IMG/VR virus record: IMGVR_UViG_3300032030_000014
Coordinates: 67,919 to 131,918 of that record
Length of the DNA: 64,000 nucleotides
Source: a virus
Reading direction: 5' to 3' (one strand)
Shown here: one piece after another, positions 1 through 64,000 of the stretch
Numbering within the stretch: the first letter of the stretch is position 1
Layout: each line of letters starts with the position of its first letter
Made by a program: the position numbers and the translations under genes
Notes under the pieces: generated by a model
Seen by the model: only the letters and a program-made list of their open reading frames with translations
Databases searched by the model: none
What the model was told of the DNA's origin: nothing

Positions 1-630
1 TATGGTAAGGGTTATACTCTTGCTATGCAGGAATATGATGAACAGTTCCGCAAGATTCTCCAAATGAATTATGGTCTTGTAATTATCTCCCATGATAAGG
101 ATAAGACTTTCAAGGATGAATCCGGTCAGGAGTATAATAAGATTGTTCCTACTCTGGACAATCGTGCCGCTCTGGTTTGCGAGCGCACCTGTGATATTAT
201 TGGATATGCTCGTGAAGTAAATACAGAGAATGGTCCTCAAACTCGCCTGTTCCTTCGTGGAACTCCTCGTTTTGAAGCTGGTTCTCGTTTCCGCTACACT
301 CCCGATTCCATTGAGTTTTCTTATGATGCTCTGGTAAATGCTATTGGCGATGCTGTTGAGAAGGAAGCCGCTCATGGAGCCAATCGTGTAACAGATCATA
401 GCCAGAGTGCAACTGTATATGCAGAAGAAACCACATATGATTTTGCGGCTATGATGGATGAGTTCCAAGCAATCGTTGGCGAACTTGTTAAGAAGCCCAA
501 TATGACAGCGAAGATTACCGCTATTGTAGACAAGCATCTCGGCAAGGGCAAGAAGGTTGCTGAATGCACCGCAGTTAATGCACCTCAACTTGATCTCATT
601 CTTTATGAACTGAGAGAATTGATTAAGTAA
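1..630 (+). CDS. AAA_24 / Sak4-like RecA-fold ATPase, C-terminal part (gene starts upstream of the window)
   Basis: ORF is open from nt 1 in the frame of the 25..630 ORF. The motif LVIISHDKDK...DESGQEY...PTLDNRAAL is typical of the phage AAA_24 (PF13479) C-terminal region. TAA stop at 628-630. Confidence 0.45.
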   Translation, partial: YGKGYTLAMQEYDEQFRKILQMNYGLVIISHDKDKTFKDESGQEYNKIVPTLDNRAALVCERTCDIIGYAREVNTENGPQTRLFLRGTPRFEAGSRFRYTPDSIEFSYDALVNAIGDAVEKEAAHGANRVTDHSQSATVYAEETTYDFAAMMDEFQAIVGELVKKPNMTAKITAIVDKHLGKGKKVAECTAVNAPQLDLILYELRELIK

Positions 631-640
631 ATATATAAAA

Positions 641-674
641 GCCTCGTAGATCCTCTGCGGGGCTTGACTTTTAT
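641..674 (+). terminator. putative rho-independent terminator after the ATPase gene
   Basis: Stem gcctcgtaga / tctgcggggc (10 bp including two G-U pairs), 3-nt loop, followed by ttgacttttat. Confidence 0.35.
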
Positions 675-692
675 ATAAAAATATGATATAAT
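664..692 (+). promoter_or_regulatory. sigma-A type promoter (TTGACT-17 nt-TATAAT) for the 726 operon
   Basis: Exact -35 at 664-669, a 17-nt spacer, TATAAT at 687-692. AGGAG ribosome-binding site at 711-717, ATG at 726. Confidence 0.5.
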
Positions 693-725
693 AAATATAT
701 AAAATGGTGAAAGGAGAATTAAAAA

Positions 726-1259
726 ATGGCACATTATGTAGTCTGCTCAATTTGTAAAGAGCGATTTGATAGAGATAAATATCCTGCTGTCCTTGTAAGT
801 TCGCGTCGATATGCACATGCGACTTGTGCCGGCACCCTTTCACAAGAAGATGAACAAAAAGAAAAAGACAGAAAAGCGTTAGAAAATTATATTATCAAAT
901 TATTTAATTTAGAGCATATGGATGGACGCATTACTTTACAAATATAGAAATATATGCAAGATCATCCTGAATATACATATTCTGGTATTAAAAGAACATT
1001 AGAATATTTTTATGAAATAAAGAAAAATTCATTGGAAAAGGCTAATGGTGGTATTGGCATTGTTCCGTGGGTTTATGAAGAAGCAAAAAGATATTTTTAT
1101 AATCAATGGTTATTAAGTCAAAAAAACGCTGAGAAAGATATTGAAATGTATATTCCAAAAGTAAGAGAAATTGTTATTCAACCACCAAAACGCCAACCAA
1201 AGAGAAGAAAAGTATTTACATTTTTAGACGAAGAGGAGGTCAAAGACTGTGGCAAATAA
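726..1259 (+). CDS. zinc-ribbon protein (CxxC...H..C), probably one 177-aa protein read through the TAG at 945-947
   Basis: ORFs 726..947 and 954..1259 share a frame and are separated only by a TAG. A strong ribosome-binding site precedes 726 but none precedes 954. If TAG were a stop these would be two small genes. Confidence 0.4.
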
Positions 1260-1299
1260 ATATGTTGATACAACAGCAATTATGTAGGTCATTGGAAAT

Positions 1300-2793
1300 G
1301 TGTTTAATAATCCACAGCTCTTAGACTTTACAGATAAATATACCGTAAATGACGAAGACTTTCCAGATCAGTTTCATAAAATTGCTTTTGGAGCCATTTA
1401 TAAACTACATGAGCTTGGCGTTCAAAAGATTACTCTAAATTCAATCGCAGACTTTCTTGCGGCGAGACCTAAAAGCGAGGCTATTTTCAAACAGCAAAAA
1501 GGCGAAGAATGGTTGTTGAAAGTAGCAGAGAATTGTACTCCCAATGCTTTTGATTATTATTACGATAGACTAAAAAAGTTTACACTTCTTAGAGCATATG
1601 ATGCTTATGGTATTAGCGTAAATGATATTTATGACCCCGACGATATTCTTGATACGAAGAAAAGACAGGCTCAAGAAGATAAATTAGATAATATGAGCCT
1701 AATTCAAATCGCAGATGAAATTGATAAAAAAGTTGAAGATTTGCGCCTGCGGTATGTTGATGAAGTAATTGACGAAGCACAGCAGGCTGGCGATGGAATT
1801 TTTGAATTAATTCAAGGATTTAAAGATAATCCAGAAGCAGGAGTTTCTTTGTATGGTCCGTTGGTAAACACGGTAACGCGAGGAGCAAGATTGAAGAAGT
1901 TTTATCTGCGGTCAGCCCCCACTGGCGTTGGAAAATCTCGTTCAATGGTAGCAGATGCCTGTTATATCGGTTGCAATAAAATGTATGATGAAATTTTCGG
2001 CTGGATAAAAACAGGCCCAGCCCAGCCAACGCTATATATCGCTACTGAACAGGATTTAAGCGAAATCCAGACAATGATGTTAGCTTTTATTTCTGATGTA
2101 AATGAAGAGCATATCATTGATGGTAAGTATGAGGGCGATGAAGAAGAGAGAGTGCTTGAAGCGGCAAAGATTATAAAAAATTCTCCGCTGTATGTAGAAC
2201 ATCTTCCTGATTTCTCCCTTCAAGATGTTGAAAATAAAATTAAACGAAATATTAGAGATCACGATGTAAAGTATATTTTCCACGACTATATTCATACTTC
2301 AATGAAAATTCTTGAAGAAATTACTCGCCGTAGTGGTGGAGTAAAACTTCGTGAAGATAATATTTTGTTTATGTTATCTAATAAAATTAAAGACCTTTGT
2401 AATCAATATGGTGTATTTATTATGTCGGCAACTTAGTTAAACGCAGATTATCAAACAAGTGAAACACCAGACCAAAATCTGCTTCGTGGTGCAAAAAGTA
2501 TTGCTGATAAAATTGATTTTGGTGCAATTATGTTACTTGTAAAAGACGATGATAAAAAAGGTCTTGAAAAAATTCTCTCTACTGGAACCTTTGAAACTCC
2601 GACAATTAAGATTTCAGTATATAAAAACCGTAGAGGCAGATATAAAGGGATTTACCTATGGTGCAAAGCGGATTTAGGCACATGCCGCATCAAGCCCATG
2701 TTTGCAACAGGTTGGGATTACGAACTTATCCCAATTGATGATACAAGAATTCATATAGCAAGTGCATTTCCAGATGATGAAGAAGAAGATTAA
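1300..2793 (+). CDS. dnaB: DnaB-family replicative DNA helicase with one in-frame TAG (2434-2436) at the conserved Gln of motif H4
   Basis: Walker A LRSAPTGVGKSR. ORFs 1300..2436 and 2530..2793 share a frame. The sequence through the TAG reads FIMSAT-Q-LNADYQ...LLRGAKSIADKIDFGAIMLLVKDDD, which aligns with E. coli DnaB ALSQLNRSLE...DLRESGSIEQDADLIMFIYRDE. The start is ambiguous: GTG at 1300 or in-frame ATG at 1282. Confidence 0.85.
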
Positions 2794-2805
2794 AGGAGTA
2801 TTACA

Positions 2806-3030
2806 ATGATTAGAAAGAATGAAAATTTTGGGACTTGTGTAATTACCACTGGCACTGGAACTGGCAAGGTTGGTGCTTGTGAGTATCAAATGCCGCAGTC
2901 TATGGCAACTGAATTACTCAAAGAACGTAAGGGCCAGGAAAAAAATATGCGACCACAAGAGTTTTTGGTAAAGTATGTTAATGAACAGTGTGGTCTGCTC
3001 TATAATTGCGTGAGGGTGACAACTATCTAA
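2806..3030 (+). CDS. hypothetical protein (74 aa)
   Basis: AGGAG ribosome-binding site before the ATG at 2806. TAA stop at 3028-3030 overlaps the primase ATG (TAATG). Confidence 0.5.
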   Translation: MIRKNENFGTCVITTGTGTGKVGACEYQMPQSMATELLKERKGQEKNMRPQEFLVKYVNEQCGLLYNCVRVTTI

Positions 3031-4136
3031 TGTTAGTCTTTGATAAACAAGAAATAAGAGATAGTTTATCAATAGATGACATATTTGACCTTCTGGAAGA
3101 ATGGGGCGGTGAGCCAGAGCGATGCCCGACTGGGCTCATCGCCCGAACTATATGTCATAATCGTTTAAATGATGATGCTTCTCGCAAACTATATTATTAT
3201 GAAAATACTGGATTATTTAGATGTTATACAGGTTGTGAAGACCCAGTATTTGATATATTTCAACTTTGTATAAAAGTTATGAATTTACAAAATAATGTAG
3301 TTTATGATTTAAATGATGCAGTTAGATGGATAGCCAGGAGATTTGGTATCTCTGGTAAAGAAGAAGATAGTCCAGAAGATGTTGGTTTAGAAGATTGGAA
3401 AATCTTAGCAAATTATTCTCGTATTCAAGATATTCAAATAGCAGCTCCGCATGTTGTGCTTGAAGAATATGATGATACAATTTTAACACGATTTAATTAT
3501 GATGTAAAAATAAAACCTTGGCTTGATGAAGGAATTTCAGAACAGGCTATTGAGCACGCAGAAATCGGATATTATCCAGGAGATGCACAAATTACAATTC
3601 CTCATTTTGACAAAAATGGTAGATTTATAGGACTGCGTGGGCGCACTCTGGTAGCAGAAGATGCGGAGAAATATGGTAAATATCGTCCTATGAAAATCAA
3701 TGGAATTATGTATAATCATCCTCTTGGATTAAATCTATACAATTTTAATAATGCTCGTTGTGTAATTCCCAAAATGAAAAAAGCTGTTGTATTTGAAGGC
3801 GAAAAAAGTGTTTTGAAAGCACAAACATATTTTGGTTTTGATAATGATATATATGTCGCTTGCTGCGGCAGCAGCTTATCTTCTTACCAAACACAACTGC
3901 TAATTGATGCTGGAGCACAAGAAATTGTTATTGCGTTTGACAGACAGTTTCAGAATGTTGGAGACGATGAATATTGTCATCTGTTGAGAAACTTAAAAAA
4001 AATACAAATGAAATATAAGAATTATGTTCAAATTTCATATATTTTGGATAGAAAAAAAATAACAGGATATAAAGATAGTCCAATAGATTGTGGAAAAGAA
4101 AAATTTTTGATATTATATAAAGAGAGGGTTCAATGA
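3030..4136 (+). CDS. dnaG: DnaG-like DNA primase (zinc-binding region plus TOPRIM)
   Basis: Cys/His zinc motif CPTGLIARTICHN..FRCYTGC. TOPRIM-like VVFEGEKSVLKAQ...CCGSS...DRQFQNVGDDE. No in-frame TAG. TGA stop at 4134-4136. Confidence 0.7.
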   Translation: MLVFDKQEIRDSLSIDDIFDLLEEWGGEPERCPTGLIARTICHNRLNDDASRKLYYYENTGLFRCYTGCEDPVFDIFQLCIKVMNLQNNVVYDLNDAVRWIARRFGISGKEEDSPEDVGLEDWKILANYSRIQDIQIAAPHVVLEEYDDTILTRFNYDVKIKPWLDEGISEQAIEHAEIGYYPGDAQITIPHFDKNGRFIGLRGRTLVAEDAEKYGKYRPMKINGIMYNHPLGLNLYNFNNARCVIPKMKKAVVFEGEKSVLKAQTYFGFDNDIYVACCGSSLSSYQTQLLIDAGAQEIVIAFDRQFQNVGDDEYCHLLRNLKKIQMKYKNYVQISYILDRKKITGYKDSPIDCGKEKFLILYKERVQ

Positions 4137-4423
4137 AAGGAATTGTTTGGTATTATACTAAAAGAGAAGTGGGATTAGCAAAACTGGAAAATATCATTGA
4201 AGAATATCGGCGTATGAGAATCAATACAATACATAGGACGATGGATTGCGTTGAATTTGACAATTAGGATATTTGGCAGATTTGTTCTGTTCAAGATCGA
4301 AGTAGAGGTCATGCTTGTAATATTAGTTTAATTGAACGTGGGACTCCAGAAGATCTTATTAATATAATTATAAAGCCATGTACTAAAGCTTTTCCTTATC
4401 GAGCCTTTAATTATTACACTTGA
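4133..4423 (+). CDS. hypothetical protein (~96 aa) not in the six-frame track because of one in-frame TAG
   Basis: Its ATG at 4133 overlaps the primase TGA (ATGA). Translation with TAG as Q at ~4265 is protein-like: MKGIVWYYTKREVGLAKLENIIEEYRRMRINTIHRTMDCVEFDN-Q-DIWQICSVQDRSRGHACNISLIERGTPEDLINIIIKPCTKAFPYRAFNYYT. TGA stop at 4421-4423. Confidence 0.35.
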
Positions 4424-4507
4424 AAGGTTGATAGTGATTAAAGTGATTATAAGAAAAGTTAAATTTATTGATAGGTAGTGATAGTGTGAAAGGAGGTTGA
4501 TTTTCTA

Positions 4508-6286
4508 ATGGAATTTCAACTATTAACACCCAGTGTCCCAATAGATAAAGATGCAACATTGGTAGACAAGGTGTTCGCAAACAGAGGGGTATTTCCCTTT
4601 GACATTTATCACTATCTACATACTACGAAAGGAGATATATTAGAACCTGAGCTACTCGACAATATTGATGCAGGAGCAAAAATGTTTGTATAGCACCTTG
4701 CCGCAGGTGATAAAATTTTTATACAAGTTGATAGCGACGTTGATGGTTATACATCGGCTGCTGCTTTAATCAATTATGCAAATATGATTGCCCCAGGGCA
4801 TGCTTAGTAGAATATCTCCTACCGCATCCACGATGGGAAAGAACATGGAATTATTTTAGATACAATACCAGAAGATGTAAAGTTAGTAATTGTTCCAGAT
4901 GCGGGAAGTAATGATTATGAGTAGCATCAAGCCTTATATGACAGGGGCGTTGATGTTCTTGTAATCGATCACCACGAAGCCGACCGAGTTTCATAGTATG
5001 CCTGTATTATCAATAATTAGTTAAGTAAAAAGTATTCAAATAAATCACTCTCTGGAGTTGGAATGGTTTATAAATTTTGTGAGTATATTGATAAGTTTTT
5101 AAATAAAAATTATGCAGACGAACTATTAGATTTGGTCGCTATCGGTATGGTTGCAGATATGATGGATTTACGAAATTTTGAAACAAAAGAATTAGTAAAT
5201 TTAGGCATGAACCTACGTCGTAATCCATTTCTTGTTAACCTTATCGAAGCGTAGAGTTATTCCTTAAAAGGAAAGGTTACACCTTTTGGAATTTCATTCT
5301 ACATCGCTCCACTTATCAATGCGACAATTCGCGTTGGTTCATTGGACGAAAAACTGCTCTTATTTGAATCAATGTTAGACTTTCGTGCTTACGAGCAAAT
5401 AGCTTCAACAAAGAGAGGCTGTAAAGGATAGCTTGAGACAAGAGTTGAGCAGGCTTGTAGAAATTGCAAAAATATAAAAAACAGACAAACTAAAGCAAGA
5501 GATACAAGCCTAGAAATAATTGATGAAATCATTGAGAGGGATAATTTATTGTCGCACCCCATTTTGATTATCAAATTGGATAATCCAGTAGATGAACATC
5601 TTACAGGATTGATTGCTAATCAAGTTATGGGATAGTATATGCGGCCAGTGATATTGTTAAATCAATGCGTTGATATTGATGAAGAGACTGGCGAAATTAC
5701 AAAAATCGCTTGGCGTGGATCTGGACGAAATGCGACATACTCCAATTTAGTGAATTTCCGAGAGTTCTTGGCTAATAGTGGTCTTGTGGAATATGCACAA
5801 GGTCATGCATCTGCTTTCGGCATTGGCATTTTAGATGAAAATTTAGAAGCATTTACAAAATATATTGATGAAGAATTAAAAGATTTTAGTTTTAGTAATT
5901 GTTATTATGTAGATTTTTGTTGGGTTGGTAATGAAGTAGTTCTTCATGCAAAAGATGTTTTTGAGATAGGAAAACTTGCGGATAATTGGGGACAAGGATT
6001 AGCTGAACCAAAAATCGCAATACAAAATCTTCAAATAGAGAGTTCTCGTATTTCTCTTTTATCACCCGATAAAAATCCTACATTAAAGATTACCCTCTCC
6101 AATGATTTGACTTTAATTAAATTTAGGTCAAGTCAAGAGGAATATGATAATTTATATTCTGAAACAGGTTGTGTAACATTAAATGCTGTTGGCACTTGTA
6201 ACCTCAATGAGTGGCAAGGCAAACTTAGTCCACAAATTGTTATAGAGGACTATGAAATTGTAAGCAAATCTAGTTATTATTTTTAA
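4508..6286 (+). CDS. recJ: RecJ-like DHH-family ssDNA exonuclease / phosphoesterase (~592 aa) with nine in-frame TAG codons
   Basis: ORFs 4508..4693, 5063..5254 and 5639..6286 are all in frame 2, and the intervening stretches read through TAG only. DHH motifs are present: DSDVDGYTSAA (DxD), LVIDHHEAD (DHH), SLSGVGMVYKF (GxGxA-like motif IV). Two consecutive TAGs at 4805-4810. AGGAGG ribosome-binding site at 4489-4494. TAA stop. Confidence 0.8.
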
Positions 6287-6329
6287 TACACAACTTTTGA
6301 CCTAATTGAAAAATTAGGAGGAAAGTTTT

Positions 6330-7094
6330 ATGAGAAAGAAAATTAGTATCTTAGTTATTATCTGCGTTTTAATGATGGCTTTTATTGGATGTAATACATC
6401 CGTTGATGCAAGTTCTCCATATATTCCCACAGAGGATTTAGATATTTTATATTTTTTTAATGATATAAATATTGAAATTGAAAATCTTTTGTATAGACAA
6501 AATTTAGCACATGAAATGGCTGAGTGCGCAAGGTCTTTAGGATATGCGGAAGACTGTGAAGTAATTCTTGCGGCAAAAACAGAATGGCACAAATGTGAAG
6601 AACAACTCCAAGCGAATATGGAATACATTTCTAGCTGGATTAAAAAATTTGAAGAATATCCATATGCGACTTATATTTGGTTATATTGTGTGAAAGAATT
6701 GGGTTATAGTAATGAAGTAACAGCGGGATTGTTAGGAAATATGATGGCTGAAGTTGGTGGTGGAACATTAGACCTCCAATATTGGCTTTACTCTTATGGA
6801 AGTGGATATTATTACGGGATATGTCAATGGAGTAAAGATACATATCCTGATGTAAGAGGACAAGATTTAATTTTCCAATGTGAATATTTGGCAAACACAA
6901 TTGAATATGAATTAGATACTTTTGGATATGCTTATCAATCTGGTTATAAGTATGCTAACTTTTTGGAACTAACTTCTGTTGAAGAAGCGGCTTTAATGTT
7001 CGCAAAATGTTATGAAAGATGTGCCAAAAGCACATATTCAGTAAGACAGAAGAATGCTGGAAAGGCATATGATTATTTTATGGGGTTATGCTAA
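6330..7094 (+). CDS. secreted lipoprotein with a phage-tail-lysozyme-like domain (PF18013-like)
   Basis: Signal peptide MRKKISILVIICVLMMAFIGC with a lipobox Cys. The core AGLLGNMMAEVGGGTLDLQYW...YGICQWSKD resembles the GNxxxESG...QW motif of the phage tail lysozyme family. AGGAGG ribosome-binding site. Confidence 0.55.
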   Translation: MRKKISILVIICVLMMAFIGCNTSVDASSPYIPTEDLDILYFFNDINIEIENLLYRQNLAHEMAECARSLGYAEDCEVILAAKTEWHKCEEQLQANMEYISSWIKKFEEYPYATYIWLYCVKELGYSNEVTAGLLGNMMAEVGGGTLDLQYWLYSYGSGYYYGICQWSKDTYPDVRGQDLIFQCEYLANTIEYELDTFGYAYQSGYKYANFLELTSVEEAALMFAKCYERCAKSTYSVRQKNAGKAYDYFMGLC

Positions 7095-7125
7095 GCATAA
7101 CCCCTTATTTTTATAGGAGTTTATA

Positions 7126-7620
7126 ATGATAGATAATATTAATTTAGAAATTCATGCGGATATGGCAGCAATTAAAGGAGGAAAGGGCAATCCTATTCTT
7201 TTTGAACTTCCAACCTCAGTTACTTATACATTAGACGATGCTAAAATAAATGAAGATATATTTTCCGCCTTATGTCAGAGTATGGCACAAGTTGGAACAT
7301 CTGCAAAAGATGTAGGAGAAGCATTACGGAAACTCTCTATTTGTTTATATGATAAAGATAAACAAGAATTTAAATCTACCAAGGATATTTTAGAAGAACT
7401 GGCTGATGAATGGAATGAAATTGGTTGTATTAATCCTGCTACACCAGAAGAAATTTCGCAGGCACTGGCTGGACCGGCAACGCCTGAAGCAACCGAAACC
7501 CCAAACCAAAATGCCGATTTCGATTTTTTGGAGCAAAATGCTTATAAAGAAGTTGAAAATATTTTTGATGGGGAACAGTTTGGGCAGATAGTCCCACTTG
7601 ACATACCTAAAAATTTATGA
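7126..7620 (+). CDS. hypothetical acidic protein (164 aa)
   Basis: Ribosome-binding site TAGGAG 10 nt upstream of the ATG. No TAG. TGA stop. Confidence 0.5.
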   Translation: MIDNINLEIHADMAAIKGGKGNPILFELPTSVTYTLDDAKINEDIFSALCQSMAQVGTSAKDVGEALRKLSICLYDKDKQEFKSTKDILEELADEWNEIGCINPATPEEISQALAGPATPEATETPNQNADFDFLEQNAYKEVENIFDGEQFGQIVPLDIPKNL

Positions 7621-7626
7621 TATAAT
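7598..7626 (+). promoter_or_regulatory. consensus sigma-A promoter TTGACA-17 nt-TATAAT
   Basis: Exact -35 at 7598-7603 and -10 at 7621-7626. It overlaps the last codons of the 7126 gene and sits upstream of the ATG at 7663. Confidence 0.5.
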
Positions 7627-7662
7627 ATTTATAAGAAATAAAAGTAGGGAGTTTTTTATTAT

Positions 7663-8016
7663 ATGGATCAATATGTAGCAACAAAATTGATACAAGAAGA
7701 ATGTGATTATGATGAAGATTTTAAAAAGCAAGTTGAATTGTTAGATCAATATGATTTTAGCGAATTTATAACAGATGGTAGAAGTTTATGGAACCTACGT
7801 GATGTTATTGAACAAAAATATGATAAACACTTTTGGGAAAAATATGGTGTTTATGTATTTGAAGATATGAGTGGTGAAGATACTTGCAATTATTTTGCCA
7901 GTAGATATAATGTATGGTTTCAAGAATATATGGATTGGGTGGTGAGACACGACCATGGAGCTAACGAAAAAACAAGAAGACGGACTGAAGATAGCATTAG
8001 AGAGATGGAAAAATAA
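7663..8016 (+). CDS. hypothetical protein (117 aa)
   Basis: ORF behind the promoter above. Its 3' end overlaps the helicase start by ~60 nt in another frame. Confidence 0.45.
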   Translation: MDQYVATKLIQEECDYDEDFKKQVELLDQYDFSEFITDGRSLWNLRDVIEQKYDKHFWEKYGVYVFEDMSGEDTCNYFASRYNVWFQEYMDWVVRHDHGANEKTRRRTEDSIREMEK

Positions 8017-9157
8017 AGAAAAATATACAGTAATTTCAGGATACGCAGGAACTGGTAAAAGTACGCTCATAAAATTTATTATTGCGGCTATGGGTCTCTA
8101 TCCCAATGAAGTACGATATGTAGCTTATACAGGCAAAGCCGCAAATGTTTTGAAAAACAAGGGATGTCCAGGAGCAACAACAGCTCATAAATTAGTTTAT
8201 CATGCAAAGATGATGCCAAACGGCAAATACGTTTTTACTCCTAAAAAAGTTTATGAAATGGAACGAGAAATCAAAGTTGTTGTAGTTGATGAAGTTTCAA
8301 TGTTACCGAAAAGAATGTGGGATCTCCTTTGTCAATATAATTTCTATATCCTTGCTTGCGGCGATCCCGAACAATTGCCTCCTGTGCCAGACGGAAAGGA
8401 AGACCCTGATAATCATGTCCTTGACAATCCTCATGTTTTTCTTGATGAAATTATGAGACAGGCACAAGAGAGTGAAATCATTCGTTTATCAATGCATATC
8501 AGAGAAGGCAAACCACTACTTACTTTCCCTGTTCAAAATGAACAGGTTATGATTTTTAACAAAAAAGATGTAACCACTTCGATGATGACTTGGGCAGATC
8601 AAGTGCTTTGTGCTACAAACCGCAATAAAGCCACCCTTAATCAGCAAATGCGGCAAGCCTATGGTTTCCTTCCAGAAATTCAAGTTGGCGATAAAATTAT
8701 CAATGTTCATAATGAATGGGAAATTTGTTCTACTAAAGAGAATCCTTTGACGAATGGGGTCATTGGTAAGATTACTCAATTAGAAACTCAAGACTGGGAG
8801 TATCCATATTGGCTAAGAAATGAAAAATTAGTAGTGCCAATTTTAGTTGCCACAATTACAGGTGACGAAGAGGGAGAAGAATTTCAAATGCTGCCTTTTG
8901 ATTATACAGAAATTTTGACAGGGCAGCCTTCTTTGAGTAGCAGAGAAGAATATACTATTCTAAAAAAGTTAGAAATGCAAACTCCTCTGCACGCACACTT
9001 TGGCTATGCTATTACAGTATGGAAGGCTCAAGGTAGCGAATGGAATAAAGTATTACTCTTCCAGGAAACAGGATGGCCTCGTCAGCCAGACGAACGCCGC
9101 AGATATATGTATACGGGTATTACTCGTGCGGTAGATAAATTAGTGGTGGTGTCATAA
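7955..9157 (+). CDS. SF1 DNA helicase, Dda/RecD/Pif1-like (AAA_30)
   Basis: Walker A GYAGTGKST, Walker B VVVDEVSM, motif III ILACGDPEQLPPV, C-terminal TVWKAQGSEW. No TAG. Confidence 0.8.
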   Translation: MELTKKQEDGLKIALERWKNKEKYTVISGYAGTGKSTLIKFIIAAMGLYPNEVRYVAYTGKAANVLKNKGCPGATTAHKLVYHAKMMPNGKYVFTPKKVYEMEREIKVVVVDEVSMLPKRMWDLLCQYNFYILACGDPEQLPPVPDGKEDPDNHVLDNPHVFLDEIMRQAQESEIIRLSMHIREGKPLLTFPVQNEQVMIFNKKDVTTSMMTWADQVLCATNRNKATLNQQMRQAYGFLPEIQVGDKIINVHNEWEICSTKENPLTNGVIGKITQLETQDWEYPYWLRNEKLVVPILVATITGDEEGEEFQMLPFDYTEILTGQPSLSSREEYTILKKLEMQTPLHAHFGYAITVWKAQGSEWNKVLLFQETGWPRQPDERRRYMYTGITRAVDKLVVVS

Positions 9158-9813
9158 TGGGATTATATACAAATAATGGCCTATTAAATGGCTATAAAAA
9201 GAATAATAAAGAAAGAGCCGAGTTGGATTATTATGCAACTCCAACCGCAGAAGTTGAAAACATTCTCAATGTTCTACAATATAATTTTTCTGATAAAATT
9301 ATATTAGAGCCTTGTATCGGCGGAGGACATATGCTTGATGGTATTATCAATTACATTGATAAAAACAATCAATCTCCAAAATCAATTATTGGAACAGAAT
9401 GGACTGATAGAGGATACCAAAACAATAGATGCAATATTGTTTATGGATTGGACTTTTTAGATGATGATTATCCCGCTAATAAAGCGGACGTAATTGTTAT
9501 GAATCCTCCATATGTAACTCTTGAGCCTTTTCTTATTCGCGCTCTTGAGATTGCCAAAAGAGATTTAATTGTGCTTTGTCGCACCCAGGTTCTCGAAGGC
9601 GCAAGCCGATATAAAAATATTTTTGCGAATAATCCTCCTGATGATATTTATCAATATATTGACAGAATCCAATGTTGGAAAAATGGCAAGAAGCCTAAAG
9701 AGTCATCTGCCCAAGCATATTGCTGGCTTGTGTGGAAAGATATAAATATCACCGGAACAGCTGTTCGTCCTAATATTACACCGCAGTTACATTGGATTCA
9801 TCGAGCAGATTGA
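9157..9813 (+). CDS. orphan N6-adenine (amino) DNA methyltransferase, NPPY class
   Basis: Motif I EPCIGGGHM and motif IV VIVMNPPY. Its ATG overlaps the helicase stop (TAATG). No TAG. Confidence 0.7.
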   Translation: MGLYTNNGLLNGYKKNNKERAELDYYATPTAEVENILNVLQYNFSDKIILEPCIGGGHMLDGIINYIDKNNQSPKSIIGTEWTDRGYQNNRCNIVYGLDFLDDDYPANKADVIVMNPPYVTLEPFLIRALEIAKRDLIVLCRTQVLEGASRYKNIFANNPPDDIYQYIDRIQCWKNGKKPKESSAQAYCWLVWKDINITGTAVRPNITPQLHWIHRAD

Positions 9814-9838
9814 TTTATATAAAAAAATATGTTATAAT
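9810..9838 (+). promoter_or_regulatory. sigma-A promoter TTGATT-17 nt-TATAAT upstream of the polymerase gene
   Basis: -35 at 9810-9815, 17-nt spacer, TATAAT at 9833-9838. GGAGG ribosome-binding site, then ATG at 9867. Confidence 0.5.
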
Positions 9839-9866
9839 ATAAGTATGATAAAAATGGAGGTTATTT

Positions 9867-12800
9867 ATGAGACCATACTTTAATTGTCATACACATACAA
9901 TGTATAGTAATTTAAGATTAGTAGATTCAATCAATAAACCAGAAGATTTAATTAATAAAGCAATAGAATTAGGACTTTCTGGAATTGCGATTACAGATCA
10001 TGAATGTCTATCAGCACATATTGAAGTTGAAAAGCATATGAAGGATGTAAAGAAAGAGCATCCCGATTTTAAGATTGCATATGGTAATGAGATTTATTTG
10101 GTTGATGAAAGAAAACCAGGTCAAAAATATTATCACTTTATTCTTATTGCAAAAGATGCAATCGGTCATCGTGCCCTTAGAGAATTGAGTTCAAAGGCAT
10201 GGATGAATTCATATGTTGATCGCAGAATGGAAAGAGTGCCGACAACAAAAGCGGAATTAAAAGAAGTAGTAGAAAAATTTAAAGGTCATTTAATTGCGAC
10301 AACCGCCTGTATTGGTGGTGAATTACCAAGTCTTGCAATTATTTATTCAAAAGCAAGAATAGTAAATGATAATACAAATGCGATGTTGTATTATAAGCAA
10401 ATAAATGATTTTTTAAATTTTTGTATAGATTTATTTGGAGAAGATTTTTATATTGAATGTGCTCCAGGAACAGATAACGATCAAGTCACAGCAAATATAA
10501 TTCTGCGAAAGATAGCAGATTATTATGGTATTAAAATGGTTGTAGGCACGGACGCACATTATCTTACTAAGAATGAACGGAGTGTTCATAAGGCTTACCT
10601 AAATTCTAAAGAAGGAGACAGAGAAGTAGATTCATTTTATGAATTTACTTATCTTATGGACTCAGACGAAGTTACAAATTTATTGTCTAAGTCTTTTACT
10701 GGAGAGAATAATACTGTAGATAAAATACTTGATAATACTTTAGAATTACAAGAAAAGATACAAGAATATTCGCTCTTTCATAAACAAGATATACCTTCCG
10801 TTGTAGTAAAAAATTATCCACAATATTTGGATATGAAAAAATATAATTTCAGCGAAGAATTAAGCAATGTTTTTGATACAAAATATCCTCATCTAATGGA
10901 TCTGTTTTGTAGTGATGATGTTCAAAATAGATATTGGGTAAATCAATGTTTTGAAGCATTGATTGATAAGGGTATCGGAATGAATGAAACTTATATTGCT
11001 GAACTGGAAGAAGAAGCAAGAGTAAAAAGTGTTATCAGCGAAAAGTTGGAAACAAATATGTTCCGTTATCCTAATACGCTTCAACATTATATTGATTTGA
11101 TTTGGGATTGCGGTTCAATGGTAGGAGCCGGACGAGGTTCATCTTGTGCGGCATTAAATCATTATTTGATGGGTATTACTCAGCTTGATCCAATAGAATG
11201 GGAACTTCCATTCTTCCGTTATTTAAATGATGAACGTGTTGAGTTGGGTGATATTGATATTGATATTTGTCCTTCCAAGTGCGGTCTGGTTTTACAGAAG
11301 ATTGCGGCAGAACGCAGTCAGATGTTTAAAGATGATGTTCCGGAATGGGCGAAGAAATCTTTCGGATGTACGCGTATTTCAACTTTTGGAACCGAGGGCA
11401 CAAAGTCAGCAGTTCTAACTGCGTGTCGTGGCTATCGCTCAGAAGATTATCCAGAAGGAATTGATGTAGATCAAGCACAGTATATGGCATCTCTTATTCC
11501 GCAAGAACGTGGTTTTCTATGGCCGATCAAAGATGTTCTTGAAGGGAATGAAGAAAAGAATAGAAAGCCGGTTGGCACTTTTATTCGTGAAGTAAATAAT
11601 TATCCAGGTCTTTTGGATATTATAAAAGGCATCGAAGGTTTGGTAAATAAACGGAGTTCTCATGCATCTGGTATTGTTCTATTCGATGGCGATCCGTTTG
11701 AACATAGTGCATTTATGAAAACTCCAAAAGGAGAAATCATAACTCAATATAACTTGCATGATGCAGAATATATGGGTTTGACAAAATATGATTTTCTGGT
11801 AACAGAAGTTCAGGATAAAATTGTTCAAACAATTCAGTTCCTCCAAGAGGATGGAGAAATTGAGAAAGATTTGAGTTTGCGTGAGATATACAATAAATAT
11901 CTACATCCAAGTGTTTTGCCAATAAAGACAGATACAAAAATGTGGGATGCTCTTGGAGAAGTTTCAGTTATCAATACATTCCAGTTTGATAGCGCAGAAG
12001 GTTCAAAAGCGGCAAAGCAGTTGAAGCCTCGCACAATTCTGGAAATGGCTGATGCGAATGGTTTGATCCGTTTGATGGGTGAAGAAGGTCAGGAACGTCC
12101 AATTGATAAGTATTATCGTTATAAAAACGATATTAGTTTGTGGTATGAAGAAATGGATAATTTCGGTTTGACAAAAGAAGAACAGAAAACATTGGAGCCA
12201 TACTTCAAACCATCTTATGGTGTTCCACCCAGCCAAGAGCAGCTAATGAAGATGTTGATGGATCCGAATATTTGCGGTTTTACCTTGGGCGAAGCAAATA
12301 ATGCTCGTAAAATTGTAGGTAAGAAGCAAATGTCAAAAATTCCAGCACTTCGTCAACAGGTTCTGAATAGTGCGGCAAGTCCTCGTTTGGGTCAGTATGT
12401 CTGGCGATTTGGGGCTGGGCCGCAGATGGGTTATTCATTCTCAGTTATTCATGCTCTTGCATATAGTTTTGTAGGAGCACAAACATTGTATCTTGGCACT
12501 CATTGGAATCCGATTTATTGGGATACAGCGTGTCTGGTAGTCAATAGCGGTTCTTTGGAAGATGCGGTTGATGAAGATGGCGAAGCGTTGTATGATGATG
12601 AAGAAGAGACAGAAGATACAACAAAGAAGAAAGCAACAAGTACTGATTACGGTAAAGTGGCGAAAGCGTTAAATGATATTATTGATGCTGGAATAAATGT
12701 CAGTCTTGTAAATATAAATGGTTCTGATTTTGGTTTCAAACCAGATGTAAAGAATAATAGAATTTTGTTCGGTATGAAAGCATTGTTGAATGTGAATGAT

Positions 12801-13859
12801 GATTTGGTAAATAAGATAATTGAAAATCGTCCATACCGAGGAATTAAAGATTTTTATAATCGTATAAAGCCAACAAAACAAGCAATGGTATCGCTTATAA
12901 AAGCCGGTGCGTTTGATGATATGATGGAACGTAAACTGGCAATGACTTGGTATATTTGGGAAACTTGTGATAAGAAGTCAAGATTGACTTTACAGAATTT
13001 CCCAACATTAGTAAAGCAAGATATGGTTCCAAAAGATACTTCTGAACGTCAATTAGCATATCGTGTTTATGAATTCAATCGTTATTTAAAAGCAATGTGT
13101 AAAGATTCAAAGCATACTCTTGATTATGTTCTAAACGCAAGAGCGATTGAGTTTTTATACGAATTAGGTTTTGAAAATATGATTGAAGATAATGAACTCT
13201 TGAATATGAAAAAGTGGGATAAAAAGTATCAGGTATTTATGGATACATTTAGAGATTGGCTGAAGGAAGATGGAGAGAATATTCTAACAGAATTAAATAC
13301 TCGAATCTTCAAAGCCGATTGGGATAAATATGCCGGTGATGCAAATTATTCTGCTTGGGAAATGGAAGTTTTATGTTTCTATAAACACGAACATGAATTG
13401 GCAAAAGTCGATATGAATAAATATGGTTTGAGTAATTTTAATGATTTGCCAGAAGAGCCAGAAGTAGAGAGAACTTTCTATAAAAATAATAAAGCAATTC
13501 ATTTATTCAAACTTAGTCGTATCGCAGGAACTTGTATTGCAAAGAATAAAGTTAAAGGCGTCGTAACTATCTTAACAACAGATGGTGTTGTAAATGTCAA
13601 ATTTAGAAAAGAATATTTTGCATTGTTTGATAAACGTATCTCTGAAAAAGGAGAAGATGGAGTCAAACACGTTGTAGAAAAGTCTTGGTTTGATAGAGGT
13701 AGTATGATTATGGTACAAGGTGTGCGGTCGGGCGACACGTTTATTACGAAGAAATATGCATCATCCGTTGGTCATCAGTTGTATCATATTTTGAAGATAG
13801 ATGAAAATGGAGACTTGGTTCTTCAAAATGAAAGATATAAAGGAGAAGGCGGAGAATGA
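9867..13859 (+). CDS. dnaE: DNA polymerase III alpha subunit (DnaE-type C-family polymerase) with N-terminal PHP domain, 1330 aa
   Basis: PHP motifs CHTHTMYS / ITDHE / GTDAHY. The palm GDIDIDICPS...ISTFGTEGTKSAVL...HASGIVLFDG...YDFLVTEVQDKI aligns with E. coli DnaE PDFDVDFC...IITFGTMAAKAV...HAGGVVIAP...FDFLGLRTLTII. Also GYSFSVIHALAYSF versus GYGFNKSHSAAYAL. Zero TAG in 1330 codons. Confidence 0.9.
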   Translation: MRPYFNCHTHTMYSNLRLVDSINKPEDLINKAIELGLSGIAITDHECLSAHIEVEKHMKDVKKEHPDFKIAYGNEIYLVDERKPGQKYYHFILIAKDAIGHRALRELSSKAWMNSYVDRRMERVPTTKAELKEVVEKFKGHLIATTACIGGELPSLAIIYSKARIVNDNTNAMLYYKQINDFLNFCIDLFGEDFYIECAPGTDNDQVTANIILRKIADYYGIKMVVGTDAHYLTKNERSVHKAYLNSKEGDREVDSFYEFTYLMDSDEVTNLLSKSFTGENNTVDKILDNTLELQEKIQEYSLFHKQDIPSVVVKNYPQYLDMKKYNFSEELSNVFDTKYPHLMDLFCSDDVQNRYWVNQCFEALIDKGIGMNETYIAELEEEARVKSVISEKLETNMFRYPNTLQHYIDLIWDCGSMVGAGRGSSCAALNHYLMGITQLDPIEWELPFFRYLNDERVELGDIDIDICPSKCGLVLQKIAAERSQMFKDDVPEWAKKSFGCTRISTFGTEGTKSAVLTACRGYRSEDYPEGIDVDQAQYMASLIPQERGFLWPIKDVLEGNEEKNRKPVGTFIREVNNYPGLLDIIKGIEGLVNKRSSHASGIVLFDGDPFEHSAFMKTPKGEIITQYNLHDAEYMGLTKYDFLVTEVQDKIVQTIQFLQEDGEIEKDLSLREIYNKYLHPSVLPIKTDTKMWDALGEVSVINTFQFDSAEGSKAAKQLKPRTILEMADANGLIRLMGEEGQERPIDKYYRYKNDISLWYEEMDNFGLTKEEQKTLEPYFKPSYGVPPSQEQLMKMLMDPNICGFTLGEANNARKIVGKKQMSKIPALRQQVLNSAASPRLGQYVWRFGAGPQMGYSFSVIHALAYSFVGAQTLYLGTHWNPIYWDTACLVVNSGSLEDAVDEDGEALYDDEEETEDTTKKKATSTDYGKVAKALNDIIDAGINVSLVNINGSDFGFKPDVKNNRILFGMKALLNVNDDLVNKIIENRPYRGIKDFYNRIKPTKQAMVSLIKAGAFDDMMERKLAMTWYIWETCDKKSRLTLQNFPTLVKQDMVPKDTSERQLAYRVYEFNRYLKAMCKDSKHTLDYVLNARAIEFLYELGFENMIEDNELLNMKKWDKKYQVFMDTFRDWLKEDGENILTELNTRIFKADWDKYAGDANYSAWEMEVLCFYKHEHELAKVDMNKYGLSNFNDLPEEPEVERTFYKNNKAIHLFKLSRIAGTCIAKNKVKGVVTILTTDGVVNVKFRKEYFALFDKRISEKGEDGVKHVVEKSWFDRGSMIMVQGVRSGDTFITKKYASSVGHQLYHILKIDENGDLVLQNERYKGEGGE

Positions 13860-14281
13860 TAAAGTGTAAAAAATGCGGGGCAGTGATGTGGCGTGCACCA
13901 ATTGTATTAACATCTTACCCCGCTAAATATTAGTATAATTGTCCTCGTTGTGATAATATTGAATATTTATATGAGAAAGATGATACTAATATTGTTGAAG
14001 GTCCTCAACATTGGAAAAAAATACAAGAGGAGGAAATAAAATCAATTATGGAAAAAGAAAAAGATATGGTAAATCATCCAGCACACTATACCGCTGGAGG
14101 CATTGAATGTATTGATGCTCTTGCGGCAGCTACCGCTGGCTTAGAGGGGATTGAAGCAGTCTGTACTGCGAACGCAATTAAATATCTTTGGCGTTGGAAA
14201 CTCAAGAACGGGTCCGAAGATTTAAAAAAGGCTTAGTGGTATATCAACCACTTGATTGAGCATTTGGACAAAAAGGATTAA
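13856..14281 (+). CDS. zinc-ribbon plus DUF3310-like protein (~141 aa), read through two TAGs
   Basis: Its ATG at 13856 overlaps the polymerase TGA (ATGA). It is in frame with ORF 14048..14236. N-terminal CxxC...CxxC ribbon. HPAHYTAGGIECIDALAAA...NAIKYLWRW is the DUF3310 signature common in phages. Confidence 0.5.
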
Positions 14282-14355
14282 AATTTTAATTCAAAAACCT
14301 AAATATATTGATGGCAACTACAAAAAATACAAGATTTAGTGTGGAGGATTAAAAT

Positions 14356-16632
14356 ATGATTTTAGTTAGTAAAAGAGATGGAACATTAGTTCCATTTGAT
14401 AAAGAAAAGATTATAAACGCAATAAATGCAGCTTTCATTGAAGTAGATGGTACACTTTATGAAGATGATACTGCAAGAGATATTGCGGACGATATTGAAG
14501 ATTATTTTAAATATCAAGACGGAAATGGATGTAGTGTTGAAGAAATCCAAGACCTCGTAGAAGATTATCTAATGCGTTCAGAGCGTAGAGATGTAGCAAA
14601 AGCATATATCCGTTATCGTTATAAAAAAGAAGTCGCTCGTAATTATTAGCATGATTTTATTGATGCCATCAGAGAAAAACTATCAGCCGCAGACGTATAG
14701 AACCAAAATGCTAATGTAGACGAACATTCATTTGGCGGTCGCACAGGAGAAGCCTCAAGTGTAGTAACCAAAAAGCTCGCTCTTGATTATTTAATCTCTA
14801 AGAAAGCAAGAGAAAATCACGAAGGTAATATGGTCTATATTCATGACCTTGATGCCTATTATGTTGGTTCTCACAACTGTTTAAGCATTCCGTTTGACGA
14901 TCTCTTGGCTAATGGTTTTAATACTCGTCAAACAGACGTGCGTCCGGCAGGTTCTGTAAATACCGCTTTCCAACTTGTCGCTGTTATTTTCCAGCTTCAA
15001 AGTCTTCAACAATTTGGCGGAGTAAGTGCTACGCATCTTGACTGGACAATGGTTCCATATGTACGCAAATCATTTTATAAACATTTTAAAGATGGTATAC
15101 ATTACGTAGAATAGGTTATATACGATTGCACGCCTCCAGAAGGTATGGAAGTAAAAGATATACCAATTGATAGTGCTTTTTATGTAAGAGAAAAATATCC
15201 AAATGCTTACCGGTATGCTATGGATATGACAGAACGTGAAGTTCACCAAGCCGTTGAAGGAATGTATCATAATTTAAACACTCTTCAGTCCAGAAGTGGC
15301 AATCAACTTCCTTTTACTTCAATCAATTATGGCACTTGTACTTTACCAGAAGGAAGAATGATTACTCAAGCTCTCTTGGAAGTTTCTATTGAAGGACTTG
15401 GTAAATTACATAAAACATCCATATTCCCATGCGGAATTTTCCAATGCATGAAAGGAGTAAACCGTGATCCAGGAGACCCTAATTACGACTTGTATCAATT
15501 AGCTCTAGAATCTACAGCCAGAAGACTTTATCCTAACTACGCTAATGTAGACTGGTCAGGAAATGCGGGCTACGATCGAAATGATCCCAAAACTTATTTC
15601 TCTACCATGGGATGCCGCACAGCAAATGGTGCCGACATTAACGCAGAACCAGGAGTTAATCCTCAGACTAAAGATGGTCGTGGAAATATCTGCCCCGTAA
15701 CAATTATTCTCCCAACTCTTGCAATGATGGCTTGGGAGAAACTTGATAGTCAGCCTTGGGAAATCGATGAGGACGGCACAAAATATAAGAGTGGTAACGT
15801 TATTGATGCCTTTATGGAAATTCTTGATAATAAAATTCATGAAGCAAAAGATATGCTAATTGAACGCTTTGAGTGGATTTGCTCTCAATCTCCAGAAGCC
15901 GCAAAGTTTATGTATGAAAATAATACAATGCTTGGCTATCATCCAGAAGAAGGAATTAGGAGTGCATTGAAACATGGCACCATTGTTATTGGTCAGCTCG
16001 GCTTGGCAGAAGCTCTTCAAATTCTCATTCATCAAGATCATACGACTTCAGAAGGTATGATTTTAGCAAAACGCATTGAGTAGTTATTTAAAGATCGTTG
16101 TGCTGAATTTAAGCAAGAATATAAATTAAATTTTGGTGTCTATTACACACCTGCGGAAAATTTATGTTATACTGCATTAAAAAAATTCCGTCAACAGTAT
16201 GGAATTATTCCTAATGTTAGTGATAAAGATTTCTTTACGAATAGTATGCATGTTCCGGTGTGGCATCAAATTAGTCCATTTGAAAAGATTGATATTGAAA
16301 GTCAATTAACAGGTTATTCTTCTGCTGGATGTATTACTTATGTAGAACTTGATGCTTCTGCTATTCATAATACTAAAGCATTAGAGCAGATTGTTAATTA
16401 CGCTATGGACCACGATATTCCTTACTTTGCTATTAATGTTCCTTCTGACACTTGCCTTGATTGCGGTTTCCAGGGAGAAATCAATAATAAATGTCCTATG
16501 TGCGGCAGCTCTAATATTCAACAACTACGTCGTGTTACTGGATACTTAACAGGTAACTATACTACTGCGTTTAATCTCGGTAAACAAGATGAAGTGCATC
16601 ATCGAGTTAAGCATGTGGGGGTTATGGAATGA
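14356..16632 (+). CDS. nrdD: anaerobic ribonucleoside-triphosphate reductase NrdD (~758 aa) with four in-frame TAG codons
   Basis: ORFs 14356.., 14830.., 15145.. and 16246..16632 share a frame. The joins read through TAG at 14647, ~14695, 15112 and 16081. N-terminal ATP-cone (KRDGTLVPFDKEKI), FTNSMHVP, C-terminal Zn/glycyl-radical region CPMCGS...RVTGYLTGNYTTAFNLGKQDEVHHRVKH. Confidence 0.85.
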
Positions 16633-16823
16633 GAATTATTAAACATGGAGATAAATTCGAAATAGGAGAAGCCACTTGTCCAACTTGTCATTGTGTTTTT
16701 GCTTATACCAGAGAAGATATTTATTCAACATATAATAGAGACGAAGGATACGATGAATATTATGTAAATTGTCCTGAATGTATTCAAAATATCTTTATTC
16801 CTGCTAAGGAGGTAGAGATATGA
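16629..16823 (+). CDS. small zinc-ribbon protein (64 aa)
   Basis: CPTCHC...CPEC. Its ATG overlaps the nrdD TGA (ATGA). Confidence 0.45.
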   Translation: MRIIKHGDKFEIGEATCPTCHCVFAYTREDIYSTYNRDEGYDEYYVNCPECIQNIFIPAKEVEI

Positions 16824-17314
16824 GATACGCGGGTATAATTAAAAATGATATTGCCGCAGGTGAAGGAATGAATGTCTCATTCTTTGTTCAAGGATGTCCA
16901 ATCCATTGTCCTGGATGTCATAATCCACAAACCTGGGATTTTAATGGCGGAAAAGAATTTACCATGGATACTTTGAATGATATTCTCTATTCTATTGGAG
17001 AAAATGGTATTCAAAGAAATCTTAGTATAATGGGCGGCGAACCTTTATGTAAAGAAAATTTATTCCTAGTAAATCTTATTGTATCTAATGTATTAGAGAA
17101 ATATCCAACAATAAAAATTTATATATGGACTGGATATACTTATGAAGAATTAATAGGAAGAAATGATGAAATATTAAATAAACTATTAGATAAAATAGAT
17201 TATTTAATAGATGGACCTTTTATGATAAAAGAGCGAGATATTACTCTTGCTATGAGAGGCAGCCGCAATCAACGAATTTTAAATATGAAGGAACTTAGAA
17301 ATAATGGATAGTGA
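16820..17314 (+). CDS. nrdG: anaerobic RNR activating enzyme NrdG (radical SAM)
   Basis: The GCPIHCPGC cluster near the N-terminus and GGEP are typical of NrdG. One TAG at 17309-17311, immediately followed by TGA. Confidence 0.8.
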
Positions 17315-17678
17315 ACTTAAACTTTCTTTTTATGATTTAAATAAAAGTGCTTATGGTGCTTTTCCAGAATATGATAATATTAAAATCAATGAATTACAAG
17401 ATAGAATAAATGACTGGGAAGATTCCAGTAATTATTTTATGCTTTTATGTAATGATATAAAGTATTATACTGTTCTTCGTAGAACATAGCATAAAAAAGC
17501 AGAATTTCCAGATCTTGGCCAGGCTGTCACTGGACTTCTTTTGGAACGAGATTATACAATTCATGCAGATGAAATAACCAATGATTACTTTGAAATTTGG
17601 ATTAAAGATAAAAAAGATGATGACGTTCATATGTTTGCTTTATTCCCATATGATTGGGGGGTAATTAATTATGGCTAA
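17304..17678 (+). CDS. hypothetical protein (~124 aa, one TAG)
   Basis: ORF 17304..17489 continues in frame past the TAG as HKKAEFPDLGQAVTGLLLERDYTIHADEITNDYFEIWIK... to a TAA at 17676-17678. Confidence 0.4.
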
Positions 17679-17952
17679 AAAACTATTAATAAATATAAAT
17701 ATGTTTGACAGATATTCACCTATTTATTATGTTGAAGATGATCAACCAATTAGAGTTACTACTGTTCCTATTGATGAATTGGTAAATTATGTTCTTTATA
17801 ATGATCGATGGAATACTGGAATAGAAGAAATTGAAATTGACGGTAATAAAAATTTTATTCAAAAAATAGGTCAAGATTTTATCAATGAATGGCAAAGTAA
17901 ATTTTCAAATAGAAATGTGAGGATCTTAATCAATGGCGAAGTATTTAATTAA
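17671..17952 (+). CDS. hypothetical protein (93 aa)
   Basis: ORF whose start overlaps the previous stop (ATGGCTAA). Confidence 0.45.
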   Translation: MAKKLLININMFDRYSPIYYVEDDQPIRVTTVPIDELVNYVLYNDRWNTGIEEIEIDGNKNFIQKIGQDFINEWQSKFSNRNVRILINGEVFN

Positions 17953-18181
17953 TGATGTAACGACTTATAGAGTGGCAACAGTTGCCGATGTAGAAGCTCT
18001 TCACGAAGAGCTTCTCAATGATAATGCTTTTGAACTTACTGCTTTTAGTTATACTACTAAGTATATTAAAGTTAAGGGCGAAGTTGTAGAAGAGTACCAG
18101 GTTGTTAAGGCAAAAAAGGTATTTAATAATGAAAAGGAGCCTGATACTGACGTTGATGTAAAGTATGAGGTGAACTTCTAA
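17933..18181 (+). CDS. hypothetical acidic protein (82 aa)
   Basis: ORF. Its TAA overlaps the dUTPase ATG (TAATG). Confidence 0.45.
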   Translation: MAKYLINDVTTYRVATVADVEALHEELLNDNAFELTAFSYTTKYIKVKGEVVEEYQVVKAKKVFNNEKEPDTDVDVKYEVNF

Positions 18182-18762
18182 TGGAAATATTTCATGATTA
18201 TCCAAGGTTTGAATTAGTAAGTCAATTTGCCGATTAGACAGATTTGCTACCAAAACGAGCCACAAAATTTAGTGCGGGTTATGACTTTTTCGTGGCACAA
18301 GATACGATTGTCCCTGCGTTCTCAAAGAAAGCAAAACACATAGATAGTTATATCAACACAGCACAAATGGCAGGTAGAATGGAAAAATATAAATCTGAAT
18401 TTAATCTGGATGAAGTTGCTAAAATTACTAAAGATGCAAAAGAAAAACTAACTCTTGTTCCAACAGGAGTAAAGGCTTATCTTCCAGAAGGCACATATCT
18501 ACAACTGGCTGTTCGCAGTTCTTGTCCACTAAAGCATTGGCTTATTCTTGGTAATGGTGTTGGTATTGTTGATTGTGATTATTACAATAATCCTGATAAT
18601 GAAGGTCATATTTACTTTATGATTATAAATCTATTTCCCTATGATATTTTACTTCATCGGGGAGATAGAATTGGACAAGGAATTATCTTACCTTATTTTC
18701 TTGCCGAAGGAGATAATACCACAGCTGCTCGTATGGGTGGTTCTGGTTCAACTGGCCCATGA
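18181..18762 (+). CDS. dut: dUTP pyrophosphatase (trimeric dUTPase), one TAG at 18235-18237
   Basis: Motifs SAGYD, GIVDCDYY, RMGGSGSTG. The ATG at 18181 is in frame with the track ORF 18244..18762 through the TAG. Confidence 0.75.
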
Positions 18763-19244
18763 GAATACTCGCCTTAGACCAGGCGAGTAGAGTGTCCGGC
18801 TGGGCCATCTTTGATGGAGATACACTCGAAAAATACGGCAAAATTGATGTAAGTAAATATTTTGAACTTGGTGAAAGATTATATCAAATTCGCCAAGAGG
18901 TAGAACATTTAATAGACGATGAACATATTGATGCAATTGTGCTTGAAGATATTTATATGGATGGTTAGAGAGTAAATAACGTATAGACCTTTAAAGCACT
19001 TGCGGAAGTCTTTGGAGTATTATATGAACTTTGTATAGAAATGGAAAAGCCTGTGGAAGCGGTTCTTGCAGGCACTTGGAAATCTACTCTTGGAATTAAG
19101 GGTAAGACGAGACCTGAGCAAAAGCAGAATGCCCAGAAGTGGGTGGTAAATACTTACGGCAAAAAGCCAACTCAAGATGAGTGTGATGCCATTTGTATTG
19201 GTGCTCATAAAGTGCGTTCAATGGCTAATGATTGGGGCGAATAA
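18759..19244 (+). CDS. ruvC: RuvC-like Holliday-junction resolvase (~161 aa, two TAGs)
   Basis: ORFs 18759..18968 and 19041..19244 share a frame. MRILALDQASRVSGWAIF (catalytic Asp), ...LEDIYM (Glu), DECDAICIGAH (Asp-x-x-Asp) match the RuvC fold. Its ATG overlaps the dut TGA. Confidence 0.65.
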
Positions 19245-19253
19245 ACAAAAAAA

Positions 19254-19292
19254 GGGCGATAGTCTTAATTGACTATCGCCCTTTTTCTTTTT
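19254..19292. terminator. bidirectional rho-independent terminator between convergent genes
   Basis: Stem gggcgatagtc, loop ttaatt, stem gactatcgccc, with T-tracts on both strands (ctttttcttttt on +, A-run on the other side). Confidence 0.6.
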
Positions 19293-19782
19293 AATCATCA
19301 AAGCTACGATTTTCAGCTTTCATTTGTGCTCTTACTTTATCAACTACTCTATCATGAAGAGCATCTCCTCGGTGATTACCACCAAGCCCCTTATAAACTT
19401 CATAATCAACTTCAAATTCTTCATATTCATCAACTGTTATATAATGTCCTGATCCTAATAAGTATTCGCAAAAGTCTCTAAATTGTTTTCCCTAAATTGA
19501 CAAAATACCAGACCCCATATGATCAACATCTTTATGAATTTGATCTAATTCGTTCTGTAGTTTTTCATCTTCTTCTTTAGACTAAACTTCAACCTTAGAA
19601 ATTTCTGTCTCTAAGGTACTTATAATTTTACTACACATATTTTTCTCTTTTTCTTTCCATTTCTCTTCCATGCTCTTTTTTTGTAATTTAACATAGTGTT
19701 TTGCAAATAAAGCAATACCACCAGCAACAAGAGCACATAACCAATTTATCCAATATTTTGCAATCCATTCTAAAACTTCCAT
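19291..19782 (-). CDS. small membrane protein (163 aa) with an N-terminal transmembrane helix and a coiled-coil/acidic tail; two TAGs
   Basis: ORF 19582..19782 continues in frame past the TAG to a TAA at 19291-19293. The hydrophobic N-terminus is EWIAKYWINWLCALVAGGIALFA. GGAGG ribosome-binding site. Confidence 0.5.
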
Positions 19783-19879
19783 TAAAACTCCTCCTTAATT
19801 TTTTGACATTTATTCTGTCTAAAATTATTTAAATATTAAAATAGAAATTTTATTAATTTTTGTCCTTAATAATAAAAAA

Positions 19880-19913
19880 GCCAGAGGAAAAATCCTCTGG
19901 CTTACTTTTTTTA
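19880..19913 (-). terminator. rho-independent terminator after the 19917..20312 gene
   Basis: Stem gccagagga, loop aaaatc, stem ctctggc. It is flanked by an A-run and a T-run, so it works on either strand. Confidence 0.55.
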
Positions 19914-19916
19914 TTA

Positions 19917-20312
19917 TTATTTCTATTTTTGTTCTTTAACTGCAGATTCAATTAAAACAGTTATATATTCATCTAAATCTCCGATAATTTGTTCAAGATA
20001 AGTTAATACATCTTCTGACAGAGAAAGCATTACTGCTTCATAAACTTTTTTAAAAGCCTCTTCTTGTGCTTCTTTTGTAAAAGAATTTTCTTTTTTTAAT
20101 TCATCTACATAAGTTTGATTAACAGTAATGACTGTCTTAGTAACGAGTTCCTAAAGAATATCAATATAAAGAAAATATCTATCGTCTTTGACTTTTTCTT
20201 TTAATTGATTCGCTTTTGCATTAATCCACTTTACCGCAAAACCACCAAGTGCAATTAGTAGTGGAATTAATACAGTCTAAATAATAACTGGTAAAAGTTC
20301 TTTATAATCCAT
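19917..20312 (-). CDS. small membrane protein (~131 aa), holin-like topology (one N-terminal transmembrane helix); two TAGs
   Basis: Ribosome-binding site AAGGAGGG 7 nt upstream of the ATG at 20312. MDYKELLPVIIQTVLIPLLIALGGFAVKW then a charged helical tail. TAA stop. Confidence 0.45.
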
Positions 20313-20411
20313 ATATAAAACCCTCCTTATTTTTCTTGTTATTATTATAACAAAATTTTTATATAAATACAACTCTTTTCCGCCAAAGACCAAAAATTTT
20401 TTGGACAAAGA

Positions 20412-20466
20412 GGGAAAAATTCCCTTTTTAAGTTTTCATAAAGTATTGCGGGAGGGAAAAATTCCC
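20412..20466 (+). promoter_or_regulatory. two exact copies of the inverted repeat AGGGAAAAATTCCC (20411-20424 and 20453-20466), 42 bp apart, upstream of the TAG-rich + strand cassette
   Basis: Seen directly in the sequence. Each copy is a palindrome GGGAA-AAA-TTCCC. A third A-tract palindrome CCAAAAATTTTTTGG lies ~20 bp upstream. Candidate activator or repressor site, or part of a late promoter. Confidence 0.3.
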
Positions 20467-30288: not shown

Positions 30289-32820
30289 TTAGCGTACATT
30301 AAAGAATGGGCCTACGCTAGCTGCCTTATTATTATTTAATTCATTAATTACAATGCAGTAATAAATGCCATCATCTTCTGGTCCAAGCTAATAACTTCTG
30401 CTACCAGAGCTTTCACCAAAGACGATTTCACCATTTTTATAAGTAGCAACATCTGCATCACAAATAATATCTTTATCTCCTGGGAATTCAGTATTACCAA
30501 GGATTGCGGCAAGAGCACCATCAAGATCAATTTGAGCCTTAATCTAACTATAATCATCATAGTCGGCTTCATTGTTAATAACAGCATGCATCCAAAGATA
30601 AGTAATACCATCAGAAAGAGCAGGCTCTTCAAGATTGAAGCTAAGTGTTCTATAATTGCCTCTAAAATCTTGTTTATCAATGGCATGAATTACTTTATCT
30701 ACTGGAGCGTTAGCATAAGAAAGAACAGGTGCTTCTGGAGAATTAGTAACACGATAGTTACCAGAGTTCTCTGTGGTAGAAACCTTATTTCTTGTAGCAG
30801 TTACTTCGCAGAAATAAGAATTATCTAAACCTTCTTCTGCTAAACCAACAATGGTCATTTCATTGCCATTGATACTATATTGTGCACTTGAAGGAGCTTC
30901 GGTGGAAACTCTAAAGGTCAAAGTTGTATCATTTACTTTTCTTGTAATAGGAGCTTCATCAGCCTTAAACCAGAAAAGAATATGTCCATCAGCTACACCG
31001 AGATCATTTTCATCTGCCTCTTCAAAAGTATAAGATTCATTCCAAACAACACCGGCAAGATGATCTTGCTCAGTATCAATATCCAAAGCAATCCATTGAT
31101 GTGTTCCTTGCTCTGGATTGGTAGAATTAAAACTCTTTAACTCGGCATCTGGATAAATAGTAATAATTGTACCATTTTGAATAATATTAATATGTTCTTG
31201 GTTAAAGATACCTTTTGCACCAAGAGCACCATTCTCAGAAGCGTTTTCTAACCATTCTGGATCATCTGGAAGTTGAGATGCAGGAAGTGCGGCAACAGGC
31301 ATAATAGGCTCAACCGCAGTTACATTAGAAACAGTACCATCATTGGCAATCTTTTTCCAGTTGTAACTTAAAGTTACTTGTGGATCTTCTCCGACCTCAG
31401 AAGCAGGACGGTCTTTTTCGCCTGGCTCTGCTGCAGCTTTTAATGTAATACTGCCATTATTAGTAATAGCATGCACGCCTTTATCTTCTACTGTTACAGA
31501 AATATTTTCATTCTCTTCAGGAAGATTAATAACTGGCTTGAGAGGACCAGGAATACGAATTCTCTCTTCTCTATCCATCTTACGAACAGTGGTATTAACA
31601 GAAGTACGAGCTTTTACATCAACAGAATATTCACCAACTGTATCAACAGAAGCAACGCTTAATTTCTTATAAAGATGAATTATTGCTCCACCTTCAACAA
31701 AATTATCACCATCAACTTCAATATTAGCAATTCTATCTCTTGATACAAGAGTAGAAACAATAACATTTTCATCTTCGACGGTAATAGTATAATATTCCAT
31801 ATTATTAGAAAGATGTTCACTAACAGGGACTTCTTCATATTCAAATGTTACTGAACTAATATCTATAGAATCAGATTCATAAGATCCAGAAGTAGAATTG
31901 TAAGAAAACTTTTTCCAATCATAAGAGATATTACCAATATCGCTGTTTCTTGCACTAATGGCAAGTTTTACAACACTATTTGCTCCAACAGGAAGATCTA
32001 CGATTTTAACAAGTTCATTTCCTTCTGGAGACATAACGTAAAGAGGAACTGTTACGATGGGCTCACCAGGAATTGGAGCAGATGGATCATAAATACCAAC
32101 ATTCTTAATTCTACTGGTAATTACTTTACCATGATCAATTTCTTTTACGCTATGATTAATTAAATCATAATTTAAAGAAGCATTAATTGTAACTTCGGCA
32201 GGAAGAGTGCTAAAGCTATAAACTAATTGACGAGCTCCATTTTCATCACTTTCACCAAGTTGATAAAAACGAACAGCAAATTTAATATTGCCTGCGGCTT
32301 CAGTTAATTCATGAGAAATTGGCCAGCCAAAAATGATTTTGCCAGGAATAGTTTCAATATCCTTGCCAAAGTGCTGAGAAATACCAGCAATTACATTTTT
32401 ACTAAGGTCTTTTGCTTCCCATTGAATAACGATATTTAAATCATCACTGGCTAAATCAGTAGAATCAAAATATCTATCAATAGTAAAATAAACAACTTCA
32501 GCAAGTTCATCGCCTTGAACACCAACACCATAGCGACCAAAAGAAGAATTTGGTACTTTTACTGTTCTGGAATTGGCGTCAATCTCAAAGAAATCTTCAT
32601 CCAATGGAAGTCTTACAAAAAAGCGACTAATATCTTCGTTGTCAGAAATTTTAACAAGATCTTCTAAATAAGCAAAATACTCATTTAATGTAGTGATAGC
32701 AAAATCTTCTGAAAATTCTGCTTCTCTATTTTCTGGAGGATTTTCAATTAGTGCTTTAGAAGCCTTATCGAAAAGGAGATTATATTTGTCAGCATTTGCT
32801 GAGCTAATATATGTAACCAT
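30289..32820 (-). CDS. large structural protein (~843 aa); the track ORF 30544..32820 continues past the TAG at 30544
   Basis: In frame past TAG 30544-30546 and 30388-30390 to a TAA at 30289-30291 (...GDKDIICDADVATYKNGEIVFGESSGSRSYQLGPEDDGIYYCIVINELNNNKAASVGPFFNVR). The ribosome-binding site of the next gene follows ~20 nt later. Confidence 0.5.
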
Positions 32821-32850
32821 TCAGCTTTCATCCTTTCTTAATATTTTTAT

Positions 32851-32882
32851 AGAAGAGAAGAGGTTTTACCCCCTTCTCTTCT
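32851..32882 (-). terminator. hairpin between the 70-aa gene and the 843-aa gene (weak terminator or RNA structure)
   Basis: Stem agaagagaag, loop aggttttaccccct, stem tctcttct. There is no clean T-tract on the minus transcript. Confidence 0.25.
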
Positions 32883-32911
32883 ATATCTAAAAACTATTTA
32901 CTTCAAACTAA

Positions 32912-33124
32912 TTAGTTTTGACCTTTAAGAGCAACCTCTCTCCATTGAGAAAGCTCCTCATCAGAGCAACGAACTTGTTTTACTCTTTTGACACCATTTG
33001 AAAGAATTTTTCCTTCATCAGCAGTCAAAACATTGATTCTTACATAATAAATATCTTCAAGATGAACAGGAGATTCAATAACTCCATTTGTCCCAAGATA
33101 TTTATATAAAACTTGTTTTGTCAT
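32912..33124 (-). CDS. small hypothetical protein (70 aa)
   Basis: GGAGAG ribosome-binding site. True TAA stop at 32912-32914. No TAG. Confidence 0.5.
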   Translation of the reverse strand: MTKQVLYKYLGTNGVIESPVHLEDIYYVRINVLTADEGKILSNGVKRVKQVRCSDEELSQWREVALKGQN

Positions 33125-33142
33125 TATTTATCTCTCCTTTTC

Positions 33143-36100
33143 TTAAGCCTAAGCTGGGGATACAGCACGATCTGCTGTTATACCAAAGTATTTATAATTG
33201 CCACTCGAATCAACTAATCCTTGTGGAATTTGTCCATCCCTAGTATAAATGACTATTGATCCACCTGGACCTCTTAACTGATGGAATCCATTAAATATAC
33301 TAGAGACGCCTTCTCTAAGTTGATTTGTAGTAATCATATCTTCCCAAGTGCAAGGATCTCCTTCTGCACCGACATAAATATTATAAGTGTACTGTAAAGA
33401 TGCAAAAGGTTTATCTCCAAATTCAACGTAAGAATGTCCTGGAATATATACAGTATCTAACTATATATCCATAAAAATAGCATTTCCAATACTAATTATT
33501 GGCTACAAAATATTTTTAATTAGCATTGGATCGTCCTAACCAAGAGAAGGACAGCTCTTAAATGCGTTATTACCAATAATCTTACAGGTATTTGGTTGCT
33601 CATAGTATTTTAAATATGGCATTTCTTGGAAAGCTTGAGCGTTAATTTTAATTAAAGATCTTGTTGTAGTATCATCCTTATTTTCAGGTGGATCTGCCCA
33701 AAATACATGAGTAATTGAGGTATTGCTGAAACCAGTTCCAATGTTTCCACCTACCTAAATAACAGGTGTACCATTAACTACAGTAGGTAATGTAATTTTA
33801 CCACTTAAAGAATATCTTCTATCTAAAGAAATTGCACATCCTTCTGCTTGTATTCCAGCCTAATTAATTCTCACATTTTCTACTAATAAATACTAAGGAT
33901 CTAAAACATTTTTATAAACACTTACTTTTTCATATACTGCGATAAAAGCATAATCATCGCCAATCGGCAGTTTGGATAAATCCTATGGCACAGTTGGCTA
34001 TTTAGTAAATGCCCATCCTTTAAATTTATTTACATAATAGAAATTATCTTCAGTATCAGATAATTCAAGAGTTGGAATAATTTCACCACCATTTTTATTT
34101 ACGGGCGGATTTACACCATATCCTGTTGAATATGTCTGATAATTGACTAAATCGCTATTATCGCTATCTTTTATAGGTGTTCCATCTGCATTGATATAAG
34201 TACGTTTATATGCATGCAAGAAGAAGATTGCATAGAAGGTATAATCAAGAGCCAAATCTCCATTCGGTCTTGTCCATTGTCCTCCAGAATTAGAAATTAA
34301 AACCTAATATTTCTTATTTCCAATAGTATATATATCCTCCCCGGATGCCCCATCGTTAGTTTCTATAGCCCAACCAAAGAAATCGTAATTTGCTAAAAAC
34401 TTGTCTAAATTACCATATTTTGTCATTGGGTTATCAAACCATAGATTATCTATAGAAGCTGCACTAGCAACAGTCTAAATTGATAATGGATTTTCAGTAA
34501 CATAATGATAATTCTTACCATTATCTTCAAGATAAATAAATCTTGCAGAAGGCTTTTTAGTAACTGTTTTAAATAGGAATGTTAACTATGGGAAATATCT
34601 CTATAAAGTATTTCTAATATAATCTTCATCAACTGCTATATCATTATCAATATAAATAATACCAGTAATATTTGGAATTAAAACATTATTTAATCCCTAA
34701 TAATTATTGTTATTAATAAATGTTTTAAACATTTCAACATCATTAATCTAACCAATGGTTTCTGCGGCAATAGTTTTATCTACTTTATAAATTTCTTTGT
34801 TAGCAAGCTAAGTTTCCCATTCTCCTTCATTGTAAGAAAAATCTACTAATCCATAATGATTATCTGTAACTTTATAATCAGCAGGATCTCCACTATAAAT
34901 TTCATCTTGCTCAGCGAGAGTATAAGGAGACCATTTAACATTTGTCATATTAATATATGCTATACTTGTCGCAGAATTACCGCCACGAGCATCAAAATGT
35001 TTCTTTAACAATTTATAACTATCATAACCTAAACTACCACCAACAATACTTAGGCGATTAATTCTTGTTGAATTATTATTAAACAAGCCATCTATCCATA
35101 AGCCAGGAGTAGCAACTAATTTTCCATCTTGAAGCACAGGTCTTTGATAAGATGTAAGTAAACGAGTTAATAATCTTGCTTCAGTAAGTTCTAAAGTAGT
35201 AATAGAACTTGGTAAATATAAAGTATTTAAAGCAACTCCTTCAGCAAATTTAACTTCTGTTAAATTAGAACCTGTAGCTCTAAAGTTCTACAACTTTTCA
35301 CAAGAAGTTAAATCAAGAGTTGGGGCAGTTCCAGTAATCTAAATATTACTCATATTTACTTCTTTTAATAGTGGCATACCAGAGGCATCTTTGCTAGAAG
35401 GAATGGAAGGAGGATTTAATTTATCGTTTTTCCAGGTAAATTCTCTTTCAATTCCATTATTGTCAAAATCTGTAATAGCACCGTCGTAGCCTAGCAACAA
35501 TTTTGTCAAATGTCGAGCATCGCCCTCAATCTTAAATTCTTGCCAATACATATTACTCATATTTCCAACATCAGACATTTGATTCATGCCGTAAACATAT
35601 AGTAACTATTCAGGATATCCAGAACTTGTTCTAACACCATTTTCAATAGAAGAAATTTCAAACTTAACAGGATTAATACCATCATACTTCTTACTTGGAT
35701 AAGCTTCATTATCATCGCCAAGAGTTACATAGGTACTATGTGTTGGGGTAAGAGTTAACCAATATTCTGCATCGAATGGATGTCTTTTTTGAGTTTCAGC
35801 TTGATCTAACCAATAAGATGTTGAAGAATTTGTTGGATCTTCTACCCAAATATCAGAAGTATTTGTTGGATTATTTGCTGCAACACGGCCCCACATGCGG
35901 TTACTACCACCGCGAGCATAGTTGCCTTGATTAAGCCAAGAGTCAATGTATTCAAGACGATTTGTAAGGAATTGCTAACGAGACAGGCTTCTATCACCTT
36001 GTAAAGCATAGAAATAAGTACCATTAGAATCATAAGTCCAAGTGCCTTCGGTATCACTGGAAATATGTCCAGTAGTACCATCCTAATATTGTTTACTATT

Positions 36101-39100
36101 AGTAATAGTAATATATTTATAATACTCGTCAAGGTTTGTCGCAATTAAAGGACGTTTGCCTCTCATAACAATACTACCACAAACATTAGGATCTGTACGA
36201 TACCAAGCTTCAATATTTGCAACAGAGCGGAGAGGGGGATTTTGTAATTGCGCCCAAGTAACACCAGCATTAATTCCTTTTAAATGTTTATATTTCATTA
36301 AAATACGAGAATTTTTAAAGTATTTATAGAAATTATTCCAAAGAACACTATCAGAGGTTGAAAAGTTTCCATTATCTGTAGCATCAACATTATATTCAAA
36401 AGAAGGAATACCAGTATTATTAATACCTAATTGAGTATCAATATCATAGAAGATAGGATACCAAATATATTCTCCGCCTTGTTTCTAAGGTCCCCAAGAA
36501 GCAAACATTGCATTTTTTCCTCTTGAGTCATAACATTCAAAAACTTCTGTCATTACAAAATAAGTAGATAAATATTCAATATCGAAATGATCTGCTAATT
36601 CATTAATGAATTTATCTGCACGATATTCTTGAGTATCAAAAGTATACTAATGATTTTGACCATCTCCATATCGTACAGTGATACCAACCCAATAATTCGT
36701 AGGATTTTCATTATATTGTTCTTCTGTGATTACTATAGGTTTAACTGCGGAACCAGCAGTCTATTCGCCATCGTATGTATAATAAATAATCGAACTGTCA
36801 TAAGTTTCATTGGCTTCACATCGTCTTACTAGTCTATCAAAACCACCATCGGCAGCCATTTCTTCATCTGTTAAAGAAGTAAAACTATAATATGTTTGGG
36901 TTGGATCAAAATCATCAATACTAATGACTTTAACACCATTCACATCAATATAATATTTATTTTTCTCATATTGAACTGTCCCAAGATAAGCACTATTATA
37001 CTAATCCCCATTTTTAATATAATAATTTTTAGTTGGATCATAATGATCACTTGTATCAAGAACATATCTTTCGTTTGTTGTGTCATATACAAAATAAGTT
37101 CCACTTACCCAAAGATTACCTAATCCTGTCACTTCTGTATATGTACCACCAGATTTTACACTCTCTGTATTAGTACTCCATACCCAAGCAACAGCTTTTT
37201 CCCAGTTGGCGTAAGAATTAAAGATAACTTTTGCACGATTTGCATAATTTTCTGTTGGATTTTCTTTATTATATGCTAAATCACCATTTTTTTGCATATA
37301 AGCAACAGTATCACTTGCTTCATATTTGTCGCCGTCTTTATCTGGATTATATACATAGTCAAGGATATCTGCATCAGCGTGATAACGATACTCAAAAGAG
37401 TCAGCAACAACAGGAGCTGAACCAACTGAATTAAGAACAGGAACTTTTTCTGTGCCATTTAAAGTATAAACATTAAAAGATAAATCTTTTCTATTCATTG
37501 GGTCTCTAAAAGAACAAAATGTACGAGAATTATTTTCTCCTTCCCAACATTCTGCAATTTTAGAAATTTTCTTATTACCTAAGAACTTCTAAAAAATATC
37601 TTTTCCTGTTGTTTTATCTGGTTTAAATCCATAAACTTCATCGGACCCTTTATCCAAAAGCATATTATACATACCAATATATGTATATGTTCCATCTGAC
37701 TTTTTATGGAAGGCTAATGTTCTAAAGCCCTATACGGAAGTTCGATAATCATTGGTATTTGAAATTACACATGTTTTATAGCCAAAAACTGCTTTGTACC
37801 ATTTATTATAATACTGATGATTTTCTTCATTATTCCAACCTTCATTATTACCCTCAGTTAATACTTTAGTAATATTATGAGCAGCTGCATAAGCAACTGG
37901 ACCAAGGGCAAAGTCTTCAGCAGACTAAATCTATAATTCATCTTCAACTGTATTTTTCCAATTACCTTTATGATTTTTATAATAATATGTAGTACCGGCT
38001 TTATAAGAAGTAGCTTCTTCATAACTGGTCTAATCCATATCATATTCAGTAAAGGCTCCAGCCGCATTCAAATCATCAAAAGGATGCTTTGAATAAGCAT
38101 TTTTTACCATATTAGCAAAACCCATATTATAAGTTCCAGAAGATTCCATATAATCAATCTTCATAGTAAATTTGGTAGTTCCTGCGGTATAATTGTCCAT
38201 ATACCAATATTTCTATCTTGTATTTTCTGGATTGGCATCATATTCGGCTGCAAAAGGACCTCTATTTAAATAAATATTAACTCCATTATCATCTTTTGTC
38301 TTTAACTTATAGTTACGACGAGGATAAAATTCAGAAGATGTGCCTTGAACAGCCATTGATACACCTTCACCTTTCCAAGAAGGACAATGGTGCTAATAAT
38401 AATATTTTACTGCGGCAGCTTTTTCTTCGGCAGTAGAAGAACTATTCCAAAGTTTATCTCCTTCTGGACCAGATAATGTTTCCAATTCACCCGTTGAATA
38501 TGCTAATTCTAAAGGAGTATTAACAAATTCAACACCAATATTTACTTTAACGCTTTTAGCATAAGATAATTTATCATCATTATTACTATTTGTAGTATCA
38601 AAAACAATATATGGCATAATGGGAGAATCAATGTGTGCGGTATTATAATCCATCATCTTTTTATAATTAAATTGATATTCACTAATTGCAGAATTTTCTA
38701 CTGCCAATTTATTCTAATCATAAATAAGAACGTCTTTTAAATCTACCGCAAAATTAGTTACAATATCATTAACATTTAAATCGGTTCTATAAAAACGAAC
38801 TTTATATAAATCGATATCACAATACTAAGAATTAAATATTAATGCTTTTTCAGTAGAATCTGTACTTGTTATACCAAAAGAATTGGTAAGTGAATTTTTA
38901 ATAACACCAGTTAAGACACCATTAATATAAATATACATTAATTTAGTAGTATGAGAATATACTGCACTTAAATTAATAATATTATCTTCAACATAATCGA
39001 CATTGACTGTATTAGTGCCATTTGAGAAAAAGGCATCCTATGGTCCTAAACAAATACCAACTACAGATTGATTATTACCAGAATAAAAACCACAAGCAAC

Positions 39101-41104
39101 AGAATTTAAATTAATTTGTTTTTCAACATGATCAAAAACTAAATCATCATATTCCTTATCTCTTTCAATGCCGTTTTTATCAATAAAAGGAACATGATTT
39201 GTTTTAAAATAATTTGCCAAGAAAGCATCGTAATTTGTATATTCTGTTTTATAACTACTATTTTCAGTATCATAGAATAAATTAAAATAAGTTTCATCGT
39301 TTTCATATCTTGTAACATTATGAATTAAATTAGAGTAATCTTGTACATTTCTAATTTTAAACTAAAATTCAAAAGTATGAGACTATTCTCTATCGCTCTA
39401 TCCAGCAAAAATCATATTGCCAATAGGGATAGAAAATTTTGCTCCATTACTAATACGCAAACATGTTTTATTATTTTCAGTAACCCAACCATTATTATAC
39501 CAGTTGAAATTTTCAAAAGTAGCATTCTTTTTTATTCCATTTTGTTCATAAGACCATGTCTATCTACGCATTTCAGATTCACTATTAGAACGACCACTAG
39601 CATCAAAATTTAATGTTAAATAAGTAGATTTTTGAATACCAAAGTCAAGACGATTTGGATCTTGTTCAACAGTGAATTGAATATCTCTTTTAACAATATT
39701 TTCAGGATCTTCTTCACAAGTAATAGAATATAAATTCTACATATTTAAATCAAAATCAACAATTTCAAAAATAGAAAATTTAGAAGTATCAACAATCTCA
39801 CGAGGAGAACCTTCTAATTCTTTATTTTCTTTATATAAATGAACTTTCGGAATTCCACTAGAAGTATAAACTCTAAATGGAATTTGAATATTATCATAAT
39901 TATAATATGTTGTTTTATAATTACCCAACCAAATAATTGGAGATGTATTATTTGCATCTTTTGTAGCAACTTCAAATTCTAATGGTTCAACACTAAATCC
40001 TTTAATACCATTAATATATTGACTTAAAACAATCTTAACTCTATGATATCCATGAGTAATTTCAGAGACATATTCTTTTACATTTAAAGTTTGTTCTCTA
40101 TCAGAATTATTATCTAATCTTCTAGAAGCAATTAATTCATCATCCCAATAAAATTCTAACAATTTATCCATATTACCATCTTGATAACATGATAATGTAA
40201 TTGAAGATGTTTCAAATACACTATTATTAGAAAAATTGGATGGCAATGTCAAAGACAAATCAGAAGTAATAAAATTCTAAGATACTGTATAAGTATTTGT
40301 TGAATTAAATTCAGAAACTGTTAAAGTTAAACGAGATGTGGCAGAATGTTTTGCTTTTTCACCAAAGTTAAAAGAACAAGATTCTCCAGAAGGAAGACGT
40401 CCCTAATATTCCGCAGGTCCATTAATAATACCATTGGCATATTGAATAAAAGTACTTCCATTTTCAGTATATTCTAATTTCCAAGCTACAGAAACAGTAT
40501 CATCAATATAATTACCATTTCTATCTTTTGCGGCATATGGTATAAATACTACGTAAGCGTCTTTTCCATTAATTAAATTAGATGGAAAAGATTGTAGCTA
40601 AATTTTAATATTTTCAGCCTAAGAGCCACCTCCGCCACCACCTCCTGTACCAGAAGAAATTAATTCAGCAGTGACTCTATTGCTATGTTCACCAATACCT
40701 TGCTCAATTACTCTAAAAAACCATCCATCAGAATTAATAATAAGAGTATCTACTAAAGGTAATCCAATCAAATCATCCGGAAAAGCCTGTTTATAAATAT
40801 AATAAACTGGTTGTTCTAAATCTGGCTACTCAAGCGAGCCGGATTCAAATGTTGCATTTGCATAAATGAAACCTACGTTAGAAGAACCTCCACCAGTACC
40901 ATTCCCCATTAAAATTCTTTGGAGAGAACCATTTATTTTGGTATCTAACCAAATCATTTTTGAATCAGTAGCAAAATAAATATTACCATCGGCATAATCA
41001 ATACTGTTGATTGCTTCCTAAGTGCCTCTAATGGGAACAAAACGTACTTTATCCTAGGATAGCTTTTCTAATATATTCTGCCAATATTTTTGTTCATTTG
41101 CCAT
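33143..41104 (-). CDS. giant structural (tail/baseplate) protein, ~2653 aa, read through many TAGs
   Basis: Eleven track ORFs (33149.., 33998.., 34808.., 35339.., 35606.., 36083.., 36761.., 37001.., 38393.., 39038.., 39737..40258) share one frame. I scanned the gaps 33338-33997 and 37499-38392 and found only TAG. GAAAGGAGA ribosome-binding site, then ATG at 41102-41104 (MANEQKYWQNILEKLS...). TAA at 33143-33145. The other gaps were not scanned. Confidence 0.5.
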
Positions 41105-41140
41105 TTACTAGTTCTCCTTTCATCTCTATTTTATTAATAA

Positions 41141-41167
41141 GGGGAAAGAATAATTCATTCTTCCCCC
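41141..41167 (-). terminator. rho-independent terminator after the 637-aa gene
   Basis: Stem ggggaaagaat, loop aattc, stem attcttccccc, with A/T flanks. Same stem family as the terminator at 29346. Confidence 0.5.
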
Positions 41168-41181
41168 TTATTATTTATTAA

Positions 41182-43095
41182 TTAAAATGAACCCCACTTA
41201 ATATCAATTGCAATAGCTTTCTCTGCTTCAGCAGATGCGCCATTAAAACCAATTGTTAAAGTTTTAGATTCTAAAGCAATAGACTTATTAACAGAATTTG
41301 TTAAAGTATCTGTAACAGAAAGACTGATATAAGACTTGGATAACAATGGCGAATTGGTTAAAGTTTCATTGCTATAACCAAGACCCATACTAGAAAGCTT
41401 ATTATGGGTAAAGCTAACAATTTTTCCATTTATACCAGTTACATGACCATAACTATCTGTTAAAATATCTGTTGTATCGTTTAATGCTAAGAAAGAAACT
41501 GTGCTATTACCAAAATCATCATTTCCAGAATTTGATGTAACTAATGTATTTGCATCATTATCATCTTGTCTGGTAAGAGTTCTGTGTTCAATTGTTAAAA
41601 TAGCAGAATTATTATTATTAACAATTGAAGTTACTTTAATCTTCTCAGTATTAGGAATATTTACTCCTGCAATTAAAGAATTACTATTTTTTGTATCTAC
41701 TAAATTTAATTGTGTTGAAGTAGGTGTTGCGCCAAAATTACCATTGCGGTCTCCAGAGAAAGAAGGACCAACAAAAGGTTCATCTCCAGAAGGAACTATA
41801 TCAATAGTCAAATTTGCAGATGGAATAACACCATTAACTTCATTACCACGAAGAATAACTAAATCGCCTTTTTTAACATCGACACCATTATAAGTGAAGT
41901 CACAAGCTGCTTTGTAAGTATCTCCATTATGCCCTGTTCCACTTGTCGCAATAGTATCGATTACAGCAGTAGCTACAATACCACTAGCAGAGGTACTAGT
42001 TTTAATAGTACCCATATATGTCATTGCATTCGCTGCTGACAATCTATCATTAATAGCGTCCGTAATAGCTTGATCTGACTACTCTTTAGTGTAAACATTT
42101 AATGTAGCGTTACCATTAGCAAAATGAACTGCTGCAGCTTGCTAGAAAGTACTAATTGTTGGGCTAGGAACAGAATATCCAGAAGTTGCACCATAAGTGA
42201 TAGTGGGATCAAGAGTACCCTTTGTACTATGCGTAATCTGCTAACTTCCCGAACCATTGCCAGAATCATATTCTAACTAGAAAACAAAACCTTGAGCTGC
42301 TGCATTAGCTGCAACACCTTTATTAGTAAAATTAGGACCTGCAATAGTAATTGCACCAGCAGCGGTTGAAGTTACGCCAATATCATTAGAACCAGAAAGA
42401 GTAACAGAAGAATCTAATGTAGAACCTCCATCTTTCTTTAAACCAAGAGTTGCTCCATTATTTGTACTAGAAGCAGTAGTACCAACAGTATATGTTGTAT
42501 CTTTTGTTGAAATTTCAATTGTTGGCACGGTGGTTTGATTCTAACCAGTTCCAATTGCTTTTGTACCTGGCGTTAAAGTAACATTATTATTACCTTCAAC
42601 TAAACCAACATAAGCTGGTAAACCTCCTGCTGAAGTTGCCACAGAAGAATTAATTAAAACAGTGTCGTCTGCTCCATCAGCTGCGGAAGTTGTTTGTGAA
42701 AAGCTAGAAATTTGTGTTGCCGCATTAATTTGTACCCATTGTTTATTTCCATTTGAATCTTCTTCTAATACAGCTAAAATATTACCATCTTGAATATAGT
42801 AAAAATCGCCCTTCTGAGCATCAATGCTTGCAGCTGGTAGAGATCCGGAATCAACTACTGTAGTAATACCTGCACTTACCTAAACAGGAAAAATCTTTCC
42901 AGAATCAGTTCCAGTATCTACTTTACGACCTACATATAATCTATGAGTATCAGTTGTTAAATAAAATGCGCCTTCATAAGCATGGCCACTAAGGTTATCT
43001 CCGCTTCCTGGCAAATATTTATTTAATTGAGCTTGAGTGCCCTGTAAAAAACGAACATTATCATTTAATAATGCTTCATAGCTATAGCTTGCCAT
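41182..43095 (-). CDS. putative tail fibre / receptor-binding protein (~637 aa)
   Basis: Track ORFs 41182.., 42277.. and 42880..43095 share a frame. Ribosome-binding site before the ATG at 43095. TAA stop at 41182. N-terminus MASYSYEALLNDNVRFLQGTQAQLNKYLPGSGDNLSGHAYEGAFYLTTDTHRLYVGRKV. Confidence 0.5.
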
Positions 43096-43115
43096 CTTTT
43101 ACATTTCTCCCTTCT

Positions 43116-44237
43116 TTAAGTATTTCTCTCATTAAGCTCTTGCCATTTCATTCGTTCAGTTAAAGAAGTTAAATTAGAATTTATAGTATTAACTTCCTAA
43201 ACTAAATTTTCATTTCCGGCAGTTAAGAGAAGATCATTTAAATTCCCAATTTCTGCTTTTGTAACACAATTAGTTTCTAAATAAGCAACACGAGAAACTA
43301 AACCTGGTATAGTATTCCCTGTTTGAGAGTCTGTCTTATCATATAAAACATCGTTTAATTTAGAAACCTCTGTATTAAAAGTTGTTATTTTTACATATTC
43401 TGTTAAATTAACATTACCAAAAGTTCCGATTTGTTCCAAATGGTTGTTAACAACAATATATTCATCATACTTATTGCCCGAAGATGGATCATTACCATTA
43501 TCAATTAGATAAATTACTTCTGGTCTAATTGGTTCAGGATCTAATCCAGAAATTTGAGCCTGAATTTTTTCCATTGTAGTAATCTAATAATCTAAAGTAC
43601 CAACAACAGAACTGGACCATTCAATACCATTACTTGTTTTTATAGGTATGCTGCCCTATGGGGCAAGATTATAACCATTTAAAATATATTGCTAATCAGA
43701 ATCTAATGAAAAAATATCAGTATTAAAAGTAGGAATATTAATTACGGACCAAGCACCATCACCGCGTAAAAATTTACCCTAATCTCCAGCCTTTGGAACC
43801 GGTACTAGCCCAGATACACCTGCGACTGTTGGTGTAGCACCTTGCATTATGCCAACCGCAGTATCTATAATTGTAGACAAGGAGGTATTTTCCCAACGTT
43901 CAGTCGTATCATTATATACTAAAATCTGTTTATCTGCAAGACTTTCATCATCAATATAAACGTTTTCTAAATCGTTAATACTAATATCGCCAGAAACGTT
44001 ACCGCCATTGCCAACTCCGCTAATTAGTTTTTGACCTAAGTAGAGCTTTCCTTCTGTCGAAGTTTCAGCATTTTGATAAATAAAATATAAAGTATCATTA
44101 CTGATTTTTTCTGGCGTAGTTTGCAATGTTTCCCAAGCAGTAATAGATCCTCGCATAAATTTAACATAATGAACATTGGGATCATTTATTAAATTTGCCA
44201 CGTATTTATTCTCTCCTTTCTTCTCATATTTTCTCAT
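43116..44237 (-). CDS. structural protein (~373 aa)
   Basis: ORFs 43197..43574 and 43779..44237 share a frame and the reading continues to a TAA at 43116-43118. The ATG at 44237 has no ribosome-binding site. The in-frame GTG at 44202 (AAAGGAGAG ribosome-binding site, ...VANLINDP) may be the real start. Confidence 0.45.
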
Positions 44238-44257
44238 AAAATATAAAAAATAAAATA

Positions 44258-44293
44258 AAGAGATTATCCCTGTTTGTCCTGAGATAATCTCTT
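44258..44293 (-). terminator. rho-independent terminator (perfect 12-bp inverted repeat)
   Basis: Stem aaagagattatc, loop cctgtttgtcctga, stem gataatctcttt, with a T-rich run on the minus transcript. Confidence 0.55.
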
Positions 44294-44302
44294 TATTTCA
44301 AC

Positions 44303-47300
44303 TTAAGTTATTAAATTTTTCAACTATTCATAAGTAATATCAGAAGATGTAATTTGTCCAAAATTATTTACATAACAAATTCTACCAGGTATTAACTTTT
44401 TAATCTAATATAATAAATCTTTAATACTATTTAAAGATCCTCTAAATGTATCAGTATCTCTTGTCTCATCGTTTAATGGATCATAATTTTGATGTAAATA
44501 TAATAATGCTCCATTAATAGATGACATCGTAGCATCTCCTGCATAAGCGGCATCCATTGAAATTAAGGCAGGAATTTCTTCTCTTGCATATAGAGTAATT
44601 GAAGGAGGAACATAAGGTGCATATTCACTCCATTCATATCCATGAGGACATTCATTTGCAGCATCATTTTCAACATAAAATCCAGCCTTTTTATAAAAAG
44701 GAGTTTTACTCATATCCATTAATGGATCATCTGCTAGCTCATATAAATCTGGAGAAACTTCATAATAATATTTATGCTGTATATAAAAAGGATTTCTAAC
44801 AACTGAAATATTATCGGAAGTTAAAGTATAATAAATCGCTTCATTATCAAATGGACCATTCGCTTTAGTATAGTTTTTAGAATTAATATCATACTAATAA
44901 TATCTACCAGGTAAATATAAAGAACTGATACTATATTCTGTTGGAGTTGATATAGTATAATATGTTCTAGCAACCCTATATGGATCTTTCATAATTTTCG
45001 TAAGATTTTCATAAGGTATAATTATATTCTAATCCTAAGAAATATAATAATATGTTACATTCGTCTAACGATTTCGTAAAATAGCTGAACTTAACGGAAT
45101 AGCATCTATCTATTCATAATATTCAATAATATTACCCTAAGCATCTCTACCATATTTTGGAGTATCTGAAAAAACTAAAACATAAAAAGTATAATCTCTA
45201 TACATTTCTTGTGTTAAAATTTCTTCTGTACATAACTAAATATTACCAGGGTGAGCTTTTTCTTCATAATAAAAATAATTTGGCATATAAAAAATACATG
45301 GAGTATCTGTAGGAGTTTTTGTTGTATTTGCAACATCATAATAAGGTCTATTATCTAATGGATCTGGAATTTCTGCATAATCTTTTTCAAAAGCTCCAGT
45401 TTCTTCATTAATACGATAATATTTTCCAGGTTCATATCCATTTGCAAAATTTTCTGCCTATGATGGTCTGGTAATAGTATAATATGTTCTATGCTCATCT
45501 AATGGATTTGGTGAACTTATATCACAAATATAATTTTCTCCATCTAAATAATAAAATCTATTTGGCTCATATCGAGTTAACTCAACTTCGGTAAAACGAG
45601 ATGGATTAATATTTTTTAAATAATAAGTTTTTGTAGAATTATAAGTAGTATCAGTAGATGGAGTATATATAGGACTTAAAGTAGTTCCAATATTTTCATA
45701 ATATTTATTTGTTGAAAACTATGTTGATGCATTAGAATCAACATCATATCTACACCACGACTCTCTGTAATAATATGTTGTTCCAGCAACATAAGTATTT
45801 GCAACGGTATAAATAGGATCTCCGTAATCATTAACTCCATCATACGTATAATACGTATTAGAACCAAAATGATTACCTGCATCTTTATCTACCTTATAAA
45901 TATAATCTCCTATAGTAATTTTTCTATATTTTATTCCTCTACGATATAAAGTCCCCCTGGCTTCATAAATATAATCAAAAGATAAATTATTAACTTGTGC
46001 CTATGAAGGAATTTCTTCTAAATGATAAACTATCTATCCGAGTCTATCGTGTAATGTATTTAATGTACCTGCTAAGGTTTCTAAATCATGTGTTTTTTTA
46101 TTATCAAAACCATTATACTTCACTTCTTGAGTTTGAGATCCATCAATCCAACTTACATCGGTATAACGTAAAATATCACCATGCTCATCTGGAGTTGGTT
46201 TTGCACCATAAATTAAATCATATCCATCAGAAACCATATTTCCAATCATCGGTAATGTAACTGACAATTCATAAGTATCTATAGTTACTTGATTGCCATT
46301 TTTATCAAAGTATTTTTTCCCACTAGATCCTGTTGGAGTAATATCAATTTTATTTTCAGTTGTTTCATCATAGTTTCTATACGATTTATCACTTGCTTTT
46401 TTATTAAAATAAATAGCTGCATCAATTTCTTCCGAAGAAGTACTTTCTAATTCGTTTGTCTCAGGATTATAATTACCAAAAGTTTGCATAATTCTTTCAT
46501 CCGAAAAAGGATAAATGCGATTACCAAAATCATCTTCATAAAAAGAAGCTTCTTTTACTCTAAAGCCCCAATGAGAAGGAACATGAATACGATACAATGC
46601 TTCAGAACTTTTTGAATCTATATAAGGAGCACTAGGTAATACTGATGGAGCATCTGGAAATAATTCTAAGCCAGGCATTAAGCTATTTAATCTTGCAATT
46701 AAAATAAATTTACCTTTTCCTTCACTATAAATTTTCTACCAAACTGTTCCATCATATCCTCTTAATGCCTAATCTACACCATAAAATTCTTTATCAATAT
46801 TATAATTGATTAAATAATTAGGATAAAATTCTGATAATATAAGAGTTTCCCAAGTGGCTTCCGCATCATTCTCTCCTGGCAAACATTTAAAAAAAGCTTC
46901 TGTTGGAGAATTTTCTGATGTATAAATTCTAATTAACTAATCCTAAGTTACATAACATTTATTTTCATCATTTGCGTTTTCAGTTGTAGGAGTATAATAA
47001 TTTCCAGCAAGTGCATCTGCCTAATTATAATAACTTTCAGCAGGTAATTTTATATAATAATTTTCATATCTCCAATAGTAAGAATTCCAATTACTAGCAT
47101 TTACCATTGAAGGCTGTACTTGCTAAAAATTAGTATAATAAAAAAGGATGGTATGAGAAGCATCTGCATAAATTTTTCCGTCTGAACCATAAAATCCAGA
47201 TAAAATATCTCCCGCTGTAAATCTTGATTCTGGATCATATGAAACTAATACAAAACGACCTGCAAAAATATCATCAGTTCCAGATAAACAGGCAAGATCC

Positions 47301-47716
47301 ATAGCTCGTCTATTTTCAAAAATTTTATCAAACTAAAAATGAGTACGTCCTGTGTTTGTTATATTACCATAAAATCCCATATATTAAGACCCCCAATACG
47401 CAATATCAATAACTAAATAAGCACTATCATTACGTTCTATCTCTCGAATAGATCTTTCATCTACCTTAATATCGGTAATAGCTCCTCCTGCGGATAAGTC
47501 TATTTCAAATAAACCAGTAAAACCTACTACAACAGGAGCCGTACCACCATTTAGATAAAGCCTTGTTCCTGGTAATGCACTAATACCAAGCTAAGAAATA
47601 GTTCTATCTGCAGGCAGAAATCTTCCATTAATTAAAGATTCTGCTGTTAAATTCTATGGAAAATTATGTTCTGAACCAGGAGAACAATAAATAAATTGCT
47701 AAAAATTTTGATTCAT
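44303..47716 (-). CDS. large structural protein (~1137 aa)
   Basis: AAGGAGG ribosome-binding site 8 nt before the ATG at ~47714-47716. It is in frame with ORFs 46034..46678 and 44405..44719. Hand translation of 44720-44820 is protein-like. TAA at 44303-44305, immediately followed by the terminator. Confidence 0.45.
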
Positions 47717-47729
47717 TTATTCTACCTCC

Positions 47730-50700
47730 TTAATAAAATCTTTCTGGTGCTTTATTAGCATTTATTGACATTGTTCCATTATAAGTCAATGGAATTGTAA
47801 TTTTATTTACTATATATTCTCCATTTATCTAAGTCGTTTTATCCTATACATAAATACGTGTATTCGGCTGTAAATGATAAATAGGTAAGGCAGTTATAGA
47901 AATATTTTCAATACAATATCCAAATTGATAAAGCAATTCATCAATTTTATTTTTAACACTAATACTTCTATAACTAATTGTTAAAAACTAAGAAAATCCT
48001 TTAGGTAAATATATAAAAGTATATCCAGATTCTTCTTGAATTTCATCTCTTAATTTGCTTAAATCTAATTCAAGAGTATCATTCCCATTACTATCTTTTT
48101 TAAATCTATCTAATAAAATCAAATCAGGAATTTCTTTAAAAATAATAGCACTTGCTTTATCTTCATTAATAGTTTTTGACCTATCTCCAACAACAGGAAT
48201 TGAAAATTCCGCAAGTTCTGTTGGACTATCTAAAAATTCTATCCAGAAATTTAATTTCTCTGGATTTTCAAAAATATCAATATTCCAATATAATTTCTTT
48301 TTATCTATCTCAAAGGGTAAATCTTGATTACTTCCATTTTCATCTCCAGCTTGGAAACAATACTTACAATATTTTACAACTTGTTGATAAATTTCATTCT
48401 TTTTCACAGAATCTTGCTCTGCTGTCCATCTTGCAATCAATTCTTGATATTGAGTTCTTACGAAAGGATTTGACAAAGAAGTATAATATTCAATTTCATA
48501 ATCAGAAATTTCTGCTTGCTGCCATTCTTTTCTACGAGTAAAAAATGTTGAACTTGAAGCTTCAGAATCTGTATTTCTAATATTAGCATATTCTCCACGT
48601 TTCCAAATTTCTTTTGGACGATAATCTGGATTATATAACTATCTCCAAAAGCCCTACATATCGGTATAATACTATTCATAACCAGTATATCCAGTAGGAT
48701 AATAATCTGGATTATTTGCGGCAATTATCGGAAGAAGATGATCGGGATCATCCATAACAATTTCATTATGTATATTGTAAATAGGATCCTATTTAGAGCA
48801 TCCCTATCCAGCAAAGTAATCTAAAGCCATTTGATAAATAATTTCACGCCAATCAACAACATGAATTCTTTTTCCTTCTAAATCATTTGTTGTTAATGGA
48901 TTTTCTTCAGCCTATTCAATATCCTATTGCTATGTTTGTAAATCAGGTAAAACAGGTTTGTAAATATAGCTCTTCATTCCTGGGTTTGCTTCATTTACTT
49001 TTATAACAAGTAAAAAAGTATGTCCGCAGCCTCCCCAACCATGCTATCTATAAGAACCATAAGGACGAGAATGAATAATAGTGCCATCTTCTCTAACCTC
49101 TTCTGGAGTCATAGCATTTCGATAAGGATTACCAGAAGCATCTAAATCGATCATTAGCTAACCTTTCCAAGAATTTGTACAATCTAAAACTGTTCCATTT
49201 GGGAAAGTAATTTTACCTTTAAATCCTTCTTCACCCGTTTGATAGCTCATCATTCGTCCAGAAGGAGGGGCACCTACCTATAATTCATACCATTTGCCCC
49301 AATTGCTTACTTCCCACCAATCACTATTACCATATTCATCATTCCATAAACACTCTGGGACAGGAGCTTTTTCAAATGGAACATAATCTGGTACCTATCC
49401 ATCTAATTCTTCAAGTAAAGCAGAATTTTGATTATTTTCTAACCACTCTTCTGTTAAATAAATTTTATCATCAAGAGCATGATAAAATCCTGGCTTTTTA
49501 TCTATCGCATATCGAGCATGAATAGGAATTTCTGCTCCAGATACACTTTTTCTTTTTCCCCATACGGTAAAATCATTGCGTAAATTACTTAATACAGGAG
49601 CATGCTAAACAGCAGTTAATAATCTATTTCCTTCAAAATTAAAAGAAAATTTATTATGATCACTATTAACATAATTAACAAAAGTTTCATCATCTGTTTT
49701 TGTTAATAAACTCCAACTTGTATTCACATATGTGCGTTTACGCTAAAAAATAAAATGACCAGTTGTATCATAAAAATATTCAAAATCTCCAAGCATTGTT
49801 TTTATTTTATCTAACATTGATACTAAAGTATCTCCAATTCCAGTAACTAAATCACCAGTATAAGTTAAATCTGTAATACGGTATCCTACGTCTTGACCAT
49901 ATTCAAATTTTGCTACTGTATATAATGTATTGTCATTGGTGTTTATGTTATTCTAATCTACCATAGTAAAATCTCTATTTGATAATTTAACCACAGTGCC
50001 AATAACTCTCGTGGTTTCAGATACCATTGGATCAAAATCAAAATTATTATTCTAAATAATAGTATCAAGGCTTTGATTCTAACCTTGCATAAACATTTGC
50101 GTAAAATGAGAAGTAGATAAATTTCTTAAAGCATATAATGGCTTATCACCGCGATAAGTTAATTGTTCTAATCCATATGTATCTAAATCATTTATAATAA
50201 TATTATGATATGGCTCTTTAGCATAAGCATGAACAGATTCACGAATAATTTTCTCAAGAGGCATTTTTACAATAGTATATTCATAATCTAATGTGTATAA
50301 AGTAACTAACTAATAATTCTCTTGAGGTTTCATCTATCTCGTTGTATTTACAACATAATAACCATAAAGATGATTTTCTTCATCTGCTTCATATTTTTTA
50401 AAATAATATTGATTTTTAGGAATATTATCTGTTGTATATTCTACCGGTTCAAATAACTCATCTGGAGACATAACTTTTTTAAATAAAGTATATCTCTGAC
50501 CAATATAAGGAGTATCTTCATCAATAGAATAAACTACATCAATAACATTATCATCCGCATCTGTAATTTCTTTCATAATGCCTTTAACATATTCATTGCG
50601 TTTTTTATAATATAATCCAGAAGAATCCGCAATAAAAATATAATTTGTATTGTCTAAAGTAGATATTTTTTCTGGACTGTCTGCGGCCGCAGGTTTTATA

Positions 50701-51281
50701 TAATATTCTTCTGCCATTAAAACATCCGAGTTATTAATTTCAACTGAAGCCTATGTCATTTTAGCGGTTTTAATTTCTTCCTAACCAAAATCAATAGAAG
50801 CAAACAATTGACCACCTAAATCACCATTAAGTAAAGACATTTTATCTTTACCCTGTAAAGATATAGTGCAATTACTAATACCTATTGAAGTATTAAAACT
50901 TGTGACTAAAAAGATGCCTTCCTAAAACCATACAATTTCAGGATATAAATTATTATCAATTGAAGAATATTCGTTTGATAATGAATTAACAATTCCTATC
51001 TCTAAACTAAATTTAGTTTTTAGTCCCCAATAAAAATCATTAATATCTATTTCATCACTAATCATGGTTAAACTACAAGTACGACGAACAGAAGAAGCAC
51101 CATCAATATTAATACTACCACCAGTTACTTTTCCTTCAATGCTATCCAATGGCAATTCATTAATATCTAATGCAGAAATTTTTGCATAAACGGTTCTTTC
51201 TTTTTGTTCTAAAAGAGCTGCCAAAAAATCTTCATCCAAAAGAGATAAATCTCTTGTTTCTTTTAAAAAATGTGATTTCAA
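47730..51281 (-). CDS. large structural protein (~1183 aa)
   Basis: Track ORFs 47988.., 50079.., 50334.. and 50922..51281 share a frame. AAGGAG ribosome-binding site then TTG at 51281. Ends ...NANKAPERFY with a TAA (~47730) that overlaps the ribosome-binding site of the next gene. Confidence 0.45.
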
Positions 51282-51295
51282 TTTTGATCACTCCT

Positions 51296-54214
51296 TTAAC
51301 TCTTATACTCTGTAATTTTAACCTAATAAGCACAATTTAAATAAATACCATTGCCGATAACAATAGATTTATAAAAACTATCATTTAAGTTTAAAACCGG
51401 AGGTTCATTAAAATTAAAAACATTATCATCCTAATCAACAAGGGTTATAGTTGTTTTTATTTCTCCATTTGTTATAGTCTAAAGAGAGCCATTCTAACAA
51501 TAACAAGTTCTTAATAAATTATCATTTGTATCATAAATTTTGTATAAAGATATATCATCAAACTATGTAATAGTAGTATGAGTATCTTTATCTTCATAAA
51601 CATTCTATGCACGCTAAATAATGTCCTTAATTACTTTTTCTTTAAAATCTAAAACAAAGAATTTTAATACCTAAAAAGAGCTATAATCTGTATAATTAAA
51701 AGATAATGTGTTTGGTCCAATAGTAGTAGAAATTTGATTTTTAATATAAATACTTCTAATATTATTAAAATCTCCAATAAGAATTTCAGTATTATTATAT
51801 TTATAATGTAATAAAGAATCTCCAACTAAATCAATACATTGATTTTTTAAATTAGTCAAATTTTCCTAAGTCTAATTACTAACCTCTTCCATTAAAGAAA
51901 GATTATCTTTTATATTAAAATAAACATCGGGTAATTGAGACTCAAAGGATGAACCTGCATTAAAAGTTAATCCAACAGGAGAAATAAATACTTTGTTATC
52001 GGCAGAATCTGCACCAAGCCGCACAAAGAAAGAATGACCATTTCCGTTTACTGTTGGCTCAATACGCATCCAGTTCAAAATGTCGTTTTCATTAATTTTT
52101 ACAGAAGTATCTATATTAGTAATTCCAGCAATTTTATTTTTAAAAAGTATAGAACTTGTAACCATATTTGTTTCTTCATCATCGGCAATATTTAAAAAGT
52201 TTAAGTTTAATAAATTATTATAAGTCAGCTCTTCCATTTCATAAGCAGTACAAGAAAAATTATGCAACATTCTTCCTAACCTATCTTCTGGTGTTAAAGA
52301 AATGTTTAATAGTCTAACTAAATAATTTCCTTCCTATGGAGACTTAAACATTTTAATTTTACCATTACCCAGCCAATCCATAAGTTTTAGTTTAAATAAT
52401 CGCTCTGCACGCATATTATATCCAACCGAATCAAGAGTTTCACTACGTTCCCAAGATTTTCCGCTATATACAGAATTATCTTCATTGGAATAATCATTAT
52501 AATTCTAATTAACTGGAGTATAATCACGATGTGTTTTATCATTAGAAATTAAATCTAGCTCTATTGCATTCGCAAACATTTCATTATTATCTGCTTTATA
52601 AGAAATTAATCCTGCTATTGGAAACTCTTTATAGCTTACTACTCCATTTCTAAAAATAAAAGGATATTTACTGCCAATCGTATCTATTTTCTATTCAAAA
52701 CGAGTAGTTTTAAAAGAAGAGACTTTAGGATTAAATCTAATCTTTAGCTATTTTTTTCCATCCCATAAAAACATATCTTCAAAATCAGCTATAACTAAAT
52801 TAGATTCTGCTCTACTTGAAGATACACTATTTTCACTATATTGTCTAAAACAATATTTATATGTAATACCTTGTTCAATAGTAAAATCTTTATAAGACCA
52901 ACTTAATGCCTAAGTATAATTAGTAAAATATTTTTTCTTTAATACCTGCCAACTTTCATAATTATCTAATTTGCTTGAACGACAAATTTCAATAGAAATT
53001 GGTTTAGGTAAAGAGGCATAGATATAATAAATATCATTTCCTTCTTCGTCCTATAATAAAGGAGCATTTATACCATGTGCGGTTGCAAATTTTTTATAAA
53101 TAATACTTGTATTATTATTTACATTTATATTCTCTTGTGTTACCACTTCTACCGCTTCTGGATACATAGCTAATAATTCTTCATCAGATTTTGTTGTATA
53201 TTTATCTTTCAAAGAAAAATTTAACTCAATATATGCTTCTTCATAATTATTAGTAGCAACTAAATTTACACCAAAAGAAGTTTCCGGTGTACTTGGATCC
53301 ATACAAGAGTACATTGGACTATAAATTTCTAAATTATTTATAGTTCTAACAGCATACTAAATATAATATAAATAATTTGTAGTTAATAATGTTTCAAAAG
53401 TATAAGTATCAGTAGCTTCATCTAAAGATAAAGATTCTGATGCTAAATTATTAACGCTTGTATTATGGAGTTTCCAACCACTTGTTTCAATTAATCCTTT
53501 TTCAAAATTATATAAAAAGAAAGAATAAGCATATGGTCTTTCACTTTTATCTTCTGAAGTTACATAAACTCCAGTATAAGTCTATTGAAAAGGCTCAATT
53601 AAATTAGTATCAGAAACTAATCTCTTTATATAAACACTTGGCTTAGAAGTGTATTTTGCTATTCCAACAGTAGAAAAATAACCTATCGTTCCATCTTTAC
53701 CAATATAAGCCATTTGAATTTTCAGATATTGACCTAATCTTATATTAAAATTACTTATATCGCTCCAAGTAAATCTAACTTCTCTATTTGTAATAGAGTT
53801 ATTTACTTCACGACTTTCTAAAGTATGGATAAAAGTATTACTCTATACTGTCTTTATTTTAATTCTAAAACCAGATATATCTGAAACAGAAACAGCCCTA
53901 TTCATAGAAAATGGGACGACAACAGTTGCCGCCCCATTTTCTTGGTAAAAAGCAGGCATGGAACTTCCAATAGTAGGTGGATAAAGTTTTTCCGCTACGC
54001 CTGCCATATTTAATTATCCCTCTACTGGCTCAGAACCTGCGGCTGCAGCTCCTGAATTCTGACTATCATTATTTTTAATTACCTGTGTCACTACCTGCTC
54101 AAGTGCACGCAAGCAATCTGCCATTACAAGAGTATCTTCACCCTTTGTACGAATTTCAAGCATTGTATTATAAATACGAGTAAGTTGTTCAACTTGTTCC
54201 TTTGTAATAGTCAT
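51296..54214 (-). CDS. large structural protein (~972 aa)
   Basis: AAGGAG ribosome-binding site then ATG (MTITKEQVEQL...) at 54212-54214. It is in frame with ORFs 53051.., 51872.. and 51671... Hand scan of 51296-51670 found only TAG, down to a TAA at 51296-51298 that sits inside the next ribosome-binding site. Confidence 0.4.
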
Positions 54215-54255
54215 TTTAAAAACTCCTTTATATCTTAATTTTATATATAAAATGC

Positions 54256-57200
54256 TCAAGCAAAACGAGCATATATACCATATTGATTTTCTGCACTCAC
54301 TTCAACTTTTAAAAGCGGTCCTCTAATAAAAACTCCGGCTCCATCGCTTCCTCCTCCACTTTTAGCAACAACTTCAGCACCACTGTTGGTTGATTTTAAA
54401 CTTGCTCTTCCTTCTGATCCATGAGCTTCAATCCAAACGCCGTCGCCTGCTTTTAGTCCAATATTAGATCCAGAGGACTAAACAATAAGAGTACCAGAAG
54501 AAGTAATGCCTATCGCATTGGTTTGTGTAACTCCATCATATCCAGTTACAAATCCTAAATGTCCCTAGACGTCACTATCGTCTAAAGTTGATTTTGTGCT
54601 AAGTTTAATATGATTTGTAGTAATACCTTGTTTAGGATCTAAAACTGTCCAAAAAGTAGTTCCATCAGGAGGACTCTGAATTTTACCAGAATCAATAACC
54701 CATCCTCCAAGCCAACCTCGATTAGCTTGAACATAATTAGCAAAAATATCAGAACCCTTTATTAAAGAACCTTCAATATAAGCTCCTTTTAATGAACCTC
54801 GTTCAATATGAACATCTCCAGCCCATCCCACTCTAAAAGATGGAGTATTACCATCTAAACCAATCTTTAATGGATAATGAGAATCTTGTGAATTAATAGA
54901 AATATTAGTATAAGCTGAATCAATAGGAACCGTTATAGGTTCAATATTTCGTTCGCCCGTTATACTTCCTTCTATTGGCACTGAATTATATTCCTAATAA
55001 CTATATCCGGAAATAAACTAGTTCATCGTAATATATCCATCGTCTATGTCAAGCAACATACCAAGATTACGATTACCTTTCCAGTTACTTGAATAAATCT
55101 ATGAATCATCACCATCAAACCATATTCTACCTTTTCCTTCTTTTCCTATATAGCCAGTTCCATTCTCTAAAAAGGCATATGAAGTTTCTCCTTTATGAAA
55201 ACCATAGATACCCGTTTGTGCAGATAATTCAGGAGAAACAACATCTCTACTAAAATCACCAATCATAACCCCAGAAAATTTATTATCTTCATCTTTTTTC
55301 CCTGCGGCAAAAGCAGAAGCTAAAACAATTCCTGTATTATCATCCAAAACAATATCTGTACCATTCCACTGATTTACTGTTGTAGATGGATACCTATCTT
55401 GATATACATATATTGGCTAAGACCATAAAATAATGTTATCTTTTTTACAAATAACACCATAATTTTTAGCTTCCTTAACATAAACAACAATAGGTTTTAA
55501 AAGTCTATTTTCTACAGTTGGCACAAAATTATCTTTTTTTCTTGGGTCTGGATCAATATAATAAATTGGTTCCCAAACCAAATTTTCTTCTGATTCTTCA
55601 AAATTTGCTAAAATTCCGTTTTCATAGTTCTAAGCAAATAATCTATAAGGATTCTAATAATATTCTGGTTCTCCTGTTAAAGGATACCAAACTCTATCAG
55701 CACCTTCAATATATCTTACTTGATAAGTAATCTAATCATTAGTTCCCTAAGTTCCATTTTTTAAAGGAATTGGAAAATAAGAAGTTAAATTATAATCTCC
55801 AAAATTTTTCAATACAACTTGAAGAATATTTAAAGATTTTAATAAAACATCTGTAGAAGAATCAGCTTTAGGTCTAACAATAAAAGTATTTCCACCATGA
55901 TATTCATACTCTAATAAAGCAATTTTATTAACCATTTTCTCAGACTACAATGGATAATAATAAGTTTCATAAAGAGAAAAGTCATCATTTGGATCTAATA
56001 TATAAAATCCACCTTTTTTTACAAAAGCCTTCTTAGACCAAGAATTATAATAATTAAAATAAATCTCTCCAGAATCATTAGAGTTTGTTTGATAGAACTT
56101 TGCATCATTTCCACTATTTTTTATATCAATAATTTCTTTTAAAAATACATTAATGTCAGTATTTGTAAATAAACCTTCAACCAATTCTTTCGTCATCTTA
56201 TTATTAATTTTATAATACCACTATTTTTTAAAATTGTCAAGTCTTTGAGCACCTAATGTCTCAATAATTATTTTATATAAATCCACATCAGACTATTTAT
56301 CTAATACTAAAGCTTGTATCATTGACTATAATAGTTCTATCTCAGTATTTGGAATAGCTTCACTCAAAGTTTGATTATTAATAATAACTACATTCTAATT
56401 ATTATCAATAATAGATTTTGCAATTATATCTTTTGAAACAATATTGCTATTTGTTTTATTATAAGTATAAAAATTAGAATAATAAATATATGTATATAAC
56501 TCCTAAAGAGGATAGGTATTATTTACTAATATATTGCTAATTTTTTCTAATTTACCATTTGTGTCAACGTAATAATTATAATCAGAACCTATGGATAAAT
56601 TATACTCATAAGCTGGATAATCATTCATAGACTAAATTATAGTCTTTATCCAAGACGTTGCTGTTAAAGTTGGAATACCATTAAATGAACCAGTCCCATT
56701 TAAATATAAGTTTCGTAACAAAATAGTTGTATTACTATGATCACTATCTTTATTACTCTAAATATTACAGTAAGCACGGGTATAAATATCTTCATCTAAA
56801 GGAGACTTAAAACAAAGATTGGCTACATAATTATATAAATTTTCTTTATTAGTATTCTATATTAACTAAAATTGATAAAAATTCTTTTTCTAATAATAAG
56901 AACGTAATAAAGAAAACATTTTAGTTTTTAACTAATCTTTTTTACGGTCATCGGGACTAATATCTTTTACCTCTAAATAATTTGTATTCGCCGCAATAGC
57001 AAATTCATCAAAAAGATTTAATTCAATGTTCTATTGACTTCTATAATTACCATTACTATCATTTTCTGGATAATCAACATTAAAAACACAATCATAACAC
57101 TACCAAAAAATTTCCTCTTTAGATAATAATATATCTAAAGTTAATTGCTGCTATTCTTGCTCCGATTCATAATACTTATCTACATTATCATATTCATCCT

Positions 57201-60200
57201 TAAACAACATTGACATTAACTTAATATAAAATAAATTTTCTGAATCAGGAGTTAATTGCGTGATTGTTGGATTATTTTGCAATTTTTGAATTACCTTTGT
57301 ATATAATATATCATTATCTTGAACAGAACCATTATTAATACAATCTTTCTATAAAATTTTATTAATTGAAGCAAAATAAGTAGTCTCATTAGAGTATGGG
57401 AAGAAAATTAGAATATTAGATTTGCCAAAAACGTCTTCTGATCCAGTTGCATTTTTTACATAAGTATCTCCAAATAAATTTTTTAAAACTCTACTACCAT
57501 TTACAGGCCATGAACTAATAATAATTGCCATTAGTAAAGAAGTAAAATCTGGATAAAAACCATTTGTTGTAAAATAAAAATTGGTACATAAATACTTATA
57601 ATTAAAATTACTCATATTTCTTGACCAAGTAATATCTGATTTAGTTAATTGATTATTAGTACTCTCAGTAAGAGGTAATATTGTTGGAGTATCATTATTA
57701 CCTTCACCTATTGTCATTTCAGTATAATATAGAGGACAAAGATAAATTGTAGTAGTCGAATAAACTGGTTCATTGGTATATGGATTTGTACCAATCGGTA
57801 CCATCTAAGTTGTTGTATTATTTTTAACAAAATCATAGAAATCAAAAATATCTTTATCATTCTTTAAAAATAATGCATTGCTGGTCTTAAAAAAATCTCC
57901 TCTGTGATTTATCATATAATTTCTAAAGCATGTCTTAAAAACACTATTTTCTGGGATATAAGTAGAATTATCGTCTCCAATAATTTCTTTTGTTCCAGAA
58001 TAAACAATATTATTATCATTTAAAGATATTGTAATAACTGGAGCATCTCCGCTATATCCATTATAGCTTTTTCGTAAATAAGAAGCACATGCCTATAATA
58101 TAGGAGCTCCATCAAAACTAACAATGCCATCATTGTCAATATCTACGCCTTCTTTAAACTCCGCAATATAGTAGGCAGTATTTGTAGTAAAAGTTCCTAA
58201 ATAACTTAAATCATTCTATCTGGTTCTATCAAAAGTATTATGTGTAGTAGCATAATCTCTCATTATGGAACTAGTTGCATTTGTAAAAAATCCCATAGAA
58301 TTATCTAAAGGACCAAATCTTTGAGAATTTAAATTAATATAAAAATTTTCTTTAAACATTAATTTAAATAACAATCCAAGATTGTTAACTTCTTCTAAAA
58401 CATATTTATTTCCAGTAGCACTATTAAAATAAGTTTTAATATATCTAAATAAATCTTTACCATAAATATAATCTGCATTGGTATAATAATCAGAAGAAGA
58501 TATGTGTGTTATATGATATTCTACAGCATTATTATTATTGCCAGAAATTGTTCCATTAGTATTTTTTGACTAAATATCAGATAATAATTCTGCCTATTTT
58601 TGCCCTAACAAAAACTTTAATGAAAATAAAATATTAACATAATCATACTAAGAAGAAGACTCTGGATTTGGACCTAAAATAAGTTTTTCTCCTTGATTTG
58701 CTGTTAATGTAAAATTCATTAAATCAGTAAAATTCCGCATCTATTTTTGTCTAATAGCATCTAAAACAAAAATACTTCCAACTTCTTCATCATTAATATT
58801 TTTAAAATTCTATTCTAAATACCATTTTTGTTTTTCTTTAGAAAGAATTGTAGAATAATCAGAGGTTTGAACAAAACCGGGTGTGCGTAAATCTTCATTC
58901 GATTCAGAAGTTTCTGATAAAGATAAAATAGAAATTAAACAATTATTTAATCCACTCTAATTGTGAATTAATTCCTAAAACCCCTATTCATCATCTAAAT
59001 TCAAATTAGATAATATCTAAGATAAAGATTCTCCATTCTCTAAAGAATTTAATATTGTAGTTTTTAAATCTAAATTACTATAAGACATTAAATATGAAGT
59101 AGACAAATTTGTATTCTAAATTTCATTTTTACTTTTTTCATTATAATCAATAATTCTACTTAAAATAGCCTCCCAACTATCAGAAGTATAATTAAAATTC
59201 TATTTTAAGTTATTTTTTAACTAATTTGTATTTGAAGTATTATTTGAAATAATTTTATAAAATTTAATTTCTTCAGAATTAAATAAATATCTTAAAACAC
59301 CGCAACTTAAATAAGTTCCTGGAGAAATAAAAACAACTTCTCCATTATTTTCATATACATATCTATCTGTAGAATTTTCTGGAAGGACAAGCAATTCCTA
59401 TAGAACATCAGCATTTTCTATAATCACATAAAAATACTATATTTGTAATTCTTCTAATCTTTCATTTGTTATAGCATCATTATCAAATAATAGAGAATAT
59501 AATTCTCTTAAAATGTTTATATCTGATAAATAACTATCTGTAATATAAAAACGTTTATTATTATAATATAAACCAGGATCATTATTAAAATCAAGCAATT
59601 TTGAAATTAATTCTATTCTCAAAAATTGTCCATTAGAATGAATATTAAATAATTCATCTCTTAATGTTTTACTATTAGTATTATTTCCTACCTTAATTTG
59701 CCAATTATAAGTAGAAGGATTTAGAGTATATATCTATTCATCTACTTTATTATAGTATTGTTCAGCAAAATATTCAAGAATAGTAATAAAATTTTCTCCA
59801 GTCCAATACTAAAGTATATTCTATTGAATAGCATTAAAAAATTCTTGTTTAGTAATTGCTGTGATGTTAGTTTTAAAAAATACATCATCTGCGGCCTGGC
59901 TGCTTAAATTAAGAATAGTATTACTTTCGTCCCCACCATAAACATTTTCTAATTGTTCAAAAATTAACTACTTTTTCTTTTTGCTTTGTTCAGTTTCATG
60001 AGTTTTATAATAAAACTATTGATATTGAATATACTCTTCTTCGTCTATAGTATATTCATAACTAAAAGCATCTAAAAATTTATCAGGAATACCAGTTCCT
60101 TGTGCAGTACTATTAGCAATCGTTTCTGCTGTTAATTGCTAATTAGCAGCTACTCCATTATTATATGTTTCTACACAATTTGCAAAATGATTTTTTTCAT

Positions 60201-62688
60201 TATCCCAATAATAAATCTTAGATATTTTCTCAAATATACTTGTTTTATTTTCACTGGTTACACCACTAAAAATTATACCATCTTCGCCTAAAACGAGTCC
60301 GGCATTATTAAATATATCTTTTAAAGTATAATAATAATAATGTCCCTATCTTTGACTATCTTTTCCATCATCTAACTATCCTTGTTTAAAAGTTACAAAA
60401 TTACTTTCTGTTAATTCACCATTTTCATATTTATCTTCAGCTAAATAAATAGGATAATAATAATCTGTTTCTTGATAAGCCGGTTGCAAAATTTCATTCG
60501 CATTTGAATCTGTACGTTCTGCAACTTTCCAATCAATATCCCAATCAAAATCAGACTAAGTTACATTCTAACCATTCTAATCATAAAGAACAAGCTCTCC
60601 TTCAAGAACTTTTCTATCACCAAGGCTTGAACCATCTAAATGTTCACTTGGTTCAGTATTTAAAACATTTGATGAAACATCAACTGCGTTTTTACCATGA
60701 TGCCAAATTAACTAAATAGTATAATCAGAACCTGATGTTCCAGAAGTGCCAAATACCATCTAAGCTTCTGCGGTATAAGACTAACCATCTTTAATAACCT
60801 CTGCACGAACAGTATTACGTCCCGCATAGCGATTTAAAACAGGCTTAATAAAAAACGCAATTTTTGTTTGATTAGTAATAGTAAAATTATTTTCCTCTGT
60901 TGGATTTGATACGGGCTATGCCGCCGCACTTGCGGGCGTGGCAGGAACAATCATTGTATCACTGCCGCAAGGCACATACCATTTAATACTTGTCCAATCT
61001 GTTAATTCAGCTTTCTAATAAACATTTGGTTCGTTTGGATCAAAAGCAAGCTAAAGAAATCTAATTTCTTTATCCTAATCATTTAAAATTTTATCTGCTC
61101 TATCATATATAAAATAAGTTCCTAAACAATCTGACATTTCACCAGATTCATCCACAAACTGAATAGATAAAGCGTTCATATCAATAACAGATGCTTTATT
61201 TCTAACATCTGTTTTATTTGTAAACTCTAAAATATTACTTACTGCAACTCTTCTATAAATAGGATCGTTTTCTGTGCCTTCATTTTTAACAATAACGACT
61301 TTAATTTTCTCACTTGCATTATTTACATTGGGCCAAAAACGAATTTCTAACTCATTAGTAAAGGTATCTAATTCAGGAGTTGCTGTATTTGGATCTGTAA
61401 CATAATAATCTCCTTCACTATCCATACCACCAGTCCGAGGATAATAAAGACGCTCCCAATGGGCACCAGCATATATATCTGGACTCTAGGCTCCTAATTT
61501 ATATCTATACCAACGTACTTCATAAGTGTCTGGGAATTCATCAGGTTCTACTGCTTTTATTATATCATTTTCAGTATCTTTATGAACCCAACGTAATCCT
61601 ATAATTTTTTCATTATCACTAAATCTCTAAGCATAATCACTATCTGGAGATAAATCACCTTTATAGTAAGTAACTGTACTGGTAGTCATAATAGTAGCCA
61701 TATCTTCATTAAAATCTTCAACTGGAATGCCTAAACATAAATAAGGATCTTTAATAAAAATATTTGGATTTACATTACCAAAACCAGTTGCATCATTATA
61801 TGGAACTCTTTCGCCATTAGCTCCTATAAAATTTTCTCTTTGATATGCAAATAAACGCAATCTTGTAATAGGATAATCTGTATAATCACTTATATCATAT
61901 ACATTTTCTTGTGTATAATAAGTCTCAAAATTATACACATCACCAAAAAATTCTTTACTATCAAAAGTAATAATCTTAGTGAAGCTATTATTTGTATCTG
62001 TTTCAAGACTTTTAAAAGTAATCTCTATAGCTAAACCATAATTACCTGTATAAGTTCCATAATCGGCTAGCCAAGTAGAAAACTATGCAGATAAACCAAG
62101 TCGAGTATATTCTGCCTATGGAATAAAAGTATCATCAAAATCACTATCATATAACACCAAATTATTATATTGGTTTCTTAAATTTTTTCTTTCATCCATA
62201 GTAGATGCAGTTGCTATCTAAGTTAACAATCTATTTGCCGCAAGAAAAATCGTTGATGTCCTAAAATCATTATTATCAATATTCCAAGATAATCCTGTAT
62301 CTGCTGTTGGATCATTAGCCCAATAGCCAATTTCTTCTTTACCCTAAATCAAATTATTGGTAATATTTACTAATCCCTAAAAAGGAGATTTGTAAACCAA
62401 AGGAGTATTAGTATCATCTACCTATTTACCAATAATCATCTTTTGATTATCGTAATTACCCTATGGAATCATAACTAAAACAGCATCATTATTTTTATAT
62501 TCTACTTCGGTACTATATGCTGTAAATTTTGCATTTCCAGTAGAAACAACATAAACTCCTTCTTCAGCTCTTGTTGCATCTACTATTGTTGCATTAATTG
62601 TTTGATCAAATTTTACTGCATCAATTTTTTTATCAATTAATACACTAACAGCATCAAACATTATATCAGCATAATCTTTTTCTGCCAT
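54256..62688 (-). CDS. giant structural protein directly downstream of the tape-measure-like gene, ~2810 aa
   Basis: Nine track ORFs from 62461..62688 down to 54565..54981 share one frame. Hand scans of 61939-62460 and of 54260-54565 found no TAA or TGA until the TGA at 54256-54258 (...VSAENQYGIYARFA). AAAAAGGAGGG ribosome-binding site then ATG at 62688. The other gaps were not scanned. Confidence 0.45.
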
Positions 62689-62719
62689 AGTTATTATCCC
62701 TCCTTTTTCTCATATTTCT

Positions 62720-62749
62720 ATATTAACATAATTTTTTAATTAAGTCAAA
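62720..62749 (-). promoter_or_regulatory. possible sigma-A-like promoter (TTGACT-17-TAATAT) on the minus strand between the tape-measure terminator and the giant gene
   Basis: Reverse complement of 62720-62749 reads ttgacttaattaaaaaattatgttaatat. Coordinates are approximate. Confidence 0.3.
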
Positions 62750-62765
62750 TGTTCTTTTTAGGCCA

Positions 62766-62801
62766 ATAAAAAAAACGGGGAGAGGAATAAATCCTCTCCC
62801 C
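62766..62801 (-). terminator. strong rho-independent terminator after the tape-measure-like gene
   Basis: Stem ggggagagga, loop ataaa, stem tcctctcccc, then nine T on the minus transcript. Confidence 0.6.
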
Positions 62802-62807
62802 TCTGTA

Positions 62808-64000
62808 TTATGAACGATTAGCATATTGAGAAGCACGATTAACAAGATTATTAAATGCTTCTTCAATTTCACTATGATTTGTTGCATTTGGAAATTCTGC
62901 ATGAATTGTAACAGATTGTTCTAAAGTTTGAGAGCCTGCTTCATATGCTGGAGAACTAAGTCCGGTTGAAATATTACTTGCGGCCGCACGCAAATCAATT
63001 GCAGAAGCAAAATCTCTAACTAAAGATATTGCAGAAAGAATATTCTCTGTATCATTTGCATTAAGAACAAGCTCTTTTTCATGCAATACTGCCAATTTAC
63101 CGCTTGAGCCCCAGGTTCCAGTATATCCACCAGAAGCAAATGCCATTTGAACATTATTTCCGCCTCCGCCTCCGCCAGAAGATGAAGAAGTGGATGTCTC
63201 TATAGGAATACTGGCTGCGGCATTGACTGCTTCGGCTGCAGCAGATTCTGCACGGGCTGCATACTCTTCGGCCATTTTAATAGATCTAGCAATAATCTCA
63301 GCAGCAATCTAAACAGCACTAGAAACGGTATCTGCATTATTATGTAAAGCCTCAACTAAACTATTTGCGGCTTCCTAAATAATACCTTCTGCTTCTTGAG
63401 TTGTTTCATCAAAATGCTCTGTTGTTTCATCTGCTAAAGTCTAAAAATCTCCTGTCATAGCTGCTGCGGTATCCTAAATTGACTAAGCTGTGTTAGCAGA
63501 CTATTCAGTATTTTCATCAGTTTTTTCGGTAGATTCTTCTGTTGCTTCCTAGGCACTTTCAGCCTATGCTTTAGCTTCTTCCGCCAATCTATTAGCGTCG
63601 ATCTAAGCATTGGTATTTTCTTCTAATCTTTTAGCAAATTCTTCTAAAGAATATCCTTCTCCAGTAATACCTAATTCAGCCAACCTATCAGATGTATAAT
63701 ACTACTGATCTCCATTAACACCAGCAATTCCTTGTAAAAATGCCATTGCATCAGCAGACCTTGCATCATTATCGCCTCTTGAAGCAATATCCATCAATTC
63801 AAGAATCTAATCATTAGTCCACCATTTATCATTATGACCGCCATTTAACTCTTCTTTCTATGCTCTAAAAAGAAGCTGCTAAATAACATCATTATCAATA
63901 ACACCAGTTTCTAAGAATTTCTAAGTTGCAGCTAATGAATAGTCTTTATTGGCATCAAATTCTTCTTTATTAACGCCAGCCATTTCATTTAATGCGGCAT
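62808..64000 (-). CDS. 3' part of a long alpha-helical A/E/Q-rich structural gene, probably the tail tape-measure protein. The gene continues beyond the window
   Basis: Track ORF 62808..63275 is in frame with the hand-translated 63276-63998 (...NGGHNDKWWTNDQILELMDIASRGDNDARSADAMAFLQGIAGVNGDQQYYTSDRLAELGITGEGYSLEEFAKRLEENTNAQIDANRLAEEAKAQAESAQEATEE...). About 15 TAGs. TAA at 62808-62810. Confidence 0.4.

Follow-up and report, generated by a model that had tools for sequence, protein, structure and literature searches.

It is already published that some phages read TAG as glutamine, that they do so preferentially in late genes and that gut phages infecting Firmicutes are among them. Borges et al. 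(bioRxiv 10.1101/2021.08.26.457843) described TAG- and TGA-recoded phage clades with this late-gene bias that are predicted to infect Firmicutes; crAss and Lak phages infect Bacteroidetes. Their model holds that the code change gates the timing of late genes, and a suppressor tRNA was found in only 40% of the TAG-recoded genomes. For crAss-like phages, the assignment of TAG to Gln was validated by metaproteomics (Peters et al., PMC9523058). Another example is phAss-1, a 136-kb human gut phage of the Phassvirus group with TAG in many ORFs and with suppressor tRNA genes (Babkin et al. 2023, PMC10607447). The phage described here is a further member of this published type and leaves what is known about it unchanged; a preliminary description had implied that the Firmicutes-type setting was new, which it is not, as this setting is already covered by Borges et al. 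In our reading, to which we give a probability of about 0.9, the phage uses genetic code 15, with TAG as Gln, in a manner graded by gene and with a phage suppressor tRNA as a timing gate.

The window, by which we mean the whole 64-kb stretch of DNA that was analysed, belongs to a 163.7-kb contig from a large, uncultured tailed phage, probably of rumen origin and with relatives in rumen and gut metagenomes. Judged from sequence features, the host is most likely a Firmicutes bacterium of the Clostridia type, because the phage carries Pfam domains of the SPbeta family (YorH, YorF, and YonG) and a PolIII-alpha/YorL-type polymerase (37-39% identical to the enzymes of SPbeta and Enterococcus phages), most gene starts follow an AGGAGG-type ribosome-binding site, in line with the Firmicutes-style sites named in the preliminary description, and relatives are binned in rumen Clostridia MAGs. 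A scan of GTDB genomes returned rumen MAG contigs only, one of them under Methanobrevibacter, but we treated this bin as mis-binning and discarded it as host evidence. We did not find a close relative among GenBank phages. Left of the window, a further 7.2 kb contain ligase, ThyA, YorF, and GIY-YIG genes.

Three lines of evidence support the proposal that TAG is a sense codon, namely the density of coding sequence, the continuity of profiles, and the statistics of alignments. Under table 11, stop-to-stop ORFs of at least 100 aa total 42.6 kb and the longest has 1,335 codons, while with TAG as sense they total 76.9 kb and the longest has 2,817 codons; reading TGA as sense instead gives a total of only 55.8 kb. 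All 45 curated genes end at TAA (33 genes) or TGA (12 genes), a non-overlapping gene set covers 97.9% of the window, and inside the 45 genes there are 284 in-frame TAG codons and not a single TAA or TGA, which bears out the earlier statement that these two are the only stops. Several of the TGA stops lie within ATGA overlaps with the next start (Table 1), and TGA is therefore a working stop. Between 23.4 and 64 kb, this reading turns the minus strand into a series of long ORFs with many TAGs, none of which is interrupted by TAA or TGA, even in the giant ORF of 2,810 aa with 70 TAGs. TAA and TGA make up ~4-6.5% of codons in the frames of this strand, and from these stop counts a run of 2,810 codons free of both cannot arise by chance (~e^-140 at 5% per codon). 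The split ORFs of DnaB, RecJ, NrdD, dUTPase, and RuvC, which the preliminary description had rejoined across TAGs, match Pfam profiles end to end: NRDD is covered at positions 2-562 of 562, DHH at 1-125 of 125, DnaB_C at 13-245 of 255, and RuvC at 1-144 of 148, and profiles for dUTPase and NrdG also cross TAGs. Terminator-like hairpins, reported earlier at gene ends, are indeed enriched (26 observed vs 8.7 +/- 2.8 expected), and the strongest are found at the arm ends. The sigma-A promoters fared differently, as sigma-70-like consensus matches (88 vs 76.8 +/- 8.4 expected) are not above chance. Public ENA gene calls of the source contig, ERZ27257205:k141_4886592 with 163,725 bp, in which the window occupies about 60,847-124,846 in reverse orientation, already read through the TAGs, and in one public assembly a near-identical sequence has genes called with the standard code and is fragmented (L034).

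Table 1. Features of the 64-kb window, with in-frame TAG codons under TAA/TGA-only termination.
Feature	Position	Strand	TAG content	Remarks
Early arm, replication and nucleotide metabolism	1-23403	+	lightly recoded	
AAA_24 fragment	1-630	+		
YorH	726-1259	+		
DnaB-like helicase	1282-2793	+	2	Pfam DnaB, DnaB_C
Possible primase	3030-4136	+	0 (16 Gln codons)	weak Toprim match below Pfam cut-off
RecJ-like DHH exonuclease	4508-6286	+	9 (38% of Gln codons)	Pfam DHH, RecJ_OB
Code-neutral block	6330-13859	+	0	members in the next four rows
Tail-lysozyme-family protein with lipoprotein-like N-terminus, and two hypotheticals	within 6330-13859	+		
SF1 helicase	7955-9157	+	0	
N6 methyltransferase-like protein	9157-9813	+	0	
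PolIII-alpha/YorL-type polymerase	9867-13859	+	0	
NrdD, small ORF, NrdG activase	14356-17314	+	NrdD 4, NrdG 1	anaerobic ribonucleotide reductase
dUTPase and RuvC-like resolvase	18181-19244	+	dUTPase 1, RuvC 2	Pfam dUTPase, RuvC
Bidirectional terminator-like hairpin	19247-19288			16-18 bp, between convergent genes; among the strongest
Two short genes within the early arm	19291-20312	-		
Six genes without assigned function	20496-23403	+	five recoded, 12-67% of Gln codons	
Small HExxH metallopeptidase-like protein	23092-23403	+	0	sixth of the preceding set
Bidirectional terminator-like hairpin	23405-23440			where the convergent arms meet; cumulative GC skew maximum; among the strongest
Late arm: tail, baseplate, fibre	23444-64000	-	heavily recoded	
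Fibre-like protein, 1,907 aa	23444-29167	-	22	weak Phage_fiber_2 repeat match
Terminator-like hairpin	29205-29240			among the strongest
843-aa protein	30289-32820	-	2 of 17 Gln codons	few TAGs; P=0.0017 vs late-arm rate
2,653-aa protein	33143-41104	-	47	C-terminal BspA-type LRR-like region
Six tail/baseplate-region genes (637, 373, 1,025, 110, 1,183, 903 aa)	41182-54007	-	6, 5, 20, 3, 25, 19	
1,025-aa gene of this set	44303-47380 (ORF to 47383)	-	20	
1,183-aa gene of this set	47730-51281 (ORF to 51287)	-	25	homologues adjoin tape-measure gene in relatives
903-aa gene of this set	51296-54007 (ORF to 54013)	-	19	homologues adjoin tape-measure gene in relatives
2,810-aa protein	54256-62688 (ORF to 62709)	-	70	TGA end; directly downstream of tape-measure gene
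Tape-measure protein, C-terminal 396 aa	62808-63998	-	14	runs off the window
ATGA overlaps (stop TGA/next start)	4133-4136, 13856-13859, 16629-16632, 16820-16823, 18759-18762			

The genes of the window form two convergent arms (Table 1). At the left edge, we rejected a minus-strand ORF at 1-843 and small ORFs at 811-1020 and 988-1158 as spurious, the real genes being the AAA_24 fragment and YorH on the plus strand. Besides the NRDD profile, NrdD matches ATP-cone and Gly_radical, and its activase NrdG matches Fer4_12 and Radical_SAM. Hardly any PHROG or Pfam profile matched the large late-arm proteins, whose assignment to the tail rests on their position in the tape-measure neighbourhood together with weak fibre and LRR matches. 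The tape-measure fragment has homologous counterparts in relatives at the C-terminal ends of ORFs of 2,547 to 3,060 aa. Next to it, the 2,810-aa protein shows partial homology (484-842 aligned columns) to uninterrupted ORFs of 1,649 aa and 1,539 aa in two standard-code relatives (L039 and L037). No homologues of the genes at 41182-47380 were found in the fetched loci of relatives.

Our analysis showed that recoding is strongly graded between the two arms. TAG accounts for 14.6% of Gln codons in the early arm (47 TAG vs 276 CAA and CAG) and 48.6% in the late arm (237 vs 251; Fisher p = 1e-24). The same pattern is seen in relatives, where TAG is rare in the genes for PolIII-alpha (1.6%), the helicase (2.7%), and DnaB (4.8%) across 31 relatives and common in those for RecJ (21%), RuvC (40%), and the 2,810-aa protein (42%). 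The early/late gradient is thus present in this phage and conserved in its relatives. The preliminary description had taken the whole window to be written in a TAG-sense code; this stands for the 30 genes that contain TAG, about two thirds of the total, but not for the other 15 of 45, and a 7.5-kb block of the early arm reads alike in both codes because there is no TAG among its 92 Gln codons. As DnaB, RecJ, and NrdD carry TAGs, an equation of early genes with the standard code is only partly clean.

The earlier reading of TAG as Gln is supported by substitution patterns, with likelihoods favouring Gln over every other amino acid. Among 828 residues opposite TAG in relatives, Q is the most frequent (225), followed by E (96) and K (76), while Tyr, Leu, and Trp are rare; the log-likelihood at TAG positions is -2207 for Gln and -2626 for Glu, the next best. 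In conserved contexts Gln also fits best, both in early genes (72 Q and 18 TAG out of 121) and in late genes (13 Q and 4 TAG out of 39). For a longer version of the DnaB ORF (1171-2793, with 3 TAGs), 28 of the 34 residues that relatives align to a TAG are Q, and reciprocally the window has Q opposite the TAGs of relatives in 160 of ~380 cases. Standard-code relatives do not inform on the TAG columns of late genes, because identity there is only 27-36%. Taken together, the alignments show that TAG is evolutionarily equivalent to Gln, a residue assignment drawn from substitution patterns rather than from peptides.

We did not find any tRNA genes within the window using ARAGORN and Rfam (the latter returned no RNA genes at all), or in the 7.2 kb to its left. 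Release factor and aminoacyl-tRNA synthetase domains were absent from the 33 of 45 window proteins that were scanned, which comprise the large ones other than the 2,810-aa ORF and most of the mid-sized ones, and RF2 was not encountered in the regions inspected. IMG/VR loci were examined around three genes, the polymerase (31 loci), the ligase (30), and the C-terminal part of the tape measure (12), and the sole tRNA in them was one tRNA(CUA) in L069, which seeded a pattern scan that led to a tRNA island. In the closest relative, a 200-kb contig with 85% polymerase identity, two tRNA(CUA) genes are among the 21 tRNA genes counted on a fetched 20.8-kb stretch around a Thg1-like gene; inspection of the 20-kb island by eye, with no domain scan, revealed no release factor or aminoacyl-tRNA synthetase. 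Three other contigs of the clade have one tRNA(CUA) each at the same place beside the Thg1-like gene, as do the two metagenome contigs with the closest Thg1 homologues (87-90% identical). The Thg1 homologues retrieved included no protein placed on a contig of 163,725 bp, and the two best candidates belong to other samples. The Thg1-like 3'-5' nucleotidyltransferase gene is TAG-free and lies directly upstream of tRNA(CUA), within 0.4-0.7 kb in five of six contigs. Some members carry a tRNA(CUA) in which a structured extra arm of 22-27 nt is attached to an otherwise class-I body with G73, and the acceptor stem is often tRNA-Gln-like (U1-A72/G2-C71/G3-C70). Whole-sequence similarity to the other island tRNAs, at 64-68% to several isoacceptors, was not diagnostic of the origin of the suppressor, and the remaining clue is the resemblance of the acceptor stem to tRNA-Gln(CUG).

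It could be argued that the TAGs are true stops in a decayed or pseudogenised element, that they reflect an assembly artefact, or that they are occasionally passed by leaky read-through, and it is true that the late arm consists only of fragments under table 11. However, of the three stop codons TAG alone breaks up the genes, relatives retain the frames, which line up collinearly with intact giant genes in standard-code relatives, and leaky read-through would be unable to yield protein through 70 stops. The asymmetry between the stop codons refutes this reading, which we consider to have almost no chance of being correct. We know of no bacterium in which TAG encodes Gln, and we find it very unlikely that the host itself uses code 15 and is mirrored by the phage, as in the code-25 phages of Absconditabacteria. 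TAG is consistently avoided in core replication genes across the 31 relatives, for which there would be no reason if the host read it as Gln, and the relatives encode their own suppressor tRNAs. The clade also includes standard-code and apparently TGA-recoded members, and the presence of TAG in about two thirds of genes is the signature of a standard-code host according to Borges et al. (bioRxiv 10.1101/2021.08.26.457843).

A subtler alternative accepts TAG as a sense codon and assigns it to a residue other than Gln, such as Glu (through a non-discriminating GluRS with no transamidation), Ser, Leu, or Tyr. Glu is the second most common residue opposite TAG, and long-variable-arm (class II-like) tRNA(CUA) genes of 90-97 nt are found in two contigs that shared genes tie to the clade (L069 and L086/L146), as well as in ~10 more IMG/VR contigs from a pattern search whose kinship to the clade is not established. 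Nevertheless, Gln leads Glu by over 400 log units and Ser by over 580 and is also the best fit in conserved contexts, and Tyr, Leu, and Trp are rare opposite TAG. In addition, the tRNA(CUA) genes of the nearest relative encode ordinary tRNAs of 75-76 nt with G73, in which the first four pairs of the acceptor stem are similar to those in tRNA-Gln(CUG) of the same phage. We therefore regard a different residue as very improbable, if slightly less so than a recoded host.

Returning to code 15 with a suppressor-based timing gate, the polymerase, SF1 helicase, primase-like protein, and methyltransferase avoid TAG and would be translatable by the standard-code machinery of the host on entry. Accessory replication genes hold few TAGs, and in the tail and fibre arm half of the Gln codons are TAG. 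The phage would encode an amber-suppressor tRNA(CUA), presumed to be accepted as a Gln tRNA and expressed from a tRNA island in another part of its genome, and as this tRNA accumulates the TAG-bearing genes would become translatable, such that the code change may act as a timing gate for late genes. Competition from RF1 would also have to be overcome, because 70 TAGs require more than ~97% read-through per codon for even 10% full-length product. The suppressor in this genome, its charging with Gln, its role as a gate, and the escape from RF1 are parts of the scheme that we infer. Many Firmicutes have no GlnRS, and how a CUA tRNA would be charged with Gln in such hosts is a puzzle for the model.

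It is tempting to consider that the code switch rests on a dedicated, conserved module of the Thg1-like gene and tRNA(CUA) rather than on a lone suppressor, although we find this doubtful. If true, the Thg1-like enzyme might mature or repair the suppressor, and the extra arm might govern its charging or shield it from host defences. Such a module would be an undescribed machinery for code change in phages and would bear on how Gln could be inserted at TAG in Firmicutes hosts without GlnRS. As a separate point, the 70 TAGs of one ORF would imply that some factor removes RF1 activity almost completely.

Standard-code annotation breaks the 40-kb tail arm into fragments, which illustrates the practical importance of recognizing the code in such genomes. 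The early-neutral, late-recoded pattern is seen cleanly and with a strong gradient in this window, within an SPbeta-like lineage, and since the clade mixes TAG-recoded genomes with standard-code and apparently TGA-recoded ones, it should be useful for studying how code changes arise.

Compared with known systems, the phage shares with phAss-1 a large genome (~136 kb in phAss-1) with TAG in many ORFs, a likeness from which kinship is not established: phAss-1 had no nucleotide match to positions 1-24000 of the window, and no polymerase match above 39.5% was found in the GenBank phage collection, which is assumed to include it. Crassvirales (crAss-like phages) and Lak phages have the same code change and late-gene bias. 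Unlike them, this phage has a PolIII-alpha/YorL-type polymerase nearest to those of SPbeta and Enterococcus phages, strong Shine-Dalgarno sites, and the YorH, YorF, and YonG families; with an SPbeta-type replication module and best matches to Firmicutes phages, it does not fit Crassvirales in gene content or host. With Bacillus phage SPbeta it shares the families YorH, YorF, YonG_N, and DnaB, a YorL polymerase that is 37% identical across 99% of its length, and tail genes of very large size, but SPbeta records are annotated in the standard code and identity is low, so that the shared replication-module families YorL, YorH, YorF, and YonG indicate a relationship at a distant family level (37%), in a comparison of the replication module. 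The code-15 gut phages of Borges et al., in particular the Firmicutes-associated Agate, Jade, and Sapphire clades (~127-210 kb), likewise read TAG as Gln, and in these clades too structural genes are heavily recoded while replication genes are recoded variably or not at all. They also have tRNA(CUA), found here in relatives, and standard, TAG, and TGA codes mixed within a clade, and they come from the animal gut with genomes of 130-200 kb. Their membership is defined by placement on a large-terminase phylogeny with at least 95% bootstrap, and the terminase gene lies outside the window. We take the resemblance to Agate, Jade, and Sapphire in size, host phylum, mixed codes, and animal gut habitat as a lead only, and the lineage described here differs from the Borges clades in its SPbeta-like replication module.

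Under the bacterial code, only about two-thirds of the window (64 kb, 32.5% GC) is open, and ORFs measured from stop to stop add up to 42.6 kb when those with 100 codons or more are counted. Treating TAG as a sense codon raised this total to 76.9 kb and lengthened the longest ORF from 1,335 to 2,817 codons, while treating TGA as sense instead gave a far smaller gain, to just 55.8 kb. A non-overlapping gene set with TAA and TGA as its only stops covers 97.9% of the window. On the minus strand between 23.4 and 64 kb, this set is a row of very long ORFs that are interrupted by TAG alone, with no in-frame TAA or TGA. These two triplets make up 4-6.5% of codons in the minus-strand frames, so such ORFs are impossible by chance. 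Each of the 45 curated genes ends in either TAA (33 genes) or TGA (12), in line with the preliminary description, which gave these two as the only stops, and five of the TGA stops form ATGA overlaps with the next start codon, which shows that TGA terminates. The expression signals noted in that description fared unevenly: AGGAGG-like, Firmicutes-style ribosome-binding sites precede most starts, and terminator-like hairpins are three times commoner than in shuffled sequence and strongest at the ends of the two arms, but the proposed sigma-A promoters were not borne out, as sigma-70-like matches are not enriched in the window. A minus-strand ORF at 1-843 (280 codons) was rejected as a gene because it is of low complexity and has no support from public gene calls; it is longer than the true plus-strand genes at this end (an AAA_24 fragment, 1-630, and YorH, 726-1259) and would mislead a longest-ORF caller. 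Public gene calls on the ENA contig from which the window derives (ERZ27257205, k141_4886592, 163,725 bp) already pass through TAG. A near-identical 7.7-kb Logan contig (L034, SRR9006805) was called with the standard code, which breaks its RecJ-like gene into pieces of 44, 61, 63 and 215 aa, an example of the damage that this code does to annotation.

Several lines of evidence bear on the residue that TAG specifies. Pfam profiles of DnaB, DHH/RecJ, NrdD, NrdG, dUTPase and RuvC run uninterrupted across TAG positions (NrdD 2-562 of 562, RuvC 1-144 of 148), in agreement with the earlier proposal that the early enzymes rejoin across this codon. We aligned the window with relatives from IMG/VR, using 31 polymerase-centred loci and 12 centred on the C-terminus of the tape measure. 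Residues facing window TAGs are most often Q (225 of 828), followed by E (96), K (76) and N (76), and substitution profiles of the same alignments give Gln the best log-likelihood (-2207, with Glu at -2626 and all others lower). Gln also fits best in columns with at least five of six identical neighbours, both in early genes (Q 72 and TAG 18 of 121) and in late genes (Q 13 and TAG 4 of 39), and opposite the relatives' own TAGs the window residue is most often Q (160 cases). Judged from these alignments, TAG is a coding codon that stands for Gln. Two standard-code relatives (L037 and L039), with coverage of 0.97-0.99 under table 11, encode the tape measure in a single unbroken ORF of 2,547-2,785 aa and have further unbroken ORFs of 1,539-1,649 aa and 906-1,139 aa; all are collinear with the recoded genes of the window, and the giant ORFs of the window are therefore real genes. 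At just 27-36% identity, these two are too distant to be informative on the residue itself.

The use of TAG is graded. In the early arm (plus strand, 1-23.4 kb; replication and nucleotide metabolism), 14.6% of Gln codons are TAG (47 of 323); in the late arm (minus strand; tail, baseplate and fibres) the figure is 48.6% (237 of 488; Fisher p = 1e-24). Across relatives the share of TAG is low in the polymerase (1.6%), helicase (2.7%) and DnaB (4.8%) and high in RecJ (21%), RuvC (40%) and the 2,810-aa tail protein (42%), so the gradient is no quirk of one genome. Nothing contradicts the view that the whole window is TAG-sense, but 15 of the 45 genes are TAG-free, and a core of replication genes stays readable under either code. 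Within the late arm, an 843-aa protein is an outlier: only two of its 17 Gln codons are TAG, compared with 49% for the arm (P = 0.0017), which might reflect earlier expression or different constraints. The Phage_lysozyme2-family gene belongs to the early block that lacks TAG, not to a late lysis cassette. Six genes without assigned function adjoin the arm junction; TAG makes up 12-67% of Gln codons in five of them (25-67% in four), and the six, although on the early strand, may be late genes.

The replication module resembles that of SPbeta: it has Pfam YorH, YorF and YonG_N domains, and its polymerase is of the YorL type, sharing 37-39% identity with polymerases from SPbeta-group and Enterococcus phages. 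We found no close relative in the GenBank phage collection. In IMG/VR the window belongs to a clade of 110-200-kb contigs, the nearest being a 200-kb contig with 85% polymerase identity. By coding density, TAG-recoded, standard-code and apparently TGA-recoded genomes occur side by side in this clade: five loci (L037, L039, L051, L053 and L054) look standard-code, while in three others (L071, L073 and L040) density rises from 0.84-0.86 to 0.94-0.98 with TGA, not TAG, as sense, which suggests code-4 members within the same clade. In GTDB, the matches are MAG contigs from the rumen that carry the label Clostridiales or Clostridia, from which we infer a Firmicutes host, and one labelled Methanobrevibacter that is probably mis-binned. 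A contig filed as "uncultured Methanobrevibacter sp. RUG12316" (L226, CACYVR010000001.1, 138,782 bp) has a polymerase 52% identical to that of the window and is most probably a phage contig that was wrongly binned with an archaeal MAG. Genes resembling GIY-YIG homing endonucleases occur at various places in the replication module and in tRNA islands, and in L086 one apparently splits a DUF2828 gene.

Neither ARAGORN nor Rfam detected a tRNA in the window, and none was found in the 7 kb to its left on the source contig. A search for Thg1 homologues yielded no protein on a contig of 163,725 bp, and the source contig may be incomplete. The 33 of 45 window proteins scanned, a set without the 2,810-aa ORF, contained no release-factor or synthetase domain. 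Among relatives, the first tRNA(CUA) came from L069, where it lies upstream of the ligase at a distance of 6.5 kb. A scan with a pattern derived from it returned 68 loci, one of them on a clade member with TAG recoding (the contig shared by L038 and L086), and probing with the Thg1-like gene beside that tRNA led to the closest relative's tRNA island. This island holds 21 tRNAs, including tRNA-Gln(UUG), tRNA-Gln(CUG) and two tRNA(CUA) genes that lie downstream of a Thg1-like gene, at 0.4-0.7 kb. The order is the same in L146, L149, L229 and L230. Five relatives thus have a Thg1-like gene without TAG (PF04446, tRNA-His guanylyltransferase family) and, 0.3-0.7 kb downstream of it within the tRNA island, tRNA(CUA); in L148, tRNA(CUA) instead precedes the Thg1-like gene by about 3.3 kb. 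The Thg1-like protein may be connected with the suppressor, as an enzyme that matures or repairs tRNA. The closest relative's tRNA(CUA) genes are of ordinary length (75-76 nt, G73), and in the first four acceptor pairs they are similar to the tRNA-Gln(CUG) that the phage itself encodes; overall similarity is not diagnostic. A second, long-arm family (90-97 nt) has a class-I-like D-arm, discriminator G73, an acceptor stem that is often U1-A72/G2-C71/G3-C70, covarying acceptor and T stems, and a 22-27-nt variable-region hairpin with a YUGA loop, the extra arm being judged by eye. DUF2828/DUF7788 proteins occur near the tRNA island in L147 and L229, and L229 also encodes a major-vault-protein "shoulder" domain; these are hints of accessory genes that handle RNA.

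The published suppressor-tRNA mechanism most likely applies here. A phage suppressor tRNA charged as Gln would turn TAG into a sense codon, and this conversion would gate the late genes; we infer that such a tRNA is present in this genome. Calculated from sequence alone, the 70-TAG ORF would need more than about 97% read-through per codon for 10% full-length protein, so competition from RF1 must be almost abolished; no factor with this role was found.

Coordinates of features in the window and in other loci
Feature	Sequence	Position	Strand	Remarks
Phage_lysozyme2-family protein	window	6330-7094	+	lipoprotein-like signal peptide (MRKKISILVIICVLMMAFIGC)
TAG-free block	window	6330-13859		TAG 0/92 Gln codons; lysozyme-family protein, two hypotheticals, SF1 helicase, methyltransferase, 1,330-aa PolIII-alpha
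Six junction genes	window	20496-23403	+	
Gly/Trp-rich membrane-like protein	window	21168-21974	+	among the six
Small HExxH metallopeptidase-like protein	window	23092-23403	+	among the six; no TAG
843-aa protein	window	30289-32820	-	
Late-arm ORF, 1,907 aa	window		-	22 in-frame TAG, 0 TAA/TGA
Late-arm ORF, 2,653 aa	window		-	47 in-frame TAG, 0 TAA/TGA
Late-arm ORF, 1,025 aa	window		-	20 in-frame TAG, 0 TAA/TGA
Late-arm ORF, 1,183 aa	window		-	25 in-frame TAG, 0 TAA/TGA
Late-arm ORF, 903 aa	window		-	19 in-frame TAG, 0 TAA/TGA
Late-arm ORF, 2,810 aa	window	54256-62688	-	70 in-frame TAG, 0 TAA/TGA
Thg1-like gene/tRNA(CUA)	L147	10001-11587		
Thg1-like gene/tRNA(CUA)	L146	10001-11365		
Thg1-like gene/tRNA(CUA)	L149	10001-11380		
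Thg1-like gene/tRNA(CUA)	L229	6456-7694		
Thg1-like gene/tRNA(CUA)	L230	254-1556		
Long-arm tRNA(CUA)	L069	3522-3618		clade-linked contig
Long-arm tRNA(CUA)	L086	1609-1702		clade-linked contig; = L146 11272-11365
Long-arm tRNA(CUA)	L082, L097, L102, L111, L114, L118, L125, L129, L131, L135, L136			other IMG/VR
GIY-YIG homing-endonuclease-like genes	L033	2685-3467, 5021-5680		
GIY-YIG homing-endonuclease-like gene	L036	2-556		
GIY-YIG homing-endonuclease-like genes	L086	2909-3574, 4295-4972		
DUF2828/DUF7788 and vault-shoulder proteins	L229	9962-11506, 13741-16194		
DUF2828/DUF7788 protein	L147	15924-17468		

What is more novel is found beyond the window, in the conserved pairing of the Thg1-like gene with tRNA(CUA) and in the CUA tRNAs with a long extra arm, although we consider it unlikely that these constitute an undescribed part of the code-change machinery. 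The TAG recoding of the window is real and robust, and the core of the preliminary interpretation is supported, yet in metagenomes of gut and rumen phages such a finding is ordinary. Borges et al. (bioRxiv 10.1101/2021.08.26.457843) described TAG to Gln and TGA to Trp recoding across eight phage clades, among them the large (127-210 kb) Jade, Sapphire and Agate clades of animal and human guts, and reported that one clade may hold several codes, that structural and lysis genes are recoded and replication genes variably so, and that suppressor tRNAs are found in just 40% of TAG-recoded genomes. The predicted hosts of their clades are Firmicutes or Bacteroidetes, with Firmicutes-infecting recoded phages commoner in non-Western and animal gut samples, and this literature lends no support to the initial impression that Firmicutes-style signals are unusual in a recoded phage. 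In crAss-like phages, Gln at TAG is reported to have been confirmed by proteomics (Peters et al., PMC9523058). The window belongs to neither the crAss-like nor the Lak phages, but all of its features that are open to testing agree with the picture drawn by Borges et al.

What the first reader, a model, noticed from the sequence alone, without database searches (positions are those of the whole stretch)
2434..2436. In-frame TAG sits exactly at the invariant Gln of the DnaB helicase H4 motif (SQLNR)
The window reads FIMSAT-[TAG]-LNADYQ...LLRGAKSIADKIDFGAIMLLVKDDD. E. coli DnaB has ALSQLNRSLE...DLRESGSIEQDADLIMFIYRDE at the same place. The amber codon occupies the position of a universally conserved, functionally required glutamine. 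This identifies the decoded amino acid as Gln and rules out suppression-as-stop or a pseudogene at this site.
Basis: partly seen in the sequence, partly recalled or inferred. Interest (0 to 1): 0.75.

Follow-up and report, generated by a model that had tools for sequence, protein, structure and literature searches.

The report
Amber codon read as glutamine in phage DnaB
The in-frame TAG in this phage's DnaB helicase gene sits at the catalytic glutamine and is almost certainly read as glutamine, which makes it a clean but ordinary example of the known "TAG = Gln" recoding used by many gut and rumen phages.

Summary
TAG 2434-2436 is codon 396 of a 514-codon DnaB-family helicase gene (1249-2793). 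It aligns with the ATP gamma-phosphate-sensing Gln of the SQL(N/S)R motif (Thermus aquaticus (Taq) Q361, E. coli Q384).

One correction: that motif is H3, not H4. H4 is the RESGSIEQDAD loop.

In 65 related phage contigs the homologous codon is CAG (54), CAA (7) or TAG (4), and never anything else. A second TAG at codon 13 behaves the same way. The 112 codons after the TAG are under the same strong purifying selection as those before it (dN/dS 0.01-0.06). This excludes a pseudogene or a split gene.

The whole window is TAG-recoded, with 283 in-frame TAGs. TAG makes up 47% of Gln codons in tail genes and 11% in replication genes.

The window has no tRNA. Its own contig is incomplete (163.7 kb against about 200 kb). 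The closest complete relatives (DnaB 94% identical) carry one or two tRNA(CUA) genes with Gln-type acceptor features.

The phage is not crAss-like. It has an SPbeta-like replication module. Public gene calls on this contig already read TAG as sense. This is a known phenomenon and a new member of it. Whether TAG still terminates translation before the suppressor is expressed cannot be decided from sequence.

The parts
1249..2793 (+). DnaB-family (SPbeta YorI-like) replicative helicase gene: 514 codons, GTG start, TAA stop, two in-frame TAG codons
   Evidence: Pfam DnaB_C 58.4 bits and DnaB N-terminal domain 28.4 bits. 36-41% identity over 96% of its length to helicases of Enterococcus phages and Bacillus SPbeta-like phages (yorI). 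120 full-length homologues of 74-97% identity. Homologues such as P0003 start at the position equivalent to 1249.
1233..1239 (+). Shine-Dalgarno sequence GAGGAGG, 9 nt upstream of the GTG start at 1249
   Evidence: Read directly from the sequence.
2434..2436 (+). The finding: TAG at codon 396, at the gamma-phosphate-sensing Gln of helicase motif H3
   Evidence: Aligns with Taq Q361 (E. coli Q384). Relatives have CAG 54, CAA 7, TAG 4. The five closest IMG/VR relatives in the viral-contig set (L001-L005) have CAG.
1285..1287 (+). Second in-frame TAG, codon 13, in the DnaB N-terminal domain
   Evidence: Aligns with the Q of Q(A/S)VLG in Taq and Geobacillus DnaB. Relatives have CAA 34, CAG 21, TAG 6, CAT 1.
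1912..1938 (+). Motif H1 (Walker A), SAPTGVGKS
   Evidence: Sequence and position within the DnaB_C match.
2269..2292 (+). Motif H2 (Walker B), KYIFHDYI
   Evidence: Aligned with the '(I/V)DYLQ' segment of solved DnaB chains.
2416..2445 (+). Motif H3, FIMSAT[TAG]LNA
2479..2538 (+). Motif H4 (DNA-binding loop), LLRGAKSIADKIDFGAIMLL; diverged from RESGSIEQDAD
   Evidence: Aligned with 'DLRESGSIEQDADLIMFIYRD'. H4 definition from PMC4760082 and PMC1950529.
726..1259 (+). YorH-like gene upstream, overlapping the dnaB start by 11 nt; 1 in-frame TAG
   Evidence: Pfam Phage_SPbeta_YorH on the public gene call. TAG count.
3030..4136 (+). Probable DNA primase (zinc-finger/Toprim-like sequence features read by eye); no Pfam match; 0 TAG
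   Evidence: Public gene call of 368 aa. Sequence features. No Pfam family at E <= 0.001. TAG count.
4508..6286 (+). RecJ-like DHH exonuclease; 9 in-frame TAGs, 4 of them in Gln-majority columns
   Evidence: Pfam DHH and RecJ_OB. Codon table.
9867..13859 (+). DnaE-type DNA polymerase III alpha, 1330 aa, no TAG among 41 Gln codons
   Evidence: Pfam PHP, DNA_pol3_alpha, finger and HHH_6 domains. TAG count. Across relatives 5 TAG against 1464 CAR codons. An exact-sequence look-up of this protein identified the window's own contig.
14356..16632 (+). Anaerobic ribonucleotide reductase NrdD; 4 in-frame TAGs, all in variable columns
   Evidence: Pfam NRDD 490 bits. PDB alignments.
23444..63983 (-). 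Tail and structural gene block, heavily TAG-recoded: ORFs of 1907, 2653, 1025, 1183, 903 and 2810 aa carry 22, 47, 20, 25, 19 and 70 TAGs. The last ORF is the C-terminal end of a tape-measure gene of about 3000 aa that runs off the window.
   Evidence: ORF and TAG counts. PHROG tail and tape-measure hits. Relative L066 has a 3060-codon stop-free frame (TAG read as sense) with 94 TAGs.

Best explanation
The window comes from a phage of about 200 kb and 32.5% GC. Its replication module resembles that of Bacillus phage SPbeta, and it uses genetic code 15 (UAG = glutamine). The TAG at 2434-2436 is an ordinary Gln codon in that code. It arose by a recent C-to-T transition from the ancestral CAG, and it specifies the motif H3 glutamine that contacts the ATP gamma-phosphate in DnaB helicases.

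Shown here:
- The codon is in frame and sits in an invariant Gln column.
- It interchanges only with CAG/CAA among relatives.
- The sequence after it is under strong purifying selection.
- TAG behaves as Gln throughout the window.

Inferred:
- During infection, ribosomes read UAG with a phage-encoded amber-suppressor tRNA(CUA) carrying Gln. Such tRNAs were found in the closest complete relatives, but not in the window or the examined parts of its incomplete contig.
- The tRNA would be charged by the host glutamine system, either GlnRS or the GluRS/GatCAB route.
- Full-length DnaB, which also needs read-through at codon 13, can be made only once that tRNA is present and out-competes release factor 1.
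For: Position.
- The TAG is in frame and the protein matches both DnaB domains.
- X396 aligns with Taq Q361 (E. coli Q384), the gamma-phosphate contact.

Comparative codons.
- The homologous codon is CAG 54, CAA 7, TAG 4 in 65 IMG/VR loci.
- Codon 13 is CAA 34, CAG 21, TAG 6, CAT 1.
- All 120 best database homologues have Q at the H3 column.
- TAG at this column occurs in lineages of 82%, 72% and 71% identity whose listed neighbours of similar identity have CAG, so it arose several times.

Selection.
- dN/dS for codons 397-508 is 0.013-0.058, against 0.033-0.073 upstream, with no frameshift or other stop.

Window-wide recoding.
- Stop-free sequence rises from 42.8 kb to 77.2 kb when TAG is read through, and ORFs of up to 2818 codons appear.
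- Opposite the 15 window TAGs in 1-13.8 kb, relatives have Gln in 268 of 627 cells against a 3.5% background. Opposite relatives' TAGs the window has Q in 201 cells, by far the most frequent residue.
- BLOSUM62 ranks Q first, and TAG positions are uniform along ORFs (KS p = 0.93).
- Gln frequency is 3.9% in replication genes and 3.8% in tail genes with TAG counted, but 3.5% and 2.0% without it.

Decoder.
- The Thg1-like protein P0255 is recorded on a contig of 200,444 bp, the length of the nearest IMG/VR relative (DnaB 94% identical). The loci read around P0255 carry 21 tRNAs, including two tRNA(CUA) plus tRNA-Gln(UUG) and tRNA-Gln(CUG).
- Another contig of 190,978 bp, matching by length the contig of DnaB P0009 (94% identical, TAG at codon 13), carries one tRNA(CUA).
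- All 16 distinct tRNA(CUA) analysed have an unpaired 1:72, and 14 of 16 have G73. The phage tRNA-Gln(UUG) genes have a weak A:U or U:A 1:72 pair and G73 in 21 of 23.

Literature.
- TAG-to-Gln recoding with suppressor tRNAs is documented in many gut phage clades, with variable recoding of replication genes (Borges et al. preprint). It has been confirmed by metaproteomics for crAss-like phages (PMC9523058, abstract).
- Public gene calls on the window's own contig already read TAG as sense.
Against: - No tRNA gene and no Rfam family were found in the 64-kb window.
- The window's own contig (163,725 bp) did not appear among contigs carrying the tRNA-cluster marker proteins. The suppressor is therefore shown only in relatives with about 94% DnaB identity.
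- Linking those tRNA clusters to the DnaB-bearing genomes rests on equal contig lengths (200,444 and 190,978 bp) and on 45.4 + 155.5 kb summing to about 200 kb. I did not read a continuous sequence.
- The amino acid carried by the tRNA(CUA) is inferred from acceptor-stem features and codon substitutions, not measured. Whole-sequence similarity does not clearly assign these tRNAs to Gln.
- dS is saturated (1.3-1.8), so the dN/dS values are approximate.
- No peptide evidence exists for this phage.
Confidence: 0.88

Rival explanations
1. Time-dependent dual meaning. Early in infection UAG is still a stop, so dnaB yields only a 12-residue peptide. Later, once the phage suppressor tRNA accumulates, the same codon is read as Gln. 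The two amber codons would then gate helicase synthesis and the onset of replication. This refines the best explanation rather than excluding it.
For: - The published model for recoded phages has early genes in standard code and a later code switch.
- PolIII alpha, primase, the SF1 helicase and the methyltransferase have 0 TAG in 85 Gln codons, against 26 in 156 for the rest of the replication module (Fisher p = 1.1e-5).
- Most genes around the tRNA(CUA) in L336 are TAG-free, although 6 of the 18 called genes there carry 1-4 in-frame TAGs.
Against: - TAG in dnaB is sporadic. 39 of 64 relatives have none, and the H3 position is TAG in only 4 of 65. This looks like neutral drift under efficient suppression rather than a conserved regulatory device.
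- Primase and the SF1 helicase do carry TAGs in other relatives.
- There are no expression data.
Confidence: 0.3
2. TAG is decoded as an amino acid other than Gln, for example pyrrolysine (ARAGORN labels tRNA(CUA) as 'Pyl'), Glu, Lys, Tyr or Trp.
For: - ARAGORN's default label for the CUA anticodon is tRNA-Pyl.
- At variable columns, relatives often show E, K or N opposite TAG.
Against: - At the two conserved DnaB columns the only sense codons are CAA/CAG, with one CAT.
- BLOSUM62 totals: Q 1485, E 935, K 615.
- The Gln deficit of tail genes is exactly filled by TAG.
- The tRNA(CUA) genes have an ordinary GTTC(G/A)A T-loop, G73, and a weak or unpaired 1:72 pair like tRNA-Gln.
- No pyl genes were seen in any annotated neighbourhood.
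Confidence: 0.04
3. TAG is a genuine stop here. Either dnaB is a pseudogene, or it is split into an N-terminal 395-residue fragment and a separately initiated C-terminal fragment.
For: Under the standard bacterial code the ORF is interrupted at codons 13 and 396.
Against: - Strong purifying selection continues after the TAG.
- 61 of 65 relatives have an uninterrupted CAG/CAA at this codon.
- No ATG/GTG/TTG occurs in frame before M426, inside H4, and no ribosome-binding site follows the TAG.
- A stop at codon 13 would already abolish the protein.
- 283 further in-frame TAGs in 30 other genes of the window show the same behaviour.
Confidence: 0.02
4. A sequencing or assembly error produced a C-to-T change in a CAG codon.
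For: TAG differs from the CAG of the closest relatives by a single transition.
Against: - The public contig found by exact protein look-up is identical to the window over the first 23 kb compared.
- The same TAG recurs at this column in L006, L019 and L043.
- The window holds 283 in-frame TAGs.
Confidence: 0.01

Closest known systems
Stop-codon-recoded (genetic code 15, TAG = Gln) gut and rumen phages: crAss-like, Lak, and the 'gemstone' clades of Borges et al. (Jade and Sapphire have genomes of about 200 kb)
   Same: - In-frame TAGs at Gln positions of conserved proteins.
- Low GC content.
- TAG strongly enriched in structural genes (47% of Gln codons) and variable in replication genes.
- tRNA(CUA) genes in related genomes.
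- Genes end in TAA or TGA.
   Different: - Not crAss-like. The replication module is SPbeta-like (YorH, YorI/DnaB, a primase candidate, RecJ-like, PolIII alpha). The nearest GenBank phages infect Bacillota, at only 36-41% protein identity.
- I could not assign the phage to a named clade, because no terminase tree was made.
- Here the replicative helicase itself needs read-through at codon 13 and at the catalytic Gln, while PolIII alpha is kept TAG-free.
Bacterial DnaB replicative helicase (E. coli, Thermus aquaticus, Geobacillus; PDB 2q6t, 2r6a)
   Same: - Two-domain architecture.
[quoted passage not shown]
   Different: - Very low sequence similarity (best E = 6e-8).
- H4 reads RGAKSIADKID instead of RESGSIEQDAD.
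- The Gln is written as UAG.
Bacillus phage SPbeta YorI helicase and its gene neighbourhood
   Same: - 36.6% identity over 96% of the protein.
- The upstream gene matches Pfam Phage_SPbeta_YorH, and a relative has a YorF-like gene.
- A DnaE-type polymerase lies in the same module.
   Different: From memory: SPbeta is a 134-kb temperate phage using the standard code. This phage is about 200 kb and TAG-recoded, and it has giant tail genes.
E. coli supE-type amber suppression (tRNA-Gln with a CUA anticodon)
   Same: UAG is read as Gln by a tRNA(CUA) with Gln acceptor identity: weak or unpaired 1:72, G73, and often G2:C71 and G3:C70.
   Different: - supE is a weak chromosomal suppressor tolerated at rare sites.
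- Here decoding must be close to complete, because one ORF has 70 TAGs.
- The tRNA is phage-encoded.
T7 gp4-type SF4 helicases
   Same: The same RecA-like fold and motif order, H1 to H4.
   Different: The phosphate-sensor position is His (H465, from memory) rather than Gln. 'Universally conserved Gln' therefore holds only for DnaB proper.

Membership tests
DnaB-family (SF4) replicative helicase | C-terminal RecA-like DnaB_C domain above the Pfam gathering score | tested here: met
   PF03796 scores 58.4 bits against a cut-off of 27, residues 210-471.
DnaB-family (SF4) replicative helicase | N-terminal DnaB helical domain | tested here: met
   PF00772 scores 28.4 bits against a cut-off of 23, residues 12-108. 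The match spans the TAG at codon 13.
DnaB-family (SF4) replicative helicase | Motifs H1 (Walker A, GxGKS/T) and H2 (Walker B Asp) | tested here: met
   APTGVGKS at residues 223-230. IFHDYI aligns with (I/V)DYLQ of solved DnaBs.
DnaB-family (SF4) replicative helicase | Motif H3 Gln contacting the ATP gamma-phosphate | tested here: met
   The column is occupied by TAG. It is Gln only under code 15. Relatives have CAG/CAA in 61 of 61 sense codons.
DnaB-family (SF4) replicative helicase | Motif H4 DNA-binding loop (RESGSIEQDAD-like) | tested here: inconclusive
   The segment aligns in register, but only R, S, I and the last D are kept (RGAKSIADKID).
DnaB-family (SF4) replicative helicase | Hexameric 5'-3' helicase activity | not testable with these tools
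   This needs biochemistry.
Genetic code 15 (TAG = Gln) recoded phage | Reading through TAG restores long ORFs that match conserved proteins | tested here: met
   Stop-free sequence rises from 42.8 to 77.2 kb. Full-length DnaB, RecJ, NrdD and tail proteins are recovered.
Genetic code 15 (TAG = Gln) recoded phage | In-frame TAG aligns preferentially with Gln in homologues | tested here: met
   Gln in 268 of 627 cells against a 3.5% background. 6 of 13 columns are Gln-majority (P = 2.7e-6). BLOSUM ranks Q first.
Genetic code 15 (TAG = Gln) recoded phage | TAG is not used as a terminator; genes end in TAA or TGA | tested here: inconclusive
   All 40 ORFs end in TAA or TGA, but only because they were defined that way. 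TAGs are spread evenly along ORFs with no pile-up at 3' ends (KS p = 0.93). Public gene calls agree.
Genetic code 15 (TAG = Gln) recoded phage | Suppressor tRNA with a CUA anticodon encoded by the phage | tested here: inconclusive
   None in the window. The window's contig is incomplete. Closest relatives have two tRNA(CUA) (L338/L339) or one (L336).
Genetic code 15 (TAG = Gln) recoded phage | Peptide-level evidence of Gln at UAG | not testable with these tools
   Published only for crAss-like phages (PMC9523058).
Pyrrolysine decoding of UAG | pylS and pylBCD genes, an atypical tRNA-Pyl, and UAG at positions not conserved as Gln | tested here: not met
   No pyl genes in the annotated neighbourhoods. 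The tRNA(CUA) genes have an ordinary GTTC(G/A)A T-loop and G73. UAG interchanges with CAG/CAA.
crAss-like phages (Crassvirales) | Crassvirales-type gene content and sequence similarity | tested here: not met
   DnaB tblastn against 50,697 phage records hits only phages of Bacillota (Enterococcus, Bacillus, Staphylococcus and others), and megablast finds nothing. The replication module is SPbeta-like with a DnaE-type polymerase.

The most novel reading that the evidence does not exclude
In this lineage the amber codons in dnaB (codon 13 and the catalytic H3 Gln), together with those in recJ and nrdD, would make replication itself depend on the phage's own suppressor tRNA. The polymerase is kept strictly TAG-free. 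The code switch would then gate the onset of DNA replication rather than only late genes and lysis.

A further unexcluded twist: the suppressor tRNAs are almost all encoded with an unpaired 1:72 (strictly so in all 16 analysed). In the closest relatives they sit directly downstream of a Thg1-like 3'-5' nucleotidyltransferase. This leaves open that 5'-end editing of the tRNA is the switch.
Probability: 0.1. Interest if true: 0.6.

Novelty: new member of a known kind. Interest (0 to 1): 0.27.

Why it matters
Practical value. The codon is a textbook-quality diagnostic. A stop codon at a catalytic, invariant Gln of an essential enzyme tells an annotator at once to use translation table 15 for this contig. 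With table 11 the helicase, RecJ, NrdD and every tail gene are shredded.

Biological value. The value is modest. The finding adds a roughly 200-kb clade with an SPbeta-like replication module, probably infecting Bacillota, to the list of TAG = Gln phages. It also shows that recoding in this clade reaches the replicative helicase, while the polymerase is spared across relatives (0.3% against 5-18% TAG share among Gln codons). That pattern bears on the open question of when during infection the code switch happens. Nothing here changes current understanding of recoding.

Tried and rejected
- crAss-like origin. I first suspected it because of the giant minus-strand ORFs. I rejected it: there is no nucleotide match in GenBank phages, and the protein relatives are Bacillota phages and SPbeta.
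- NrdD as a second diagnostic. Its four TAGs (codons 98, 115, 253 and 576) align with variable columns in solved NrdD structures, so they say nothing.
- Suppressor tRNA hunt by genome walking. Eight IMG/VR scans found no tRNA in about 136 kb of the nearest relative. Rfam also found nothing there. The tRNA cluster was reached only through marker proteins, DUF2828 and Thg1. The window's own contig never appeared, probably because it lacks about 37 kb.
- Assigning tRNA(CUA) identity by whole-sequence similarity to other phage tRNAs gave mixed nearest classes. Only the acceptor-end features were consistent.
- Thg1 next to tRNA(CUA) as a general rule. It holds only in the near relatives. 7 of 51 loci with a CUA tRNA have a Thg1 hit, and 17 Thg1 loci have no CUA tRNA in range.
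- Passing TAG-containing DNA references to the protein tools fails because of the stops. Sequences had to be pasted with Q.
- Structure prediction and fold search were not run. They would not add to the codon-level evidence.
Full report
1. THE OBSERVATION

Bases 2434-2436 are TAG.

The gene most likely starts at GTG 1249. A GAGGAGG Shine-Dalgarno sequence lies at 1233-1239 with a 9-nt spacer, and homologues begin at the equivalent position with MA(S/N)KY(I/V)D. The gene ends at TAA 2791-2793, giving 514 codons. Under this reading the TAG is codon 396. A second in-frame TAG lies at 1285-1287, codon 13.

With both TAGs read as Q, the protein passes Pfam's curated thresholds for DnaB_C (58.4 bits against 27) and for the DnaB N-terminal domain (28.4 bits against 23).

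2. WHICH RESIDUE THE CODON CORRESPONDS TO

I entered the TAG as X, so it could not bias the alignment, and searched solved structures. X396 aligns with the Q of ALSQLSR in Thermus aquaticus (Taq) and Geobacillus DnaB, and with the Q of ALSQLNR in a gamma-proteobacterial DnaB.

In the Taq chain the residue is number 361. The Taq structure paper states that the ATP gamma-phosphate is within contact distance of K213 (E. coli K237) and Q361 (E. coli Q384). It places this stretch in motif H3 and describes H4 as the DNA-binding helix-loop-strand (PMC1950529). PMC4760082 likewise calls H4 the DNA-binding motif. The RESG/SIEQD placement of H4 is from my own memory of the DnaB intein insertion site.

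SQLNR is H3. H4 in this protein is LLRGAKSIADKID... (2479-2538).

Codon 13 aligns with the Q of Q(A/S)VLG in the N-terminal domain of Taq and Geobacillus DnaB.

3. EVIDENCE FROM RELATIVES

A database search returned 6351 homologues. The best 120 are 74-97% identical and full length, and all have Q at this column.

This could have reflected gene callers translating TAG as Q, so I fetched DNA for 65 IMG/VR loci and read the codons directly.
- At the H3 column: CAG 54, CAA 7, TAG 4.
- At codon 13: CAA 34, CAG 21, TAG 6, CAT 1.

The five closest IMG/VR relatives in the viral-contig set (L001-L005, 87-94% identity) have CAG at H3. The window's TAG is therefore a recent C-to-T transition. TAG also occurs at this column in L006, L019 and L043 (82%, 72% and 71% identity), and the listed loci of similar identity have CAG, so it arose several times.

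dN/dS between the window and L001-L006 is 0.013-0.058 for codons 397-508 and 0.033-0.073 for codons 14-395. dS is saturated, so the ratios are rough. Even so, constraint is clearly as strong after the TAG as before it.

The first in-frame ATG/GTG/TTG after the TAG is M426, inside H4. A pseudogene or a two-polypeptide DnaB is therefore not tenable.

4. THE WHOLE WINDOW IS RECODED

Reading through TAG raises stop-free sequence (stretches of at least 100 codons) from 42.8 to 77.2 kb. It reveals ORFs of 2818, 2654 and 1908 codons. Reading through TGA or TAA yields no comparably long ORFs.

Forty ORFs contain 283 in-frame TAGs.

For the 15 TAGs in 1-13.8 kb, relatives have Gln in 268 of 627 non-TAG cells, against a Gln background of 3.5%. 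Conversely, where relatives have TAG the window has Q in 201 cells, by far the commonest residue. Six of 13 testable columns are Gln-majority (binomial P = 2.7e-6). BLOSUM62 totals rank Q (1485) ahead of E (935) and K (615). TAG positions are uniform along ORFs (KS p = 0.93).

A composition check is telling.

| Gene set | Gln frequency, TAG counted | Gln frequency, TAG not counted |
|---|---|---|
| Replication and nucleotide-metabolism genes | 3.9% | 3.5% |
| Tail genes | 3.8% | 2.0% |

TAG is 11% of Gln codons in the replication block (1-19.3 kb) and 47% in the structural block.

5. WHAT THE PHAGE IS

It is not crAss-like. Megablast of 1-12,000 finds nothing among 50,697 GenBank phage records. 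The helicase's best annotated relatives are from Enterococcus, Bacillus (SPbeta YorI), Staphylococcus and other Bacillota phages, at 36-41% identity.

Gene content:
- YorH-like gene, 726-1259
- DnaB, 1249-2793
- a primase candidate, 3030-4136 (no Pfam match; assigned from sequence features read by eye)
- RecJ-like, 4508-6286
- SF1 helicase, 7955-9157
- methyltransferase (weak Pfam matches below the curated cut-offs), 9157-9813
- DnaE-type PolIII alpha, 9867-13859
- NrdD and NrdG, 14356-17314
- dUTPase
- RuvC-like resolvase
- a minus-strand tail block, 23.4-64 kb, ending in a tape-measure gene that runs off the window

An exact look-up of the TAG-free polymerase identified the window's own public contig as ena:ERZ27257205:k141_4886592, 163,725 bp. 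It is identical to the window over the first 23 kb compared. Its public gene calls already read TAG as sense: RecJ at 592 aa, the tail fibre at 1907 aa, and DnaB at 503 aa starting from M12. Complete relatives are 172-201 kb.

6. THE DECODER

The window has no tRNA gene (ARAGORN) and no Rfam family.

I walked along the nearest complete relative, IMGVR_UViG_3300032007_000018 (200,444 bp, DnaB 94% identical). This covered 167.7-200.4 kb, 1-28.1 kb and 63.9-103.7 kb without finding a tRNA. More distant relatives showed tRNA clusters containing tRNA(CUA), located near an RNA ligase/phosphatase block, a major-vault-protein-like gene and a DUF2828 gene.

Marker proteins then led to the closest relatives.
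- The Thg1-like protein P0255 has exactly one carrying contig in the 0.2-1 Mb class and a longest contig of 200,444 bp.
- The same protein lies on JGI 3300028886 Ga0256407_10000190 (155,515 bp). Together with the 45,385-bp DnaB-bearing contig from the same metagenome, this sums to about 200 kb.
- Around it lie 21 tRNA genes, including two tRNA(CUA) (L338:11229-11304 and 11513-11587), tRNA-Gln(UUG) and tRNA-Gln(CUG).
- A second near relative, a 190,978-bp contig, carries 15 tRNAs including one tRNA(CUA). Its length equals that of the longest contig carrying DnaB P0009 (94% identical). P0009's gene (read on the 15.5-kb contig L337) has TAG at the codon-13 position and CAG at H3.

All 16 distinct tRNA(CUA) sequences collected up to one search have a non-Watson-Crick 1:72 pair, and 14 have G73. 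The phage tRNA-Gln(UUG) genes have a weak A:U or U:A 1:72 pair (22 of 23) and G73 (21 of 23). Most other isoacceptor classes do not combine these features; the few tRNA-Trp genes also have a weak 1:72 pair and G73. One of the two later-found suppressors (SupA in L338) has an A1:U72 pair rather than a mismatch.

From memory, a melted 1:72 pair, G73, G2:C71 and G3:C70 are E. coli GlnRS identity elements. The L336 suppressor's acceptor stem (UGGGGUG...CACCCCU-G-CCA) is nearly that of E. coli tRNA-Gln. This is consistent with Gln charging but does not prove it.

The window's own contig did not appear among the carriers of these markers. Judged by synteny with the 200-kb relative, its left end falls just short of the tRNA region.

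7. MECHANISM, WITH STATUS OF EACH STEP

- Shown: TAG 2434-2436 is a constrained sense codon equivalent to CAG at the H3 Gln.
- Shown: the window uses TAG as a frequent Gln-like codon.
- Shown in near relatives only: phage-encoded tRNA(CUA).
- Inferred: the tRNA is charged with Gln by host enzymes.
- Inferred: decoding is nearly complete. An ORF with 70 TAGs needs about 99% read-through per codon for a useful yield, which implies that release factor 1 is out-competed or neutralised.
- Open: timing.

On timing, PolIII alpha, primase, the SF1 helicase and the methyltransferase have no TAG in 85 Gln codons, against 26 in 156 elsewhere in the replication block (Fisher p = 1.1e-5). Across relatives the TAG share of Gln codons varies by gene.

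| Gene | TAG share of Gln codons across relatives |
|---|---|
| PolIII alpha | 0.3% |
| DnaB | 5% |
| SF1 helicase | 6% |
| Primase | 8% |
| RecJ | 18.5% |

Only the polymerase is consistently spared. Helicase synthesis depends on suppression in this genome and in 25 of 64 relatives. Because TAGs in dnaB are sporadic rather than conserved, I read them as drift under efficient suppression. A replication gate remains possible.

8. COMPARISON AND NOVELTY

TAG-to-Gln recoding in phages, suppressor tRNAs, enrichment in structural and lysis genes, and variable recoding of replication genes are all published (Borges et al. preprint; Yutin et al. and others listed). Gln at UAG has been shown by metaproteomics for crAss-like phages (PMC9523058).

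This window is a further member of that kind, from a roughly 200-kb clade with an SPbeta-like replication module. It may correspond to one of the named ~200-kb clades, but I could not test that.

The finding is correct, useful for annotation, and not surprising to a specialist.

Noticed in passing
window 1285-1287: A second in-frame TAG at codon 13 of dnaB aligns with the Gln of Q(A/S)VLG in bacterial DnaB N-terminal domains. Relatives have CAA/CAG in 55 of 56 sense codons. Public gene calls start DnaB at ATG 1282, which makes this TAG codon 2. GTG 1249 with a strong Shine-Dalgarno sequence fits the homologues better.
   Followed up: yes
window 9867-13859 (also 3030-4136, 7955-9157, 9157-9813): DnaE-type PolIII alpha (1330 aa, 41 Gln codons) has no TAG. 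Across 43 relatives it has 5 TAG against 1464 CAA/CAG (0.3%), compared with 5-18% for DnaB, primase, the SF1 helicase and RecJ. The polymerase is specifically kept readable in the standard code.
   Followed up: partly
window 23444-63983 (- strand): Very large tail genes: 2810 aa (70 TAGs), 2653 aa (47 TAGs), 1907 aa (22 TAGs). The 391-codon ORF at the window edge is the C-terminal end of a tape-measure gene that forms a 3060-codon stop-free frame with 94 TAGs in relative L066. Gln is half as frequent in these genes unless TAG is counted.
   Followed up: partly
L051:11253-11563 (relative); also L053 and L056: A group I intron (Rfam RF00028, 73.9 bits) interrupts dnaB of a relative about 67 nt downstream of the H3 Gln codon. 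Two other relatives have insertions of about 304 nt (frame-shifting) and about 1065 nt (in frame) in the gene, with no Rfam hit. The window's dnaB has no insertion.
   Followed up: partly
L338/L339:226-13852; L336:418-9152 (closest relatives): Clusters of 15-21 tRNA genes, with one or two tRNA(CUA) directly downstream (331-682 nt) of a Thg1-like 3'-5' nucleotidyltransferase gene. Nearby lie radical-SAM, DUF2828/DUF7788, major-vault-protein-like, metallophosphatase, NADAR, RNase T-like and RNA-ligase genes. Most of these genes are TAG-free, but some, including a radical-SAM gene with 3 TAGs, are not. The Thg1 adjacency is not general: 7 of 51 loci with a CUA tRNA have a Thg1 hit.
   Followed up: partly
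tRNA(CUA) genes in L160-L254 (16 distinct sequences): Every one of these amber-suppressor tRNAs is encoded with a non-Watson-Crick 1:72 pair (U.U, C.U, U.C, A.A, U.G, G.A), and 14 of 16 have G73. This may be a Gln-identity feature or a substrate for 5'-end editing. It was not resolved. A later-found suppressor (SupA, L338:11229-11304) has an A1:U72 pair instead.
   Followed up: partly
L078:3-3145 (relative, beyond the window's right end): Three consecutive ORFs of roughly 330-370 codons upstream of the tape-measure region carry no TAG at all, unlike the neighbouring tail genes. Their function was not tested; I guess head/capsid from position. Possibly the most highly expressed structural proteins avoid TAG.
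   Followed up: no
L066:2-556, L078:9409-9999, L085:6592-7335, L336:9177-9878: Several GIY-YIG or T5orf172-type homing-endonuclease-like ORFs are scattered through relatives' genomes. Together with the dnaB intron, this suggests active mobile-element traffic.
   Followed up: no
window 2806-3030: A small 74-codon ORF between dnaB and the primase gene is called in the public annotation and conserved in a relative (L337). Its function is unknown and it has no Pfam hit.
   Followed up: no
window 14647, 14698, 15112, 16081: The four TAGs in nrdD all lie in columns that vary among solved NrdD structures. NrdD therefore gives no independent test of the decoded amino acid.
   Followed up: yes

What the first reader, a model, noticed from the sequence alone, without database searches (positions are those of the whole stretch)
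6330..7094. Secreted lipoprotein carrying a phage-tail-lysozyme-like domain in the early replication operon
A lipobox signal peptide exports this protein during infection or lysogeny instead of incorporating it into the tail. Its muramidase-like core (GNMMAEVGGG...YGICQWS) and its position between recJ and the Dda helicase, far from structural genes, suggest a role other than virion-associated cell-wall entry. Superinfection exclusion, remodelling of host wall or spore cortex, or an unconventional endolysin are possibilities.
Basis: partly seen in the sequence, partly recalled or inferred. Interest (0 to 1): 0.55.

Follow-up and report, generated by a model that had tools for sequence, protein, structure and literature searches.

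The report
Exported phage muramidase in replication operon
A virus of gut Clostridia encodes, among its DNA-replication genes, a cell-wall-cutting enzyme with an export signal. It most likely pre-loads the host wall for later bursting, which is a known phage strategy built here from an unusual enzyme type in an unusual genomic place.

Summary

The gene is the last one in a sigmaA-type operon (YorH-like, DnaB, primase, RecJ, lysozyme) and ends in an intrinsic terminator. The host is an SPbeta-like, TAG->Gln recoded, about 164-kb phage of gut Clostridia. The RecJ-lysozyme-SF1 helicase order is kept in 68 of 69 IMG/VR loci.

The lipobox meets the PROSITE rule here and in the nearest relatives, but in only 43 of 118 homologues. 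All of them keep a signal peptide with an AxA-type site, so export is the conserved feature and lipidation is not.

The best reading (about 0.45) is a secretory lysin that waits in the wall until the phage holin (19917-20312) collapses the membrane potential. That holin has no adjacent endolysin. In Faecalibacterium phage Lagaffe the same holin family sits next to a PF18013 endolysin.

The main rival is a non-lytic early wall-remodelling role, as for SPbeta YorM. About 93 kb of the genome was not seen. I rate it a new variant of a known kind, of moderate interest.

The parts
664..692 (+). Candidate sigmaA-type promoter of the operon that ends with the lysozyme gene (TTGACT-17-TATAAT, 11 of 12, with TG extension). 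It lies just after a terminator at 639-665.
   Evidence: consensus scan only; function inferred
726..6286 (+). Upstream genes of the same transcription unit: YorH-like (726-1259), DnaB-like helicase (1282-2793), primase/Toprim-like (3030-4136), a small ORF (4133-4423) and RecJ-like exonuclease (4508-6286, with 9 in-frame TAG=Gln).
6316..6321 (+). Shine-Dalgarno sequence AGGAGG, 8 nt before the ATG.
6330..7094 (+). Coding sequence of the exported gp13-type muramidase (254 aa, no in-frame TAG).
6330..6410 (+). Signal peptide, residues 1-27: n-region MRKK, h-region I5-G20, lipobox F-I-G-C21 (Cys codon 6390-6392), then c-region NTSVDA with an AxA-type site (V25-D-A27|S28).
   Evidence: rule-based
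6411..6446 (+). Conserved linker SSPYIPTE... (low pLDDT around residues 21-39).
6447..6656 (+). Conserved antiparallel helical hairpin (residues 40-69 and 77-109; motif RQxxAHxMAExARxLGY). It has no convincing structural or family match, and its role is unknown.
6660..7082 (+). phi29 gp13-type lysozyme domain (residues 111-251; Pfam match 113-250).
6750..6752 (+). Codon of Glu141, which aligns with the catalytic Glu45 of phi29 gp13 and is invariant in 84 homologues.
7082..7114 (+). Intrinsic-terminator-like hairpin (10-bp stem, 6 G-C pairs) whose loop is the TAA stop codon, followed by TTATTTTTAT. A hairpin at this position, though not of this sequence, is present in most relatives checked (7 of 9 loci).
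19917..20312 (-). Holin (phrog_13712, E 1.3e-27; 3 in-frame TAG) with no adjacent endolysin. It is the inferred functional partner.
19291..19782 (-). Membrane-anchored coiled-coil protein next to the holin (phrog_4257, unknown function). It may be a second lysis-cassette component.

Best explanation
The gene encodes a Sec-exported muramidase of the phi29-gp13 type. In this phage it may be lipid-anchored; in many relatives it is simply secreted. It is made from the host-RNA-polymerase-driven replication operon, so it reaches the outer face of the membrane and the inner wall of the infected cell well before virions are ready. There it is largely harmless while the membrane is energised. When the separately encoded holin (19917-20312, TAG-containing, no sigmaA-type promoter) collapses the proton-motive force, the pre-positioned enzyme cuts the glycan strands and the cell bursts. 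In short, it acts as a secretory endolysin, either the main one or an accessory one, as described for Oenococcus phage fOg44 Lys44 and Kayvirus Tgl.

Shown: the gene, the fold, the catalytic residue, the export signal, the operon position, the conserved synteny and the orphan holin.

Inferred: actual export, enzymatic activity, timing, dependence on the holin, and that no other endolysin exists.
For: Domain and active site:
- PF18013, E 3.4e-17.
- E141 aligns with catalytic Glu45 and is invariant in 84 homologues.

Export:
- 113 of 118 full-length homologues have a basic n-region plus hydrophobic core plus small-x-small site.

Lysis context:
- The window holin (phrog_13712, E 1.3e-27) has no neighbouring hydrolase here or in relatives L088 and L089.
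- In cultured phages with this holin family the endolysin is the adjacent gene.
- The Lagaffe endolysin next to that holin is PF18013 (E 1.8e-35) + Amidase_2 + SPOR. A gp13-type domain therefore does serve in an annotated endolysin of Clostridia phages.
- No other peptidoglycan-hydrolase domain turned up in any window ORF tested, including the giant tail ORFs, or in 7 kb to the left.

Timing:
- A consensus sigmaA-like promoter lies at 664-692, and the gene is operon-terminal with a terminator.
- No such promoter lies before the holin.

Precedent:
- Tgl is Sec-secreted, transcribed from an early host-type promoter, and lyses only after nisin or holin-like depolarisation (PMC7150955).
Against: - The gene is never next to a holin or in a lysis cassette. 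It sits between RecJ and the SF1 helicase in 68 of 69 IMG/VR loci and in the genome and metagenome loci L001-L006, L009-L012, L014-L017 and L025. More distant homologues also lie among early or DNA-metabolism genes.
- About 93 kb of the 163.7-kb genome was not seen, so a canonical endolysin may exist there. SPbeta, a cultured relative, is known from the literature (my own knowledge, not checked here) to have a canonical endolysin, BlyA.
- SPbeta carries a different exported muralytic-type protein (YorM, TM + 3D domain) in the homologous operon. This hints at a module-specific role distinct from main lysis.
- A lipid anchor, if real, would limit the enzyme's reach into a thick Gram-positive wall.
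- There is no cell-wall-binding domain.
- No activity, export or expression data exist.
Confidence: 0.45

Rival explanations
1. Non-lytic early wall remodelling. The membrane-proximal muramidase opens or loosens the innermost peptidoglycan of the infected cell early in infection for a purpose other than release. Examples would be halting septation or sporulation, allowing cell enlargement, or making room for an envelope-spanning structure. It would work like the conjugation hydrolases PrgK and CwlT, and like whatever SPbeta YorM does.
For: - The position in the replication operon is strictly conserved, and remote homologues also sit among early genes.
- SPbeta has a non-homologous exported muralytic-type protein, YorM, at the end of the homologous operon. 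Its promoter region is bound by the master repressor MrpR (PMC10516654).
- The catalytic domain is 39-42% identical to the C-terminal domain of membrane-anchored CHAP+PF18013 proteins. The one locus examined (Ruminococcus, L027) lies next to a VirB4-like ATPase in a conjugative element.
- The muramidase domain of PrgK is a structural homologue of gp13 (bioRxiv 10.1101/2024.02.15.580431).
- The nearest relatives have a lipobox, which suggests tethering.
Against: No concrete early process that needs a muramidase is known for such phages. YorM's function has not been determined (PMC10653849). The lipobox is not conserved (43 of 118), so tethering is not essential. The orphan holin and the absence of another hydrolase in 71 kb are left unexplained.
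Confidence: 0.27
2. Superinfection exclusion or receptor destruction. An early surface lipoprotein alters the wall so that further phages cannot adsorb or inject, and progeny are not trapped on debris. This would be analogous to T5 Llp or TP-J34 Ltp.
For: It is an early-operon gene with a lipobox. It evolves faster than its neighbours: 77% identity to the L002 orthologue, against 96% for DnaB, 93% for primase and 90% for DnaE. That pattern is expected for envelope-interacting proteins.
Against: Known exclusion lipoproteins block receptors or tape-measure proteins and are not glycosidases (my own knowledge, not tested here). The invariant catalytic Glu argues for enzymatic wall cleavage. The protein matches no model in PADLOC, a library of bacterial anti-phage defence proteins. 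The lipobox is not conserved, and nothing suggests expression in lysogeny.
Confidence: 0.08
3. Virion-associated entry lysin after all. The hydrophobic N-terminus would be a membrane-insertion segment of an ejected or tail protein, not a signal peptide.
For: PF18013 is best known from tail proteins: phi29 gp13, enterococcal tail-associated lysins and the BFVD hits named 'Morphogenesis protein 1'. No hydrolase domain was found in the tail ORFs within the window.
Against: The N-terminus is a canonical Sec signal (MKK, 16 strongly hydrophobic residues, AxA) in 113 of 118 homologues. The gene lies on the opposite strand from the structural block and 16 kb from it, in a sigmaA-type replication operon. 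The protein is small and standalone, with no tail-protein domains. The tape-measure gene, which carries the lytic domains in SPbeta (my own knowledge, not checked here), lies mostly outside the window.
Confidence: 0.05
4. A secreted bacteriolysin (class III bacteriocin-like) that kills neighbouring competitors or releases nutrients and muropeptide signals. It would be a conversion or 'public good' function rather than a step in the phage cycle.
For: Many homologues look like freely secreted enzymes (AxA site, no lipobox). The Sps family, to which the positional analogue YorM belongs, was proposed to be analogous to resuscitation-promoting factors (PMC1084345).
Against: The gene has no promoter of its own and is embedded in a lytic replication operon. 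There is no targeting or wall-binding domain and no immunity gene nearby.
Confidence: 0.05

Closest known systems
phi29 gp13 N-terminal lysozyme-like domain (PF18013 Phage_lysozyme2; PDB 3CSQ, 3CSR, 3CT5)
   Different: gp13 is a tail-knob protein fused to an LytM/M23 peptidase domain and has no signal peptide. Here the domain is standalone, preceded by a signal peptide and a helical hairpin, and encoded in a replication operon. Sequence identity is about 20%.
Secretory endolysins: fOg44 Lys44 and Kayvirus Tgl (PMC7150955)
   Same: These are phage muralytic enzymes with a Sec signal peptide and an AxA site. For Tgl, transcription is from an early host-type promoter. The proposed logic is the same: exported early, lytic only after holin or nisin depolarisation, and a holin still encoded in the genome.
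   Different: The catalytic folds differ (Tgl is an IsaA/SceD-type transglycosylase). Tgl lies a few genes from lysK and holA, whereas this gene is 13 kb from the holin, inside the DnaB-primase-RecJ operon. It also has a possible lipid anchor and an extra hairpin domain. Nothing has been tested experimentally here.
Faecalibacterium phage FP_Lagaffe endolysin gp31 with holin gp32
   Same: gp31 has an N-terminal PF18013 domain (E 1.8e-35). Its neighbour gp32 belongs to the same holin family as window 19917-20312 (tblastn 29% identity, E 3e-7). The host is in the same class (Clostridia).
   Different: gp31 has no signal peptide, carries Amidase_2 and SPOR domains, and is adjacent to its holin. 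Its PF18013 domain shows only weak pairwise similarity to the window protein (28% identity, BLASTP E 0.002). The endolysin role of gp31 is an annotation, not an experiment.
Conjugation cell-wall hydrolases: pCF10 PrgK, and the CHAP+PF18013 protein next to a VirB4-like ATPase in Ruminococcus sp. JL13D9 (L027)
   Same: These are membrane-anchored, extracytoplasmic gp13-type muramidase domains that act on the producer's own wall from the inside. The catalytic domain is 39-42% identical to the Ruminococcus and related Clostridia proteins (bioRxiv 10.1101/2024.02.15.580431).
   Different: They are large multi-domain proteins (CHAP or LytM in addition) encoded next to type IV secretion ATPases. This one has a single catalytic domain and sits in a phage replication module.
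SPbeta YorM (TM anchor + 3D/Sps domain, PF06725)
   Same: YorM is an exported muralytic-type protein of about 240 aa encoded at the end of the homologous replication gene block (yorF-yorG-yorH-yorI-yorJ-yorK-yorL-yorM) of the related phage SPbeta.
   Different: There is no homology, as the fold is different (MltA-like 3D domain). YorM lies after the DNA polymerase gene rather than after recJ. Its function has not been determined (PMC10653849).

Membership tests
PF18013 / phi29 gp13-type lysozyme domain | Profile match above Pfam's gathering threshold over the whole domain | tested here: met
   63.4 bits against a cut-off of 28.2, E 3.4e-17, profile positions 3-140 of 140
PF18013 / phi29 gp13-type lysozyme domain | gp13_N lysozyme-like fold | tested here: met
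PF18013 / phi29 gp13-type lysozyme domain | Catalytic glutamate equivalent to gp13 Glu45 | tested here: met
   E141 aligns with Glu45 in the phmmer alignment and is invariant in 84 homologues. The role of Glu45 is taken from PMC10394673.
PF18013 / phi29 gp13-type lysozyme domain | Substrate-stabilising residue equivalent to gp13 Gln54 | tested here: inconclusive
   Q150 is conserved in at least 90% of homologues and lies nearby, but the alignment has a gap there.
PF18013 / phi29 gp13-type lysozyme domain | Muramidase activity on peptidoglycan | not testable with these tools
   Needs a zymogram or muropeptide analysis.
Tail-associated (virion) lysins | Encoded in the tail module or fused to tail-protein domains, with no export signal | tested here: not met
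   Replication operon, opposite strand, 16 kb from the tail genes, standalone, Sec-type signal peptide
Bacterial lipoproteins (Sec/SPII) | Lipobox according to PROSITE PS51257 (Cys at positions 15-35, K/R in the first 7 residues) | tested here: met
   A-F-I-G-C21 with R2, K3 and K4
Bacterial lipoproteins (Sec/SPII) | Lipobox cysteine conserved among orthologues | tested here: not met
   Only 43 of 118 full-length homologues meet the rule. Several close ones (P0007, P0009) have no Cys. All keep an AxA-type site.
Bacterial lipoproteins (Sec/SPII) | Lgt/Lsp processing and acylation | not testable with these tools
   Needs SignalP 6/LipoP, then globomycin or palmitate labelling.
Secretory (Sec-exported) endolysins | Cleavable N-terminal signal peptide on a peptidoglycan hydrolase | tested here: met
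   Rule-based signal peptide in 113 of 118 homologues, plus the PF18013 domain
Secretory (Sec-exported) endolysins | A holin encoded in the same genome | tested here: met
   19917-20312(-), phrog_13712, E 1.3e-27. Holin and lysozyme families appear to share contigs: hits of both families list identical longest-contig lengths, e.g. 163,725 and 197,467 bp.
Secretory (Sec-exported) endolysins | Located in a lysis cassette next to the holin | tested here: not met
   13 kb apart in a different operon, and no holin within +/-10 kb in 80 IMG/VR loci
Secretory (Sec-exported) endolysins | No other (canonical) endolysin, or a demonstrated contribution to lysis | tested here: inconclusive
   None found in the window plus 7 kb of flank. 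About 93 kb of the genome was unseen.
SAR (signal-arrest-release) endolysins | Weakly hydrophobic, Gly/Ala/Ser-rich N-terminal transmembrane domain that can leave the membrane | tested here: not met
   The core ISILVIICVLMMAFIG is strongly hydrophobic (12-residue Kyte-Doolittle mean 3.4) with one Gly and one Ala.
Type IV secretion / conjugation wall hydrolases (PrgK, CwlT, TcpG type) | Encoded in a transfer gene cluster (VirB4/VirD4 ATPases) and carrying a second hydrolase domain | tested here: not met
   The neighbours are DnaB, primase, RecJ, an SF1 helicase and DnaE. There is a single catalytic domain. The ICE relative L027 does have both features.
Known anti-phage defence or exclusion proteins | Match to a described defence or exclusion family | tested here: not met
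   No PADLOC hit, no NCBIfam hit, and only PF18013 in Pfam

The most novel reading that the evidence does not exclude
SPbeta-like phages need an exported murein hydrolase as part of their early replication programme, not for release. This gp13-type enzyme and the unrelated 3D-domain YorM of SPbeta would be non-orthologous replacements for one and the same early function. Candidate functions are arresting septation or sporulation of the Clostridia or Bacillus host, or locally opening the wall. That would define a previously unrecognised step in the infection cycle of large Firmicutes phages.
Probability: 0.2. Interest if true: 0.7.

Novelty: new variant of a known kind. Interest (0 to 1): 0.42.

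Why it matters
If the secretory-lysin reading is right, a large and widespread group of uncultured gut Clostridia phages splits its lysis system. This group yielded 169 relatives among candidate stretches in IMG/VR and 362 database proteins. The wall-cutting enzyme would be exported early from the replication operon. The holin is encoded elsewhere and contains recoded TAG codons, so its translation depends on the phage's switch to the alternative genetic code. That would tie lysis timing directly to stop-codon recoding, an idea proposed for recoded phages but not yet pinned to specific genes.

The work also gives annotators a concrete rule: in these genomes the 'phage tail lysozyme' hit next to recJ is not a tail protein.

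If the non-lytic reading is right instead, the tractable SPbeta gene yorM becomes a model for an unknown early envelope function.

The enzyme family is small, has a single domain, is naturally secreted and is active-site-conserved. It is also a candidate source of muramidases against gut Clostridia.

Tried and rejected
1. TAG-freeness as a marker of 'pre-recoding' early expression. The window gene has 0 TAG in 254 codons. But the operon background rate gives P(0) of about 0.15 (from the codon counts), and orthologues in L004 and L014 contain 1 and 3 in-frame TAG. Upstream genes of the same operon need TAG read-through. I dropped this argument.

2. Searching cultured and deposited phages for the family. 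tblastn against 50,697 phage records gave no match, so no annotated relative exists there.

3. Finding a canonical endolysin elsewhere in the genome.
- The look-up of encoding contigs refuses TAG->Gln proteins.
- The left flank, reached via the primase, shows only ligases, a GIY-YIG protein, ThyA and YorF.
- A homologue search with the tape-measure C-terminus returned only fragments from unrelated contigs.
- About 93 kb stays unseen.

4. Walking a 48-kb IMG/VR contig that carries a distant homologue. The 43 kb recovered holds only small early-type genes, the largest being 653 aa, and no recognisable structural genes. It is probably a fragment, so it cannot answer the question of a sole endolysin.

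6. The helical hairpin gave only generic coiled-coil matches such as CnrX and designed bundles. No function could be assigned.

7. SAR endolysin, defence-system and conjugation-hydrolase memberships were considered and rejected (see the membership table).

Full report
**The observation.** AGGAGG lies 8 nt upstream. It is a real, conserved gene. A search of 5.8 billion proteins gave 362 homologues with E<=1e-3. The best 120 are 190-293 aa, and all carry PF18013. The exact protein is on record on a 163,725-bp metagenomic contig.

In the sequence alignment to gp13, the Glu of GNMMAE (E141) falls on Glu45. Glu45 is the proposed catalytic residue of gp13, and its GH184 equivalent is essential by mutagenesis (PMC10394673). 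E141 is invariant in 84 homologues, as are G133, G136, N137, C165-Q166-W167 and Y228-E229. The lysozyme-family call is therefore solid. Enzymatic activity is inferred.

**The export signal.** The N-terminus reads MRKK, then sixteen strongly hydrophobic residues, then F-I-G-C21, N-T-S-V-D-A27 and S-S-P. It satisfies the PROSITE PS51257 lipoprotein rule. A classical signal-peptidase-I site (V-x-A|S) lies six residues after the Cys.

Across 118 full-length homologues, 113 have a basic n-region plus hydrophobic core and a small-x-small site. The other five mostly look truncated at the N-terminus. Only 43 meet the lipobox rule, and some close relatives have no cysteine at all, for example P0007 and P0009 with ...TAGNVFA|SSPFIPTE. 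More distant homologues carry an uncleaved-looking signal anchor instead.

The conserved property is thus delivery of the catalytic domain to the outside of the membrane. Lipidation is plausible for this phage and its nearest relatives, but it is not a family trait. No SignalP or LipoP run was possible. The hydrophobic core is too hydrophobic for a SAR-type domain.

**Architecture.** After the signal peptide and a conserved linker (SSPYIPTE) comes an antiparallel helical hairpin, with helices at 40-69 and 77-109. It has high model confidence and a conserved motif (RQxxAHxMAExARxLGY). It has only generic coiled-coil structural matches, so its role is unknown. There is no recognisable cell-wall-binding domain.

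**The genome.**
- The window belongs to a phage that reads TAG as a sense codon. With TAG open, the summed length of ORFs of 150 aa or more rises from 8,602 to 20,795 codons. The minus strand then resolves into giant ORFs of 1,907, 2,653 and 2,810 aa.
- In RecJ, several TAG positions align with Gln in relatives, including conserved NNQL and VQVDS motifs. The public gene calls for the source contig equal my TAG->Gln translations.
- The replication block is that of SPbeta: YorF, AAA_24/YorG, YorH, DnaB/YorI, primase/YorJ, RecJ/YorK and DnaE/YorL.
- The best tblastn hits for DnaE are Enterococcus phages (39%) and SPbeta-like phages (37%).
- Related contigs are 75-200 kb and are binned with Oscillospiraceae, Eubacterium, Clostridium, Acutalibacteraceae and Lachnospiraceae MAGs.
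- A TAG-recoded, DnaE-encoding gut phage group related to SPbeta and EF1 has been described (phAss-1, PMC10607447). No deposited phage genome contains this lysozyme family.

**Operon position.**
- A terminator (639-665) is followed by a near-consensus extended -10 promoter at 664-692.
- The genes for the YorH-like protein, DnaB, primase, a small ORF, RecJ and the lysozyme then follow with short gaps.
- A 10-bp G+C-rich hairpin, whose loop is the TAA stop codon, plus a T-run, ends the unit at 7082-7114.
- A perfect 12/12 promoter at 7598-7626 starts the next unit: helicase, methylase, DnaE.
- Hairpins of different sequence occupy the same place after the stop codon in relatives L002, L004, L009-L012 and L015.
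- There is no room for a separate promoter in the 43-nt gap before the gene.

The gene is therefore co-transcribed with replication genes, probably by host RNA polymerase. This rests on consensus matches only.

The order DnaB-primase-RecJ-lysozyme-SF1 helicase-DnaE is kept in the genome and metagenome loci L001-L006, L009-L012, L014-L017 and L025. It is also kept in 68 of 69 IMG/VR loci with enough flank. The lysozyme diverges faster than its neighbours: 77% identity to the L002 orthologue, against 96% for DnaB, 93% for primase, 90% for DnaE and 89% for the helicase.

**Lysis genes.**
- The window contains one holin, 19917-20312 on the minus strand (phrog_13712, E 1.3e-27; 3 in-frame TAG). Next to it is a membrane-anchored coiled-coil protein (19291-19782). 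Each is followed by a strong bidirectional terminator. No sigmaA-type promoter match lies upstream.
- No hydrolase is adjacent. The same holds in two relatives, where the pair sits on the + strand after RuvC.
- In cultured phages with this holin family, Roseburia phage Shimadzu and Faecalibacterium phage Lagaffe, the endolysin gene is the immediate neighbour.
- The Lagaffe endolysin turned out to start with a PF18013 domain (E 1.8e-35), followed by Amidase_2 and SPOR. A gp13-type muramidase domain is therefore part of an annotated endolysin paired with this holin family in Clostridia phages.
- Every other window ORF tested, including all the giant tail ORFs, lacks a Pfam peptidoglycan-hydrolase domain. 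The same is true of the 7 kb to the left of the window.
- About 93 kb of the genome, including most of the tape-measure gene, could not be inspected.

**How it most likely works.** My preferred model is a secretory lysin. The enzyme is made from the early operon and exported by Sec. It accumulates at the membrane-wall interface without killing the energised cell. It destroys the wall once the later-made holin dissipates the proton-motive force.

This is the mechanism shown for fOg44 Lys44 and for Kayvirus Tgl. Tgl has an AxA signal peptide and an early host-type promoter, and it lyses S. aureus only when nisin is added (PMC7150955).

The steps shown here are the fold, the active-site residue, the export signal, the operon structure, the orphan holin and the Lagaffe precedent. 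The inferred steps are export, activity, timing and holin dependence. I put this at about 0.45.

**The main rival.** Three observations suggest that the early, replication-linked position is itself functional:
- The gene is never found in a lysis cassette.
- More distant homologues also sit among DNA-metabolism or early genes in other phage types.
- SPbeta carries an unrelated exported muralytic-type protein, YorM (TM anchor + 3D domain, E 1.2e-11), at the end of the homologous block. YorM is a member of the Sps family (PMC1084345), has no determined function (PMC10653849), and has a repressor-bound promoter region (PMC10516654). From the literature (my own knowledge, not checked here), SPbeta also has a canonical endolysin, BlyA.

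In addition, the catalytic domain's closest non-phage relatives (39-42% identity) are C-terminal domains of membrane-anchored CHAP+PF18013 proteins. In the locus examined (Ruminococcus, L027) the gene lies next to a VirB4-like ATPase in a conjugative element. The PrgK muramidase domain of pCF10 is a structural homologue of gp13. Those enzymes open the producer's wall locally without lysis. A non-lytic early remodelling role is therefore a serious alternative, at about 0.27.

Three further readings have little support and are weighted low: superinfection exclusion, a virion role, and a secreted bacteriolysin.

**Comparison with what is known, and novelty.** The protein is a member of the PF18013/gp13 domain family, since profile, fold and catalytic Glu are all met. 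It is not a tail-associated lysin by context. It works like a secretory endolysin but fails that class's usual criterion of lying in a lysis cassette. It resembles conjugation hydrolases in topology but not in context or domain composition.

The individual ingredients are known. New here are four things together:
- a gp13-type domain as a standalone exported enzyme;
- an added conserved hairpin;
- a fixed place as the terminal gene of the replication operon across a large uncultured phage group;
- a holin that is encoded elsewhere and carries recoded TAG codons.

I rate it a new variant of a known kind, with interest about 0.4.

Noticed in passing
window 1-64000: The whole window uses TAG as a sense codon (Gln). 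With TAG open, the minus strand from 23.4 to 64 kb becomes a continuous block of giant ORFs. TAG use is very uneven: 0 in primase, SF1 helicase, methylase and DnaE (2,316 codons together), 9 in RecJ, and 70 in the 2,810-aa ORF. No tRNA gene lies in the window, so any suppressor tRNA is encoded elsewhere.
   Followed up: partly
window 19291-20312 (-): A holin (phrog_13712) and a membrane-anchored coiled-coil protein form a two-gene unit with no endolysin. Each gene is followed by a strong bidirectional terminator. The unit is inverted relative to relatives L088 and L089, where it follows RuvC on the + strand.
   Followed up: yes
window 23444-29167, 33143-41104, 44303-47380, 47730-51065, 51296-54007, 54256-62688 (all -): These are very large late ORFs of 1,907, 2,653, 1,025, 1,111, 903 and 2,810 aa. 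They have almost no Pfam matches: only a tail-fibre repeat in the first and a BspA-type LRR in the second. They are presumably tail, baseplate or fibre proteins of unusual size.
   Followed up: partly
window 62808-64000 (-): This is the C-terminal end of a tape-measure-like protein that runs off the window. A homologue search returned only fragments, so whether it carries lytic domains, as the SPbeta tape-measure protein CwlP does, is unknown.
   Followed up: partly
L007 12937-13653 (SPbeta yorM): SPbeta encodes, right after its DNA polymerase gene in the homologous replication block, a membrane-anchored 3D-domain (MltA-like) protein of unknown function. It is a positional, non-homologous analogue of the window gene.
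   Followed up: partly
L087 1219-2799 (Faecalibacterium phage FP_Lagaffe gp31): The annotated endolysin of this cultured phage starts with a strong PF18013 'phage tail lysozyme' domain (E 1.8e-35), followed by Amidase_2 and SPOR. The Pfam name is therefore misleading for endolysins of Clostridia phages.
   Followed up: yes
L027 8168-10426 (Ruminococcus sp. JL13D9 chromosome): A 752-aa membrane protein with CHAP and C-terminal PF18013 domains sits next to a VirB4-like ATPase and a sortase. It is a conjugative-element wall hydrolase. The tblastn hit rows suggest that about 30 similar domain-only matches in rumen and gut Clostridia genomes share the CHAP+PF18013 arrangement, but only this locus was examined.
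   Followed up: partly
window 7082-7104: The terminator hairpin overlaps the end of the gene. The last codons (GGGGTTATGC) form one arm, the TAA stop is the loop, and the other arm follows. The C-terminal residues M-G-L-C are thus constrained by RNA structure.
   Followed up: partly
window 14356-17314: An anaerobic ribonucleotide reductase NrdD (4 in-frame TAG) and its activase NrdG, together with DUF3310, dUTPase and RuvC, follow DnaE. This fits a strictly anaerobic host.
   Followed up: no
window 21150-21974 (+): This is a Gly/Trp-rich predicted membrane protein (GGWWIILLFLFAFGGWGNGFGGGWGNGG...) matching phrog_16490, of unknown function. It is followed by a well-conserved protein of unknown function (phrog_20016, E 1.5e-52).
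   Followed up: no
L175 1-2679 (left of the window in a near-identical genome): Two adjacent NAD-dependent DNA ligase genes lie upstream of the GIY-YIG, ThyA and YorF genes.
   Followed up: no
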